From: Macrostomum lignano
Lineage: Eukaryota
Direction: 5' to 3'
Length of the DNA stretch: 64,000 nt
Assembly (NCBI GenBank): GCA_002269645.1
Contig: NIVC01002455.1
Coordinates: 1 to 64,000 of the forward strand
Position 1 is the stretch's first letter; every line of letters starts with the position of its first letter. Below, one piece after another: positions 1-64,000 of the stretch. The translations under genes and the position numbers were made by a program. The notes beneath the pieces were generated by a model. The model was not told the DNA's origin. It did no database searches and saw only the letters and a program-made list of their open reading frames with translations.

Positions 1-1679
1 AGCGCGGAGGCGTTGGCCATCAAATTTGGGTGTCTAAAGTTTGAGCACTATCTGGCTGGCGACCCAGACTTCACCGTGGTGACGGACCACCGACCACTCG
101 TGCCGCTTTTCAAGCCTGGCTCCCGTCCGCCACCGCGGATCGAGCGAATGGCACTGCGCATTCAGCATCTCCGCTTCAACCTGCTCTACCGGCCAGGCTC
201 GACCAACCCGGCTGACCTGCTGAGTCGGCAGCCACTGCCAGAGCGGCGTCGGAATGTAGGTGAAGAGCTCGACGCCGCCTTCATCAACGCCGTGTCGACC
301 GGGGCCGTGCCAAAGGGCTTCAGTCTCGACCAGGTTCGGGAAGCATCGCGCACCGACAGGGACGTCCAGGCGGCGCTGAACGCGATTCGAACCGGCCGCT
401 GGGACATGCGAGCGGCAGCCCAGCGCTCCTTCAAGTCCATCAGCGGCGAACTGTCAGAAAGCGACGGAGTATTACTCCGCGGTGACCTCATCGTCATCCC
501 CGAGTCGCTGCGCAGGCCGATCCTTCAACTGGCGCACACCGGTCATCTGGGCGCCGATCGCACCCTTAAACGCCTGCAGACGAAGGTGTGGTGGCCTCGG
601 ATGCGCAGCGACTGCGAGCTCTTCGTCCAGTGCTGCACACTGTGCCAGGCTGCGGCCACCGGATTGCGACAGACACCATTGAGGCCGACAGATATTCCGG
701 ACGGTGCCTGGCTGCTACTAGGTATGGATTTCTACGGCCCAGTGCAGGGCCAGATGCTCCTGGTCACCACCGACTTGTATTCAAAATACCCAGAAGTCAA
801 TTTTCTCAACTCGACGACGGCGGAGAGCGTGATCCCCACCTGCGGAGGCTGTTCGGCAGATACGGCGTCCCGATTGAGGTGGTCACCGACAACGGCCCGC
901 CATTCAGCTCGGCAGCTTTCCGCAGCTTCCTCGCTTCGTACGGCATTCACCACCGCCTCATCTGCCCGCTGCACCCAGAATCCAATGGAGCGACGGAGCG
1001 AGTCAACCGCAGCATCGGGAAAGTGATTCAGACGGCAGTGGCCGAAGGTCGTAACTGGCGGGAGGCTATCGAGGACTGGCTGTTGGCGTTCCGCACGACA
1101 CCACATCGAGCGACCGGCCGCGCACCTGCTGAGCTACTCATGGGCAGGACGATGAACGACGGCATCCCGACCATCAAACCATCACAGCTCATCGACGTTA
1201 ACCATGAAGAGGTACAGAGCTGGCACAGAAACTATGTCCAAGACATGAAGGCGCGCTTCGATGATCGCAAGGGTGTCAACGAGCACGGCGTCAGAGTCGG
1301 CAACAAAGTTCTGCGAAAGAAGCAGCAACGTAACAAACTGCAGCTGCCGTTCGAGCCACATCCTTGGACAGTCAAGCAGGTCCAGGGAGACACGTGTGTC
1401 CTGCAACGCGGCGAACAGTCCTGCATGCGCCACGTCTCGCAGCTGCGGCCCCTGGTCGGAGAGCCTGCCGGCCAGCCTGCCGGAGAGCCTGCCGGCCAGC
1501 CTGCCGGAGAGCCTGCCGGCCAGCCTGCCGGAGAGCCTGCCGGCCAACCTGCCGGCGAACCTGCCGGCCAACCTGCCGGCCAACCTGCCGGAGAGCCCGC
1601 CGGTCTACCCAGCGGTAGCATCGCCACGCGAGAACATCCAAGAGCTGCCCGTAACAGAGTGCTCAGCTACAAATTGTGA
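1..1679 (+). mobile_element. pol: Ty3/Gypsy-type LTR retrotransposon pol, 3' part (RNase H end, integrase Zn-finger and core), with one frameshift near 836-840
   Basis: ORF 13-1026 has the RNase H tail (YLAG..FTVVTDHRPL), HHCC Zn-finger (AHTGHLG...WWPRM...CTLCQ) and integrase start (MDFYGP...TDLYSKYPEV). ORF 588-1679 continues the core (RLFGRYGVPIEVVTDNGPPF...HPESNGATERVNRS...RTTPHRATGRAPAELLMGR). The frames join if one C is added to gatccccacc. The 5' part lies outside the window. Confidence 0.93.
1458..1603 (+). repeat. 12-bp tandem repeat inside the integrase C-terminus, encoding (G[E/Q]PA)n
   Basis: About 12 units of ggagagcctgcc/ggccagcctgcc, read directly. Confidence 0.95.
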
Positions 1680-2021
1680 TCCTAGGGTTTTTGTGCGTGG
1701 GCGGGCCGCTTTGATTGCTTTGGGGTTTGGGCCGGTAGTAACTGAGTAATTGAGCTCGTTTTTTTATCCCCTGAGATCTCTCTGGTTGGGGAGAATTGTA
1801 GGCACCTGCTGCCCAGTGCTTGCATAATAAGTGTTTTTAGTCCTGGTGTGCATTTCCGATGTACATCCAATATTCTTGGCTTTCTGTTTTTAATGTACGC
1901 AGTCTCAACTGCAGGGTCGCTGCTAAATATATAAATCGATCGCACAGAGCCTACAATGGATTGAGGCTTTATCGGCTACACACAACACATAACTTTCTCT
2001 CTCTCGGCTTCGCTCTCTACA

Positions 2022-2698
2022 GAACATAAGAGTAAAATGAAAAACAGGAACAAGACAGTGTCAGTTGGCCAACTTGAGACACCTAACCATCAATTGCCTG
2101 TCCACCAACGCAGCGAGGTACGTATGTAAACACATGGTTGAATCACCCAGTGCATTTGTCCACAGAGATGCCGCCAATGGTTCTGTCCACCATGTTGTAC
2201 AGAATGTCTCGCCGATAGGCCGCCATTGACTGATTCCCGTGCTGCTCAGCTATCGGAGTGATGAAATTTTGCTGGTCTGCTGCCAGTTTTCTCTTCAGAG
2301 TGCCCTTCCAACAGGAGATTGAGTTCTCCACAGGAATCAAAAATGGACTGTATGGTGGAAGCCACTTGACCTGAATGGTGTCCAGAATCTCGTAGGCTGC
2401 TTTTCCGCTCTCCCTGACCTCACGATCGTGTTCGCTGTTGACCTCTTGACTACAAGTTGGCGCGCCAGTTCCACAAGTCATCCCCAACAATCAGCAGCCC
2501 TTATGATACGGTCTCTGTCACTGTTGCTTAAACAATAGTGCAAACTATTTGGAACTGGCGCGCCAACTTGGAGTCAAGAGGTCAACAGCGAACACGATCG
2601 TGAGGTCAGGCCAGGCAATTGATGAGATGACAACTTGGTGTCTCAAGTTGGCCAACTGACACTGTCTTGTTCCTGTTTTTCATTTTACTCTTATGTTC
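2022..2698 (-). mobile_element. Internally deleted Tc1/IS630-like (DDE_3) DNA transposon derivative with ~62-bp terminal inverted repeats
   Basis: 2022-2083 is the reverse complement of 2637-2698. The minus strand encodes an HTH-like segment (DRIIRAAD...ELARQL.VKRSTANTIVR) fused directly to the DDE C-terminus (WLPPYSPFLIPVENSISCWK). Confidence 0.8.
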
Positions 2699-3469
2699 GT
2701 CGATATGCTGTGTCTTATCCCTCTGTCGAAATAGAATGTGACTTTGTTTCTTTTGAATTTCAAATCTGCGCATGCGCGTCACTCAAGGACAATTTAGGCC
2801 ACAGACAGTCTGAATTGAAGTTCTTCTGTTTCAATAGAAAGGAACTTTGTTTGATTTGAATTTCCTCAAGGGCTGATATTTCTTAAAGTGTTTGAATTGA
2901 AGTTCTGCTTGTTTCTTTTGAACAAGACTTTGTTCAAAATAGGAGGTAAATGGTGTATTAAAATTATTTTTTATTTAGCTCTGTGAGCATAAGACTTGGG
3001 ATGCCTTTGTGCGAGTAGTGTATGATTATCATCAGCAGAGTGCGTTTGAGAGAAAGAAATCGTCTATCTAGTGTAAATAAGATCTATGGACAACACACAT
3101 TTTTTTAATTTGTCACAAAAGCCCACGCTTTCAAGTCCTGCATTGGGGCAGAGCAGTTCAGTGGAAAACGCGGCGCCTGACTCTCTCGCGCCACGACCTG
3201 TTCGGCCACATTCATTCGGGGCTTTTTGTGTGCTCGAACATTGGCCAGAGATAATTCACTTTGTACTGCGGCAATAGGAACAGTGCGACCGCTGCTTTTC
3301 GTCAGTAAAAAAAAGCTTAAAAAGCCGACATGGGTGCTTAAATTTTGAGTTCAGTAGCTTAGGGACGTAGTCGCTATTTTTTAAGAAGTTAATAGAACTT
3401 CTAATTAAGTTGGAGTAGATCAAAGATCATATATAAGATCTATGGAGTAGATAAGTTCAACACACAGTG

Positions 3470-3905
3470 AATAGATTTCGACTATCAGCAGAGCTCTGGA
3501 AAAGCGGAAGAAAATTGTTGGTAGAGACGCTGTTGTTGACATTCCAGCGGTACTCAACAACCCACAGACGGTTGCGAGAAGGCAGCAGTTTGTCCAGTGG
3601 CTCACGAGCGTTCAGACCAAATTGATTATTGTTGTACCAAATTAAATGCCGCTGTGCCAGCCTTGCTACCATAGACAAAAGCTCCGTTGCATTGGCAAAC
3701 GTATCTTGAATTAAATTCAATGCGCGTAAGCCCAAATGGGCTGCAAAAAGCAAATATTAGAGACCGGCTCAATGTTAAACTCGAGGTTTTCTTGGACTCA
3801 TGGTTGCAACTGTATGAAAATGTCATTCTGCACCATTTTCCAAAATTTGATTCTGCCGCTCAGCGTCGGATCGACGCATTGAAAGAAGAGGCTACTGTAT
3901 TATGA
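3470..3905 (+). pseudogene. Possible degenerate Tc1/IS630-like transposase middle region
   Basis: The plus frame reads ISTISRALEKRKK...PAVLNNPQTVARRQQFVQWL...LIIV and later VSPNGL. This resembles the HTH-to-first-Asp region of IS630/Tc1 transposases, but it is interrupted by stops and the similarity was judged by eye only. Confidence 0.35.
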
Positions 3906-4446
3906 GATAAAGACGCACATGTATGCTTAAGAACGACCAGCAGTTAACTATTGTTAGCACTGACAATAGGGAAAGTTTAATATACGAGTTATTTAATGTT
4001 TGTCATGCCCCGATTTTAAAAGAAGATTTTAGTTTAACGGACTGACCAATTAAAGTTTTATTGAAAATAGAATAAAAATTCTTCGGCCAAGAACATTTTT
4101 TGCTAGCTTTTAGAAGACTAGTTTGCCAATAGCATGCCACTCAAAGTTATTCTTCTTTAAAACTGTGTTAATGGCGTCTAGCGTCGTGTTTTGTGTACGC
4201 GGTTGAGACCGCTGCGTGCTGTTGCCAACCACTCAGTGATGAGTCCCTCCCAGACTGACCCCCTCTTGTCTATACAGTACTGTGTGTTAGCTCTCATGCT
4301 AGTGAGGTTAGCACAAAACCACACCTGCGGTACAGCTCATTAGCCAAGCATATCTAAAATGCAGTATCAAAAAGTAGTTAAACTAATTATAGGAATGCAA
4401 AGTTGATTTTCCATACAAGATTTATCAATTAACACGACAGCCTTTT

Positions 4447-5040
4447 ATGATTGCACTGCTGTCATCAATGATTGCACTGCTGTCATCAATGATTGCACTG
4501 CTGTCATCAATGATTGCACTGTTGTCATCAATGATTGCACTGTTGTCATCGATGATTCCACTGTTGTCATCAATGATTGCAATGCTGTCATCGATGATTG
4601 CACTGCTGTCATCTATGATTGGACTGCTGTTATCAATGATTGCACTGTTGTCATCAATGATTGCACTGTTGTCATCGATGATTCCACTGTTGTCATCAAT
4701 GATTGCGATGCTGTCATCGATGATTGCACTGCTGTCATCTATGATTGGACTGCTGTTATCAATGATTGCACTGTTGTCATCAATGATTGCACTGTTGTCA
4801 TCGATGATTCCACTGTTGTCATCAATGATTGCAATGCTGTCATCAATGATTTCACTATTGTCATCAATGATTGCAATGCTGTCATCGATGATTGCACTGC
4901 TGTCATCTATGATTGGACTGCTGTTATCAATGATTGCAATGCTGTCATCAATGATTTCACTATTGTCATCAATGATTTCACTATTGTCATCAATGATTGC
5001 ACTGCTGTCATCAATGATTGCACTGCTGTCATCTATGATG
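4447..5040. repeat. 21-bp minisatellite (atgattgcactgctgtcatca), ~28 units
   Basis: Direct reading. It explains the MIALLSS and SAIIDD repeat ORFs on both strands. Confidence 0.95.
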
Positions 5041-5955
5041 GCAGCGCTATGAGACGGCACGTTGCAAAAATTTAATCAATTATTTTAGCCCACAATACTA
5101 AAATGACTGGTGTATATTTAGTTAGGTATGCGATTGATTTCAGAAAAAAAGCTCAAACGATTTTCCTGTAACTTAAAATGCTACCAAAACAGTTTAAACA
5201 AAACTCATAGCAAAAGCGTTTTCGAACGTTTAAATGTTGCTTTACTTAAGTCTTAGTAGTTGAAAGTCAAAGAATGCAGGTATTGTGGTCAGAGAAGCAG
5301 GTATATGAAGGCGCTTTGCTTTGCTTTTTTGGAGAAGGCAGACTTGCACAATGGCCGGTTTTTAACCAAGCTTAAACATCGCACGACTACGCAGGAATGA
5401 AAAGCTTTAGAATGCTTGAAATTTATGTCAACAAGTCTATTCACAAAGAAGTCGCCAGAGAAGAGAAATAAAATATGAAATGAAATTCTGGCGCACTGCG
5501 AGCCACAATGCTCAGCGCTGGCTATTTTAGTTTATTGCCAAGAGAAACAACATAAAGCCTGGCAATTGCATTCTCAGCCGAGCTGCCCCCTCAATATGGT
5601 TGCTATGGCCTTAAAGTCATGCCTAGCAGCAGGGGTTTGCAGATCACGCCACCCGAGAGACTGTGCTCTCCTGCCCTGCTCAAACTCTGCGCGCGGCTCA
5701 CGCCATGGCGCGACCGTCGCCGCCATGTTACACCGGACGCCCCCCTGGCACAGCGCAGCGAAAGCAAGCAACCCCCCCCCCCAGTCAGTTTGCCATTGGC
5801 ACACATCTCGCACCCCGCCGCAGTGAGGTGGGCTTGGATCAGGGCGTCTCCGCCGTTGAATATTTAATGCTCCGTGTGCCCAGCCCAGTTCTCACACAAG
5901 CCCCGAATTAACTATCGCGAACTGACCAGTGAGCTGAACTCGAACAGACCGAAAG

Positions 5956-6378
5956 ATGGGAGGAGAGTTTCAGAATGGACTTTGCGGCTGCTTCAATGAC
6001 TGCGGTAAGTTGATTCACACTTGCAGTTCCAGCTAAAACCACAAGTTCCTCACCGTGCGACACTGGACCAATGCACTGCCTTTGAAATTATCCGCAGGTC
6101 TGTGCGTGATCACCTATTTTGTCCCCTGCTACACCTTCGGCAAGAACGCCGAAGCGGTCGGGCAGAGCTGCGTACTATGCGGCTTGGGCATGTTCTTCGG
6201 CTTCGCCATCTGCCTGGGCCCGTTCATCCGCGGCAAAATCCGCGAGAAGCAGGGCATCGACGGCAGCTGCTGCGGAGACGTGCTGACCTGGTGGTTCTGC
6301 TCGTTCTGCGCCCTGATGCAGGAGGCCCAGGAGGTCAAGGGTCTCAGTCCTAGCGGGGCTGCTATCGAGAGAGAATGA
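5956..6378 (+). CDS. PLAC8/cornifelin-family Cys-rich protein, 2 exons (5956-6004, 6098-6378), 109 aa
   Basis: Spliced product MGGEFQNGLCGCFNDCGLCVITYFVPCYTFGKNAE...IRGKIREKQGIDGSCCGDVLTWWFCSFCALMQEAQE carries the PLAC8 motifs (GLCGCFxD, PC, IR..IR...I.GS...D, C..CAL.QE). The 93-nt intron is GT-AG and in phase. Confidence 0.93.
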
Positions 6379-7476
6379 AAGCTGCGACTGACTACGCACC
6401 ATCACGAACTACCCACGCTGGTTATCGTATAAACGACACTAATGTAGCACTTTAGTTTGAAACATGACCCGTTAATCTCTTTTTTCTCGCTCCCTCAAGC
6501 AGGCTTTTTTTCCCAGCTGAAAAAAATCAATGACTTATTTGTTCGATTTTAAATAAACGAGTTTTATAACAGTGCATCTATAGTAAGCATACTATGAAGT
6601 AGAAAAGTACGATTGCAACAACGGTGTGCATGTGTTCAAGCGAATTTGCGACAGCAATGCGGTGGGCTAAAACTGAACTGTGATAAAGTATTGTGCAGAA
6701 CTTTAAACAAAAGATTGCATGCTGAGCAGATCTGCTCAAACAGACAGACTCTTGGGCGTATCGTAGGAAATTCTAATTAAAATTCTTTCCAAGCTGCATC
6801 TGGTTCGAGACTGTGTGCCTCTCTTTGTCTTGCTGGTTCGTTTACTCAGAGAGCAGCGTTTAAACAATCTAAGGCTTCTTTTAAAGCCGTCCTATTTTGT
6901 AGAGCGTCTTTCAAAAAACTTACAAAAGTTTTAGTCTTATCTACTACTAAAAGTATTGAGATTGAATGGCCAAGGCGGACAAGGTGCTTCCGGAGCTATA
7001 CATGCTGAAATGTTTGGCCTCAGAAAGTATAGTTACCAGGAACGCACCAGAAAGACAGCTGGGGACTTTGGACTGGGATGAGGGAGTGTTTCCACTGTAC
7101 AATGCATTTCGCTTCACTGCCCTCGAATTTTCAGCTGCGTCCCACACAGAGTCAGGCCCGGCCCCGTGTGAACCAGAATCTGAAAGAACATTGAGGGATG
7201 AGGGAAAGGGAGGGTTCAGTCCCGAGGTTTGAATGCGGCTAATATCTTTTACTGCAGGAAAGGCTTGGAACCTTTCGATCCTGCACAAACAAGAGGGATG
7301 GGATGAGGGGTGAACCAGGCGGAACACTAGAGACCCAGGTACCTGACCTAACGGAAGAATCTGTAGACTGAAGCAAATAAGAGGCTGCAATTCCTTGGCT
7401 CGATCCATTGGCAAGACAGTATTACAGTTTGAAAAATTGAAAAAGGTGCGATTGATTGACAAACAGCAAGAAAGCA

Positions 7477-9671
7477 ATGCCGACAGTTCGCAGTGTTGTC
7501 AGGAACTTCCACGAGTATGGTCACAGAACGTCAATGCACGGTCTGGGCCATATGTACCAGAGCGGCGATCTGTGCCGGAAGGCGTTCTGGTTCGTGCTGA
7601 CCATTGCGGGAACCTGCGCCTGCTTCTTCCACGTGATCATGACGGTGCAGAACTACTTGGAGACGCCGGTCACCTCCATTCTGATTGATGACGCAGCGAT
7701 GGCCGAGTTCCCGGATGTGACCCTGTGCAACTTGAAGCCGATGTCCGAGTCGCTGGGCGAGTACTACAAGGATGTGGTGCACCAGCACTTTGAAGACAAT
7801 TGGGGCTTCTTTGAGCAGTGGTGGCCTAATGAGAGAAAACGGCAGGTTAATGAGTCCCGAGTTGACTATCAGCGAAGACTTAGGAAAATATTTGAGCGCT
7901 ACCTGCAGATATTCTGGGTGTCGGACGACAGCCGAGACCTCGGCATGATGGACAAGGTGATGCTGCTGCACTGCTCCTTCAATGGAATTCCGTGCGGCCA
8001 CAAGAACTTCAGTCTGGTGCAGAACTACCGGTACTGGAACTGCTACACGTTCAGTCCGTCGCCGCAATTCAGATTTGCAAGCAGCGGTCACACTGAGGAC
8101 ACGGGCTTGAATCTGATTCTGTACACGGATAGCAACTTTCACGAGTCAATCTACGACCAATTCGCTGCTTATAGTCGACAAAAGTTTGACGAAGAAGAGA
8201 TGACGCATCCCTATTCGCTAAAGGAGTACATTACGACAGGTGGACGCACTTTCAATAGAATTCTTTCAGGCGGGCGGTACGACATTGAAGGCATTAGAAT
8301 CTGGCTGCACATGAGAGTTGATCATCCCATGATGTGTAAGTTTTAATCTGATTTACTGTGTGAAACGCCTGTATTAATATGCAAGTAAATACACGCATGC
8401 GTGCCATGCCATTTTATTTCCAGCCTCGATATACAACGACGTTCAAAACGGCAAGTCGGCTTTGGTTCACGTGGATCAGATGCAATACGTGACTCTGAAC
8501 CAGCCAGGCGAGCGGCAATGCACCAATGATCCGCAGGAGATCATTGAGTACACAACCAGCTTCGGTCACAACCCCAGCACCGAGAGGAAGCGCCGGTACA
8601 CCAAAACCGACAGAGAATTCGCGGTGGAGGCGAAGCAGCAATTCGTGTTCGATAACTGCGGCTGTTATTCGCATCATTTCCCTTTCCACGTCAATCTGAC
8701 GCAGCTCTGCTATTTCGTGCCGCTGGCGCTCAGGCGACACCCGAGCAAGAAGCTGCTGGACCGCGTAGCTTGCCACGACGAACACCTGCGCATAGCTGAA
8801 GAGAACTCGTACAATTTTATCCAGGACTACCTCAAGTACAAGCCCTGTGAGTACAGGAAGTTCACCACATTCAAGACCATCAGCACATGGCCTAGAAGCG
8901 ATGAGCACATCGACTTTGTGAACGAGTTCCTCATCCCCAAGATGCAGAGCGGCAAGGAGTTCATCGGCAAAGGAGACGCTCACGTGCATCACATTTTCAA
9001 TTTTACCAATGAAAACTCTGCCGCGTTATTAAATAAACCGATCTTGAGCCACGAGGAGCTGGCACTGAGTCGACTGCTCAACCAGGATTGTCATCCGAAC
9101 AAGAGTGCGGAGGACTCAATCCGCGACATGTGGTGCTTAGACAAGGAAAAGATGGCCTACAACGTGCTGCAAGTGATTATCAGACTTACTTCACCAGCGG
9201 CTGCGAAATACGAGGAGAAATTCAGCTACGAATGGCCGGAAGCTCTCTCTGAAGTGAGTTACTGAAGTCCTGAAGCAGGGAGAGCGTATGTTTTGCGACC
9301 TGTAATTATTTAATGATCCTTAAATATGCTGAAGCTTAGAATCAAGCTTTGCTCATGTAACGTCGCATAGGTCTCAGCTTAATAAAAATTGCTACACAAC
9401 ATCACTATTTCATTTATCTCAGATCGGTGGAATATTCGGCCTGTGGGTTGGAATGAGCCTGCTGACTTTCTTCGAATTCATTGAGCTTTTCTACGTCATG
9501 GTCGTCAGCCGCGATTCCAGGCCTCAGCAGCAGCCGAGCGGCGATCGCGAGAGTCTGCCAAATAGCAGCAGCATGCAGCATCAGATGGAGCTGCTGCTCA
9601 GCCGCCTGATGGAGGAGGAAACGATCCGGCGAGCTCCCGGTCCCGTACAGATGACAGCAGGGCGACGGTGA
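7477..9671 (+). CDS. DEG/ENaC-family amiloride-sensitive Na+ channel subunit, paralogue 1; exons 7477-8335, 8424-9253, 9423-9671 (645 aa)
   Basis: N-terminal TSMHG (HG motif), TM1 FWFVLTIAGTCACFFHV, FPDVTLCN, NCYTF, GLNLIL, Cys-rich thumb, and TM2 LSE|[21 protein letters not shown] with the GxS filter. Both GT-AG introns are phase-compatible. Confidence 0.92.
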
Positions 9672-10514
9672 CATCGGCATTAAAACGCCTGGCCGAATAT
9701 TTACCCAAGCGACGGCTAACTTTTCCAAGAGTGCTCGCGGCAGTTACGTTGAAATTGGTACAATTACTACATTTTCTTTTGCTAACAATTTTCATCTGAT
9801 TTTAACGTGCTTGAAGATTGATCGTAGTAATGTACTGTGATGTCATCCAGAATGCATCCCGTGACTTCGAGATATGAAGCTCTATAATACTGTAGAGGCC
9901 AGTGAAACTTGAGTATTCAGCAATGCTGAGGACAAAGTCTACGAGCCATCCACTATCCACCATCAAAAGCTGCCGCAGCAGCACAACTCTGCACCAAGCC
10001 TACTGCATCCGAAATAGAGAAATTGTATTCGCGAGAAGGCTTGACCGCGTGCACTTTGATAACAAAGACAGCCGTATTGATTTTTTCGACTCCTTTCGAT
10101 TATTTTCGTTACCAAGTTATAGCGTTGATCCTGCCACTATTGCACAGGTAAGGGGAAAGCCAGTAAAAGACTGCCCTGCAAAACCAGTTCAAGTTCTTTG
10201 TAAGGATTTACACAGATGAATCGAAGTGTTTTGGTAATCTAAACAGTTATGTAAACAATTGCATATTGTAGCATGGAATCGGTGAAAAAACGAATAAGCT
10301 TAGTTTTCAGGAGTCATATATAATAGTCAGCACTGTGTAAGTTACACTTAAACTTTCTGCACATAGGTAGAATAATCTATGTTACATTGGTTTCAAATTT
10401 CTATAAGGAAATCAGGTAAAAACTACTTGCTTGGCTTTTGCTTCAGGTTTACTATGGTAAAGTAGAAAGCCATGAACCCACTCAGCTTCGTACTGATGGG
10501 TATTTTATCGTATA

Positions 10515-10659
10515 GGGGGTTGTAGCCTAGTGGTTAGAGCGTCGGACTCACGACTGAAAGGTCGGGGGTTCGATTCTAGATACAACTCAGAACAATTTGT
10601 GTCCTTGAGCAAGACACTTAACTCTGCATTGCTTCAGTTCACCCAGCTGTAAAATGGGT
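10515..10659 (+). mobile_element. tRNA-derived SINE with CORE(MIR)-like domain, 3'-truncated copy
   Basis: Pol III A box (tagcctagtgg) and B box (ggttcgattc) followed by gtgtccttgagcaagacacttaac...cttcagttcacccagctgtaaaatggg. A related copy lies at 30905-31143. Confidence 0.8.
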
Positions 10660-11228
10660 TTTGGCACAATTTCAAAAGTAGTTAAAATTAATACTAGCTC
10701 ATAGTTGCTACTAAAATCAGAAAGTCTCTGCCATTCCTTTTGCAGCTTCATTGGCAAAGAATTAAATTCAAAAAAATTTGACAAACACGAGAAAGAAATC
10801 TTAATCCGCTAAATTTAATTGTCACACGCTTTTTAAAAATTGGGTAGGCTTCCCAGCTGAGGTCACGAACACAGCGACCATGTTGTCGCTTTGGATTGCA
10901 TTGCGACGCTAATTGCTATTCATTTTGGAATAAACCGAACTGGAAACTCACTGGGCAATTTGCCTGGTTCAGTTCACTCACGGCATGATAATGAGAGTGG
11001 AACAGTAAATGGGGAGTCATATCTGAGCTGCGAATCTTGCGCTGACCGGAAGCCGGAAGTTATAGAAACAATTTGGCCAACCCTCGGACCAAGCGCTCAT
11101 CCATTGGGCCTGAACTCGGATGAGCATAATTTCCCCAGTTAATTGCCTGTCATATAAGCATACTCACCAAACTCGGGAAAGCTCCACTCCCTTAGTCCCA
11201 CTGCACCTGCCCAGCCTAGCAGCCAGCC

Positions 11229-13384
11229 ATGCCCCCAACACGGCGCAGCGTATTGAAAAAATTCCACGAATATGGCCACAGGTCGTCCATGCACGGCCTG
11301 AGCCACATGTACCACACTAACGACAACTGTCGAAAAATCTTCTGGTTCGTGCTGACCATCGTTGGCACTTTTGCCTGCTTCTTTCACGTCACCATGACAG
11401 TGCAGAACTACTTGGAGACGCCGGTCACGTCCATTCTGATTGACGACTTAGTTAAGGCTGAGTTCCCGGATGTGACCCTGTGCAACTTGAAGCCGATGTC
11501 CGAGTCTCTGGGAGAGTACTACAAGAATGTGGTGTATCAGCACCTTAACAGCACCTTCAATTTCTTCGACAACTGGTGGCCAGAGAAGCGAAAGCGTCGA
11601 GCCAATGAGTCCCGAGTTGCGTATCATCGAAGGCTGAATGACATATTCGAACGGTTTTTGCAGATATTCTGGGTGTCGGACGACAGCCGAGACCTAGGCA
11701 TGATGGACAAGGTGATGCTGCTGCACTGCTCCTTCAATGGAATTCCGTGCGGCCACAAGAACTTCAGTCTGGTGCAGAACTACCGGTACTGGAACTGCTA
11801 CACGTTCAGTCCGTCGCCGCAATACAGATTCGCAAGCAGCGGTCACACGGAGGACATGGGCTTGAATCTGATTCTGTACACGGATAGCAACTTTCACGAG
11901 TCCGTCTACGAAGCAATGACTTCGTACAGCCGGAAGAAAACGGATGAAGAAGAGATGATGAAGCCGTACTCACTGCGGGAGTTAATCACTAGTGGCGAAC
12001 GCACTTTTAACCAAATCTTGTCAGGCGGTCGGTACGATATCGAAGGCATTAGGATCTGGTTGCACAGCCAGTATGACTATCCCATGCTTTGTAAGCTTGC
12101 CTATCTCAACTTTATCGCATTATTTTTCATCGTACAGATTTTCTCTCAAATCCACTTGTTTCAGCCAATACCTACATAGACCTACAGAACGGCTTCTCCG
12201 CCATGCTAGACGTCGACCAGACCAAATACGTGACGCTGAATCAGCCGGGTGAGCGCGAGTGCACCATGGCGAAGCAGCCGAACATCTGGTATGTGACCAG
12301 CTTTGGCAGCAATTCTAACGGCATTCGACGACGAAAGTACACGAGGACGGACCGCGAGTCAGTCGTGGAAGCCAAGCAGCAGTACGTCTACCGCAAGTGC
12401 CGCTGCTACTCTCACCATTTTCCATTTCAAGTGAACACCACGGAGCTCTGCTACTATGTCTCCAAGGAGCACAGCGTCAATCCGCCTGGCGAGCTGATTA
12501 ATCGGATCTCCTGTCACGACGCGTCCGTCTTGGAGGCGGAGGCCGATTCCTATAAGTATATTAAACAATTTCGGAACTTTAAGCCGTGCGAATACACAAA
12601 GTTCATCGCGTACAAGACCTCAAGCTCCTGGCCAAGAAACGATGATTATATTTCATTCATCAATGAGTACTTGCTGCCCAATTTGTACAACGGTTCGGAA
12701 TACATCAACGTTGAGACAGACCAGCACTCTCATCATATTTTTAACTTTTCCGATCCAAGAGTTGTGGCAGTTCTCAATGGTTCTGAGCCACTGAGCCACG
12801 AGGACCTGGTCATCAAGGAAATGTTCACCGGAGGCTATGGTTGCCCGAAGGATAATAAGACAGATGGCGAGCTTATCAACCGGTGGTGCATGGACAAGTC
12901 CAAACTATCATTCAACGTGCTGAGAGTCATCATCAAGCCGACTTCTCCTGCCGCAGCAAAATACTAGGAGAAATACAGCTACGAATGGCCGGAAGTGCTC
13001 TCTGAGGTAGCTTTTTCAATGCTTGCTCACCAAATTGTTTCAAATTTTTACCGTTTTTTAGCTTTTCGAATAAATACATGGCTTTTATACCAACAGATTG
13101 GCGGTATCTTTGGCCTGTGGGTTGGCATGAGCCTGCTGACATTCTTTGAGTTCATCGAGCTGGTGTACATAATTGCGGCAAACCGGACCGACCCACCCTC
13201 TGTGCTGCGCATCGATCAGAATTTGGCGCCGGAGCAGCTCGAGCAGCCGCTGAACCGCATCAATATTGATGAAATCGAGCTGACTGCCGGAGCAAAGTCG
13301 GAGCAGAATGCTGCGGAGGTGGTGAAGTCCGACGAAAATGATGGAGAGGCCAAGGAGGAGCCAGAAAATCACAGCAATGTCGTC

Positions 13385-13387
<3 letters not shown>
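11229..13387 (+). pseudogene. DEG/ENaC-family subunit, paralogue 2; exons 11229-12090, 12165-13006, 13097-13387, with an in-frame TAG at 12965-12967
   Basis: Same motifs and intron positions as paralogue 1. It reads AAAKY*EKYSYEWPEVLSE where paralogue 1 has AAAKYEEKFSYEWPEALSE (GAG vs TAG). Otherwise intact, so it could be a null allele or a consensus error. Confidence 0.8.
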
Positions 13388-13652
<265 letters not shown>

Positions 13653-14486
13653 CAGACAGCCTGTCCGCATCGCATCTCGGATTGTCAATCGCACAGTGAC
13701 GCATGCACTTCACAATGACCGCCTTTAGGCACCTCCATGGTAAATACGGAAATAGCTAACTGAGCTTTTAACCTTTGTCGGCGATGAGCAAGGCTAGCAG
13801 AGCAAAACTAAGAAATGCAGACTCATCTCTCAATGCAAGACTGCATCCATGTATTTTTAACATCAAACTCAACAAACATTATTATATCACTGCTATTAAC
13901 TCGATTAAGCATTGATTTTTGTTTTTTTTTCTCTTTTTCAGAGACTCAAATTATAACAGTAAGTAAATATAGATTACATATTCAGGTACAACCAGTCAGA
14001 AAAAAATTTTGTCTCAACCTTCAACTTGTACCAACTGCTAGGCAAGTACTTATAAAAACTACGGAATTGTTCTTTGTACTTCTTAAGCTCTCGAGTGCAA
14101 GGCAATACTGATGCCGCAATACAGAAAGACAACGGTGGCCTGCGACTGATGCACAATGAGAAAAGCCTAGGCTTTAAGTTCTAAAGCTCGTGGAGTTCAC
14201 GGATGCAAGGCGAGTGACAGGGGCACATGCTGAAGACAATCGCTTGCAAATTCAAACAACAATAATGGGAAATGTCATTCAACAGACACTTCTTTACACT
14301 ACGATTATTGCAATAGTTTTCATCGAAAAGCAGGAGAAAGTCGCTTGTACTGAAACATTTTTTAATGGCCGCTCCTTCAGTTTTCAGTAGCTATTCTTCA
14401 AAATGACTGACTGCTGAGCAATGAATTAGACATTTTCCATCTCTACTCTTGCATGTATCTCAGAAGGAATAGTAGAGTCTACGAGC

Positions 14487-14855
14487 TAGATCTACTTGTG
14501 AACGGCCGAGTCTAGATCTACTTGTGAATGACCGAGTCTAGATCTACTTGTGAATGACCGAGTCTAGATCTACTTGTGAACGGCCGAGTCTAGATCTACT
14601 TGTGAATGACCGAGTCTAGATCTACTTGTGAGTGGCCGAGTCTAGATCTACTTGTGAACGGCCGAGTCTAGATCTACTTGTGAATGGTCGAGTCTAGATC
14701 TACTTGTGAATGACCGAGTCTAGATCTACTTGTGAATGGTCGAGTCTAGATCTACTTGTGAATGACCGAGTCTAGATCTACTTGTGAATGACCGAGTCTA
14801 GATCTACTTGTGAATGGCCGAGTCTAGATCTACTTGTGAATGGCCGAGTCTAGAT
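14487..14855. repeat. 26-bp minisatellite (ccgagtctagatctacttgtgaatga), ~14 units
   Basis: Direct reading. Each unit contains the overlapping palindromes TCTAGA and AGATCT. Confidence 0.95.
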
Positions 14856-15109
14856 CAGGGGGGTCGCCACCTGGGGGGGGCACATGCCAATGCTTTGTCC
14901 TCCCACCTCACCTTGTGACCTGTTGTGGAAATCAATAAGCTTGCTTCAGGTCGCCAGAATATAGCGCCTTTAACGCCAAGAGAGTGCTAGCAACACCGAT
15001 TCTTAAAATAATGTACATGTAGGAATTTAGTCATGTACATGTAGCTCTTGCCTCGTAGAATTCTTAGCTTTGTACCCCCCCCCCACCATGAAATCCATGG
15101 CGAGGACTG
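14856..15109. mobile_element. Possible degenerate hAT-like MITE
   Basis: Imperfect ends cagggggGTCGCCA...TGGCGAggactg with G/C-run subterminal tracts. The left flank gtctagat fits an NTCTAGAN target, but the right flank does not give a clean 8-bp TSD. Confidence 0.3.
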
Positions 15110-16015
15110 AGTCTATCTTCTCCTAAATGACCGACTCAATCTCATTTTTAAAGTGACTGATTCAGTTTAAATTTGGCTCTGCTCGTAGCTCCTGCTTGGG
15201 GGGGGGAGGCAGAAGCATCTGTTTAACCTGAAACTGAAATCCATGTTTACTGACTTCACTGGCCAAACATGCAAGTTCGCATTCGCTTCTCCGTTAACCC
15301 CCCCCCCCAAGGCGAAGGAATTGCCGGAAAACGAGTCTGACTGCATTGTTTGCCAATAGTGCCTACCTCCTGAACCTGTGGAACCATGGCGATTTAAAAC
15401 AAAGTTAAACTGAAATAGTTGTACCAAGGACCACTGTAGTACAACGGGACGGACAACTCAAAGATTGCGAAAATTTTCAGAATGTCGATTTCATGGAAAA
15501 AATACACTGCGAACATTGGAAACATTTTTTATCACAAAATCAATGATTGCTTTTGATCTGGGGCAGTGAAGATTACCATTCTTTTAATTTAGCACGCAAA
15601 ACACATTACTCTGTTGTATTTTACACCATAATGTACTCCCCAGGATGCTTTCGGCACCTTATCATTGGCCAGCCAATGGCAAGAGAGACGGTATGCTTCA
15701 CTATCCCACGTGAAACGGCTGCTTATAGTGAGATAGAGATGCTGAAAGCAAGTCAATAGAAATCTAATGACAACTGCTGATGAGGCGCCAGTCTCTGCGT
15801 TGGAGTTACTGCTGCATTAAATCCCAACCTTAGTATATCCGTGATGGATCAAAGTTGAATGAACTCATGGAGCTCAACATCAGCGCTTCAGTTGATAACG
15901 CAACATCCGGTTCAGGTGATCTGCACCCAGCCTCCGTGTTCTTCTCTGCCTGGCTGGGTAAATACACTGACGTATAATGTACCAGAATTTTCTTTATTGA
16001 ACGTATCTTTATTCT

Positions 16016-16706
16016 GGAGTGATTCTCAGGGTTGGGAGACAACAGATCAGGAGTGATTCTCAGGGTTGGGAGACAACAGATCAGGAGTGACTCTCAGGGT
16101 TGGGAGACAACAGATCAGGAGTGACTCTCAGGGTTGGATACAACAGATCAGGAGTGACTCTCATGGTTGGGAGACAACAGATCAGGAGTGATTCTCAGGG
16201 TTAGGAGACAACAGATCAGCAGTGATTCTCAGGGTTTGGAGACAACAGATCAGGAGTGACTCTCAGGGTTGGGAGACAACAGATCAGGAGTGATTCTCAG
16301 GGTTGGATACAACAGATCAGGAGTGACTCTCAGGGTTGGATACAACAGATCAGGAGTGACTCTCAGGGTTGGGAGACAACAGATCAGGAGTGACTCTCAG
16401 GGTTGGATACAACAGATCAGGAGTGACTCTCAGGGTTGGATACAACAGATCAGGAGTGATTCTCAGGGTTAGGAGACAACAGATCAGGAGTGACTCTCAG
16501 GGTTAGGAGACAACAGATCAGGAGTGACTCTCAGGGTTAGGAGACAACAGATCAGGAGTGATTCTCAGGGTTGGGAGACAACAGATCAGGAGTGACTCTC
16601 AGGGTTGGGAGACAACAGATCAGGAGTGATTCTCAGGGTTGGGAGACAACAGATCAGGAGTGACTCTCAGGGTTGGGAGACAACAGATCAGGAGTGACTC
16701 TCAGGG
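16016..16706. repeat. 33/34-bp minisatellite (ggagtgactctcagggttgggagacaacagatca), ~20 units
   Basis: Direct reading. Two main variants: ttgggagac and ttggatac. Confidence 0.95.
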
Positions 16707-17833
16707 ATCAAGCAGAGCAGGACAGTTTCTCAATGGGGCAGATTAGGAAATAATCACTCAAAGCGTTTCCTTGATGCCGTATTTGCTATTGAGCGTTCCC
16801 GTTTCAAGCTATGACCTCTTGAAGTGCAATACTTGCTGATTTTCTAAGGCAAAAATTATTTTTTTAAGAGCAGCGAATTGAAGTTGTAATCACGCAAGTT
16901 TTTCACTTCAAGGATACTTCATGACAAAAAGCTAGCTTTTAATCAAAATTCTAACGCAGAGTGATCAAGGCTGGATATTGATTTATAGGTAGCTGGGATA
17001 CCCACCAATGCAAGCTGTTAGCCAGCTTCAGCTGTGACGCTGTTGTCGTTGGATCTCACATCCGGGATGTCAGCTTACTTTAAGAGCTTGAAAGCTGGTG
17101 TGCTGGTGAGCTACTCAATGACAGGAAGAGCTCCAAAGAGCACAAGGGCAATTTGCTGCTTCTAGTAGCTAAGCGTCGACCTAATTATTCTCCAGGATAT
17201 GGCGAAATATATTGATTGACCTTGCAGCTGAAAGCTTGATTCTTTTTATCCCCTATCTTCCCTTCCTCTGATCTTGCCTTGATTAATGCGAAAGAAATCC
17301 AAAATCTTATTCTTTCCACTGGAACAATGGAATGCAGAACTCATGTGCAACCCGTTACCTGGCGCAAGCAAATAAAGAACTCCTACGGAAATGGTTGGGA
17401 AGGCAAGCAATCATGCTCATCCCTCTGACACCTGAGCTTGATAATTAATTACCTAGTCAACGTGAGGTCCGGGGGTTCGGTAATTATGTTGGCGGAAAAA
17501 TTAGTGACCGGGGCTCAAGAGCTAAAAGTTCCCGTGCACTGGGTTCTCAAATCGTATTTTGTAATTATTCGATCCTAGTCATAAAATTATCATTATAGCG
17601 TTGGTCCCTAAAATTCACAGAACTCTGCAAAATTTTATGGCATGATAAAATATAATTGACTGTTGGTCACTTTCGAATTTCTGATGTTAAATTGCTCATA
17701 TGGCTAGCATTACTTCGGAAAATGTTGTAGCATCCCTCGTAGATTAGCTTAAACAATTACATGCAAAAGCAGCCAAAAAACAATGCAGCACTTAAATCGA
17801 AGCGCCCTGATCTGATGCCGAAACCGCCTCTTA

Positions 17834-18781
17834 TTGAATGCAATCGCTGCCCCCCCCCGCTCAGCTCTGGCCATCTGCTTTGGAGCCGCCGGCAACGCCG
17901 TCATCGCCCTCACCATCGCCACCACCCGCCAGCTGCACATCACCCCGAACGTCTACTTGGCCAACCAGGCTGTGGTAGACTTTCTCGTCTCGACCGTGAC
18001 CACTCCGGGTCTGTTAGCGAACTACGCTGGCAGTCCGACCAGGTTCGACTTCGACATGTCAGCGTGCTGCGTCCACTGCTGCGTGGTGCTGGCCTACGCC
18101 GGGATGCTGTTACTCGAGACCAGCCTCTACAACATGGCCCTGGTGGCGGCCAATCGCTACCTGTTTATCGCTCGCTCGCAGTCGACGTTCAACAAAATCT
18201 TCAATCGTCGTGGCGTGGCGATCAGCTTGGTCCTCGTCTGGCTGGTGCCGGCCTTGTTCGCCCTGCCGCCCCTGCTCGGGCTCGGCCGCTACGGCCTGAA
18301 CGAAGCGTTCGGCGCCTGTCTGTTCTTGTCGAACCACCAGCCCAGCTACTACTACATCCTGGGCTTCGGCTGTCTGGCCGTTGGCTTCCCTGCACTCGGC
18401 GTCTCTTTGGGCTGCTACATCGGCATCTACGTGGCCTACCGACGGTCGCAGAAGGCGGTCGGAGGCGACGCTAGCTCACCAGCCGTCGCTACGACGACAG
18501 GCGGAAGCGGAGTCTGCGGCAAGGCGAAAGAGTCGCGTAGCTCAGCAACTAGGCTGGCTCGAAGCCTCTTCATCACTTGGTGCCTGTTTCTAGCGCTGTG
18601 GGGCCCGATCATTCTGGTGACCCTGTGTAACCTGCTGGTGCCCCGGCTGCTCACAATGACCCGCCTGCTGTTCCTCATGGCGGTCAGCAACAGCGCCTGC
18701 AATCCGCTGCTCATGCTCGCCACCAACCAGCGCCTGCGTGAGGCTGCCGTTCGGAAGCTGCTTCGTCGACGACGTGGTTAA
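17834..18781 (+). CDS. Rhodopsin-class (class A) orphan GPCR; the N-terminus is probably on an unidentified upstream exon (acceptor ...cgctcag at 17864)
   Basis: Seven hydrophobic segments with TM1 GN, TM2 LANQAVVD, TM3 NRY, TM4 W..P, TM6 LWGP and TM7 NSACNP. There is no ATG at the ORF start and no retinal-binding Lys in TM7. Confidence 0.88.
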   Translation: MNAIAAPPRSALAICFGAAGNAVIALTIATTRQLHITPNVYLANQAVVDFLVSTVTTPGLLANYAGSPTRFDFDMSACCVHCCVVLAYAGMLLLETSLYNMALVAANRYLFIARSQSTFNKIFNRRGVAISLVLVWLVPALFALPPLLGLGRYGLNEAFGACLFLSNHQPSYYYILGFGCLAVGFPALGVSLGCYIGIYVAYRRSQKAVGGDASSPAVATTTGGSGVCGKAKESRSSATRLARSLFITWCLFLALWGPIILVTLCNLLVPRLLTMTRLLFLMAVSNSACNPLLMLATNQRLREAAVRKLLRRRRG

Positions 18782-21047
18782 AAACTGCAGCTTATTTTAG
18801 CTATGACGTTATCATCAGAAGTTACTTCAATCTTTGATCGCACAGAAAGAAGTTTTCTAACCCTATAAAAGTCCTTCGTAATCCTTTCTAATGCCAGCAG
18901 CTTTGGTTGCCGTTTGTTTCTGACCAAATACTTACCAGCTGTAGTCATGTTTAAACATATCAAATCGTTTCGTTGCACGCATTATTTTTTTCAACAAAAT
19001 ATCGCAGATCAAGTCGCAGTCGTTTTTATAAATTCCAATTAATGCATGGATTAATTTGATTGATGTGAAGTTTATAGATATATTTTATATAGTACGATAG
19101 CCTGCTGCAACGCTGGTAACAGACAAGAGCAAATACTCAGTAGCACAAAGCAGTCAGTATAGAGCCATCGTGAATGACGTGAACGGTACGTGATAGTTTT
19201 ATTCACACAGTCACGTACAGCGAAGACACCAGCCGGATGCTGATTCTTCACCACGTGCCAGTGAGCGGCAACAGCAGGCCACAAGCGAGTGACAATAAAC
19301 GATTTTTTCCAGTTGGACATTTCGCCAACAAAAGTTGCACTCTTTCCATTCTTGATGATGCTTCCAAGCCGTCTGATTCTTTTTTCTGATCGTTAGTCGT
19401 AGAGTGAGCTCAGGGCAAGGCGTGTTTTAATGGCACCTTCGAAAAGCGAAATCAATAGGGAATCTGCTTTTGTAAAAAAATAACCGCTTCACTGATCTAT
19501 TAGCTCTCAAGCCCGATAGGGAATGGTACTTAAACACTCGTTTTTAGCAACCAAACTCTTTCAGGGATACGCTCAGAGAATATCCCTGAATTTTTTACAA
19601 CAATGATCTTGTTTCAATCCTAAAAACGTTAGCGATCGTGGTCCATTGAAACTAGCAAACCCATTGATTCGCAGAAAGCATTATTTTTGTGTTACTGCGA
19701 CTGGAATTTATGGATGACTAAAGTACATAAACTTACGAGCAGAAGGCAGCCGCGGGTTTATGTTGCAAATAAGTAGTATCTCACCTTAAGGACTAACCTC
19801 GAATTACCAAATAAGCTCAACCTACTCAGGTGTAATCTCAAATTATTTCAAACAGTTGTCTTCAACATAGTTTAGTGACAGGATTTCAATAAAAAGTTCT
19901 ACATGCAGCTTGTGTACTAATTTCCATTATTATCAGATCCGTTTACACAGGAATTGGCTCACCTCTAATCTTCCTTACCTTTCTCTTACATTTTCCTTTC
20001 AACTCTCCATTGCCTACCCAATTCCCAATTGTAGGCTGAAGGGCACTGAGCCAGAAATCGCAGGTAAATCGATTTATAAGGGTCGTCACTCGGATTGCTG
20101 CATCGGCCACCAGGTAACCCGTGTGTACCAAAGTACTCCGGTACGCCACTATGAGTCGCGAGAACTGCATTTAGTACGAGCGGGCACTTTTTATCACTTC
20201 ACAATGTCCTAAAGTAGATAGATATGAACCCTGGGAAGCTCAATATTTATTCTAGTGGATGACAATAGCATTGAGGGAGGATGGAAGCCTGCAATTTAAG
20301 AAGATTTCCCGAGCTCATGGAGCTGAATTTTTAATCTAGCTGAGTGCTCTTGGCTCTGAGACGCGGTGAATAATCTTTTCTGCTAGATAGATTTGGCAGA
20401 CCCAATGCAACAGTTACTAGAGAATTCTATTTAAGATAGTAGAGTTCGATTGCAGCAGAAATTAAAAGCATAAGATTTTTTATTCCTACTATTAGTAGCT
20501 ATAATAATTTGGGGGCCCAGGCTTGATTCCAAGTGCAGTCACATTAATTTGTGACCAAATTGAAATCTGCTCGTGCAATTAAGGCCCTTGAAGGCCAAAC
20601 CCCAAGGCACAGTGAAGTGTACATGCCTAACGATAAATAAAGTCAGGGCCGCTGTACACTTCTGTGTGAGTGTGTGCCTGCGCGTATGACTGCGAACGTA
20701 TCCGCGCGCTTGTGTGCCTGCTCAGAGGAGAGTAATGCCTCTCGTTGGTTCTCACACAGCGCCCTGCCTCTAATAAAAAAATAGTAGCTAGCGATCGAAC
20801 TATTTCAAAACAGGTGGCAACTTTGGCTTGATTATTAAGCGGAAATGTCGTTTCCAATAGCAACAGTATAGTATATTTTAAACCTTCTAAACGCCTTCAA
20901 TTTTCGAAGCACTAGCACAGCAACTCGGCATACAAAAATATCGCAGACGCTATTGTTCTTGGAAATATCTGTCTTCGACTGCCTGAGAGCTTTTAAGAGC
21001 TTAGCTGGGCCACAGTAACAACAACAGTAACTACATTTATTGTGCAG

Positions 21048-21048
<1 letters not shown>

Positions 21049-21092
<44 letters not shown>
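21049..21092. repeat. (CT)n microsatellite
   Basis: About 22 units. Confidence 0.97.
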
Positions 21093-21096
<4 letters not shown>

Positions 21097-21352
21097 GACA
21101 GCCACTTTCAGTTGAGGCCTCGCATTCTCTTGAACTACAGAGACAGACGGCGAAACGCCGCTGTGCGATCTCGCGGGCACAGACCGCCACTCCTTCGCCC
21201 CTTCCAACTACCATTTTGTTAAGCAACTGTAACGGGGCATCGTCTGCAGTAAAAAAGATGCTAGCCCAGCCCCCCCCCCCCACCCTGCACTGCTAAAAGA
21301 GACATACAATAGAGCAACAGCAGCCACAGCGGCAGCAACAGTTCCAGAAAGC

Positions 21353-24300
21353 ATGCTGAACTCAGCCGCCGCCGGAAGGCGACAGGTCAACGATTTCAAC
21401 ACAGTCGCCGATGAAGTCAGGCCGGGCACTGGCGGCAGCGCCAGAAGCGATCCCGGCGTTCGGGGCGGCGGCGTCGAGCCAGCCGAGCCCGACCGAGCGC
21501 CAACGCCAGCACCGGCCCCCTCGGTCGATGAGGAGGAGGCCAACGTTGATGTCGGTGGTGTCGAGACAACCGACGCTACTGAACAGCGTCTGCCAGAGCC
21601 ATCAACTCCACAGGAATTCACGTCGCTCACTACTTCTCCGCCACCGCCGCCGATGATGCACACACCTTCGCAGGAGAACATTGAGTCTCCAGCGCTGCAA
21701 CCCGCTGATCGGGAGCTCCTGGCAAGAAGTCAGCCAGCCAACACGCCGACGACACCGTGTACAGTTTTCTCTAAGCGGCCTGGCGTTAGCAGGTTTGATT
21801 TGGGGGTTGGTAGAGGGAACTGTAGGTTTGCATTCGGCTCCTACATTTAGTTCTAATCCCAACTTGACACTCAGCAACAGCTCCAATCCTAAAATGACAC
21901 TCAGCAACAGCTCCAATCCTAAAATGACACTCAGCAACAGCTCCAATCTCAATCTGACACTCAGCAACAGCTCCAATCCTAAAATGACACTCAGCAACAG
22001 CTCCAATCTCAACCTGACACTCAGCAACAGCTCCAATCTCAACCTGACACTCAGCAACAGCTCCAATCTCAACCTGACACTCAGCAACAGCTCCAATCCT
22101 AAAATGACACTCAGCAACAGCTTCAATCTCAACCTGACACTCAGCAACAGCTCCAATCCTAAAATGACACTCAGCAACAGCTCCAATCTCAACCTGACAC
22201 TCAGCAACAGCTCCAATCTCAACCTGACACTCAGCAACAGCTCCAATCTCAACTTGACACTCAGCAACAGCTCCAATCCTAAAATGACACTCAGCAACAG
22301 CTCCAATCTCAACCTGACACTCAGCAACAGCTCCAATCCTAAAATGACACTCAGCAACAGCTCCAATCTCAATCTGACACTCAGCAACAGCTCCAATCCT
22401 AAAATGACACTCAGCAACAGCTCCAATCTCAACCTGACACTCAGCAACAGCTCCAATCTCAACCTGACACTCAGCAACAGCTCCAATCTCAACCTGACAC
22501 TCAGCAACAGCTCCAATCTCAACCTGACACTCAGCAACAGCTCCAATCTCGACCTGACACTCAGCAACAGCTCCAATCTCAACCTGACACTCAGCAACAG
22601 CTCCAATCTCGACCTGACACTCAGCAACAGCTCCAATCTCAACCTGACACTCAGCAACAGCTCCAATCTCAACCTGACACTCAGCAACAGCTCCAATCCT
22701 AAAATGACACTCAGCAACAGCTCCAATCTCAATCTGACACTCAGCAACAGCTCCAATCCTAAAATGACACTCAGCAACAGCTCCAATCTCAACCTGACAC
22801 TCAGCAACAGCTCCAATCTCAACCTGACACTCAGCAACAGCTCCAATCTCAACCTGACACTCAGCAACAGCTCCAATCTCAACCTGACACTCAGCAACAG
22901 CTCCAATCTCGACCTGACACTCAGCAACAGCTCCAATCTCAACCTGACACTCAGCAACAGCTCCAATCTCGACCTGACACTCAGCAACAGCTCCAATCTC
23001 AACCTGACACTCAGCAACAGCTCCAATCTCGACCTGACACTCAGCACAGCTCCAATCTCAACCTGACACTCAGCAACAGCTCCAATCTCAACCTGACACT
23101 CAGCAACAGCTCCAATCTCAACCTGACACTCAGCAACAGCTCCAATCCTAAAATGACACTCAGCAACAGCTCCAATCTCAATCTGACACTCAGCAACAGC
23201 TCCAATCCTAAAATGACACTCAGCAACAGCTCCAATCTCAACCTGACACTCAGCAACAGCTCCAATCTCGACCTGACACTCAGCAACAGCTCCAATCTCA
23301 ACCTGACACTCAGCAACAGCTCCAATCTCAACCTGACACTCAGCAACAGCTCCAATCTCAACCTGACACTCAGCAACAGCTCCAATCTCAACCTGACACT
23401 CAGCAACAGCTCCAATCCTAAAATGACACTCAGCAACAGCTCCAATCTCAATCTGACACTCAGCAACAGCTCCAATCCTAAAATGACACTCAGCAACAGC
23501 TCCAATCTCAACCTGACACTCAGCAACAGCTCCAATCTGAACCTGACACTCAGCAACAGCTCCAATCTCAACCTGACACTCAGCAGCAGCTCCAATCCTA
23601 AAATGACACTCAGCAACAGCTCCAATCTCAACCTGACACTCAGCAACAGCTCCAATCTCAACCTGACACTCAGCAACAGCTCCAATCTCGACCTGACACT
23701 CAGCAACAGCTCCAATCTCAACCTGATACTCAGCAACAGCTCCAATCCTAAAATGACACTCAGCAACAGCTCCAATCTCAATCTGACACTCAGCAACAGC
23801 TCCAATCCTAAAATGACACTCAGCAACACCTCCAATCTCAACCTGACACTCAGCAACAGCTCCAATCTCAACCTGACACTCAGCAACAGCTCCAATCTCA
23901 ACCTGACACTCAGCAGCAGCTCCAATCCTAAAATGACACTCAGCAACAGCTCCAATCTCGACCTGACACTCAGCAACAGCTCCAATCTCAACCTGACACT
24001 CAGCAACAGCTCCAATCTCGACCTGACACTCAGCAACAGCTCCAATCTCAACCTGACACTCAGCAACAGCTCCAATCTCAACCTGACACTCAGCAACAGC
24101 TCCAATCTCAACCTGACACTCAGCAACAGCTCCAATCTCGACCTGACACTCAGCAACAGCTCCAATCTCAACCTGACACTCAGCAACAGCTCCAATCTCA
24201 ACCTGACACTCAGCAACAGCTCCAATCTCAACCTGACACTCAGCAACAGCTCCAATCTCAACCTGACACTCAGCAACAGCTCCAATCTCAACCTGACACT

Positions 24301-26245
24301 CAGCAACAGCTCCAATCTCGACCTGACACTCAGCAACAGCTCCAATCTCAACCTGACACTCAGCAACAGCTCCAATCTCAACCTGACACTCAGCAACAGC
24401 TCCAATCTCAACCTGACACTCAGCAACAGCTCCAATCTCAACCTGGCTCTCAGCAACAGCTCCAGTCTCAACCTGACACTCAGCAACAGCTCCAATCTCA
24501 ACCTGGCACTCAGCAACAGCTCCAATCTCAACCTGATACTCAGCAACAGCTCCAATCTCAACCTGATACTCAGCAACAGCTCCAATCTCAACCTGACACT
24601 CAGCAACAGCTCCAATCTCGACCTGACACTCAGCAACAGCTCCAATCTCGACCTGACACTCAGCAACAGCTCCAATCTCAACCTGACACTCAGCAACAGC
24701 TCCAATCTCAACCTGATACTCAGCAACAGCTCCAATCTCAACCTGACACTCAGCAACAGCTCCAATCTCAACCTGACACTCAGCAACAGCTCCAATCTCA
24801 ACCTGATACTCAGCAACAGCTCCAATCTCAACCTGACACTCAGCAACAGCTCCAATCTCAACCTGACACTCAGCAACAGCTCCAATCCTCAGTTGGAAGT
24901 CTGCAACAGTTTCTATTCTATCCTAGTTTAACACTGAACAGCAGCTGCAGCTGCGACCAAAACCAACTTCCTAACGCCCAACTCGACTTTCAGACCGTCT
25001 CAGCAGACGGCAAACACCACCATGCGTCGGAATTGCTACGAGCAGGCGGTGAACCTGGTCGCTGCTCGTTGCGTGACGAACCCGCTGGTTTCGCCCAACT
25101 GGCAGAGACAACGCAGCGGCGGAGGCGATCCCGCGGACGATCCACCGCCAGGATTTGGTGGCCCGAGAGTGTTTTATATCCGTCAGAAACGGCCAAGGCC
25201 CATGACTCCACTGAAGGTGACTTAGAAAGGGGAGGACTTGCATAATATTCGGTCTACTTTTCAAGTTGTATGTCAGTTCAGAATTGTCACTGACTCAATT
25301 GCACCAAAAAGTGTGCGCAGAAATTGCACTTCTTCTGTGCCAGTGCTTTTGAATTACGGTTGTTTAGTATTCTCACACAAAACGGAAGCAGAATTTGCAC
25401 ATGCATAAGGACTATGGTTCGTTACGTTCGTGACGTTCGTTAGTACTCAAACATTCACGCTTAGATTGAAAGTGCTGAAGACTTTTTTATCCATATTTAT
25501 TCTACTGAGTTAAATGGCGTTCCCGCAGGCCTGGGCTGGTTACCATGGCAACGTCTACTTCAGCCCCCTGCGCATCCGCCGATCCGAGTTCGCGCACCCG
25601 GACTCGCAGCTCTCCCTGCCCTCCCTGCCTGCCTGCAGCGGCCGCCTGCAGCAAGTTCTTGAGTCCAGCCGACTCAACGCCGAGCACCTTCTTCACCTGC
25701 GCGCCCGGTTGGACGCCGCTGCGATGAAGCGAAGGCTGCCTCCACGACGCGCGGCCGTCCTCGGCGGTCAGTCGTCCGGACAGCAGCCGCTGGTGCAGCT
25801 GGACCGAGCCTACCTGGCATCCAGGGCCGCCTCCAGGCAGCAGGGACCTGACGGGCCCGAGACAGCCGGCGGCTCCATGTCAGTCAGTCGTGATGTGCAC
25901 CTGTACCGCAGCGCTCACGCCACTGGCACTCTGCAATTCCAGAACCAGCAGCTCCATGAGCAGCCGCAGCAGTTCGAGCTCGAGCCGCAACCAACAGCTG
26001 GTCGAGTCTATCGGGGCAGCGTCAGCAGGAAGCTGCGCGACCTCCGTCTGACGAGATCAACGGAGACGTCAACAAAATCTCCGACTGGGTCGCAGCGGCA
26101 GCAGCAGCTGCGCCAAGCGCACAACAACTCGATGGTGAGCCTCGATCGAGGAGAGATCGACCGGCTGTACGACCAGCTGCCGTCACTGATGGCCAGCGTG
26201 CCTCGGTCGCAGGCACGGCAGTTTCAGAGTGGAACAGATCGTTAA
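21353..26245 (+). CDS. Putative orphan three-exon gene for a Pro/Gln/Ser-rich, probably disordered protein (exons 21353-~21728/21821, ~24942-25216, 25529-26245)
   Basis: Three GC-rich coding-like blocks. The exon 2 donor (aag|gtgact) and exon 3 acceptor (cccgcag|gcc) are both phase 0. The exon 1 donor is uncertain, with two phase-1 candidates. No recognisable domain. Confidence 0.5.
21871..24888. repeat. 30-bp minisatellite (tcagcaacagctccaatctcaacctgacac), ~100 units, in the putative first intron
   Basis: Two main variants (ctcaacctg and cctaaaatg) are interspersed. There is a single 1-nt deletion near 23046. Confidence 0.98.
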
Positions 26246-26942
26246 CAACAGGCTTCAATGATGTCTTCGCTGATTTCTATTTAACAAATGTATGCACACT
26301 TGTTAAAACGATGCTAAATTACTTGTAATTCAAGCATTAAAAACTCTAACGAAATCAAAAATAAAATCTGGCCAAGAATTTTACTATTTTTAATCTATTT
26401 AGAAGAATTGTCGACACGAGGTCTCCCATTAAGCCATCACAAAGTAAATGTAAACCCAAAAAAGCAGATTGCATTTAGGAAGGGCTGGGTTAAAATTATT
26501 CGGAATTAAGTCATGCCGTTGCCATACTACAGTAGGATAGATTTCTGCCAGCTCAGCTCTTGAGCAGTCTTGGGGACTTCTCAAAATCCGGATTTCTCTT
26601 CCTCAGCCTTCCTGGGTTTCCCTCGCCCCCAGCAAAATTGCTAGCAAAAAGCAAGGAGGCAGTGAAGCAGTGAGAGCAGAAATTTTATGCGTCTCTGCGT
26701 GGGAGCAAGGGGGTTGGGGCTGGGAGAACAAGAGGGGGAGAACGCGGCAACAGCGGAAGAAGATTTAATCCCCGCAATCCCCATTTGCATGTCCGATCCC
26801 TTATCCGGGGGGGGGAGGGACGCAGAAAAAACCGAGATACAATAAAACTGGTGGGATTCTTTGCGTCAAATAGAAAAATTTCTGCAAAAGAAGAAAATCC
26901 GCTTTTGAAATAATTGTTTTGCCAACAATTAAGTCCCAGAGT

Positions 26943-29900
26943 ATGCAGCTATCGAATGCCGTCAGTGGCGAGTCTCGAACTGAGGGAGACGATGAGCGAC
27001 ATCAGCTGCAGGTCAGAGGTGCCCAGCAGCCTGAGAAGTACACAGAGGAGCGAAGGTAACCATAGGAAGGTCTTGAGCTGATGGTTTTACCAGAGACTAT
27101 TGAGTCCGCTTTTATGCGCCTTCTTTCAGAACCTCCGCTGTGGCAGACTCCGCTGCTGAACCCTCGTACCCCGACCCTGACGATGACGGCAACGAATTTC
27201 AGTTCGAAGGTGGCCGACCAACTCAGCCGATGCCAAAGCGCCTGATTCTGCCGCTGAACATCTCCTTTCTGGGGTTGAACCTCATGTTCCTGCTGCTGTC
27301 CGTTGAAGGTAATGGTTTTTGCTGCAGTCAGAACTTGAAGGATACTACGTTCCCAGACAGTACAATCTACCAGATCCACTAAACCAGAAGCCCGCAACAA
27401 TCAACTATCGTAAAGAGACACAAATAGTGGACACCACGAAGCTAACTGGACACAAGCAGGTGTAAAAAGACACAGACACCACGAAGCTAACTGGGCACAA
27501 GCAGGTGTAAAAAGACACAGACACCACGAAGCTAACTGGGCACAAGCAGGTGTAAAAAGACACAGACACCACGAGGCTAACTGGGCACAAGCAGGTGTAA
27601 AAAGGACACAGACACCACAAAGCTAACTGGACACAAGCAGGTGTAAAAAGACACAGACACCACGAAGCTTACTGGACACAAGCAGGTGTAAAAAGACACA
27701 GACACCACGAAGCTTACTGGACACAAGCAGGTGTAAAAAAAGACACAGACACCACGAAGCTTACTGGACACAAGCAGATGTAAAAAAGGCACAGACACCA
27801 CGAAGCTAACTGGACACAAGCAGGTGTAAAAAAAGGACACAGACACCATGAAGCTAACTGGACACAAGCAGGTGTAAAAAAGACAGACACCACGAAGCTA
27901 ACTGGACACAAGCAGGTGTAAAACAGACAGACACAGAAATATATTAAACAAAATCAGATAAAGAGAAGAAGCAGACGGCACGAGGCTTGTTAGACACAAT
28001 ATTGCACCGCAGTAGAATCAGATGCTAAAGGAACAACTATGCGGGCTAATATAGAAAAATTAAGTTTCCAGGCAATCAAAAATGTAATCGAAGAAATTCC
28101 TTTGAACTTCATCAAAACGCTGCAGTGATCCCAGCGCAGGTGCAGTCGATGGTCGGCTCAGGCAGCAAAGGCAGCGTCCTTGGCGGCATGGTGGCCGGCG
28201 GCGCCCTTCTAACGCTGCTCTGTGGCCCGCTAGTCGGAATGAAAAGTGACCGACTGGCCACCCGGTTCGGCAGACGGCGTCCCATCATGGTTGTGTCAAC
28301 TCTGTGCTTGTGGTAAGATGGGGCTGACGTCACTGCCACGTTATTGCCAAAGAGATCAGAAGAAAGATCTTTGCAGTCTGAACGATAAGTGATGCTTCAG
28401 AGCTGATCCTTTGATCTTTAAGGTTATTACGAGCTAAGAATTCCCTAAACACTCACAAGCACTCGGATACTTGCACAAGTACACACGCACAATTAAGGTG
28501 GACGGCAGCCTCTGACTTTATAATCATCAGGGCAGTGCTCGTACGCTCGTACATACACACACTGTATCTGTCTAGGGAGGGTGACTCATAGCTCATAAGG
28601 ACGTGAAAAGTAGTGTCCTTGCACAAAATTGCACACAGTATTGAACCCATGTGCGAACGAGGTACACGAAAGCAAAAAACAACCGTCTTATAGGCTGCTC
28701 GGACACATTGGCGGAAAAAATAGTTTTAGGCTAGTAACAGAGATTAATAGCAACAGTCACAAAATGATTATTTCAGCATCGGTCTACTTGGCATGGCGTT
28801 TAGCGCGCCACAAGTTCACTTGTAAGTACACCATTACTAGTACTTTCTGTGTATAAAACGTTAAAAAGCAATAAAACAGTATTGAATTTGGCTTCCGAAT
28901 TTCAGCAAAAAGATCTCTGTGGGCACGAACGGAAGTCAAAATTTGGACGAAAACGGAATGGTTAGTTTTCTCATAAAATTAAGAAAAAAATTATTGAGAA
29001 TTTTGTCTTAAATATTCGTGTCATCATTCTACAATGGACCATTTCAACTTTAACCGCAGTGCAATGTTGACTTGGTGGCTGCCAGGTGCAGACCTTACTA
29101 CCAAGGCAACGGGTCCTATCAGAATCCGTACCTGAAAGACTTCCACGAGAAGAAGCTGTCGTTGGACGCCAAAGACGCCAGTGTCGATGTGGATGACAAC
29201 ACGCTGAGTGGAAGTTTGGGTGAGTGGCAGGGTTGGACCTCAGGTGTGAATCGCATGGCCGCGGACGGGAATTGAACCCAAGTACACTATGTAAGATTAT
29301 TTTGGTGTAGAGTAAGACGCGTCAAAACTGATCTACTCTGCTTCCCCGCTCTTATAGTCTGCAGATGTTCTTTTAAACAGGGATCTAAATGATAAATCGT
29401 AATTGAAATTAATCCACCAATTTTTAGGTCTTTTTATACCGTTCTATTTCGTGGTCACAGTGTCCTACGTGTGCACCATCACTCCGTACAATGCGCTGAT
29501 AGCGGACTTGGCCCACCCGTCGCAGAGAGGTAAGCAAAAGTATCCAGAAATCATCAATCAAGCCATCGATTGATGTCAGATTTTTCTTGCGCACGCAACT
29601 GGCGTTCGTGCATTCGTCTTTTGATTTGATTGATTTAAACTGATAAATTAACGAGCCTAATCAGGGTTTTACAGTTTGTAAGTAACTTTACCAGTGTAAA
29701 ACTTACAATGTCCCACGAATCTTATCTTCACTTCTACAGGCCTCAGCTCTGGCGTGATGGGTGGAATGATTTTGTTAGGCAACATCTCCGGAGCTGCTAT
29801 CGGAATATTTCTAACTGTGAGTGCTCACAGTCACCTCCGATTTGCTATGAATTAACCAAGAAATTTTAACACAATTTCAGTCCCTGGGCGTTGTCCGAAT

Positions 29901-32243
29901 CTACTTTATAATCATCTGCATCCTGGTTCTGTGCGTCGCCATCACTGTACTGTCAGTCGACGAGCCTCCGTCGAAAGATTTCCACGAGCCGTTGCGTGAG
30001 TTCTGTGCGAATTAGGGAAATTGCTACTGCTGGATGAGTAGTGAGTTGAAACCTTATTGCTCTAAATTTTAGGTTGCAAAGACGTGCTCGTCGGCTTCTG
30101 GTTACCTCTGGAGGGTAAGAAATAAAGAAATAATTACCGAGACTATACAGGCTTAACAACTTGTTGCGCATTTTTTTAATATTCAGAGCCAGACTTTCGA
30201 TGGGTCTTCATTACGCGCTTCCTAATGCAACAAGGATTGTCAACCACCGTGGGGTACGTTGCAGCTTGCTTACGACTAATATAAAATTCGAACATGGGAA
30301 CGGGTGTTAATTAATACGACACACGTACGCTCGTATATAGCGCTTTGTATATTTCATGTAGTTAGTTTAGGCTACACGAGAAGGATACTCGTAGCAGAAT
30401 GACTTGAAAACCGTGAAAATGAAAATTTAGATAAACTTGAAAACATCCAACATCCAACTACATGCTTTATTTCCAATTGTAGGCAACTTTGTTTAAATTG
30501 ACTTTGATTTTGAACTTTCTAAACGCCACGCTACACTGCTACCCCGCAGCTTCCTGGAGTACTGGCTGGCGGACATGGTCAACCTGCCGCAGTGCTGGAA
30601 CCCCACCAAAGGCGTCTCCATGCTGCTGATTCCGTTACTGGTCACCGCAGCCTTGTCGTAAGTCATAAATCATAAATCAGTTATCAGTTACAGTTGATGC
30701 CTGAATGGTCTGCTCTCGGCCCGATGTAGAGGTCAGTTCGGCTTGTACCAAGATCGACCTCGTTTCTTAATAAATCGTTGAAAGCTTGATACACTCAAAA
30801 CTACAGAAACTTTCATTTTCATGCATAAAAATAGCGTTTGTGTTGATTGGAAGCAAGTAACTGATTAATTAATATCATTTTACTGCTTATTTGAATGATT
30901 CTTCACTATTGAGCGGCGCATCTGAAGGCTGCGTACGGCTGTTCAGTCAAAGGACTGGGGGGTCGCCACACACACTCTCAATTACCCCAGCTAATACTGG
31001 CACCCATTTTACAGCTGGGTGAACTGAGGCAATTGCAGAGTTAAGTGTGTGGCTCAAGGACGCATTGTTCCAGTGGCATCGAGAATCGAACCCTCGACCT
31101 TTAAGTCGAGTGTCCGACGCTCTAAACAGCAGGCTACAACCCCTGCTCTCCCGGTTCTTTGGTTCAAAGAAGAAACCAAATAAAAATCATGCTGTCTAGA
31201 CTTTTATCCTAAAATTTTAGTAAATGAAAACACAAATAGAAGCAATAAAACAAGCAAGTCGTGTTAAAAAGATGCCAGATCAGAGAATAAAAATCGACTT
31301 GTTACTGCTTTAAAAAATTAAAGCACCTGTACGTAAGTCATCCTTGGTTTGAGTTAATGTCTTGAGTAGAAACATTAGGCCTACTACCATAGGACAGTGT
31401 CCCTCCCTGATCTCCCCCCGCCAGCTCCGTCTGTTGCGGCCTCTTATCCGACCGCATCGGCCGTCGCAAGCCGCTGATCGTGACCGGCTCCGTCCTGATG
31501 GGCTGCTGCTCGGCCTTGCTGGCCGGCCTCCGCGGCCAACTGGCCTTCTACGTGGCCACGGCGGTGGCTGTCGTGTTCGGATTCTCGTTCGGGGCCTACC
31601 AGGCCGTGGACTTCGCCCTGCTGATGGACGTGCTACCGGATGACAACGACAAGTCTAGGGACATTGCCGTGTGGCAGCAGGTTGGGCGCTGATCCTGTCT
31701 GATCCTGCAAAATGTTCCGTGAAAAACACATTTTTAAGAACCACTAGGAGGTAGCTAAGTGAAATGTGACCCCTAGCCAACCGTGTGTTTTGTCTGGAGA
31801 ATAAGTAAGAATGTATGAAAATTTTATTCGTTGGTTCCTCAATTTTCTTCGTCACTCTTAAATGGCCGCCTTTAGTTCTCGTAAATAGAGGGTTAAATAG
31901 AAGTTCCATTTGCATCTACCTCTTCCTCATTCAGCGAGACAAAACTTGCAGTTGTCTATGGCCAAAGCTCAATAATCGCATAGAGAGTTTTAGACGATTG
32001 GGCATCAGTGCTCTATGCAATTCCAGTATTTGCATACTCGATAACCTGAATGCACCCCCTTTTCTCACTCAGGCGCTGGTCCTGCCCCAGGCTCTGGCGG
32101 TGCCAATTGGCGGGGTCATTCTCGACGCATTCGAGAGGCTGAACTGTGCCGCCGGTCTTGGCTACATCATCTTGTTCTCCGTGACTGCGGTGTACTTTGT
32201 ACTTAGCGGCGTGTTTGTGTCCAGAATTCGGCGAGCCAAATGA
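26943..32243 (+). CDS. Major facilitator superfamily transporter, 14 exons, 558 aa (26943-27055, 27130-27308, 28126-28312, 28777-28821, 28906-28960, 29060-29219, 29428-29529, 29740-29816, 29881-29995, 30073-30114, 30187-30253, 30550-30657, 31425-31680, 32073-32243)
   Basis: MFS motif A occurs in both halves (GMKSDRLATRFGRRRP; GLLSDRIGRRKP), plus PYNALIADLAHPSQRG, DFRWVFITRFL and AYQAVDFALLMDVLP. All 13 introns are GT-AG and phase-compatible, and the exons sum to 1677 nt. Confidence 0.88.
27430..27932. repeat. ~45-bp minisatellite in MFS intron 2 (gacaccacgaagctaactggacacaagcaggtgtaaaaagacaca), ~11 units
   Basis: Direct reading. Confidence 0.93.
30905..31143 (-). mobile_element. tRNA-derived CORE-like SINE, longer copy, antisense in MFS intron 12
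   Basis: Reverse complement reads ggggttgtagcc...ggttcgattctc...gtccttgagccacacacttaactctgcaattgcctcagttcacccagctgtaaaatggg, then a ~100-nt 3' tail. It matches 10515-10659. Confidence 0.8.
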
Positions 32244-34391
32244 ACTACTGCAATTGCCGACTGAGGCTTTAGAAGTCGAGCAGCTACGCTATATTTTGCA
32301 TAGGCTCATTCACCACTCATATCTAAAGTTTGAGAATGAGCTTTTGGAGCAGTCAACCTGCAAAATACTGTTGTGTTCTCCAGACAAAACTCGCTGATAT
32401 TCGCTTTTTGAATAACGTTAAATTGGGTTTTACGATATACATACTTGATTTATTTGTAACTATGAAGTCAGCAGGGATCGCAATTCAAATGTCTGAAACT
32501 TACAAAATCCTTGACAATTGTTTCTATTTACAGGGTCTCAAATGCCTTGAGTCCATGCACCCTAGACTTCTCATTTTTCTGTATTTTACTTTTTATTCAC
32601 CACTGCTATGCATAAAAGCTACGAAATCATGCCTAAGAATGCTCATACTATTTTGTAATTCTAAGAACTAATACGTTTACGAAATGGTTCTGGGGATCTT
32701 TCTGTTGTAACTGTTAAAAGTACATTCGAAAGTACGTGGTTTGTATTGGAAAATTTGAAAATGTCCTGCTATCGAGCCTTCTCTGTATGCATTTGTGAAC
32801 AAAACTGTTAATTCAAGAGCTAACGATCCTGTCGTCCTTAAGTTCGAGAGAAAAGACAAGTAACGGTATCCAAAGTGTTTGATTTATCGGCTCAAACGAG
32901 TCTCTCAAGCCATGCAAACCGTGGGAACGTCAACGTTGTCCGAAAATGTGAGCAGATCAATACTGGCGAATCCCTCTATTAAGGACCGGGAATGAGTGTC
33001 ATACAGATATACATACAACACGTCAGTTTTAGTATATTGAGAGAGCCATCATCTTTTTCTGATCATGATGACTACATGCAGTTTGGACATTTTTGTCAAT
33101 TGTAATTAAGGGCCTTGACAAGCCTAGAAGTAGGTTTTTTTATCCAACTCATTGCAGAATCGGTGTCACTTGCATTTCTTGGCCTTTCTCACTTCAGATG
33201 GAGTTGCGGGCGGCTTGTTGAAAAAGCTCCATGCCCCTCCGGATTCCGGTTTTCATAGCATCAATTCGGTGATGGCTTTTGGCCTTCCGCCTGAGATTCC
33301 CCAGCTCCGAGTTCTACCACGGTCTTGTCTTTGTAGGGACAGACAGGGCAGGCTGCGATGCAGCCCTTCAAGCGTCTTGGCCATTTGATGAACTTCCTCG
33401 CAGGTTTCAACCTTGAGTTCAATTCATGCAGGGTGCATATATCAAAGGTACATGTAACTACGTATCGCGCCGTTAAGTGTTGATTTTTAGGCAGATTTGA
33501 CGCAAAAAACGCAAATTATACTACTATCTGAAAATGAAGTAAGTAGTATACAAAAACGCTATCCTAAGCGTGATTCAATATGTAGTTGTAATAATCCATG
33601 TGCTCATATTAATTCCATGTACATTAATCCCTATCTATCTCAAATTGTACATTAATTCCATGTACATTAATCCCTATCTATCTCAAATTGTACATTAATT
33701 CCATGTACATTAATCCCTATCCCAAATTGTCCATCCCCAATTCTATATGTACATGTGCATTAATCTACAGTGTCATCCCCAGCGCGCGCGCGCACCAAAA
33801 TTACAACTCGAAACCCTACTATATGTACAGTGTACAATCTCATCTACTACTACCAAATGAGTCAACTAATTGTGTAGCCTACAACGTAAATGTATATTTC
33901 CAATGTACATTTCTCAGACATTTGAATAATACGGGTCGGAGTCTATATGTACATCGATAGCCTCTATACTCATATCCGCTACATACCCCAAAAATTAGGT
34001 ATGTACATTTCCACCCTCGGAGAATGTAGGTTTGAATATGCTGATAATTTATTCGAAATCACTTATAAAATACACATACTTTCATATAGAGGCGGGCCTG
34101 TACAAACTCTCGCCAAGCGATGGGGTGGAGGTTGCGTCATCCAAGCCTCTCCCCAAGTCTGCCCCCCAAATACAAGACTGTGTTGAAGCAGTGCTTTATA
34201 TTTCTATTGACAGTGGGTATGATACAAGAAGCTTCGTCGCGCTTTAATTACAGTAAACCATCCCCTCGAAGCTCCTATACTGAATGCTGAATCACCCTTT
34301 AACTCGGACCATAGTCAAATTCAACCGTGTTCGAAAACAGCCACCCCTCCGATGTTCACCAGACTCGTCTTCACAGCGCAGACCCATAGCA

Positions 34392-37300
34392 TATCGAGCT
34401 AAATTTTAACACTCGCCCCTGTTCTCTCTGTCCCCCTTCTAAATGCCAAGGAATTTCAACCCTCTCTCCATTTTTCAGTGTACAGACAGATCTTTCCACA
34501 GCACCGATCCCTATATTAAACTTCATTCAGCAAAACCCCTCTCTTCTCCGATTACGTCATCCATGCCGCCCCAGATAGCAAGAATGCACACATCAACCCC
34601 ACGAATCTGAGCAAATCCGAGTCCACCAACCTCTACCAGCATTGACAAACCCCAGATGCATTTGTAAATGTACACAGCCTATGAATCAGTGTCTCCACCG
34701 CATGCAATTCTGATTTACTTGATCTAAACTTTGTAAATAGTATAAGTCACCCTTGCGTTATACTAGAAGTAGTGAAGTCCACAAATTTAAATACGTGAGG
34801 CTATTCAATTCTGCTTCTCCGCCTCCCCTGCCTCTCACTTCAAGCTTTCAGATTTGGTCTTTGAGACGGTTTAATCTGTTAGAAGCAGGAATGAATCATG
34901 CACTGACCTCTCCATACAAAGTAAAGTTGGAATTTCAGACAAGAAATTAGGTTATTTTAAAAGCTAAATGACTAGAAATGCACATTTTTTTCATTAAAAT
35001 GCAGCTTTTCACCGTTTTTTTACGATTTTAACCTTAAAATGCAGACTTTATTGATCAAAATCAGTAGTTTCATCACTAGAAACCATACTTTCAACAGCTA
35101 ATTTGTCCAAATGTCGCTTTCAACTTGACCTTAGACAGCTTTTAAGCAGGAATGAACCCCACACAAACATCCACAAGCCAGCCCAAAATCATCCAAAGAC
35201 ATGGCTATTGAAGCCTAAATTGCTAGAAATGCGCATTTTTTCATAAGAAAATACAATTTTTACAGTTTTTATGCATTTTTTACGTTAAAATGCAGATTTT
35301 ATTGATCAAAATCAGTAGTTTCATCACTAGAAACCATACTTTCAACAACTAATTTGTCCAAATGTCGCTTTCAACTTGACCTTAGACAGCGTTTAAGCAG
35401 GAATGAACCCCACACAAACATACACAAGCTAGCCCAAAATCATCCAAAGACATGGCTATTGAAGCCTAAATTGCTAGAAATGAGCATTTTTTCCTAAGAA
35501 ATACAAATTTTCACAGTTTTTACGCATTTTTTACGTTAAAATGCAGACTTTATTGATCAAAATCAGTAGTTTCATCACTAAAAACCACAATTTTAACACA
35601 AAATTATCACAAATGCTACTTCTGGAACTCTGAGACAGCTTTGAGCAGGAATTATAATCGCACACGGATTACCCGAGCCAGTCCAATTTCCACTAAAGCC
35701 ATGGTTTTTTAAAGCTAATTCTTAGAATTTCTCATTCTTTCGTTTAATAAAGGCCAATTTTCACAGTTTTATTATTTTCTAACGTTAAAATGCGAAATGC
35801 GAATTGATCAAACTTAGTAGTTTCATCCCAAAAGCCATAATTTCAACCGCTAATTTGTCCAAATGCTGATTTCAAAGTTGGCAAGAGACAGCTTTCGAGC
35901 AGGAATGAGTCACACACTGATCTCCATATGCACACCCCGGCCCAAGTTGGAATTCCACCCAAGACATTTTCATTGAAAACTAAATTACTAGAAATTGCAC
36001 ATTTTCGTTTTAAAAAGGTCAATTTTCACAGTTTTTACTCTTTTTAACGTTAAAATGCTGACTTTATTGAACAAAATTAATCACTTCATCAGCAGAAACC
36101 ATAATTTTTACAACTTAATGCTGTTTCATCATTCAAATGTATGTATTTGGTACGTGTAATACCCCTCAAGAAGTCAGGGAAGGGATTATTCTTGAATATT
36201 GGGTTAAAACCTACAGTTTGCTATAAACCTAGCTATAATAATTTTAACATATACAGTCGGCGAAGCGGCCCGTTGATTTCGATTGACATTTAAACTGTCC
36301 CTCCCAGACCTCTCTCTCTCTCCTTCTGCACCCACCGAGAAAAGTGACTCATGCGGCAATCAGCTGGACAGGTTTAGTGTATTACTGAATTGGCAAAACA
36401 GCCAACACCCAATGGTCATATTAGACTCGTCTTCACAGCACAGACCCATGTAGAACAGAACCACTCGTCCCTGTCTCTCTGACCTTACCATTTCTAACTG
36501 TCAAGGAATTCCGACCCTCCCTCTCCAATTTCAGTGTACAAACAGATATTTTCACAGCACAGACTCATATATTGAGCCTCCTCCAACCAAAACCCTATCT
36601 TGATTACGTCATCCACCTCCCCCATAGAAGCAGTTAGCAAGAAACAAAATTTTTCGATGCACATATGAACACTGTGGACCATGCAAAATCGCACATCTAC
36701 GGGTCGATTTTGATTGACAATTTAATACCCTTTGTTGATGCTGCTGTGTACAGTAGTCTTATTTCCGAAGCTCCTAGCAGTCATCTTTTAGATGTGGTGA
36801 ATCAGTGTTGTTTTTGCCAACTTTACATCTTGATTCATCCTCCAAATTCTTCAACTCTGACCATATTCAATAATTTAACCCATGCAAGTAGATTTGCCAA
36901 TTCGCCAAATTAGCCAATACGAATGGGGCCAGAGGACCCACCCAAATCGAGCCCTTGTCTCTCTCAGGCCTCTCTCTCCTACACATACCCCAGAAAAGTG
37001 ACTCATGAGGCAATCAGTTTAACAGGTTCAGTATACTGAATTGGCAAAACAGCAAACACCCAATGGTCAATGGACTCGTCTTCGCAGCACAGACCATTTT
37101 GAATAAAGCCAAAACACACATACACCCCTATTCTCTGACCAAACCTTTCCATTTCTAGTTGTCAACGAAATTCGACCGGCCTCTCTCTCAATCCCAATGT
37201 ACATTTTGACGAAGCAAGCAGATCTTTTCACAGCACGGACCCAGCCTCCCCCAACCAAAGCCCTATCTCTGATTACGTCATCTATACATCCCCATAGAAG

Positions 37301-40300
37301 CAGTTAGCAAGAAAAAAATTTCGATGCACATATATGAACAATGCGAACCAAGCAAATCCGCGCGTCTACCAAAGCCAACCCTACCCTGCGTGCTGTAATT
37401 GCATTTGTCAATGTACACACCCTATGAATCAGTGTCTCCTTCTTTGGAACACACGAAGGCATTAGTCAGAAAGTTTGGATGCAATTAAAAACTCTCTCGA
37501 TACTTTGCGTATAAACGAGTAATCGATTGAATCAATTGTACACTTGACACATTTAATTACGTGCTGCCATGCAACGGAAAGACAGGATAATGGGGTGGGT
37601 GGTCACGCAGCCTCATTCTCTCTTTCCTACTGATTTTTCATTATCTATCAATCTCAGCTCTTTCCGGGGCAACTCGCGCATTTGTGCATAGTTCCTCATC
37701 AGATTTACCACATGTTCATTTACATGTGATGTACATATGCAAGCGGCAGCCGATTTAAACCTGAGAAATGGTTGAAGCACTCCCCCGACTATGACTAAAT
37801 GCACGTACGTTCAGTCAAATACAGGAAAATTTGACACCCGTAGTATGAAGATGAAATCTTCACGAAAGCTTCACATGTTTATCTTTCTCTGGGGAAATGA
37901 CGATAGTTTCTCAATAAAAATCTGTCATAGGCCCAATATAGCAGTTTAAATATTTTCACGAAAATGTCGCATTATTCAAAGAACTGATTTTTGCAAACTC
38001 TACTGTCAGTAGGAAGATGAGTTTTCATAGAGACATTTTGTAAAAAATAGACTAAACTTTCAAATCATTCGTTTACACAGTAGAGACAGGGACTGTGCTG
38101 CGCACAGTCACGGTCCGGCCACCCTCCGCCCGCGCCGCCGCCTCTCAATGAATGTAAAATAGGAGTGTTAGTTCATGTATTAATGCTCCTTGACCTGCAA
38201 AAATTATACGGTTGCTAGGCAGTGTCGTAACACAGGACATGAGTTTTTCTGTAAAGTAATAATAACCCCACCATTAATATAGACAGTTGGTCGTGTAAAC
38301 GAATGATTTGAAAGTTTAGTCTATTTTTTACAAAATGTCTCTATGAAAACTCATCTTCCTACTGACAGTAGAGTTTGCAAAAATCAGTTCTTTGAATAAT
38401 GCGACATTTTCGTGAAAATATTTAAACTGCTATATTGGGCCTATGACAGATTTTTATTGAGAAACTATCCTCATTTCCCCAGAGAAAGATAAACATGTGA
38501 AGCTTTCGTGAAGATTTCATCTTCATACTACGGGTGTCAAATTTTCCTGTATTTGACTGAACGTACGTGCATTTAGTCATAGTCGGGGGAGTGCTTCAAC
38601 CATTTCTCAGGTTTAAATCGGCTGCCGCTTGCATATGTACATCACATGTAAATGAACATGTGGTAAATCTGATGAGGAACTATGCACAAATGCGCGAGTT
38701 GCCCCGGAAAGAGCTGAGATTGATAGATAATGAAAAATCAGTAGGAAAGAGAGAATGAGGCTGCGTGACCACCCACCCCATTATCCTGTCTTTCCGTTGC
38801 ATGGCAGCACGTAATTAAATGTGTCAAGTGTACAATTGATTCAATCGATTACTCGTTTATACGCAAAGTATCGAGAGAGTTTTTAATTGCATCCAAACTT
38901 TCTGACTAATGCCTTCGTGTGTTCCAAAGAAGGAGACACTGATTCATAGGGTGTGTACATTGACAAATGCAATTACAGCACGCAGGGTAGGGTTGGCTTT
39001 GGTAGACGCGCGGATTTGCTTGGTTCGCATTGTTCATATATGTGCATCGAAATTTTTTTCTTGCTAACTGCTTCTATGGGGATGTATAGATGACGTAATC
39101 AGAGATAGGGCTTTGGTTGGGGGAGGCTGGGTCCGTGCTGTGAAAAGATCTGCTTGCTTCGTCAAAATGTACATTGGGATTGAGAGAGAGGCCGGTCGAA
39201 TTTCGTTGACAACTAGAAATGGAAAGGTTTGGTCAGAGAATAGGGGTGTATGTGTGTTTTGGCTTTATTCAAAATGGTCTGTGCTGCGAAGACGAGTCCA
39301 TTGACCATTGGGTGTTTGCTGTTTTGCCAATTCAGTATACTGAACCTGTTAAACTGATTGCCTCATGAGTCACTTTTCTGGGGTATGTGTAGGAGAGAGA
39401 GGCCTGAGAGAGACAAGGGCTCGATTTGGGTGGGTCCTCTGGCCCCATTCGTATTGGCTAATTTGGCGAATTGGCAAATCTACTTGCATGGGTTAAATTA
39501 TTGAATATGGTCAGAGTTGAAGAATTTGGAGGATGAATCAAGATGTAAAGTTGGCAAAAACAACACTGATTCACCACATCTAAAAGATGACTGCTAGGAG
39601 CTTCGGAAATAAGACTACTGTACACAGCAGCATCAACAAAGGGTATTAAATTGTCAATCAAAATCGACCCGTAGATGTGCGATTTTGCATGGTCCACAGT
39701 GTTCATATGTGCATCGAAAAATTTTGTTTCTTGCTAACTGCTTCTATGGGGGAGGTGGATGACGTAATCAAGATAGGGTTTTGGTTGGAGGAGGCTCAAT
39801 ATATGAGTCTGTGCTGTGAAAATATCTGTTTGTACACTGAAATTGGAGAGGGAGGGTCGGAATTCCTTGACAGTTAGAAATGGTAAGGTCAGAGAGACAG
39901 GGACGAGTGGTTCTGTTCTACATGGGTCTGTGCTGTGAAGACGAGTCTAATATGACCATTGGGTGTTGGCTGTTTTGCCAATTCAGTAATACACTAAACC
40001 TGTCCAGCTGATTGCCGCATGAGTCACTTTTCTCGGTGGGTGCAGAAGGAGAGAGAGAGAGGTCTGGGAGGGACAGTTTAAATGTCAATCGAAATCAACG
40101 GGCCGCTTCGCCGACTGTATATGTTAAAATTATTATAGCTAGGTTTATAGCAAACTGTAGGTTTTAACCCAATATTCAAGAATAATCCCTTCCCTGACTT
40201 CTTGAGGGGTATTACACGTACCAAATACATACATTTGAATGATGAAACAGCATTAAGTTGTAAAAATTATGGTTTCTGCTGATGAAGTGATTAATTTTGT

Positions 40301-41979
40301 TCAATAAAGTCAGCATTTTAACGTTAAAAAGAGTAAAAACTGTGAAAATTGACCTTTTTAAAACGAAAATGTGCAATTTCTAGTAATTTAGTTTTCAATG
40401 AAAATGTCTTGGGTGGAATTCCAACTTGGGCCGGGGTGTGCATATGGAGATCAGTGTGTGACTCATTCCTGCTCGAAAGCTGTCTCTTGCCAACTTTGAA
40501 ATCAGCATTTGGACAAATTAGCGGTTGAAATTATGGCTTTTGGGATGAAACTACTAAGTTTGATCAATTCGCATTTCGCATTTTAACGTTAGAAAATAAT
40601 AAAACTGTGAAAATTGGCCTTTATTAAACGAAAGAATGAGAAATTCTAAGAATTAGCTTTAAAAAACCATGGCTTTAGTGGAAATTGGACTGGCTCGGGT
40701 AATCCGTGTGCGATTATAATTCCTGCTCAAAGCTGTCTCAGAGTTCCAGAAGTAGCATTTGTGATAATTTTGTGTTAAAATTGTGGTTTTTAGTGATGAA
40801 ACTACTGATTTTGATCAATAAAGTCTGCATTTTAACGTAAAAAATGCGTAAAAACTGTGAAAATTTGTATTTCTTAGGAAAAAATGCTCATTTCTAGCAA
40901 TTTAGGCTTCAATAGCCATGTCTTTGGATGATTTTGGGCTAGCTTGTGTATGTTTGTGTGGGGTTCATTCCTGCTTAAACGCTGTCTAAGGTCAAGTTGA
41001 AAGCGACATTTGGACAAATTAGTTGTTGAAAGTATGGTTTCTAGTGATGAAACTACTGATTTTGATCAATAAAATCTGCATTTTAACGTAAAAAATGCAT
41101 AAAAACTGTAAAAATTGTATTTTCTTATGAAAAAATGCGCATTTCTAGCAATTTAGGCTTCAATAGCCATGTCTTTGGATGATTTTGGGCTGGCTTGTGG
41201 ATGTTTGTGTGGGGTTCATTCCTGCTTAAAAGCTGTCTAAGGTCAAGTTGAAAGCGACATTTGGACAAATTAGCTGTTGAAAGTATGGTTTCTAGTGATG
41301 AAACTACTGATTTTGATCAATAAAGTCTGCATTTTAAGGTTAAAATCGTAAAAAAACGGTGAAAAGCTGCATTTTAATGAAAAAAATGTGCATTTCTAGT
41401 CATTTAGCTTTTAAAATAACCTAATTTCTTGTCTGAAATTCCAACTTTACTTTGTATGGAGAGGTCAGTGCATGATTCATTCCTGCTTCTAACAGATTAA
41501 ACCGTCTCAAAGACCAAATCTGAAAGCTTGAAGTGAGAGGCAGGGGAGGCGGAGAAGCAGAATTGAATAGCCTCACGTATTTAAATTTGTGGACTTCACT
41601 ACTTCTAGTATAACGCAAGGGTGACTTATACTATTTACAAAGTTTAGATCAAGTAAATCAGAATTGCATGCGGTGGAGACACTGATTCATAGGCTGTGTA
41701 CATTTACAAATGCATCTGGGGTTTGTCAATGCTGGTAGAGGTTGGTGGACTCGGATTTGCTCAGATTCGTGGGGTTGATGTGTGCATTCTTGCTATCTGG
41801 GGCGGCATGGATGACGTAATCGGAGAAGAGAGGGGTTTTGCTGAATGAAGTTTAATATAGGGATCGGTGCTGTGGAAAGATCTGTCTGTACACTGAAAAA
41901 TGGAGAGAGGGTTGAAATTCCTTGGCATTTAGAAGGGGGACAGAGAGAACAGGGGCGAGTGTTAAAATTTAGCTCGATA
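34392..41979. repeat. Uninterrupted inner palindrome: 3687-bp arms around a 214-bp spacer
   Basis: 34392-38078 is the reverse complement of 38293-41979. One mismatch was seen by eye (37901/38470); an alignment was not run. Confidence 0.95.
34960..36110. repeat. ~250-bp tandem subrepeat within the fold-back arm (3 close copies plus 2 degenerate), mirrored at 40261-41411
   Basis: The motif aaaatgcaga(c)tttattgatcaaaatcagtagtttcatcact recurs near 35036, 35288 and 35539. Confidence 0.85.
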
Positions 41980-42203
41980 CTAGCAATCTACGCCCCCCGT
42001 TGGGGAGCCAAAGAAATGCAATACACGTTTTTTTAATAAGCTACATGTATCCTTGAAATCTTAAAAAATCTCCTGTCAAACCTTGTAAGCCTTGACATGT
42101 CAGTAATTCCCCCCCCACAAGCTTTAACATATCAACTTCCCCCCTTGACATCTCAGCAATGCCCCCAATAAGCCTTGGAAATCTAAAAATATCTGTCAAC
42201 CTT

Positions 42204-42254
42204 CTAACCCTAACCCTAGCCTAACCCTAACCCTAACCCTAACCCTAACCCTAA
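42204..42254 (-). repeat. Interstitial telomere-type tract, (CCCTAA)n on the plus strand, ~8 units; degenerate copy at ~42468-42515
   Basis: ctaaccctaaccctagcctaaccctaaccctaaccctaaccctaaccctaa, within a ~290-bp duplicated block. Confidence 0.9.
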
Positions 42255-42919
42255 AGCATTGAAATTTCAGTAATTCTCTCTAAGAGTCATTATAGCACTA
42301 CTACAGCATTATAGCGATTCCCTGCAAGCCTCGACATCGTAGGGATTCCCAAATGAATCTCTTAACTTCGACATGAAGCTTCTTGTAAGCCTTGACATGT
42401 CAGCGATGGCCCCCATTAACCTTGAAATCTAAAAAATCCCCTGTTAACCTTGAAACCCGATAAAATATAACCCTCAACCCAAACCTGACCTAAACCTAAC
42501 TTTAACCCAACCTAAAGCCTTGAAATCTCAGCAATTCTTCTCCCCTAAGCCTTGACATTTTAGTGATTCCTTCTTTAAGAATCACAGCACTATAACGATT
42601 TCCACCAAGCTTTGACATCGTAGCAATTCCCAAATGAATCTTTTAACTTCGACATGACTTTTCTTTTATGTATACATAGTGCTACTTTTATTTTTTACAT
42701 GACTCTTCTTCTATCAGCGCCCCCCGTGGCGAGCCAACAAAGAATGCAATAAAAAATTGAGTAAAGTACATGAACTTTGAAGTAGCTTCTGACTGTTGCT
42801 TTGACATCTCAGAAACCCCCCCCCCTCCGTAATCTCAGTTATTCTCTGATCAGTTATTCTCTGAGAGCCTTTACGTCTCAGTTTTTCTCCCCAGCACAGC
42901 ATTATAGCTGCATTTAATT

Positions 42920-44350
42920 TTTACATGACACCCTTCATGTCTGACATGACGCTTCTTTTATTCTACCATGATGCTTCTTAATTTTTTAAATGACACTTTC
43001 ATTAGCTTTTAAATGAGGCTTCTATGATTTTTTCATGACGCTCCTATGATTTTTTTACATGACGCTTCTATGATTGTTTACATGACGCTTCTATGCTTTT
43101 TATATGACGCTTCTATGATTTTTACATGAAGCTTTTATGATTTTTTACATGACGCTTCCATGATTTTTTACATGACGCTTCTATGATTGTTTACATGACG
43201 TTTCTATGATTTTTTTACATGACGCTTCTATGACTGTTTACATGACGCTTCTATGCTTTTTATATGACGCTTCTATGATTTTTACATGACGCTTCCATGA
43301 TTTTTTACATGACGCTTCTATGATTGTTTACATGACGTTTGTATGATTGTTTACATGACGCTTCTATGATTTTTTTAAATAACGCTTCTATGATTTTTTT
43401 TAAATAACGCTTCTATGATTTTCAAATGACGCTTCTATGATTTTTTACATGACGCTTCTATGATTGTTTACATGACGCTTCTATGATTGTTTACATGACG
43501 CTTCTATGATTGTTTACATGACGCTTCTATGATTGTTTACATGACGCTTCTATCATTGTTTACATGACGCTTCTATGATTGTTTACATGACGCTTCTATG
43601 ATTTTTAAATGACGCTTGTACGATTTTTTACATGAGGCTTCTATGATTTTTTACATGACGCTTCTATGATTGTTTACATGACGCTTCTATGATTTTTTAC
43701 ATGACGCTTCTATGATTGTTTACATGACGCTTCTATGATTGTTTATACGACGCTTCTATGATTTTTACATGACGCTTCTATGCTTTTTACATGACGCTTC
43801 TATGATTTTTTACATGACGCTTCTATGATTGTTTCATGACGCTTCTATGATTTTTTACATGGCGCTTCTATGATTGTTTACATGACGCTTCTATGATTTT
43901 TTACATGACGCTTCTATGATTGTTTACATGACGCTTCTATGATTGTTTAAATGACGCTTCTATGATTGTTTACATGACGCTTCTATGATTGTTTACATGA
44001 CGCTTCTATGATTGTTTACATGACGCTTCTATGATTGTTTACATGACGCTTCTATGATTTTTTACATGACGCTTCTATGATTGTTTACATGACGCTTCTA
44101 TGATTGTTTACATGACGCTTCTATGATTGTTTAAATGACGCTTCTATGATTGTTTACATGACGCTTCTATGATTTTTTACATGACGCTTCTATGATTGTT
44201 TACATGACGCTTCTATGATTTTTTACATGACGCTTCTATGATTGTTTACATGACGCTTCTATGATTTTTTACATGACGCTTCTATGATTGTTTACATGAC
44301 GCTTCTATGATTTTTTACATGACGCTTCTATGATTTTTACATGACGATTC
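42920..44350. repeat. ~23-bp satellite (acatgacgcttctatgattgttt), ~60 units
   Basis: Direct reading. Units vary in T-run length and homogenise towards the right. Confidence 0.96.
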
Positions 44351-44939
44351 TTTTTAAAAAGTCTTTTAGTTTTCCTGACGTTGAAAAGCTTTAATTAAAA
44401 AATTATACTCTATGAAAATTCGAACCATCGTCGCTGCATTTAACAGTTCAGTTTGTTCACCTCTAGGCTAGCTCTCATCGTTTTGATAACATCAAATTTT
44501 GCACTTATATAATTCAACACTTTAAAATCCAAGCATAGAGTAAATCACACGAAGCAGTTATGACATAATCAGTTTCTCAGTCAGTCAGTATCAGTTAACA
44601 ATATGGTTACGCAATCTAAATCAAGTCTGGTGCTACGCTTCCACACTGCATTTTCAATTCAAGTCGGAGTTACAATTCAGTTATGATGCAATCTATTTCA
44701 GAATCAGAATTCAACCAGTCAGTTTTTTCTCTAGCATTCTTACAATGCATTTCAAGTCGAAAAGTTTGCTTGACCTTTGAAAAAAAGCATGTTTTTCGAA
44801 TATTTAATGCCTTTAGCATCAAGAAATTTCTTAGCCACGATGCATGTACAGTCACGGGAAAATTTCTGATCGAACAGTGCAAGTTCGAACAAAATCGGTA
44901 CAGCCATTTTTTCTCTAATCGATCACATAGACACAGACA

Positions 44940-47900
44940 GACCATTTTTAGTATATACGAGTGGAACTCCTCCTTCGGAGGAGAAAGGGGAAGAACTCCC
45001 ATCACCGGAATTCCATTCCCTGAAATCCATCAGCTGAAACTCCATGTCTTGAATCCCATCTTCCAAATCGTCTCCAAATTCTTTACAAAACCTTTGAAAG
45101 ACCATAGCTCAAAGACTCTCACGTCTATCATATCTCCTCTCTTCTCTCTTCGCTATTATCGTGACTCTCTTCTCTCTCCTCTCTCTCATCTCATCTCTAC
45201 CCCTACTCCCTTATTTATATCTTCTCCCTGGTCTTTCGTCTCTACTCTCTCCTGTCTCATTTCTCCCCTCTTTTCTCCTCTCTTCTCTCTCCCCTCTCCT
45301 CCCTCATCTCTCATCCTTCATCTCACTCTTTCTTTCTTCTCTACTCTCCCCTCTCTTCTATTTCCCCTGTACGCTCTTATCCCTCATCTCTATTCTCTCT
45401 CCTATCATCTCTCCAAATTCTTTACAAAACCTTTCAAAGACCATAGCTCAAAGACTCTCACGTCTCTCATATCTCCTCTCTCATATCTCTTCCCTCATCT
45501 CACTCTTTCTTTCTCCTCTACTCTCCCCTCTCTTCTATTTCCTCTGTACGCTCTTATCCGTCATCTATTCTCTTTCCTACTTATCTCTCTTGTCTCCCTC
45601 TGCTATCTCATATCTCCCCTCTCATCTCCTCTCTCCTCTTCTCTTCTCTCTCCCTCTTCGTTTCCGCCTTACTCCCCTCTTCTCTTCCATCGGTCATGTC
45701 TAATCTATCCACTCATTTCTACTCTGTTTTATACCATCTCATGTCTCTTCTCTTTTCGATCTTCTCTTTACTCTCTTTTATGACTGATTGAAGATGCCAA
45801 ATCTATCAAGATCCTCTCCGCGAAGCAGAAATCCTCTCCGTGAAACTGAAAACCATTGAAATCCTCTCCGCGAAACAGAAATCCTCTCCGTGAAACTGAA
45901 AACCATCGAAATTCTCTCTTTAAAACTGGACTCAATCGAAATTTTCTCCGTCAAAAAGAATAAATTAGGATTCATTGGTTAGGGTTATTGTTAGGGTTAG
46001 GGTTAGGGTTAGAGCTACACACAGCTGCGTGTTTAAATAAAAAATTGAGCCAATTGAATCAATTGATTGCGCAACCGATTTCAAAGTCAGTCAGTATCAG
46101 TCTCAGGTAAAGTGAACAAAAAGATTGCGCAATTTAAATCAACCCTCCAGTACACAGAGACCGGCCCTTTTTCAATACGCAGTGGCAGTTAGAAATTGAA
46201 CCCGGGTGTTGGGGGCATTGAACTAAAAATGAGTACAATCTTTGCAGAAAGCTAAAAGTATGGAAATAGTTTTTGTATGCTGTGCTTTTAGTCTTTATAT
46301 TTAAAGCAAACAATTTATATCCTCGAACTCAGCGTTGCAAGATCTTTTCAGCAGTATAAGTCTCTTCTCTTAAAGTTTAGAACTCGAAGAGCAGTTAGCG
46401 TTTGAAAGTTCCCGTTTTAAAGCATTGAAATATCGAGTGTACGTTCACTGCCTGCCAAAGAGGCTCGCAAGTTTATTCATTCATTACACAGGCCGGCTAT
46501 TACACAGGGCAGCCTATTAAAAGGCACAGATAATGAAACAAATTGATGTCGCAACCGATTTCACAGTCAGTCATTATCAGTCTCAGTTAAAGTTAACAAA
46601 AACATTGCGCAATATAAATCAACCCTCCAATCCACAGCAGTAGTGAGAAGTTGAACCCTCCCCCCAACTTTATCTATTTCGTCTCGCAAAACTGAGTACA
46701 ATATTTGCAAAAAGTTAAAAGTATGGAAATAGTTTTTCAAATGCTGTGCTTTTTCTTTTCATATTTAAAGCAAACAATAGTTATCCCCGAACTCAGCGTT
46801 GCAAGATCTTGCCAGCAATATAAGTCTCTTCTTTCAAAGTTTAAAACTCGAGGAACAGTTAGCGTTTGAAACTGTCTGATTTATAGCATTGAAGTATCGA
46901 GTGTACGTTCACTGCCTGCTTGCAAGTTGATGCATTGAATTTCAATGTCAAACAAATACACAGGGCTGCCCATTGAGAGGCAGGAAAACTTATCAGTAGC
47001 CATATCATTGCGCAATTATCTATACAGTCAGCCAGTGAGCCAGGGTCCAAGTGGACACACGCAGCCACTGAGAACGCTCCCACCCCCCACTGGAAAGAAA
47101 ATACACTACAGAGATAGGGAAAAGTTGTGGCGCAATCACTAAAAATTCGTGCATTTTTTCAGCTCCAAGCAGAAAGAGGGGACAAATAAGATTATCAAAG
47201 GTCAAAACCGCCGTTTTCTGCTTTTTTAGGGATCTTAAAATGTAAAAATGAAAGATTAAAATAGCCTAAAGCCATCCTCGGAAAATTTGCAGTTTTCCAA
47301 TATAAGTTTCAACGCTGAGTTGCAAGTATTCTAGGAGGAGTTATGCAACAGACAAACAAACACACAAACATCGCACCAACTTTAGTATATACGAGGCCAA
47401 CTCCTCCTTCGGAGAAGAAAGGGGAAGAACTCCAATCAGCGGAATTCCATTCCCTGAACTCCATCAGCGGAATCCCATTTTCCAACACCTCTCCGCGCAA
47501 CAGAAATCGTCTCCGTGAAACTGAACACTATCGAAATCCTCTCCGTGAAACTGAACACCATCGAAATATTCTCCGCGAAATAGAAATCCTCTCCGTGAAA
47601 CTGGACTAAATCGAAATTTCTACGTCAAACAGCCCAGCTCTCAGAATTCATTGGTTAGGGTTAGGGTTAGAGCTACACACAGCTGCGTGTTGAAAGGCGC
47701 CGTAAAAACATTGAACCAATTAAATTGCGCAACTTATTTCTCAGGCAGTCAGTATCAGCCTCAGTTAAAGTTAACAAAAAGATTGCGCAATCTAAATCAA
47801 CCCTCAAATACACAGCAACCGACCCCCTTCCAATACGCAGTGCAGCTAGAAATTGAACCCCCCCCCACCAACTATTGGGGGGTCGGTCGAACCCCCATTG

Positions 47901-49048
47901 AACTCCAAAATGAGCACAATCTTTGCAGAAAGCTTAAAGTATGAAAATCTTTTCTTGAATGCTGTGAATTTAATTTTCATATTTAAAGCAAAAAACTTAT
48001 ATCCCCGAACTCATCGCAGCAAGATCTTTCCAGCAATATAAGTCTCTCCTCTCTAAGTTCAAAACTCGAGCAACAGTTAGTGTTTGAAACTTTCTGATTT
48101 TAAGCATTGAAATATCGAGTGTACCTTCACTGCCTGCTAAAGATGCTCGCGAGTTTATGCATTAAAATGCACTGAATTTCACTGTGCAAAAAATACACAG
48201 GGCTTCGTGTTAAAAAACAGAACACAAATAGTTGCGCAATTGTCTATAAAGTCAGCCAGTGAGCCAGGGTCCAATTGTACACACGCCGCCAATGAGAACG
48301 CGCCCATTCCCCCACAGGAGAGAAAATGCACTGGCGACATAGGAAAAAGTTGTGGCGTAATCACTCAAAATTTATGCAAATTTTCAGCTCCGAGCAGAAA
48401 AAGTGTCCAGAGAAGGTTAGGAAATCAGATTTCTGCTTTTTTAGGGATCTTAAAATTAAAAAATGAAAGATTAAAACAGCCTAAAGCCGATTCCGGAAAA
48501 TTTGCAGTATTCCCATATAAGTTTCAACGCTGAGTTGCACGTAGTCTAGGAGGAGATATCCTACAAACAAACAGACAAACAAACAAACAAACAACGCACC
48601 AACTTTAGTATTAAAATACGAGTGGAACTCCTCCTTCGGAGGAGAAAGGGGAAGAACTCCCATCACCGGAATTCCATTCCCTGAATTATCCATCAACTGA
48701 AATTCCATGTCTTGAACCCCATCTTCCAAATCGTCTCCAAATTCTTTACAAACCTTTCAAAGACCATAGCTCAAAGACTCTTACGTCTCTCATATCTACT
48801 CTCTCCTCTCTTCGCTATTATCGTGACTCTCTTCTCTCTCCTCTCTCTCATCTCATCTCTACCCCTACTTCCTTATTTATCTCTTCTCCCTCGTCTTTCG
48901 TCTGTACCCCTCCTGTCTCCTCTGTTCTCTGTTCTATCACATCTCTATTCTTCACTTCTGTCTCCTGTCTCCTCTCTTCTCTCTTATCTCTCCTTCTTCT
49001 CTTCTCTCTCATATGTCATCTCTACTCACTTATCTATCGTCTCTCTTA

Positions 49049-49105
<57 letters not shown>

Positions 49106-52100
49106 CTCTCTGCTCTCATTTCTTATATCTCATATACGGTCTCAGACTCTACTTTCTTGTCTCCCATCTTTCTTTCCTCCTTTCCACTACCCCCGTCTCT
49201 TCTCTTCTCTCTTTTCTAATCTCTAATCTCTTCTCTCTTATGTTCTCACTCATCTCTTCTCCTCGCATCTCTCATCTCTCCTCTCCTCACTACTTCCCTC
49301 TCTTAACTCTCTCATCTCTGATTTTTCATCTCTCTCCTCTCTCCTCTCGCTCTTTTCCTTTCGCTTCTCTCTCCTCCCTCTCCTCTCATCTCTACTACTT
49401 TATTTATATCTTCTCCCTCGTCTTTCGTCTCTACTCTCGTCTGTCTCCTTTCTCCCCTTTTTTCTCCTCTTTTCTCTCTTCTCTCTCCGCTCCTCTCTCA
49501 TCTCTCATCCCTCATCTCACTCTTTCTTTCTCCTCTACTCTCCCCTCTCTTCTATTTCCTCTGTACGCTCTTATCCTTCATCTATTCTCTCTCCTATTAT
49601 CTCTCTTGTCTCCCTTTGCTATCTCATATATCCACTCTTATCTCCTCTCTCCTCTTCGCTTTTCTGTCCTTCGTTCCCGCCTTAATCCCCTCTTCTCTCC
49701 CATCTGTCATGTCTAATCTCTCCACTCATTTCTACTCTGTTTTCTACCATCTCATATCTCTTCTCTTTTCATTCTTCTTTTTATTCTCTTCTCTGACTGA
49801 TTGAAGATGCCAAATCAATCAAGATCCTCTCCGCGAAGCAGAAATCCTGTCCGTGCAACTGAAAACCATCGAAATCCTCTCCGTGAAACTGAAGAGAATC
49901 GAAATCCTCTCCGCGAAACAGAAATCCTCTCCGTGAAACTGAAAACCATCGAAATTCTTTCTTTTAAACTGGACTCAATCGAAATTTTCTCCGTCAAAAA
50001 GAATAAATATCAGGATTCATTGGTTATTGTTAAGGGTTAGGGTTAGGGTTAGAGCTACACACAGCTGCGTGTTCAAATAAAAAATGAACCAATTGAATCA
50101 ATTGATTGCGCAACCGATTTCACAGTCAGTCAGTATCAGTCTCAGTTAAAGTTAGCAAAAAAATTGCGCAATCTAAATCAACCCTCCAGTACACAGAGAC
50201 CGACCCCTTTTCAATACGCAGTGGCAGTTAGAAATTGAACCTCAAACTTTTGGGGGCATTGAACAAAAAAATGAGTACAATCTTTGCATAAAGCTAAAAG
50301 TATGGAAATGGTTTTTTGAAACATTTTATATCCTCGAACTCAGCGTTGCAAGATCTTTTCAGCAGTATAAGTCTCTTCTCTTAAAGTTTAGAACTCGAAG
50401 AGCAGTTAGCGTTTGAAAGTTCCCGTTTTAAAGCATTGAAATGTCGCGTGTACGTTCACTGCCTGCCAAAGAGGCTCGCAAGTTTATTCATTTACTACAC
50501 AGGCCGGCTATTACACAGGGCAGCCTATTGAAAGGCACAGATAATAAAACAAAATTGATGGCGCAACTGATTTCACAGTATGTCAGTATCAGTCTCAGTT
50601 ACAGTTAACAAAAAGATTGCGCAATCTAAATCAACCCTCCAATACACAGCGCCCGACCGCCTTCCACTACGCAGTGGCAATTAGCAATTGAACCCCCCAA
50701 ATTTATCTCTGACCTATCGCAAAAATAAGTACAATCTTTGCAGCAAGTTAAAAGTAAAAGTAATAAAATCGTTTTTTGAATGCTGTGCTTTTAATTTTTA
50801 CAGTTAAAGCAAACAACTTATATCCCTGAACTCAGCGTTGCAAGATCTTTCCAGCAATATAAGTCTCTCCTCTCAAAGTTCAAAAATCGAGCAACAGTTA
50901 GCATTTGAAACTTTCTGATTTAAAGCATTGAAATATCGAGTGTACGTTCACTGCCTGCTAGAGAGGCTCGCAAATTGATGCATTGAATTTCACTGTCCGC
51001 CAGTTAGCTAGGGTCCAAGTGTACACACGCCGCCACTGAGAACGCTCCTATCCCCCCACTGGAGAGAAAATACACTGCCAAGTTAGCAAAATTTTATGGC
51101 GCAATCACTTAAAATTCATGCAAATTTTCAGCTCCAAGCAGAAAGAGGGGACAATTAAGATTATCAAAGGTCAAGACCGCCGTTTTCTGCTTTTTTGAGG
51201 ATCTTAGAAATTAAAATTTCAGAATTAAAATAGCCTATAGCCGACCTCGGATAATTTCCAATCTTCCCATATAAGTTTCAACGCTGAGTTGCCACTATTC
51301 AAGGAGGAGTTGTCGAAATGACAGACACACAGACAGACATACAGACAAACAACACGTCAACTTTAGTATATATAGATTCTCCGCGAAATAGAAATCCTCT
51401 CCGTGAAACTGGACTAAATCGAAATTTCTACGTCAAATAGCCCAGCTCTCAGAATTCATTGGTTAGGGTTAGGGTTAGGGTTGACAGCTGCGTGTTGAAA
51501 GGCGCCGTAAAAACATTGAACCAATTAAATTGCGCAACTTATTTCTCAGGCAGTCAGTATCAGCCTCAGTTAAAGTTAACAAAAAGATTGCGCAATCTAA
51601 ATCAACCCTCAAATACACAGCAACCGACCCCCCTTCCAATACGCAGTGCAGCTAGAAATTGAACTCCCCCCCACCAACTATTGGGGGGTCGGTCGAACCC
51701 CCATTGAACTCCAAAATGAGCACAATCTTTGCAGAAAGCTAAAAGTATGAAAATCTTTTCTTGAATGCTGTGAATTTAATTTTCATATTTAAAGCAAAAA
51801 ACTTATATCCCCGAACTCATTGCAGCAAGATCTTTCCAGCAATATAAGTCTCTCCTCTCTAAGTTCAAAACTCGAGCAACAGTTAGTGTTTGAAACTTTC
51901 TGATTTTAAGCATTGAAATATCGAGTGTACGTTCACTGCCTGCTAAAGATGCTCGCAAGTTTATGCATTAAAATGCACTGAATTTCACTGTGCAAAAAAT
52001 ACACAGGGCTTCCTGTTAAAAAACAGAACACAAATAGTTGCGCAATTGTCTATAAAGTCAGTCAGTGAGCCAGGGTTCAAGTGTACACACGCAGCCACTG

Positions 52101-55100
52101 AGAACGCGACCATCCCCCCACTTGAGAGAAAATACACTGCCAAGATAGAAAAATTTTATGGCGCAATCACTAAAATTGATACAAATTTTCAGCTCCAAGC
52201 AGAAAGAGGGGACAATTAAGATTATCAAAGGTCAAGACCGCCATTTTCTGCTTTTTTAGGGATCTTAAAAATTGAAAATGAAAGATTAAAATAGCCTAAA
52301 GCCATCCTCGGAAAATTTGCAGTTTTCCCATATAAGTTTCAACGCTGACTTGCAAGTATTCTAGGAGGAGTTATCCAACAAACACACACACACACAGACA
52401 AACAACGCACCAGTTTTAGTATTAAGACGAGGCCAACTCCTCCTTCGGAGAAGAAAGGGGAAGAACTCCAATCAGCGGAATTCCATTCCCTGAACTCCAT
52501 AAGCGGAATCCCATTTTCCAACACCTCTCCGCGCAACAGAAATCGTCTCCGTGAAACTGAACACTATCGAAATCCTCTCCGTGAAACTGAACACCATCGA
52601 AATATTCTCCGCGAAATAGAAATCCTCTCCGTGAAACTGGACTAAATCGAAATTTCTACGTCAAATAGCCCAGCTCTCAGAATTCATTGGTTAGGGTTAG
52701 GGTTAGGGTTGACAGCTGCGTGTTGAAAGGCTCCGTAAAAACATTGAACCAATTAAATTGCGCAACTTATTTCTCAGGCAGTCAGTATCAGCCTCAGTTA
52801 AAGTTAACAAAAAGATTGCGCAATCTAAATCAACCCTCAAATACACAGCAACCGACCCCCCTTCCAATACGCAGTGCAGCTAGAAATTGAACTCCCCCCC
52901 ACCAACTATTGGGGGTCGGTCGAACCCCCATTGAACTCCAAAATGAGCACAATCTTTGCAGAAAGCTAAAAGTATGAAAATCTTTTCTTGAATGCTGTGA
53001 ATTTAATTTTCATATTTAAAGCAAAAAACTTATATCCCCGAACTCATTGCAGCAAGATCTTTCCAGCAATATAAGTCTCTCCTCTCTAAGTTCAAAACTC
53101 GAGCAACAGTTAGTGTTTGAAACTTTCTGATTTTAAGCATTGAAATATCGAGTGTACGTTCACTGCCTGCTAAAGATGCTCGCAAGTTTATGCATTAAAA
53201 TGCACTGAATTTCACTGTGCAAAAAATACACAGGGTTTCCTGTTAAAAAACAGAACACAAATAGTTGCGCAATTGTCTATAAAGTCAGTCAGTGAGCCAG
53301 GGTTCAAGTGTACACACGCAGCCACTGAGAACGCGACCATCCCCCCACTTGAGAGAAAATACACTGCCAAGATAGAAAAATTTTATGGCGCAATCACTAA
53401 AATTGATGCAAATTTTCAGCTCCAAGCAGAAAGAGGGGACAATTAAGATTATCAAAGGTCAAGACCGCCATTTTCTGCTTTTTTAGGGATCTTAAAATGT
53501 AAAAATGCAATATTAAAATAGCCTAAAGCCATCCTCGGTAAATTTGCAGTTTTCCAATATAGGTTTCAACGCTGAGTTGCAAGTATTCTAGGAGGAGTTA
53601 TGCAACAGACAAACAAACACACAAACATCGCACCAACTTTAGTATATAAGTGGAACTCCTCCTTCGGAGGAGAAATGGGAAGAACTCCCATCACCGGAAT
53701 TCCATTCCCTGAAATATCCACCAACTGAAATTGCATTTCTTGAACCCTATTTTCCCAATCGTCTCCAAATTCTTTACAAAACCTTTCAAAGACCATGGCT
53801 CAAAGACTCTCACGTCTCTGATATCTCCTCTCTCCTCTCTTTGCTATTATCGTGACTCTCTTCTCTCTCCTCTCTCTCATCTCATCTCCACCCCTACTCC
53901 TTATTTATCTCTTCTCCCTTGTCTTTCGTCTGTACCTTCTCCTGTCTCTTGTCTCCTCTCTTCTCTCATATCTCTCCTCTTCACTTCTGTCTCCTGTATC
54001 CTCTCTTCGCTCTTATCTCTTCCTCTTCTCTTCTCTCTCATGTCATCTCTACTCACTTGTCTATCGTCTCTCTTAACCCTCTCTTTCTTCTCTTTTCTCT
54101 CCTCTCTGCTCTCATTTTTCATATCTCATATACGCTCTCACACTCTACTTTCTTGTCTCCCATCCTTCTTTCCTCCTTTCCACTATCCCCTGTCTCTTCT
54201 CTTCTCTCTTTTCTATCCTCTCCATTCTCTCTTCTCTCCTCTCCTTGCTCCTTTCATCTTCTCCCCTCTCTTCTCTCCTCTCCTTGCTCCTTTCATCTTC
54301 TCCCCTCTCTTCTCTAATCTCTAATCTCTTCTCTGTTATGTCCTCACTCATCTCTTCTCATCACATCTCTCATCCCTCCTCTCCTCACTACTTTCCTCTC
54401 TTAACTCTCTCATCTCTGATCTTTCATCTCTCTCCTCTCTCCTCTCTCTCTTCTCCTTTCGCTTCTCTCTCCTCTCTCTCCTCTCATCTCTACTACCTTA
54501 TTTATATCTTCTCCCTGATCTTTCGTCTCTACTCTCTCCTGTCTCCTTCCTCCCCTCTTTTCTCCTCTCTTCTCTCTCCCCTCCTCTCTCATCTCTCATC
54601 CTTCATCTCACTCTTTCTTTCTCCTCTACTTTCCCCTCTCTTCTATTTCCTCTGTACGCTCTTATCCCTCATCTATTCTCTATCCTATCATCTCTCTTGT
54701 CTCCCTCTGTTATCTCATATCTCCCCTCTCATCTCCTATCTCCTTTTCTCTTCTCCCTCCTTTGTTCCGGCCTTACTCCCCTCTTCTCTCCCATCTGTTT
54801 AGCGGAATGGGCGTTCGCGCCTTCCCGCTGTGTCTCCCCGGGACAGCCCTGCAGCTAAGTCTCCCATCTGTCATGTCTAATCTCTCCACTCATTTCTACT
54901 CTGTTTTCTATCATCTCATCTCTCTTCTCTTTTCATTCTTCTCTTTACTCTCTTCTCTGACTGATTGAAGATGGCAAATTCATCAAGATCCTCTCCGCAA
55001 AGCAGTCCGTGCAACTGAAAACCATCGAAATCCTCTCCTTGAAACTTAATTCCATTAAAATCGTCTCCATAAAACCGAAATCAATCATAAATTATCTCCG

Positions 55101-58100
55101 CGAAACAGAAATACTCTCCGTGAAACTGAACACCATCGAAATCCTCTCCACGAAACAGAAATCCTCTCCGTCAAAATTAAAACATTGAAATCGTCTCCGC
55201 TAACTGGACTCAATCAATTTTTTTCCGTCAAACAACTTAACTCTCCGGATTCATTGGTTAGGGTTAGGGTTAGGGTTAGGGTTAGGGTTAAAGCTACACA
55301 TAGCTTCGTGTTAAAAGGCACTGATAAAAATATTGAACTAATTGAATCAATTCATTGCGCAACCGATTTCACAGTCAGTAAGTATCAGTCTCAGTTAAAG
55401 TTATTAAAAACATTGCGCAATCTAAATCAACCCTCCAATACACAGCAGCAGTGAGAAGTTGAATCCTCCCCCCAACTTTGTCTATTACGTCTCGCAAAAC
55501 TGAGTACAATTTTTGCAGAAAGTTAAAAGTATGGAAATACTTTTTCAAATGCTGAGCTTTTTCTTTTCATATTTAAAGCAAACAACTTATATCCCCGAAC
55601 TCAGCGTTGCAAGATCTTTCCAGCAATATCAGTTTCTCCTATCAAAGTTTAAAACTCGAGGAACATTTAGCGTTTAAAACTGTCTGATTTATAGCATTGA
55701 AGTATCGAGTGTACGTTCACTGCCTGCTTGCAAGTTGATGCATTGAATTTCAATGTCCAACAAATACACAGGGCTGCCCATTGAAAGGCAGGAAAACTTA
55801 TCAGTAGCCATATCATTGCGCAATTATCTATACAGTCAGCCAGTGAGCCAGGGTCCAAGTGTACACACGCAGCCACTGAGAACGCTCCCACCCCCCACTG
55901 GAAAGAAAATACACTACAGAGATAGGGAAAAGTTGTGGCGCAATCACTAAAAATTCATGCATTTTTTCAGCTCCAAGCAGAAAGAGGGGACAATTAAGAT
56001 TATCAAAGGTCAAGATTCAAGTTTTCTGCTTTTTTGAGGATCTTAGAAATTAAAATTTCAGAACTAAAATAGCCTATAGCCGACCTCGGATTATTTCCAA
56101 TCTTCCCATATAAGTTTCAACGCTGAGTTGGCACTATTCAAGGAGGAGTTGTCGAAATGACAGACAGACAGACAGACAAACAACACGTCAACTTTAGTAT
56201 ATATAGACAGACGAGGCCAACTCCTCCTTCGGAGAAGAAAGGGGAAGAACTCCAATCAGCGGAATTCCATTCCCTGAACTCCATCAGCGGAATCCCATTT
56301 TCCAACACCTCTCCGCGCAACAGAAATCGTCTCCGTGAAACTGAACACTATCGAAATCCTCTCCGTGAAACTGAACACCATCGAAATATTCTCCGCGAAA
56401 TAGAAATCCTCTCCGTGAAACTGGACTAAATCGAAATTTCTACGTCAAACAGCCTAGCTCTCAGAATTCATTGGTTAGGGTTAGGGTTAGGGTTAGAGCT
56501 ACACACAGCTGCGTGTTGAAAGGCGCCGTAAAAACATTGAACCAATTAAATTGCGCAACTTATTTCTCAGGCAGTCAGTATCAGCCTCAGTTAAAGTTAA
56601 CACAAAGATTGCGCAATCTAAATCAACCCTCCAATACACAGCAACCGACCCCCCTTCCAATACGCAGTGCAGCTAGAAATTGAACCCCCCCCCACCAACT
56701 ATTGAGGGGTCGGTCGAACCCCCATTGAACTCCAAAATGAGAACAATCTTTGCAGAAAGCTAAAAGTATGAAAATCTTTTCTTGAATGCTGTGAATTTAA
56801 TTTTCATATTTAAAGCAAAAAACTTATATCCCCGAACTCAGCGCTGCAAGCTCTTTCCAGCAATAAAAGTCTCGTCTCTCAAAGTTAAAAAATCGAGCAA
56901 CAGTTAGCGTTTGAAACTTTCTGATTTTAAGCATTGAAATATCGAGTGTACCTTCACTGCCTGCTAAAGATGCTCGCGAGTTTATGCATTAAAATGCACT
57001 GAATTTCACTGTGCAAAAAATACACAGGGCTTCCTGTTAAAAAACAGAACACAAATAGTTGCGCAATTGTCTATAAAGTCAGCCAGTGAGCCAGGGTCCG
57101 ATTGTACACACGCCGCCAATGAGAACGCGCCCATTCCCCCACAGGAGAGAAAATGCACTGGCGACATAGGAAAAAGTTGTGGCGTAATCACTCAAACTTT
57201 ATGCCAATTTTCAGCTCCGAGCAGAAAAAGTGTCCAGAGAAGGTTAGGAAATCAGATTTCTGCTTTTTTAGGGATCTTAAAATTAAAAAATGAAAGATTA
57301 AAACAGCCTAAAGCCGATTCCGGAAAATTTGCAGTATTCCCATATAAGTTTCAACGCTGAGTTGCACGTAGTCTAGGAGGAGATATCCTACAAACAAACA
57401 GACAAACAAACAAACAAACAACGCACCAACTTTAGTATTAACGAGGCCAACTCCTCCTTCGGAGAAGAAAGGGGAAGAACTCCAATCAGCGGAATTCCAT
57501 TCCCTGAACTCCATCAGCGGAATCCCATTTTCCAACACCTCTCCGCGCAACAGAAATCGTCTCCGTGAAACTGAACACTATCGAAATCCTCTCCGTGAAA
57601 CTGAACACCATCGAAATATTCTCCGCGAAATAGAAATCCTCTCCGTGAAACTGGACTAAATCGAAATTTCTACGTCAAACAGCCCAGCTCTCAGAATTCA
57701 TTGGTTAGGGTTAGGGTTAGAGCTACACACAGCTGCGTGTTGAAAGGCTCCGTAAAAACATTGAACCAATTAAATTGCGCAACTTATTTCTCAGGCAGTC
57801 AGTATCAGCGTCGGTTAAAGTTAACAAAAAGATTGCGCAATCTAAATCAGCCCTCCAATACACAGCAACCGACCCCCTTCCAATACGCAGTGCAGCTAGA
57901 AATTGAACCCCCCTACCAACTATTGGGGGGGGGTCGGTCGAACCCCCATTGAACTCCAAAATGAGCAAAATCTTTGCAGAAAGCTAAAAGTATGAAAATC
58001 TTTTCTTGAATGCTGTGAATTTAATTTTCATATTTAAAGCAAAAAACTTATATCCCCGAACTCATCGCAGCAAGATCTTTCCAGCAATATAAGTCTCTCC

Positions 58101-58638
58101 TCTCTAAGTTCAAAACTCGAGCAACAGTTAGTGTTTGAAACTTTCTGATTTTAAGCATTGAAATATCGAGTGTACGTTCACTGCCTGCTAAAGATGCTCG
58201 CAAGTTTATGCATTAAAATGCACTGAATTTCACTGTGCAAAAAATACACAGGGCTTCCTGTTAAAATAAAGTCAGCCAGTGAGCCAGGGTCCGATTGTAC
58301 ACACGCCGCCAATGAGAACGCGCCCATTCCCCCACAGGAGAGAAAATGCACTGGCGACATAGGAAAAAGTTGTGGCGTAATCACTCAAAATTTATGCCAA
58401 TTTTCAGCTCCGAGCAGAAAGAGGGGACAAATAAGATTATCAAAGGTCAGAATTGCTGCTTCCTGCTTTTTTAGGGATCTTAAAATTTAAAAATGAAAGA
58501 TTAAAATAGCCTAAAGCCATCCTCGGAAAATTTGCAGTTTTCCCATATAAGTTTCAACGCTGAGTTGCAAGTATTCTAGGAGGAGTTATCGAACTGACAT
58601 ACATACAGACAAACAACGCACCACTTTTAGTATTAAGA
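44940..58638 (-). repeat. Head-to-tail array of ~1.2-kb mini-Helitron-like units; eight short (TTAGGG)2-5 plus-strand tracts, one between each pair of consecutive 5' ends
   Basis: Nine minus-strand 5'-end motifs (TC)TTAATACTAAA/TCTATATATACTAAAG followed by (TGTT/TGTC)n and AACTCCTCC, near 44950, 47385, 48610, 51370, 52420, 53645, 56200, 57435 and 58635. Plus-strand TTAGGG tracts lie at 45977, 47653, 50030, 51461, 52689, 55257, 56473 and 57703. Confidence 0.8.
45130..45790. repeat. CT-rich low-complexity block 1 (related blocks at ~48790-49800 and ~53820-54960)
   Basis: Polypyrimidine tracts with shared sub-motifs (ctctatt, tctactctcc). They give spurious Ser/Leu-rich ORFs. Confidence 0.9.
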
Positions 58639-61565
58639 AGAAGAAGAAAGAAGAAGACAGAGACAGAGGATATGCTATGGGTCTGCGCTGTGAAGACGAG
58701 TCTGGTGAACATCGGAGGGGTGGCTGTTTTCGAACACGGTTGAATTTGACTATGGTCCGAGTTAAAGGGTGATTCAGCATTCAGTATAGGAGCTTCGAGG
58801 GGATGGTTTACTGTAATTAAAGCGCGACGAAGCTTCTTGTATCATACCCACTGTCAATAGAAATATAAAGCACTGCTTCAACACAGTCTTGTATTTGGGG
58901 GGCAGACTTGGGGAGAGGCTTGGATGACGCAACCTCCACCCCATCGCTTGGCGAGAGTTTGTACAGGCCCGCCTCTATATGAAAGTATGTGTATTTTATA
59001 AGTGATTTCGAATAAATTATCAGCATATTCAAACCTACATTCTCCGAGGGTGGAAATGTACATACCTAATTTTTGGGGTATGTAGCGGATATGAGTATAG
59101 AGGCTATCGATGTACATATAGACTCCGACCCGTATTATTCAAATGTCTGAGAAATGTACATTGGAAATATACATTTACGTTGTAGGCTACACAATTAGTT
59201 GACTCATTTGGTAGTAGTAGATGAGATTGTACACTGTACATATAGTAGGGTTTCGAGTTGTAATTTTGGTGCGCGCGCGCGCTGGGGATGACACTGTAGA
59301 TTAATGCACATGTACATATAGAATTGGGGATGGACAATTTGGGATAGGGATTAATGTACATGGAATTAATGTACAATTTGAGATAGATAGGGATTAATGT
59401 ACATGGAATTAATATGAGCACATGGATTATTACAACTACATATTGAATCACGCTTAGGATAGCGTTTTTGTATACTACTTACTTCATTTTCAGATAGTAG
59501 TATAATTTGCGTTTTTTGCGTCAAATCTGCCTAAAAATCAACACTTAACGGCGCGATACGTAGTCATGTAGCCTTTTAGGCTGCGTCTAATCTGCAGTAT
59601 TTCGGATTTTACACCTCCAGGTAATCAAAGACTGGGACTTAGTGACCGCGATGTTAAAGGCGATGAAGCGTGGTCAGACAGAAAGGGTTCCTCGAACTGT
59701 ATTTTTCCGAAAACCTGCTTCCTAAAATTTTTCATGAAACGAGGTTTCCCGTCCTTCTACTTGAGTAGTCCATGGTATTTTGGTTAGTGTTTGCGAGTGT
59801 TAGTTCGGGCACTCAAAAGGGTGGAGAAGTAGACGTTGGCTCCACCTGCGTATTAATTGTCTGACAGAACATCATCCAGTTCATCGCGAGTGCGTGGGGG
59901 AACATGCATGCTTGTGTAAGCTAGGGGAGTGGATTAGACTGATCGGGGGCGCTGTGTCACGAATACCAAGCTGAATGCCCCGAACTGTATGACTGTATGT
60001 CCCTTCAAAACAGACTGTATGCTATTAATAAAGACATTCAGAATCGAAGAGTAAAACAGCTAATAAAGCCGAAAAAAGTGGTATCATAAAACAATACTTA
60101 CTTGAATTACTGATTATCCAAATTAATATTTATAGAGGCGGTTGTAAAAAGCAGCGATAATGTTAGATACATACTTCTTTTAATTTTTCAGACATTTAAT
60201 GCTGTATTCTGTATCCGATATTATGCTACGCCTTCTTTTTTAACTGATGCACGATACTTCCTATTTAAACTATTCTGTACGGTACGCGATACCAATGATA
60301 TCCTGAATGTAATATTTGCGTGTTGATCCGGATCTATTAGTTCAAAGTAAAATATAGTTTAATCGAACTTTTCTCTGTCTATATTTGACTAACCAGGTCG
60401 CAAAATATACTTTAATTATACAGATTCATATGTTAAGTTTTCTAGGTTATATAGTGGTGTTCTACTGTTCAGGGTCAGGGGTGTAGGGAGGAGGATCGGA
60501 TGGGGTATGTGTCACTCCAAACAGCCATTTTTTGAAGTTTGCTTTTTTAATAAGTATATGTCCATTGTGAAAGTAATTTATTCCCCCAAAAGAAATTTCT
60601 GGCCATATGCACCTGGTGTTGCTGTTATTTATAATATAAACATAAATTGTATTTTATTTATCTAGCTACTTACAGTTTGCTAATATTTTTGCACTACCAA
60701 TACCTTTACAATAGTTTAGCTCGACCTACACATACAATAGACACTTCCTTCCCTCTTGCTATTATTAAAAAATAGCAAGACTCCACAAAGTTAAATTTAT
60801 CTCTTAGAGTTTAATCAATATTTCAGGTTTTTTTATATAGATTATTGTATAAAAATTTAGATAACAAATTTCTATAGGCCTACTCTTTTTATATTAATAG
60901 CTGTAACTAAATAAATAGGCCTAGGACTAACCCATCAGTTAGACTGATGTTTAATTAGAAAAATATCATAGTCATACTTATGCTAGGCTTCCAAAAGATA
61001 GGCAAATAGCTACGTGTAGCACATAAGGATTGTAACCATGAGAACTATAATATAAAAATTATATTAGATAAAGTAGATATACTCATATTGAAGTAGATAT
61101 AACCTTGTAAAAAACCTTGTATTGTATATTAAATATTGTTGTATGAATTTAGATATACAATAAATAAGTTTGTATGCTTGTATGCTCATAAATGTTTATT
61201 AGAATGTATTTTTTTTCTTAACCAAATGGAAATTATTAAAAAACTAAATAATATAATTTAAACTGAAAACTAAAGAGGACTAACTTTTTCATATTAGTAA
61301 AATAAGCAAGACCTGTCTAGATCATGACCCTTGACTTAAAGCTTAGAAATTGATAAATTAAATCAATCCAGAAAAATATTTATGACTAGTCATATTGTAT
61401 TTAATATTTTTTAGATATCAAGTTAAAATGATTTTAGAATTTCTACACTTTAGTAAGGGTAGATTTCATTAAAACCAAAACTTTGTCTCGTTAATAGCTT
61501 TATTAAAAAAATTATTTCAATGAACACTTTTCCAATTCATGCTTAACCAATAAAGAATCTCACTA

Positions 61566-64000
61566 ATGATGAAGCTTATATTGTTGATGCTACTAAGCCT
61601 TCTAATTTGTTCTGCATCAGGTGAACAGATGCCACGTTTTGTCTATTCTCAGTCTGCCAAGCTGCTTCTTGTCTGGAATGATGTTTGGGAAGCTGGAACA
61701 CAGAACTCCATGGTTCTTCTTAGCTCAAACAGCAAAATCACACTCAGAATTCGAGTTGATGGCGTGGCCAGCGGATCCGGTCTCAAGCGAACTCTTTTGT
61801 ATAGTTGCCCAACAAAGTCCTCGGTGGGTTCAATTAACTTGACATCTGTGACTACTAGTCCAACATCACCGCTATGTAGCTCAGACATCGCATTCACACT
61901 GAGGGCCACAGCCACAAGTGACGAATTCGAACTGACAATGTCAAGTTCTTCTCTAACCTATTCCACCGTGTTTTCATCTAACGTGATCCTGACCGCAAAG
62001 GTGGAATATTCTGGTGGAGTTTTGATGTCCAACAACCTGACAATGTGGAACTTGGACCCTATCAGCGACTTTCCGGCAAGTTCGTCAAGTCCTAGCGGAT
62101 ATGATCGGCGCTTTCTCACAGAGAACTCAATTCTTCTGCTGACTCGAATGAATTTAGGATCGGGAGAGTTCAACAGCACCGATTTTATAGACAACCGGCT
62201 AGTGTCTGCAGTGCAGTCTGCTCCAATGTTCTTCAGGCAGAAGCTGAATTTAGGCGCGATTTTACATCTTGATCCGAGTGGTTGTTCAAATGTTCAGTAC
62301 GACCGTGCATACATGTTCACCACATACGACTCCAAGATAACTAGTGTCCAAATGACTCGAATGAAGACTATGTACCTCGACCGAAAAACTGGGCAGCTTT
62401 GGTATTCGAGGTGTCAGTTGCACCATGCAGTCCATCAGTTATATTTGGATAGAGGATCTCCTTCCGCAATCGGCATTTGCTTGTCAGTTTCCTTCTCAGG
62501 CGATGTTGTGCCATACGCAAAGATTAGTGCCGTAAGAGAGCGCATTCTTAGCTCAGATTTTTCTTATTCGACCTGTTCTGAACCTCGGAGTGGAAACTGT
62601 ATGCTAGTGCCAGACACCGAGCAAAACGTCACCATCTATTCAAGCATGGACAACACTCCGTTGGTGTGCCCGATTGTCTGCGCTGATTCAGCAACTTCGT
62701 TCACATTTTATCAAAATGGTCAGAAGCTGATACCAGCTTCTTCTGACTGGAGCGACTTTGGAGCGCAAGGTGTTCGGATTGCGAGAACTTCGAACATCAT
62801 TGAGTTTTCCAAAGATGTCACGTCAAGCCAGGCCGGTGAGTACAGGTGTATCGCTGGGGGCGCCAGCTTTACCTACTATGTTTCGGTTGTCTCAATGCCA
62901 ACATTCTCAGCGAGTATTGGTGGTCAAACCGCCACTGTACCCTCAAAGGTGTTCGCCATGCAGGGTGAGAGTCTGTCCTACAGCTGTGGAGTAACATACT
63001 CGGGTCTCAGCTCAACAGTGTCGTTGCAGCCTCTGTTCTTTCTGCCCTCCGTGTCCAGTAGCGTTTTGACATGGACTGAGCAAAGTGTGGCGAGTTTTAA
63101 TAATTTTGTCAGTCCCAGTGGCAGTTCAGCCGTCAGTATCAGCACGCCAGCAGTTGGAGCTGGAGTTCAGCTGATGAATGTCTCAATTCAAAGTGTACCA
63201 CCTCAGCATCCAAGTTTTGGTTACAATTTTACTCACAGATTCTTGTGCAATGCCACAGTGTCAGGAACCGATGCAGCAAACTTGGGAATGTCCAGCTATG
63301 GCACACAAAGTGGCGGTGACATTGTGTATGTCCCTCGACCAACAAAGGAGAACTTCGTTCTAGGTGAAAATAATGACTGTGCAACACAAAAGTGTCACCT
63401 TGGAAACGGTGCGACGTTCAATTTCGCTCTTAGTCGTGAGTACTCGTCCTACTTGAATTATATTGGAGTGGATGTGGATTTGTTCCTTCGCATCGACAAT
63501 CTTCTACTGACTGACGTTAAGATTCTCATGAGCAGCAACGTTTCAATCATTAGGTCGAACTGGACAAGCATCAGTTACGAGATATTGCCGATCACGGATG
63601 AAGCAGTTCGAACTGAGCTGCAGAAGCGAAGCAGCCTGACTCCGGTGTACAACTTTCGGTATAGAAATGGGTCCGAAATGGGCAATGCGAAAATTCAGAA
63701 GGGTCGATATGGATCACCGACTGTCGCTCTCGGTTCAAAAGACTGTCGTACAGATCCGTTGTGTTTTTACTCGACTGACTTTGATGCCTCTGGCAGCTTG
63801 AGCTTCCTTTCCGTCACTCTGGACTTCAAAAAACCGCAGCCGCCACTGTCGACCGCCAACATGACAATAATGATAGTGGTTATTGTCGTTTGTGTTGTGC
63901 TAATCATTGTCTTGATTGTACTTGTTGTCTACTTTGCCAAGCGCGAACCGGCAAAGAGTTACGCCCTGGAGGAGAAGGAGCTGGAGCAGGGGCGCAATCC
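61566..64000 (+). CDS. Ig-superfamily type I transmembrane protein, single open frame of >811 codons running off the window end
   Basis: Manual translation from ATG 61566 is stop-free to 64000 (not in the ORF track because it has no stop). Signal peptide MMKLILLMLLSLLICSASG; Ig motifs C...FTFYQNG...DVTSSQAGEYRC and SYSC...W...FLCNATV; TM at 63861-63938 (MTIMIVVIVVCVVLIIVLIVLVVYFA); cytoplasmic KREPAKSYALEEKE. Confidence 0.85.
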   Translation, partial: MMKLILLMLLSLLICSASGEQMPRFVYSQSAKLLLVWNDVWEAGTQNSMVLLSSNSKITLRIRVDGVASGSGLKRTLLYSCPTKSSVGSINLTSVTTSPTSPLCSSDIAFTLRATATSDEFELTMSSSSLTYSTVFSSNVILTAKVEYSGGVLMSNNLTMWNLDPISDFPASSSSPSGYDRRFLTENSILLLTRMNLGSGEFNSTDFIDNRLVSAVQSAPMFFRQKLNLGAILHLDPSGCSNVQYDRAYMFTTYDSKITSVQMTRMKTMYLDRKTGQLWYSRCQLHHAVHQLYLDRGSPSAIGICLSVSFSGDVVPYAKISAVRERILSSDFSYSTCSEPRSGNCMLVPDTEQNVTIYSSMDNTPLVCPIVCADSATSFTFYQNGQKLIPASSDWSDFGAQGVRIARTSNIIEFSKDVTSSQAGEYRCIAGGASFTYYVSVVSMPTFSASIGGQTATVPSKVFAMQGESLSYSCGVTYSGLSSTVSLQPLFFLPSVSSSVLTWTEQSVASFNNFVSPSGSSAVSISTPAVGAGVQLMNVSIQSVPPQHPSFGYNFTHRFLCNATVSGTDAANLGMSSYGTQSGGDIVYVPRPTKENFVLGENNDCATQKCHLGNGATFNFALSREYSSYLNYIGVDVDLFLRIDNLLLTDVKILMSSNVSIIRSNWTSISYEILPITDEAVRTELQKRSSLTPVYNFRYRNGSEMGNAKIQKGRYGSPTVALGSKDCRTDPLCFYSTDFDASGSLSFLSVTLDFKKPQPPLSTANMTIMIVVIVVCVVLIIVLIVLVVYFAKREPAKSYALEEKELEQGRN

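What the first reader, a model, noticed from the sequence alone, without database searches (positions are those of the whole stretch)
33451..59570. Giant non-coding fold-back element: ~4.6-kb identical arms, 214-bp spacer and a clean 6-bp target-site duplication
Seen: with the nested 16.7-kb insert removed, this is a ~9.4-kb near-perfect palindrome with termini 5'-ACTACGTATC...GATACGTAGT-3', flanked on both sides by CATGTA. No transposase or polymerase ORF is present. Established: 6-bp TSDs with long TIRs are typical of Polinton/Maverick elements, but these usually end 5'-AG..CT-3' and encode pPolB and integrase. MULE-type foldbacks have 8-11-bp TSDs and Galileo has 7-bp TSDs. Inference: this may be a copy-back/snap-back derivative in which one end of a linear element was copied onto itself and then integrated in trans, or a new foldback family. 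The TSD, the arm-specific 43-bp indel, a point mismatch and an insertion in only one arm argue against a fold-back read artefact.
Basis: partly seen in the sequence, partly recalled or inferred. Interest (0 to 1): 0.82.

Follow-up and report, generated by a model that had tools for sequence, protein, structure and literature searches.

The report
Giant non-coding foldback transposon copy
A 9.4-kb stretch of an animal genome that consists almost only of two mirror-image 4.6-kb arms, sits between a duplicated 6-base target site and has been split by a second mobile element is a real but fairly ordinary "foldback" type of defective DNA transposon, not evidence for a new virus-like replication product.

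Summary
The arms are 33457-38078 and 38293-41979 plus 58673-59564, with a 214-bp spacer. They differ by one mismatch and one 43-bp indel. CATGTA flanks both ends, and a 16,689-bp insert sits in one arm. The arms and spacer encode nothing: the longest ORF is 90 aa and a six-frame Pfam search gave no hits.

The arms are built of old sub-repeats (43 bp, 251 bp, about 450 bp; 72-91% alike) but are 99.98% identical to each other. The octamer ATGTACAT is clustered 160-550 bp from both tips.

Best reading: a non-autonomous, TIR-only foldback-type DNA transposon, moved in trans by an enzyme that makes 6-bp staggered cuts. Its long arms arose by recent inward extension or homogenisation of the inverted repeats.

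A close precedent is published: Galileo copy 112 of Drosophila willistoni (9,021 bp, TIRs of 4,246 and 4,680 bp, no transposase, nested elements, identical TSDs).

The termini (5'-AC...GT-3') fit neither Polinton nor IS3EU/GingerRoot, and nothing supports a Polinton snap-back origin.

The nested insert reads as a non-autonomous Helitron-like element carrying satellite arrays.

No second copy could be reached, so the family and its partner enzyme remain unknown.

The parts
33451..33456 (.). Left copy of the 6-bp target-site duplication, CATGTA
   Evidence: Directly abuts the first base of the left arm. It is identical to 59565-59570.
33457..38078 (+). Left arm (4,622 bp), uninterrupted; terminus ACTACGTATCGCGCC...
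   Evidence: Inverted repeats I1, I2 and I5. The alignment shows one mismatch and one 43-bp gap against the right arm. There is no ORF over 90 aa and no Pfam hit in six frames.
33608..33736 (+). 43-bp tandem repeat in the left arm, with one unit more than its mirror at 59330-59413; this is the '43-bp indel'
   Evidence: TRF rows, repeat family D1, and the alignment gap.
33617..34008 (.). Subterminal cluster of the palindromic octamer ATGTACAT (7 copies; mirror cluster of 6 copies at 59056-59404); a candidate binding-site array
   Evidence: The window holds 20 copies against 0.77 expected from shuffles. Seventeen lie in the element, and 13 of those lie 160-550 bp from the two tips.
34955..36115 (+). 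Degenerate array of about 4.6 copies of a 251-bp repeat inside the arm (mirror at 40256-41416)
   Evidence: TRF and self-BLAST of the arm, 73-91% identity between units.
34235..34700 (+). Copy 1 of a roughly 450-bp module repeated three times per arm; its mirror copy is where the nested element landed
   Evidence: Self-BLAST and a three-way alignment with 72% mean column identity.
36296..36780 (+). Copy 2 of the roughly 450-bp module
36956..37440 (+). Copy 3 of the roughly 450-bp module
38079..38292 (.). Unique, non-palindromic 214-bp spacer at the centre
   Evidence: Lies between the arms of I1; sequence read. It has no match elsewhere in the window.
38293..41979 (-). Inner 3,687 bp of the right arm
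   Evidence: I1; one mismatch to the left arm.
41980..58668 (-). Nested 16,689-bp non-coding element, Helitron-like when read on the minus strand. It starts 5'-TC after a host A, has a 7-bp GC stem with a 3-nt loop ending 12 nt before a 3'-CTAG, and is followed by a host T. Its interior is made of direct tandem arrays.
   Evidence: Junctions read; hairpin. The 3' end occurs once in the window. Internal repeats are all direct. The terminal unit is truncated into a purine-rich microsatellite. No Pfam domain was found in the ten longest informative frames. Criteria taken from PMC2267711.
58669..59564 (-). Outer part of the right arm; its first 4 bp (GATA, 58669-58672) repeat 41976-41979
   Evidence: I2 and I5; junction comparison with the intact arm.
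59565..59570 (.). Right copy of the 6-bp target-site duplication, CATGTA

Best explanation
This is one copy of a non-autonomous, TIR-only ('foldback'-type) class II DNA transposon. It carries no gene.

What it offers to an enzyme made elsewhere in the genome is two identical tips (ACTACGTATC...) and, 160-550 bp inside each tip, a cluster of the palindromic octamer ATGTACAT that could serve as a binding-site array.

Integration by staggered cuts 6 bp apart, followed by fill-in, produced the CATGTA duplication.

The 4.6-kb arms are not an ancient feature. They are an old, internally repetitive sequence that was recently copied in inverted orientation, or recently homogenised. The likely route is aberrant repair or template switching between the two inverted ends, which pulls internal sequence into the TIRs. 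The 214-bp spacer marks where copying stopped.

Afterwards one arm gained or lost a 43-bp repeat unit, one base changed, and a Helitron-like element carrying satellite arrays inserted into one arm.

Shown: the anatomy, the target-site duplication, the lack of coding capacity, the motif clusters, and the relative ages of sub-repeats and arms.

Inferred: mobilisation in trans, the class of enzyme, the route by which the arms grew, and whether the palindrome formed before this insertion or at this site.
For: - Exact inverted termini abut a 6-bp direct repeat.
- The arms are 99.98% identical over 4,579 bp, while the sub-repeats within an arm are only 72-91% alike.
- There is no ORF over 90 aa and no Pfam hit in six frames, and no Rfam or tRNA hit.
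- ATGTACAT occurs 20 times against 0.77 expected and is concentrated near both tips.
- The flanks are unique and unrelated to each other.
- The insert is in one arm only and has its own junction signature.
- Published precedent exists for the same architecture and for TIR extension by tandem repeats, by recruitment of internal sequence and by nested elements: Galileo copy 112, 9,021 bp with TIRs of 4,246 and 4,680 bp and no transposase (PMC4168063).
- Large inverted repeats with spacers of a few hundred bp are tolerated: two 6-kb Ty elements with a 280-bp spacer are stable in wild-type yeast (PMC7999016).
Against: Only one copy is available. No second copy exists in the window or in any collection I could scan, so a family, a consistent TSD length and a partner transposase are all undemonstrated. 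The termini match no superfamily I could check. In a palindrome made by inverted duplication the two tips are identical by construction, so the tips alone do not prove that an enzyme defined them. The case for transposition therefore rests on a single 6-bp duplication.
Confidence: 0.6

Rival explanations
1. In-situ growth. A conventional transposon with short or moderate TIRs inserted here and made the CATGTA duplication. Later a break inside it was repaired using its own other end as template, in inverted orientation. This overwrote the original interior and right half with a mirror copy of the left half. Under this reading the palindrome as such never moved.
For: The arms are far younger than the sequence they contain. 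The spacer is unique. Recruitment of internal sequence into TIRs is documented for Galileo (PMC4168063), and palindromic duplication seeded by short inverted repeats next to a break is documented (PMC7999016). The target-site duplication is equally explained by the original insertion.
Against: Nothing in one copy separates this from transposition of an already palindromic donor. It is a variant of the best explanation rather than its opposite.
Confidence: 0.2
2. One end of a linear, protein-primed virus-like element (Polinton/Maverick type) folded back, was copied onto itself to give a molecule with two identical ends, and was then integrated by the family's integrase, giving a 6-bp duplication.
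For: A 6-bp TSD is characteristic of Polintons and other integrase-related elements (PMC10045372; PMC6839031). A palindrome with outward-facing identical tips and a loop-like spacer has the geometry expected of a snap-back product.
Against: There is no polymerase, integrase, capsid or protease remnant in 4.8 kb, although the arms are essentially undecayed relative to each other. The termini are AC...GT, not the AG-type ends reported for Polintons. No Polinton gene is seen elsewhere in the window. The terminus is absent from 2.9 million viral contigs. The arms consist of satellite-like sub-repeats, which is typical of foldback TIRs.
Confidence: 0.06
3. Assembly artefact. The central palindrome, or the short-cut through a 214-bp 'spacer', was created by chimeric fold-back reads or by a mis-join between long inverted repeats. 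This could hide a larger, perhaps coding, interior.
For: Near-identical 4.6-kb inverted repeats are a classic cause of assembly errors and of chimeric long reads. I have no read data.
Against: A fold-back read gives symmetric flanks. Here the flanks are unique and differ from each other, and they carry a direct 6-bp repeat. The right arm continues correctly on the far side of a 16.7-kb insert at the exact mirror position. The arms differ by a repeat unit and by one base.
Confidence: 0.07
4. Not a transposon. An extrachromosomal palindromic DNA (a replicated hairpin fragment) was captured by end-joining at a chromosomal break with 6-nt staggered ends.
For: The tips of such a molecule are identical by construction, and fill-in of a staggered break gives a short duplication.
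Against: Neither tip lost a single base. The tips carry symmetric clusters of a palindromic octamer, as transposon ends often do. This model also needs an unexplained 6-nt staggered break.
Confidence: 0.05

Closest known systems
Extended-TIR, TIR-only copies of Galileo (P superfamily) in Drosophila willistoni, especially copy 112 (PMC4168063)
   Same: Size and build are almost the same: 9,021 bp against 9,415 bp, and TIRs of 4,246 and 4,680 bp against 4,622 and 4,579 bp. Both lack a transposase, both have tandem repeats inside the TIRs, other mobile elements nested in the TIRs, and identical flanking duplications.
   Different: Galileo makes 7-bp (rarely 8-bp) duplications, whereas this element has 6 bp. 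The arms here are far more alike (99.98%). The host here uses TTAGGG-type repeats and is not an insect by that token (own knowledge). No sequence relation was tested because no Galileo sequence was at hand.
Foldback (FB)-like elements, e.g. Tm1 of root-knot nematodes (PMC3169594)
   Same: Composite inverted arms built of sub-repeats, little or nothing between them, and non-autonomous members moved in trans.
   Different: Tm1 is flanked by 8-10 bp duplications, mostly 9 bp, and its arms are made of 13-15-bp units. Here the duplication is 6 bp and the units are 43, 251 and about 450 bp.
Polinton/Maverick
   Same: A 6-bp target-site duplication and terminal inverted repeats.
   Different: By definition these encode a protein-primed polymerase and an integrase (PMC5499653 abstract); none is present here. 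The reported termini start with AG, whereas these start with AC. Their TIRs are far shorter (own knowledge).
IS3EU / GingerRoot
   Same: A 6-bp target-site duplication; TIR-bearing cut-and-paste elements found in animals.
   Different: Their termini are TA...TA (occasionally TG...CA) and their TIRs are 100-150 bp. Here the termini are AC...GT and the arms 4.6 kb. Re-parsing the junction to TG...CA destroys both the duplication and the terminal symmetry.
Palindromic duplication by snap-back at a break next to a short inverted repeat (yeast and mammalian cell models, PMC7999016)
   Same: Produces long, perfect arms around a short asymmetric centre. This is a plausible route for how these arms arose.
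   Different: Those events give palindromic chromosomes or amplicons, not a discrete unit with defined tips and a target-site duplication.
Non-autonomous Helitrons carrying a microsatellite and tandem arrays (e.g. in the Pacific oyster, PMC8268682); applies to the nested insert only
   Same: 5'-TC, 3'-CTAG, a GC hairpin 12 nt from the 3' end, host A and T at the junctions, no TIRs, and a microsatellite followed by tandem arrays.
   Different: The insert is very large (16.7 kb), has almost no 5' box, and its junction carries 2 extra bases (equivalently, a 4-bp duplication). It encodes no Rep/helicase.

Membership tests
Foldback-type / TIR-only non-autonomous DNA transposon (structural class) | Two long inverted arms make up nearly the whole element, with a short or absent middle | tested here: met
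   Arms of 4,622 and 4,579 bp around a 214-bp spacer.
Foldback-type / TIR-only non-autonomous DNA transposon (structural class) | Arms are composite and built of sub-repeats | tested here: met
   43-bp, 251-bp and roughly 450-bp repeats inside each arm.
Foldback-type / TIR-only non-autonomous DNA transposon (structural class) | Flanked by a target-site duplication | tested here: met
   CATGTA on both sides.
Foldback-type / TIR-only non-autonomous DNA transposon (structural class) | Multiple dispersed copies sharing the termini, each with its own duplication of constant length | not testable with these tools
   No eukaryotic genome collection is on hand. There were no hits in the window or in the viral, metagenome and prokaryote-genome scans.
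Polinton/Maverick | 6-bp target-site duplication | tested here: met
   the 6-bp criterion is from PMC10045372.
Polinton/Maverick | Termini beginning 5'-AG | tested here: not met
   The element begins 5'-AC and ends GT-3'; criterion from PMC6839031.
Polinton/Maverick | Encodes a protein-primed DNA polymerase B and a retrovirus-like integrase | tested here: not met
   Six-frame Pfam of arm plus spacer gave no families at E<=1. A non-autonomous derivative cannot be excluded on this feature alone.
Polinton/Maverick | Termini shared with an autonomous Polinton of the same genome | not testable with these tools
   The source genome is not available.
IS3EU / GingerRoot | 6-bp target-site duplication | tested here: met
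IS3EU / GingerRoot | TA...TA (rarely TG...CA) termini | tested here: not met
   The termini are AC...GT. A TG...CA parse needs a 2-base indel in the terminal repeat and leaves no flanking duplication.
Galileo (P superfamily) | 7-bp (rarely 8-bp) target-site duplication | tested here: not met
   The duplication is 6 bp and cannot be extended; the bases next to it differ on the two sides. Criterion from PMC4168063.
Mutator-like foldbacks (Tm1 type) | 8-10 bp, mostly 9-bp, target-site duplication | tested here: not met
   6 bp here; criterion from PMC3169594.
Helitron (nested insert 41980-58668, minus strand) | 5'-TC and 3'-CTAG termini flanked by host A and T | tested here: met
   The junctions read ...GCATA|TCCTCTG... 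and ...GATTGCTAG|TATCGAG; criteria from PMC2267711.
Helitron (nested insert 41980-58668, minus strand) | 16-20-bp palindrome 10-15 bp upstream of the 3' terminus | tested here: met
   A 17-nt hairpin (7-bp stem, 3-nt loop) ends 12 nt before the terminus. Its folding energy alone is not exceptional (z = -1.2).
Helitron (nested insert 41980-58668, minus strand) | No target-site duplication | tested here: inconclusive
   The intact arm reads GCATATCGAG. The interrupted arm fits either a 4-bp duplication or an A|T insertion with 2 extra bases at one end.
Helitron (nested insert 41980-58668, minus strand) | Rep/helicase gene (autonomous members only) | tested here: not met
   No domain in the ten longest informative frames. 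If it is a Helitron, it is non-autonomous.

The most novel reading that the evidence does not exclude
The copy belongs to an undescribed family of foldback elements mobilised by an integrase-related enzyme. This is the only enzyme group I found to make 6-bp duplications: Polinton, IS3EU/GingerRoot, Ginger2 and some LTR elements. The family would have a new terminal signature (5'-AC...GT-3') and ATGTACAT binding arrays. In the boldest version, the copy is a snap-back derivative of a virus-like linear element.
Probability: 0.15. Interest if true: 0.6.

Novelty: new member of a known kind. Interest (0 to 1): 0.3.

Why it matters
If the family can be traced, it would add a foldback lineage with a rare 6-bp duplication and unusual termini, and might point to its still unknown enzyme. 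A 4.6-kb perfect hairpin lying 1.2 kb downstream of a transporter gene is also a potential source of long double-stranded RNA and a potential fragile site, so it may matter locally for silencing and genome stability. As it stands it is one more example of how inverted ends of DNA transposons can grow to several kilobases. The nested Helitron-like element also shows how satellite arrays travel inside mobile elements.

Tried and rejected
- **Coding remnants.** The ORF list found nothing over 90 aa in the arms. Six-frame translations with X marking stops gave no families.
- **Known RNAs.** Rfam at gathering threshold and ARAGORN over the whole window found nothing, so there is no evidence for a SINE head or for small-RNA-gene targeting of the Dada kind.
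- **Other copies.**
  - BLAST of arm plus spacer against the rest of the window gave no hits.
  - The terminal 22-mer gave no hits in viral, metagenome or prokaryote-genome contigs.
  - A conserved 23-mer of the ~450-bp module gave no hits in metagenome or viral contigs.
  - The 23-bp satellite of the insert gave no hits in viral or genome contigs.
  - With hindsight the satellite would have been the better probe for the metagenome scan.
- **Source organism.** An exact look-up of an ASC-channel exon was not on record. Homologue searches with the ASC exon and with the GPCR ORF found nothing, so these collections appear to hold too few animal proteins for this purpose. The organism stays unknown.
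- **Literature search for the actual sequences.** Termini and satellite units matched no paper.
- **Alternative junction parses.**
  - A 4-bp CATG or a 5-bp duplication each breaks the terminal symmetry.
  - TG...CA ends need an indel and lose the duplication.
  - An 8-bp hAT-like duplication does not match.
- **Two independent head-to-head insertions of a 4.6-kb element.** Rejected because the inner junctions carry no matching duplication and the outer 6-mer match would then be coincidence.
- **The insert as a retroposon with a purine-rich tail and a 4-bp duplication.** Less likely than the Helitron reading, which fits four end features at once.
Full report
**1. The observation**

The inverted-repeat search finds three collinear arm pairs: 34392-38078 with 38293-41979, 33651-34395 with 58669-59413, and 33457-33678 with 59343-59564.

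I removed 41980-58672 and aligned the left arm to the reverse complement of the right arm. This gives 4,622 bp against 4,579 bp, with a single mismatch (37901 and its mirror 38470) and a single 43-bp gap. The gap is one unit of a 43-bp tandem repeat: 2.7 copies on the left and 2.0 on the right. It is therefore an ordinary slippage difference.

The spacer is 214 bp (38079-38292).

The tips read ACTACGTATC... and ...GATACGTAGT, and CATGTA lies immediately outside each. The bases beyond the 6-mer differ on the two sides, so the duplication is exactly 6 bp. The 15-nt tip occurs only at these two places in the window.

Every number in the finding is confirmed.

**2. Coding capacity**

The longest ORF in the arms is 90 aa. 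All six reading frames of arm plus spacer, with stops marked by X, match no Pfam family even at E<=1. Rfam and tRNA scans of the whole window are empty.

**3. Anatomy of an arm**

From the tip inward an arm contains:
- about 150 bp of unique sequence;
- the 43-bp tandem repeat;
- a 390-bp zone with seven copies of the palindromic octamer ATGTACAT;
- three dispersed copies of a roughly 450-bp module, 72% alike;
- about 4.6 degenerate copies of a 251-bp repeat, 73-91% alike.

ATGTACAT occurs 20 times in the window against 0.77 expected. Seventeen copies are in the element, and 13 of those lie 160-550 bp from the two tips. Subterminal arrays of a short motif are what transposase-binding regions usually look like. 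That is an inference, not a test.

The arms are 99.98% identical to each other but contain repeats that have diverged by 10-30%. So the inverted duplication, or the last homogenisation of the arms, is much younger than the sequence it copied.

**4. Surroundings**

The window is from an animal genome. It holds:
- a Ty3/Gypsy-type pol fragment;
- two amiloride-sensitive sodium-channel genes;
- a rhodopsin-type GPCR;
- what look like the last exons of a transporter gene ending near 32243.

The element therefore sits about 1.2 kb downstream of a gene. The two flanks are unique and unrelated to each other and to the element.

**5. The nested insert**

The intact arm reads ...AGCTCGATATGCTATGG..., so the interrupted arm has GATA on both sides of a 16,689-bp insert.

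Read on the minus strand, the insert has these features:
- it begins TC directly after a host A;
- it ends ...GCTCCCCAACGGGGGGC GTAGATTG CTAG directly before a host T;
- the GC hairpin has a 7-bp stem and a 3-nt loop and ends 12 nt before the terminus;
- there are no terminal inverted repeats.

These are the published Helitron end criteria (PMC2267711). The only misfit is two extra bases (TA) at one junction, which can equally be read as a 4-bp duplication.

The interior is entirely direct tandem structure:
- a 23-bp satellite of 61 copies;
- about eight 1.2-kb units nested in roughly 5-kb higher-order units;
- CT-rich low-complexity blocks;
- three short TTAGGG-type blocks.

The minus-strand 5' end is a microsatellite abutting a truncated unit. 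No protein domain was found.

This matches the 'boxes, microsatellite, tandem array' layout described for non-autonomous Helitrons in oysters (PMC8268682). The insert is in one arm only, so it arrived after the arms became identical.

**6. What the main element is**

The simplest account is a non-autonomous, TIR-only foldback-type DNA transposon integrated by 6-bp staggered cuts.

The literature holds a close structural precedent. Galileo copy 112 of Drosophila willistoni is 9,021 bp long and consists only of two TIRs of 4,246 and 4,680 bp. It lacks a transposase, contains tandem repeats and other elements, and is flanked by identical duplications (PMC4168063). The same paper lists routes of TIR extension: tandem-repeat expansion, recruitment of internal sequence into the TIRs, and transfer of a nested element from one TIR to the other. 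It attributes defective copies to abortive or template-switching gap repair.

The present copy is not a Galileo, because its duplication is 6 bp rather than 7. It is, however, the same kind of object.

**7. Which family?**

6-bp duplications are uncommon. The papers I read attribute them to Polintons, IS3EU/GingerRoot, Ginger2 and some LTR elements, all with integrase-related enzymes.
- Polinton termini begin with AG.
- IS3EU/GingerRoot termini are TA...TA or TG...CA, with TIRs of 100-150 bp.
- This element is AC...GT with 4.6-kb arms.

It fails a defining feature of each, so I do not file it under any of them. Foldbacks of the Mutator type (9 bp) and the P type (7 bp) are excluded by duplication length. 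The family therefore remains unnamed.

**8. The snap-back hypothesis**

The geometry fits a snap-back product: outward-facing identical tips and a loop-like centre. One caveat cuts both ways. In any palindrome made by inverted duplication the two tips are identical by construction, so the tips alone do not prove that an enzyme defined them.

The specific link to a protein-primed virus-like element has no support, for four reasons:
- The arms carry no gene remnant, although they are undecayed relative to each other.
- The terminal dinucleotides are wrong for a Polinton.
- The window holds no Polinton gene.
- The terminus is absent from the viral contig collection.

An equally good and more ordinary route is in-situ extension of the inverted ends of a conventional transposon, which would keep the original duplication. 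One copy cannot separate 'palindrome that moved' from 'transposon that became a palindrome here'.

**9. Artefact?**

A fold-back chimeric read would give mirror-image flanks. Here the flanks are unique and differ from each other, and they carry a direct 6-bp repeat. The right arm resumes at the exact mirror position beyond a 16.7-kb insert, and the arms differ by a repeat unit and a base.

A mis-join through the centre that hides a larger interior cannot be excluded without reads. I give an artefact about 7%.

A 214-bp spacer is in the range where large inverted repeats are tolerated in eukaryotic cells (PMC7999016).

**10. Limits**

No eukaryotic genome collection was available.
- Scans with the terminus, a conserved module motif and the insert's satellite found nothing in viral, metagenome or prokaryote-genome contigs.
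- Protein searches with host genes found nothing.
- A full-text search for the sequences found nothing.

Copy number, constancy of the duplication length, the partner enzyme and the host species are therefore untested.

**11. Verdict**

The finding is real and accurately described, and it is a handsome example. But it is a new member of a known kind: a giant TIR-only foldback derivative of a DNA transposon. The 6-bp duplication with AC...GT termini is the only feature that might lead somewhere new. Interest 0.3.

Noticed in passing
window 41980-58668 (minus strand): The 16.7-kb 'insert' has Helitron-type ends: 5'-TC, a GC hairpin 12 nt before a 3'-CTAG, and host A and T at the junctions. It carries only tandem arrays: a 23-bp satellite of 61 copies, 1.2-kb units in roughly 5-kb higher-order repeats, and CT-rich blocks. 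Two extra bases at one junction (or a 4-bp duplication) remain unexplained.
   Followed up: partly
window 42200-42254, 50016-50057, 55256-55318: Short interstitial telomere-type (TTAGGG/CCCTAA) blocks lie inside the nested element. The first is in the opposite orientation to the other two.
   Followed up: no
window 33617-34008 and 59056-59404: The palindromic octamer ATGTACAT is clustered near both tips of the foldback (20 copies in the window against 0.77 expected). It may be a binding-site array.
   Followed up: partly
window 33449-33456: The insertion site contains the 8-bp palindrome TACATGTA, offset by one base from the centre of the 6-bp duplication. It resembles the element's own subterminal GTACATGT at 33749. 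This could reflect target preference or chance.
   Followed up: no
window 13-1679: Fragment of a Ty3/Gypsy-type pol (RNase H, integrase zinc-binding and core domains), cut by the window start. The integrase is split over two overlapping reading frames (at least one frameshift), and its end runs into a 12/24-bp tandem repeat.
   Followed up: partly
window 7456-9265 and 11229-13387: Two tandem paralogues of an amiloride-sensitive sodium channel (ASC/DEG/ENaC family), each in a few large exons. The second is followed by a (GACA)68 microsatellite at 13386-13659.
   Followed up: partly
window 17834-18781: A single-exon rhodopsin-family GPCR ORF (Pfam 7tm_1, E = 1.6e-26).
   Followed up: partly
window 21855-24887: A 3-kb minisatellite of 101 copies of a 30-bp unit (93% matches). 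It is open in both directions for hundreds of codons (Ser/Asn/Leu-rich on the plus strand). Whether it is a coding repeat is unknown.
   Followed up: no
window 28125-32243: ORF fragments that look like membrane-transporter exons on the plus strand, the last ending at 32243. The foldback lies about 1.2 kb downstream, in a 3' UTR or just past the gene. Pfam was run only on the last ORF (31815-32243) and gave no hit, so the transporter reading rests on my reading of the translations.
   Followed up: no
window 4447-5043, 14482-14856, 16016-16706, 27430-27929: Several further minisatellites (21-, 26-, 34- and 45-bp units), so the region is unusually rich in tandem repeats.
   Followed up: no
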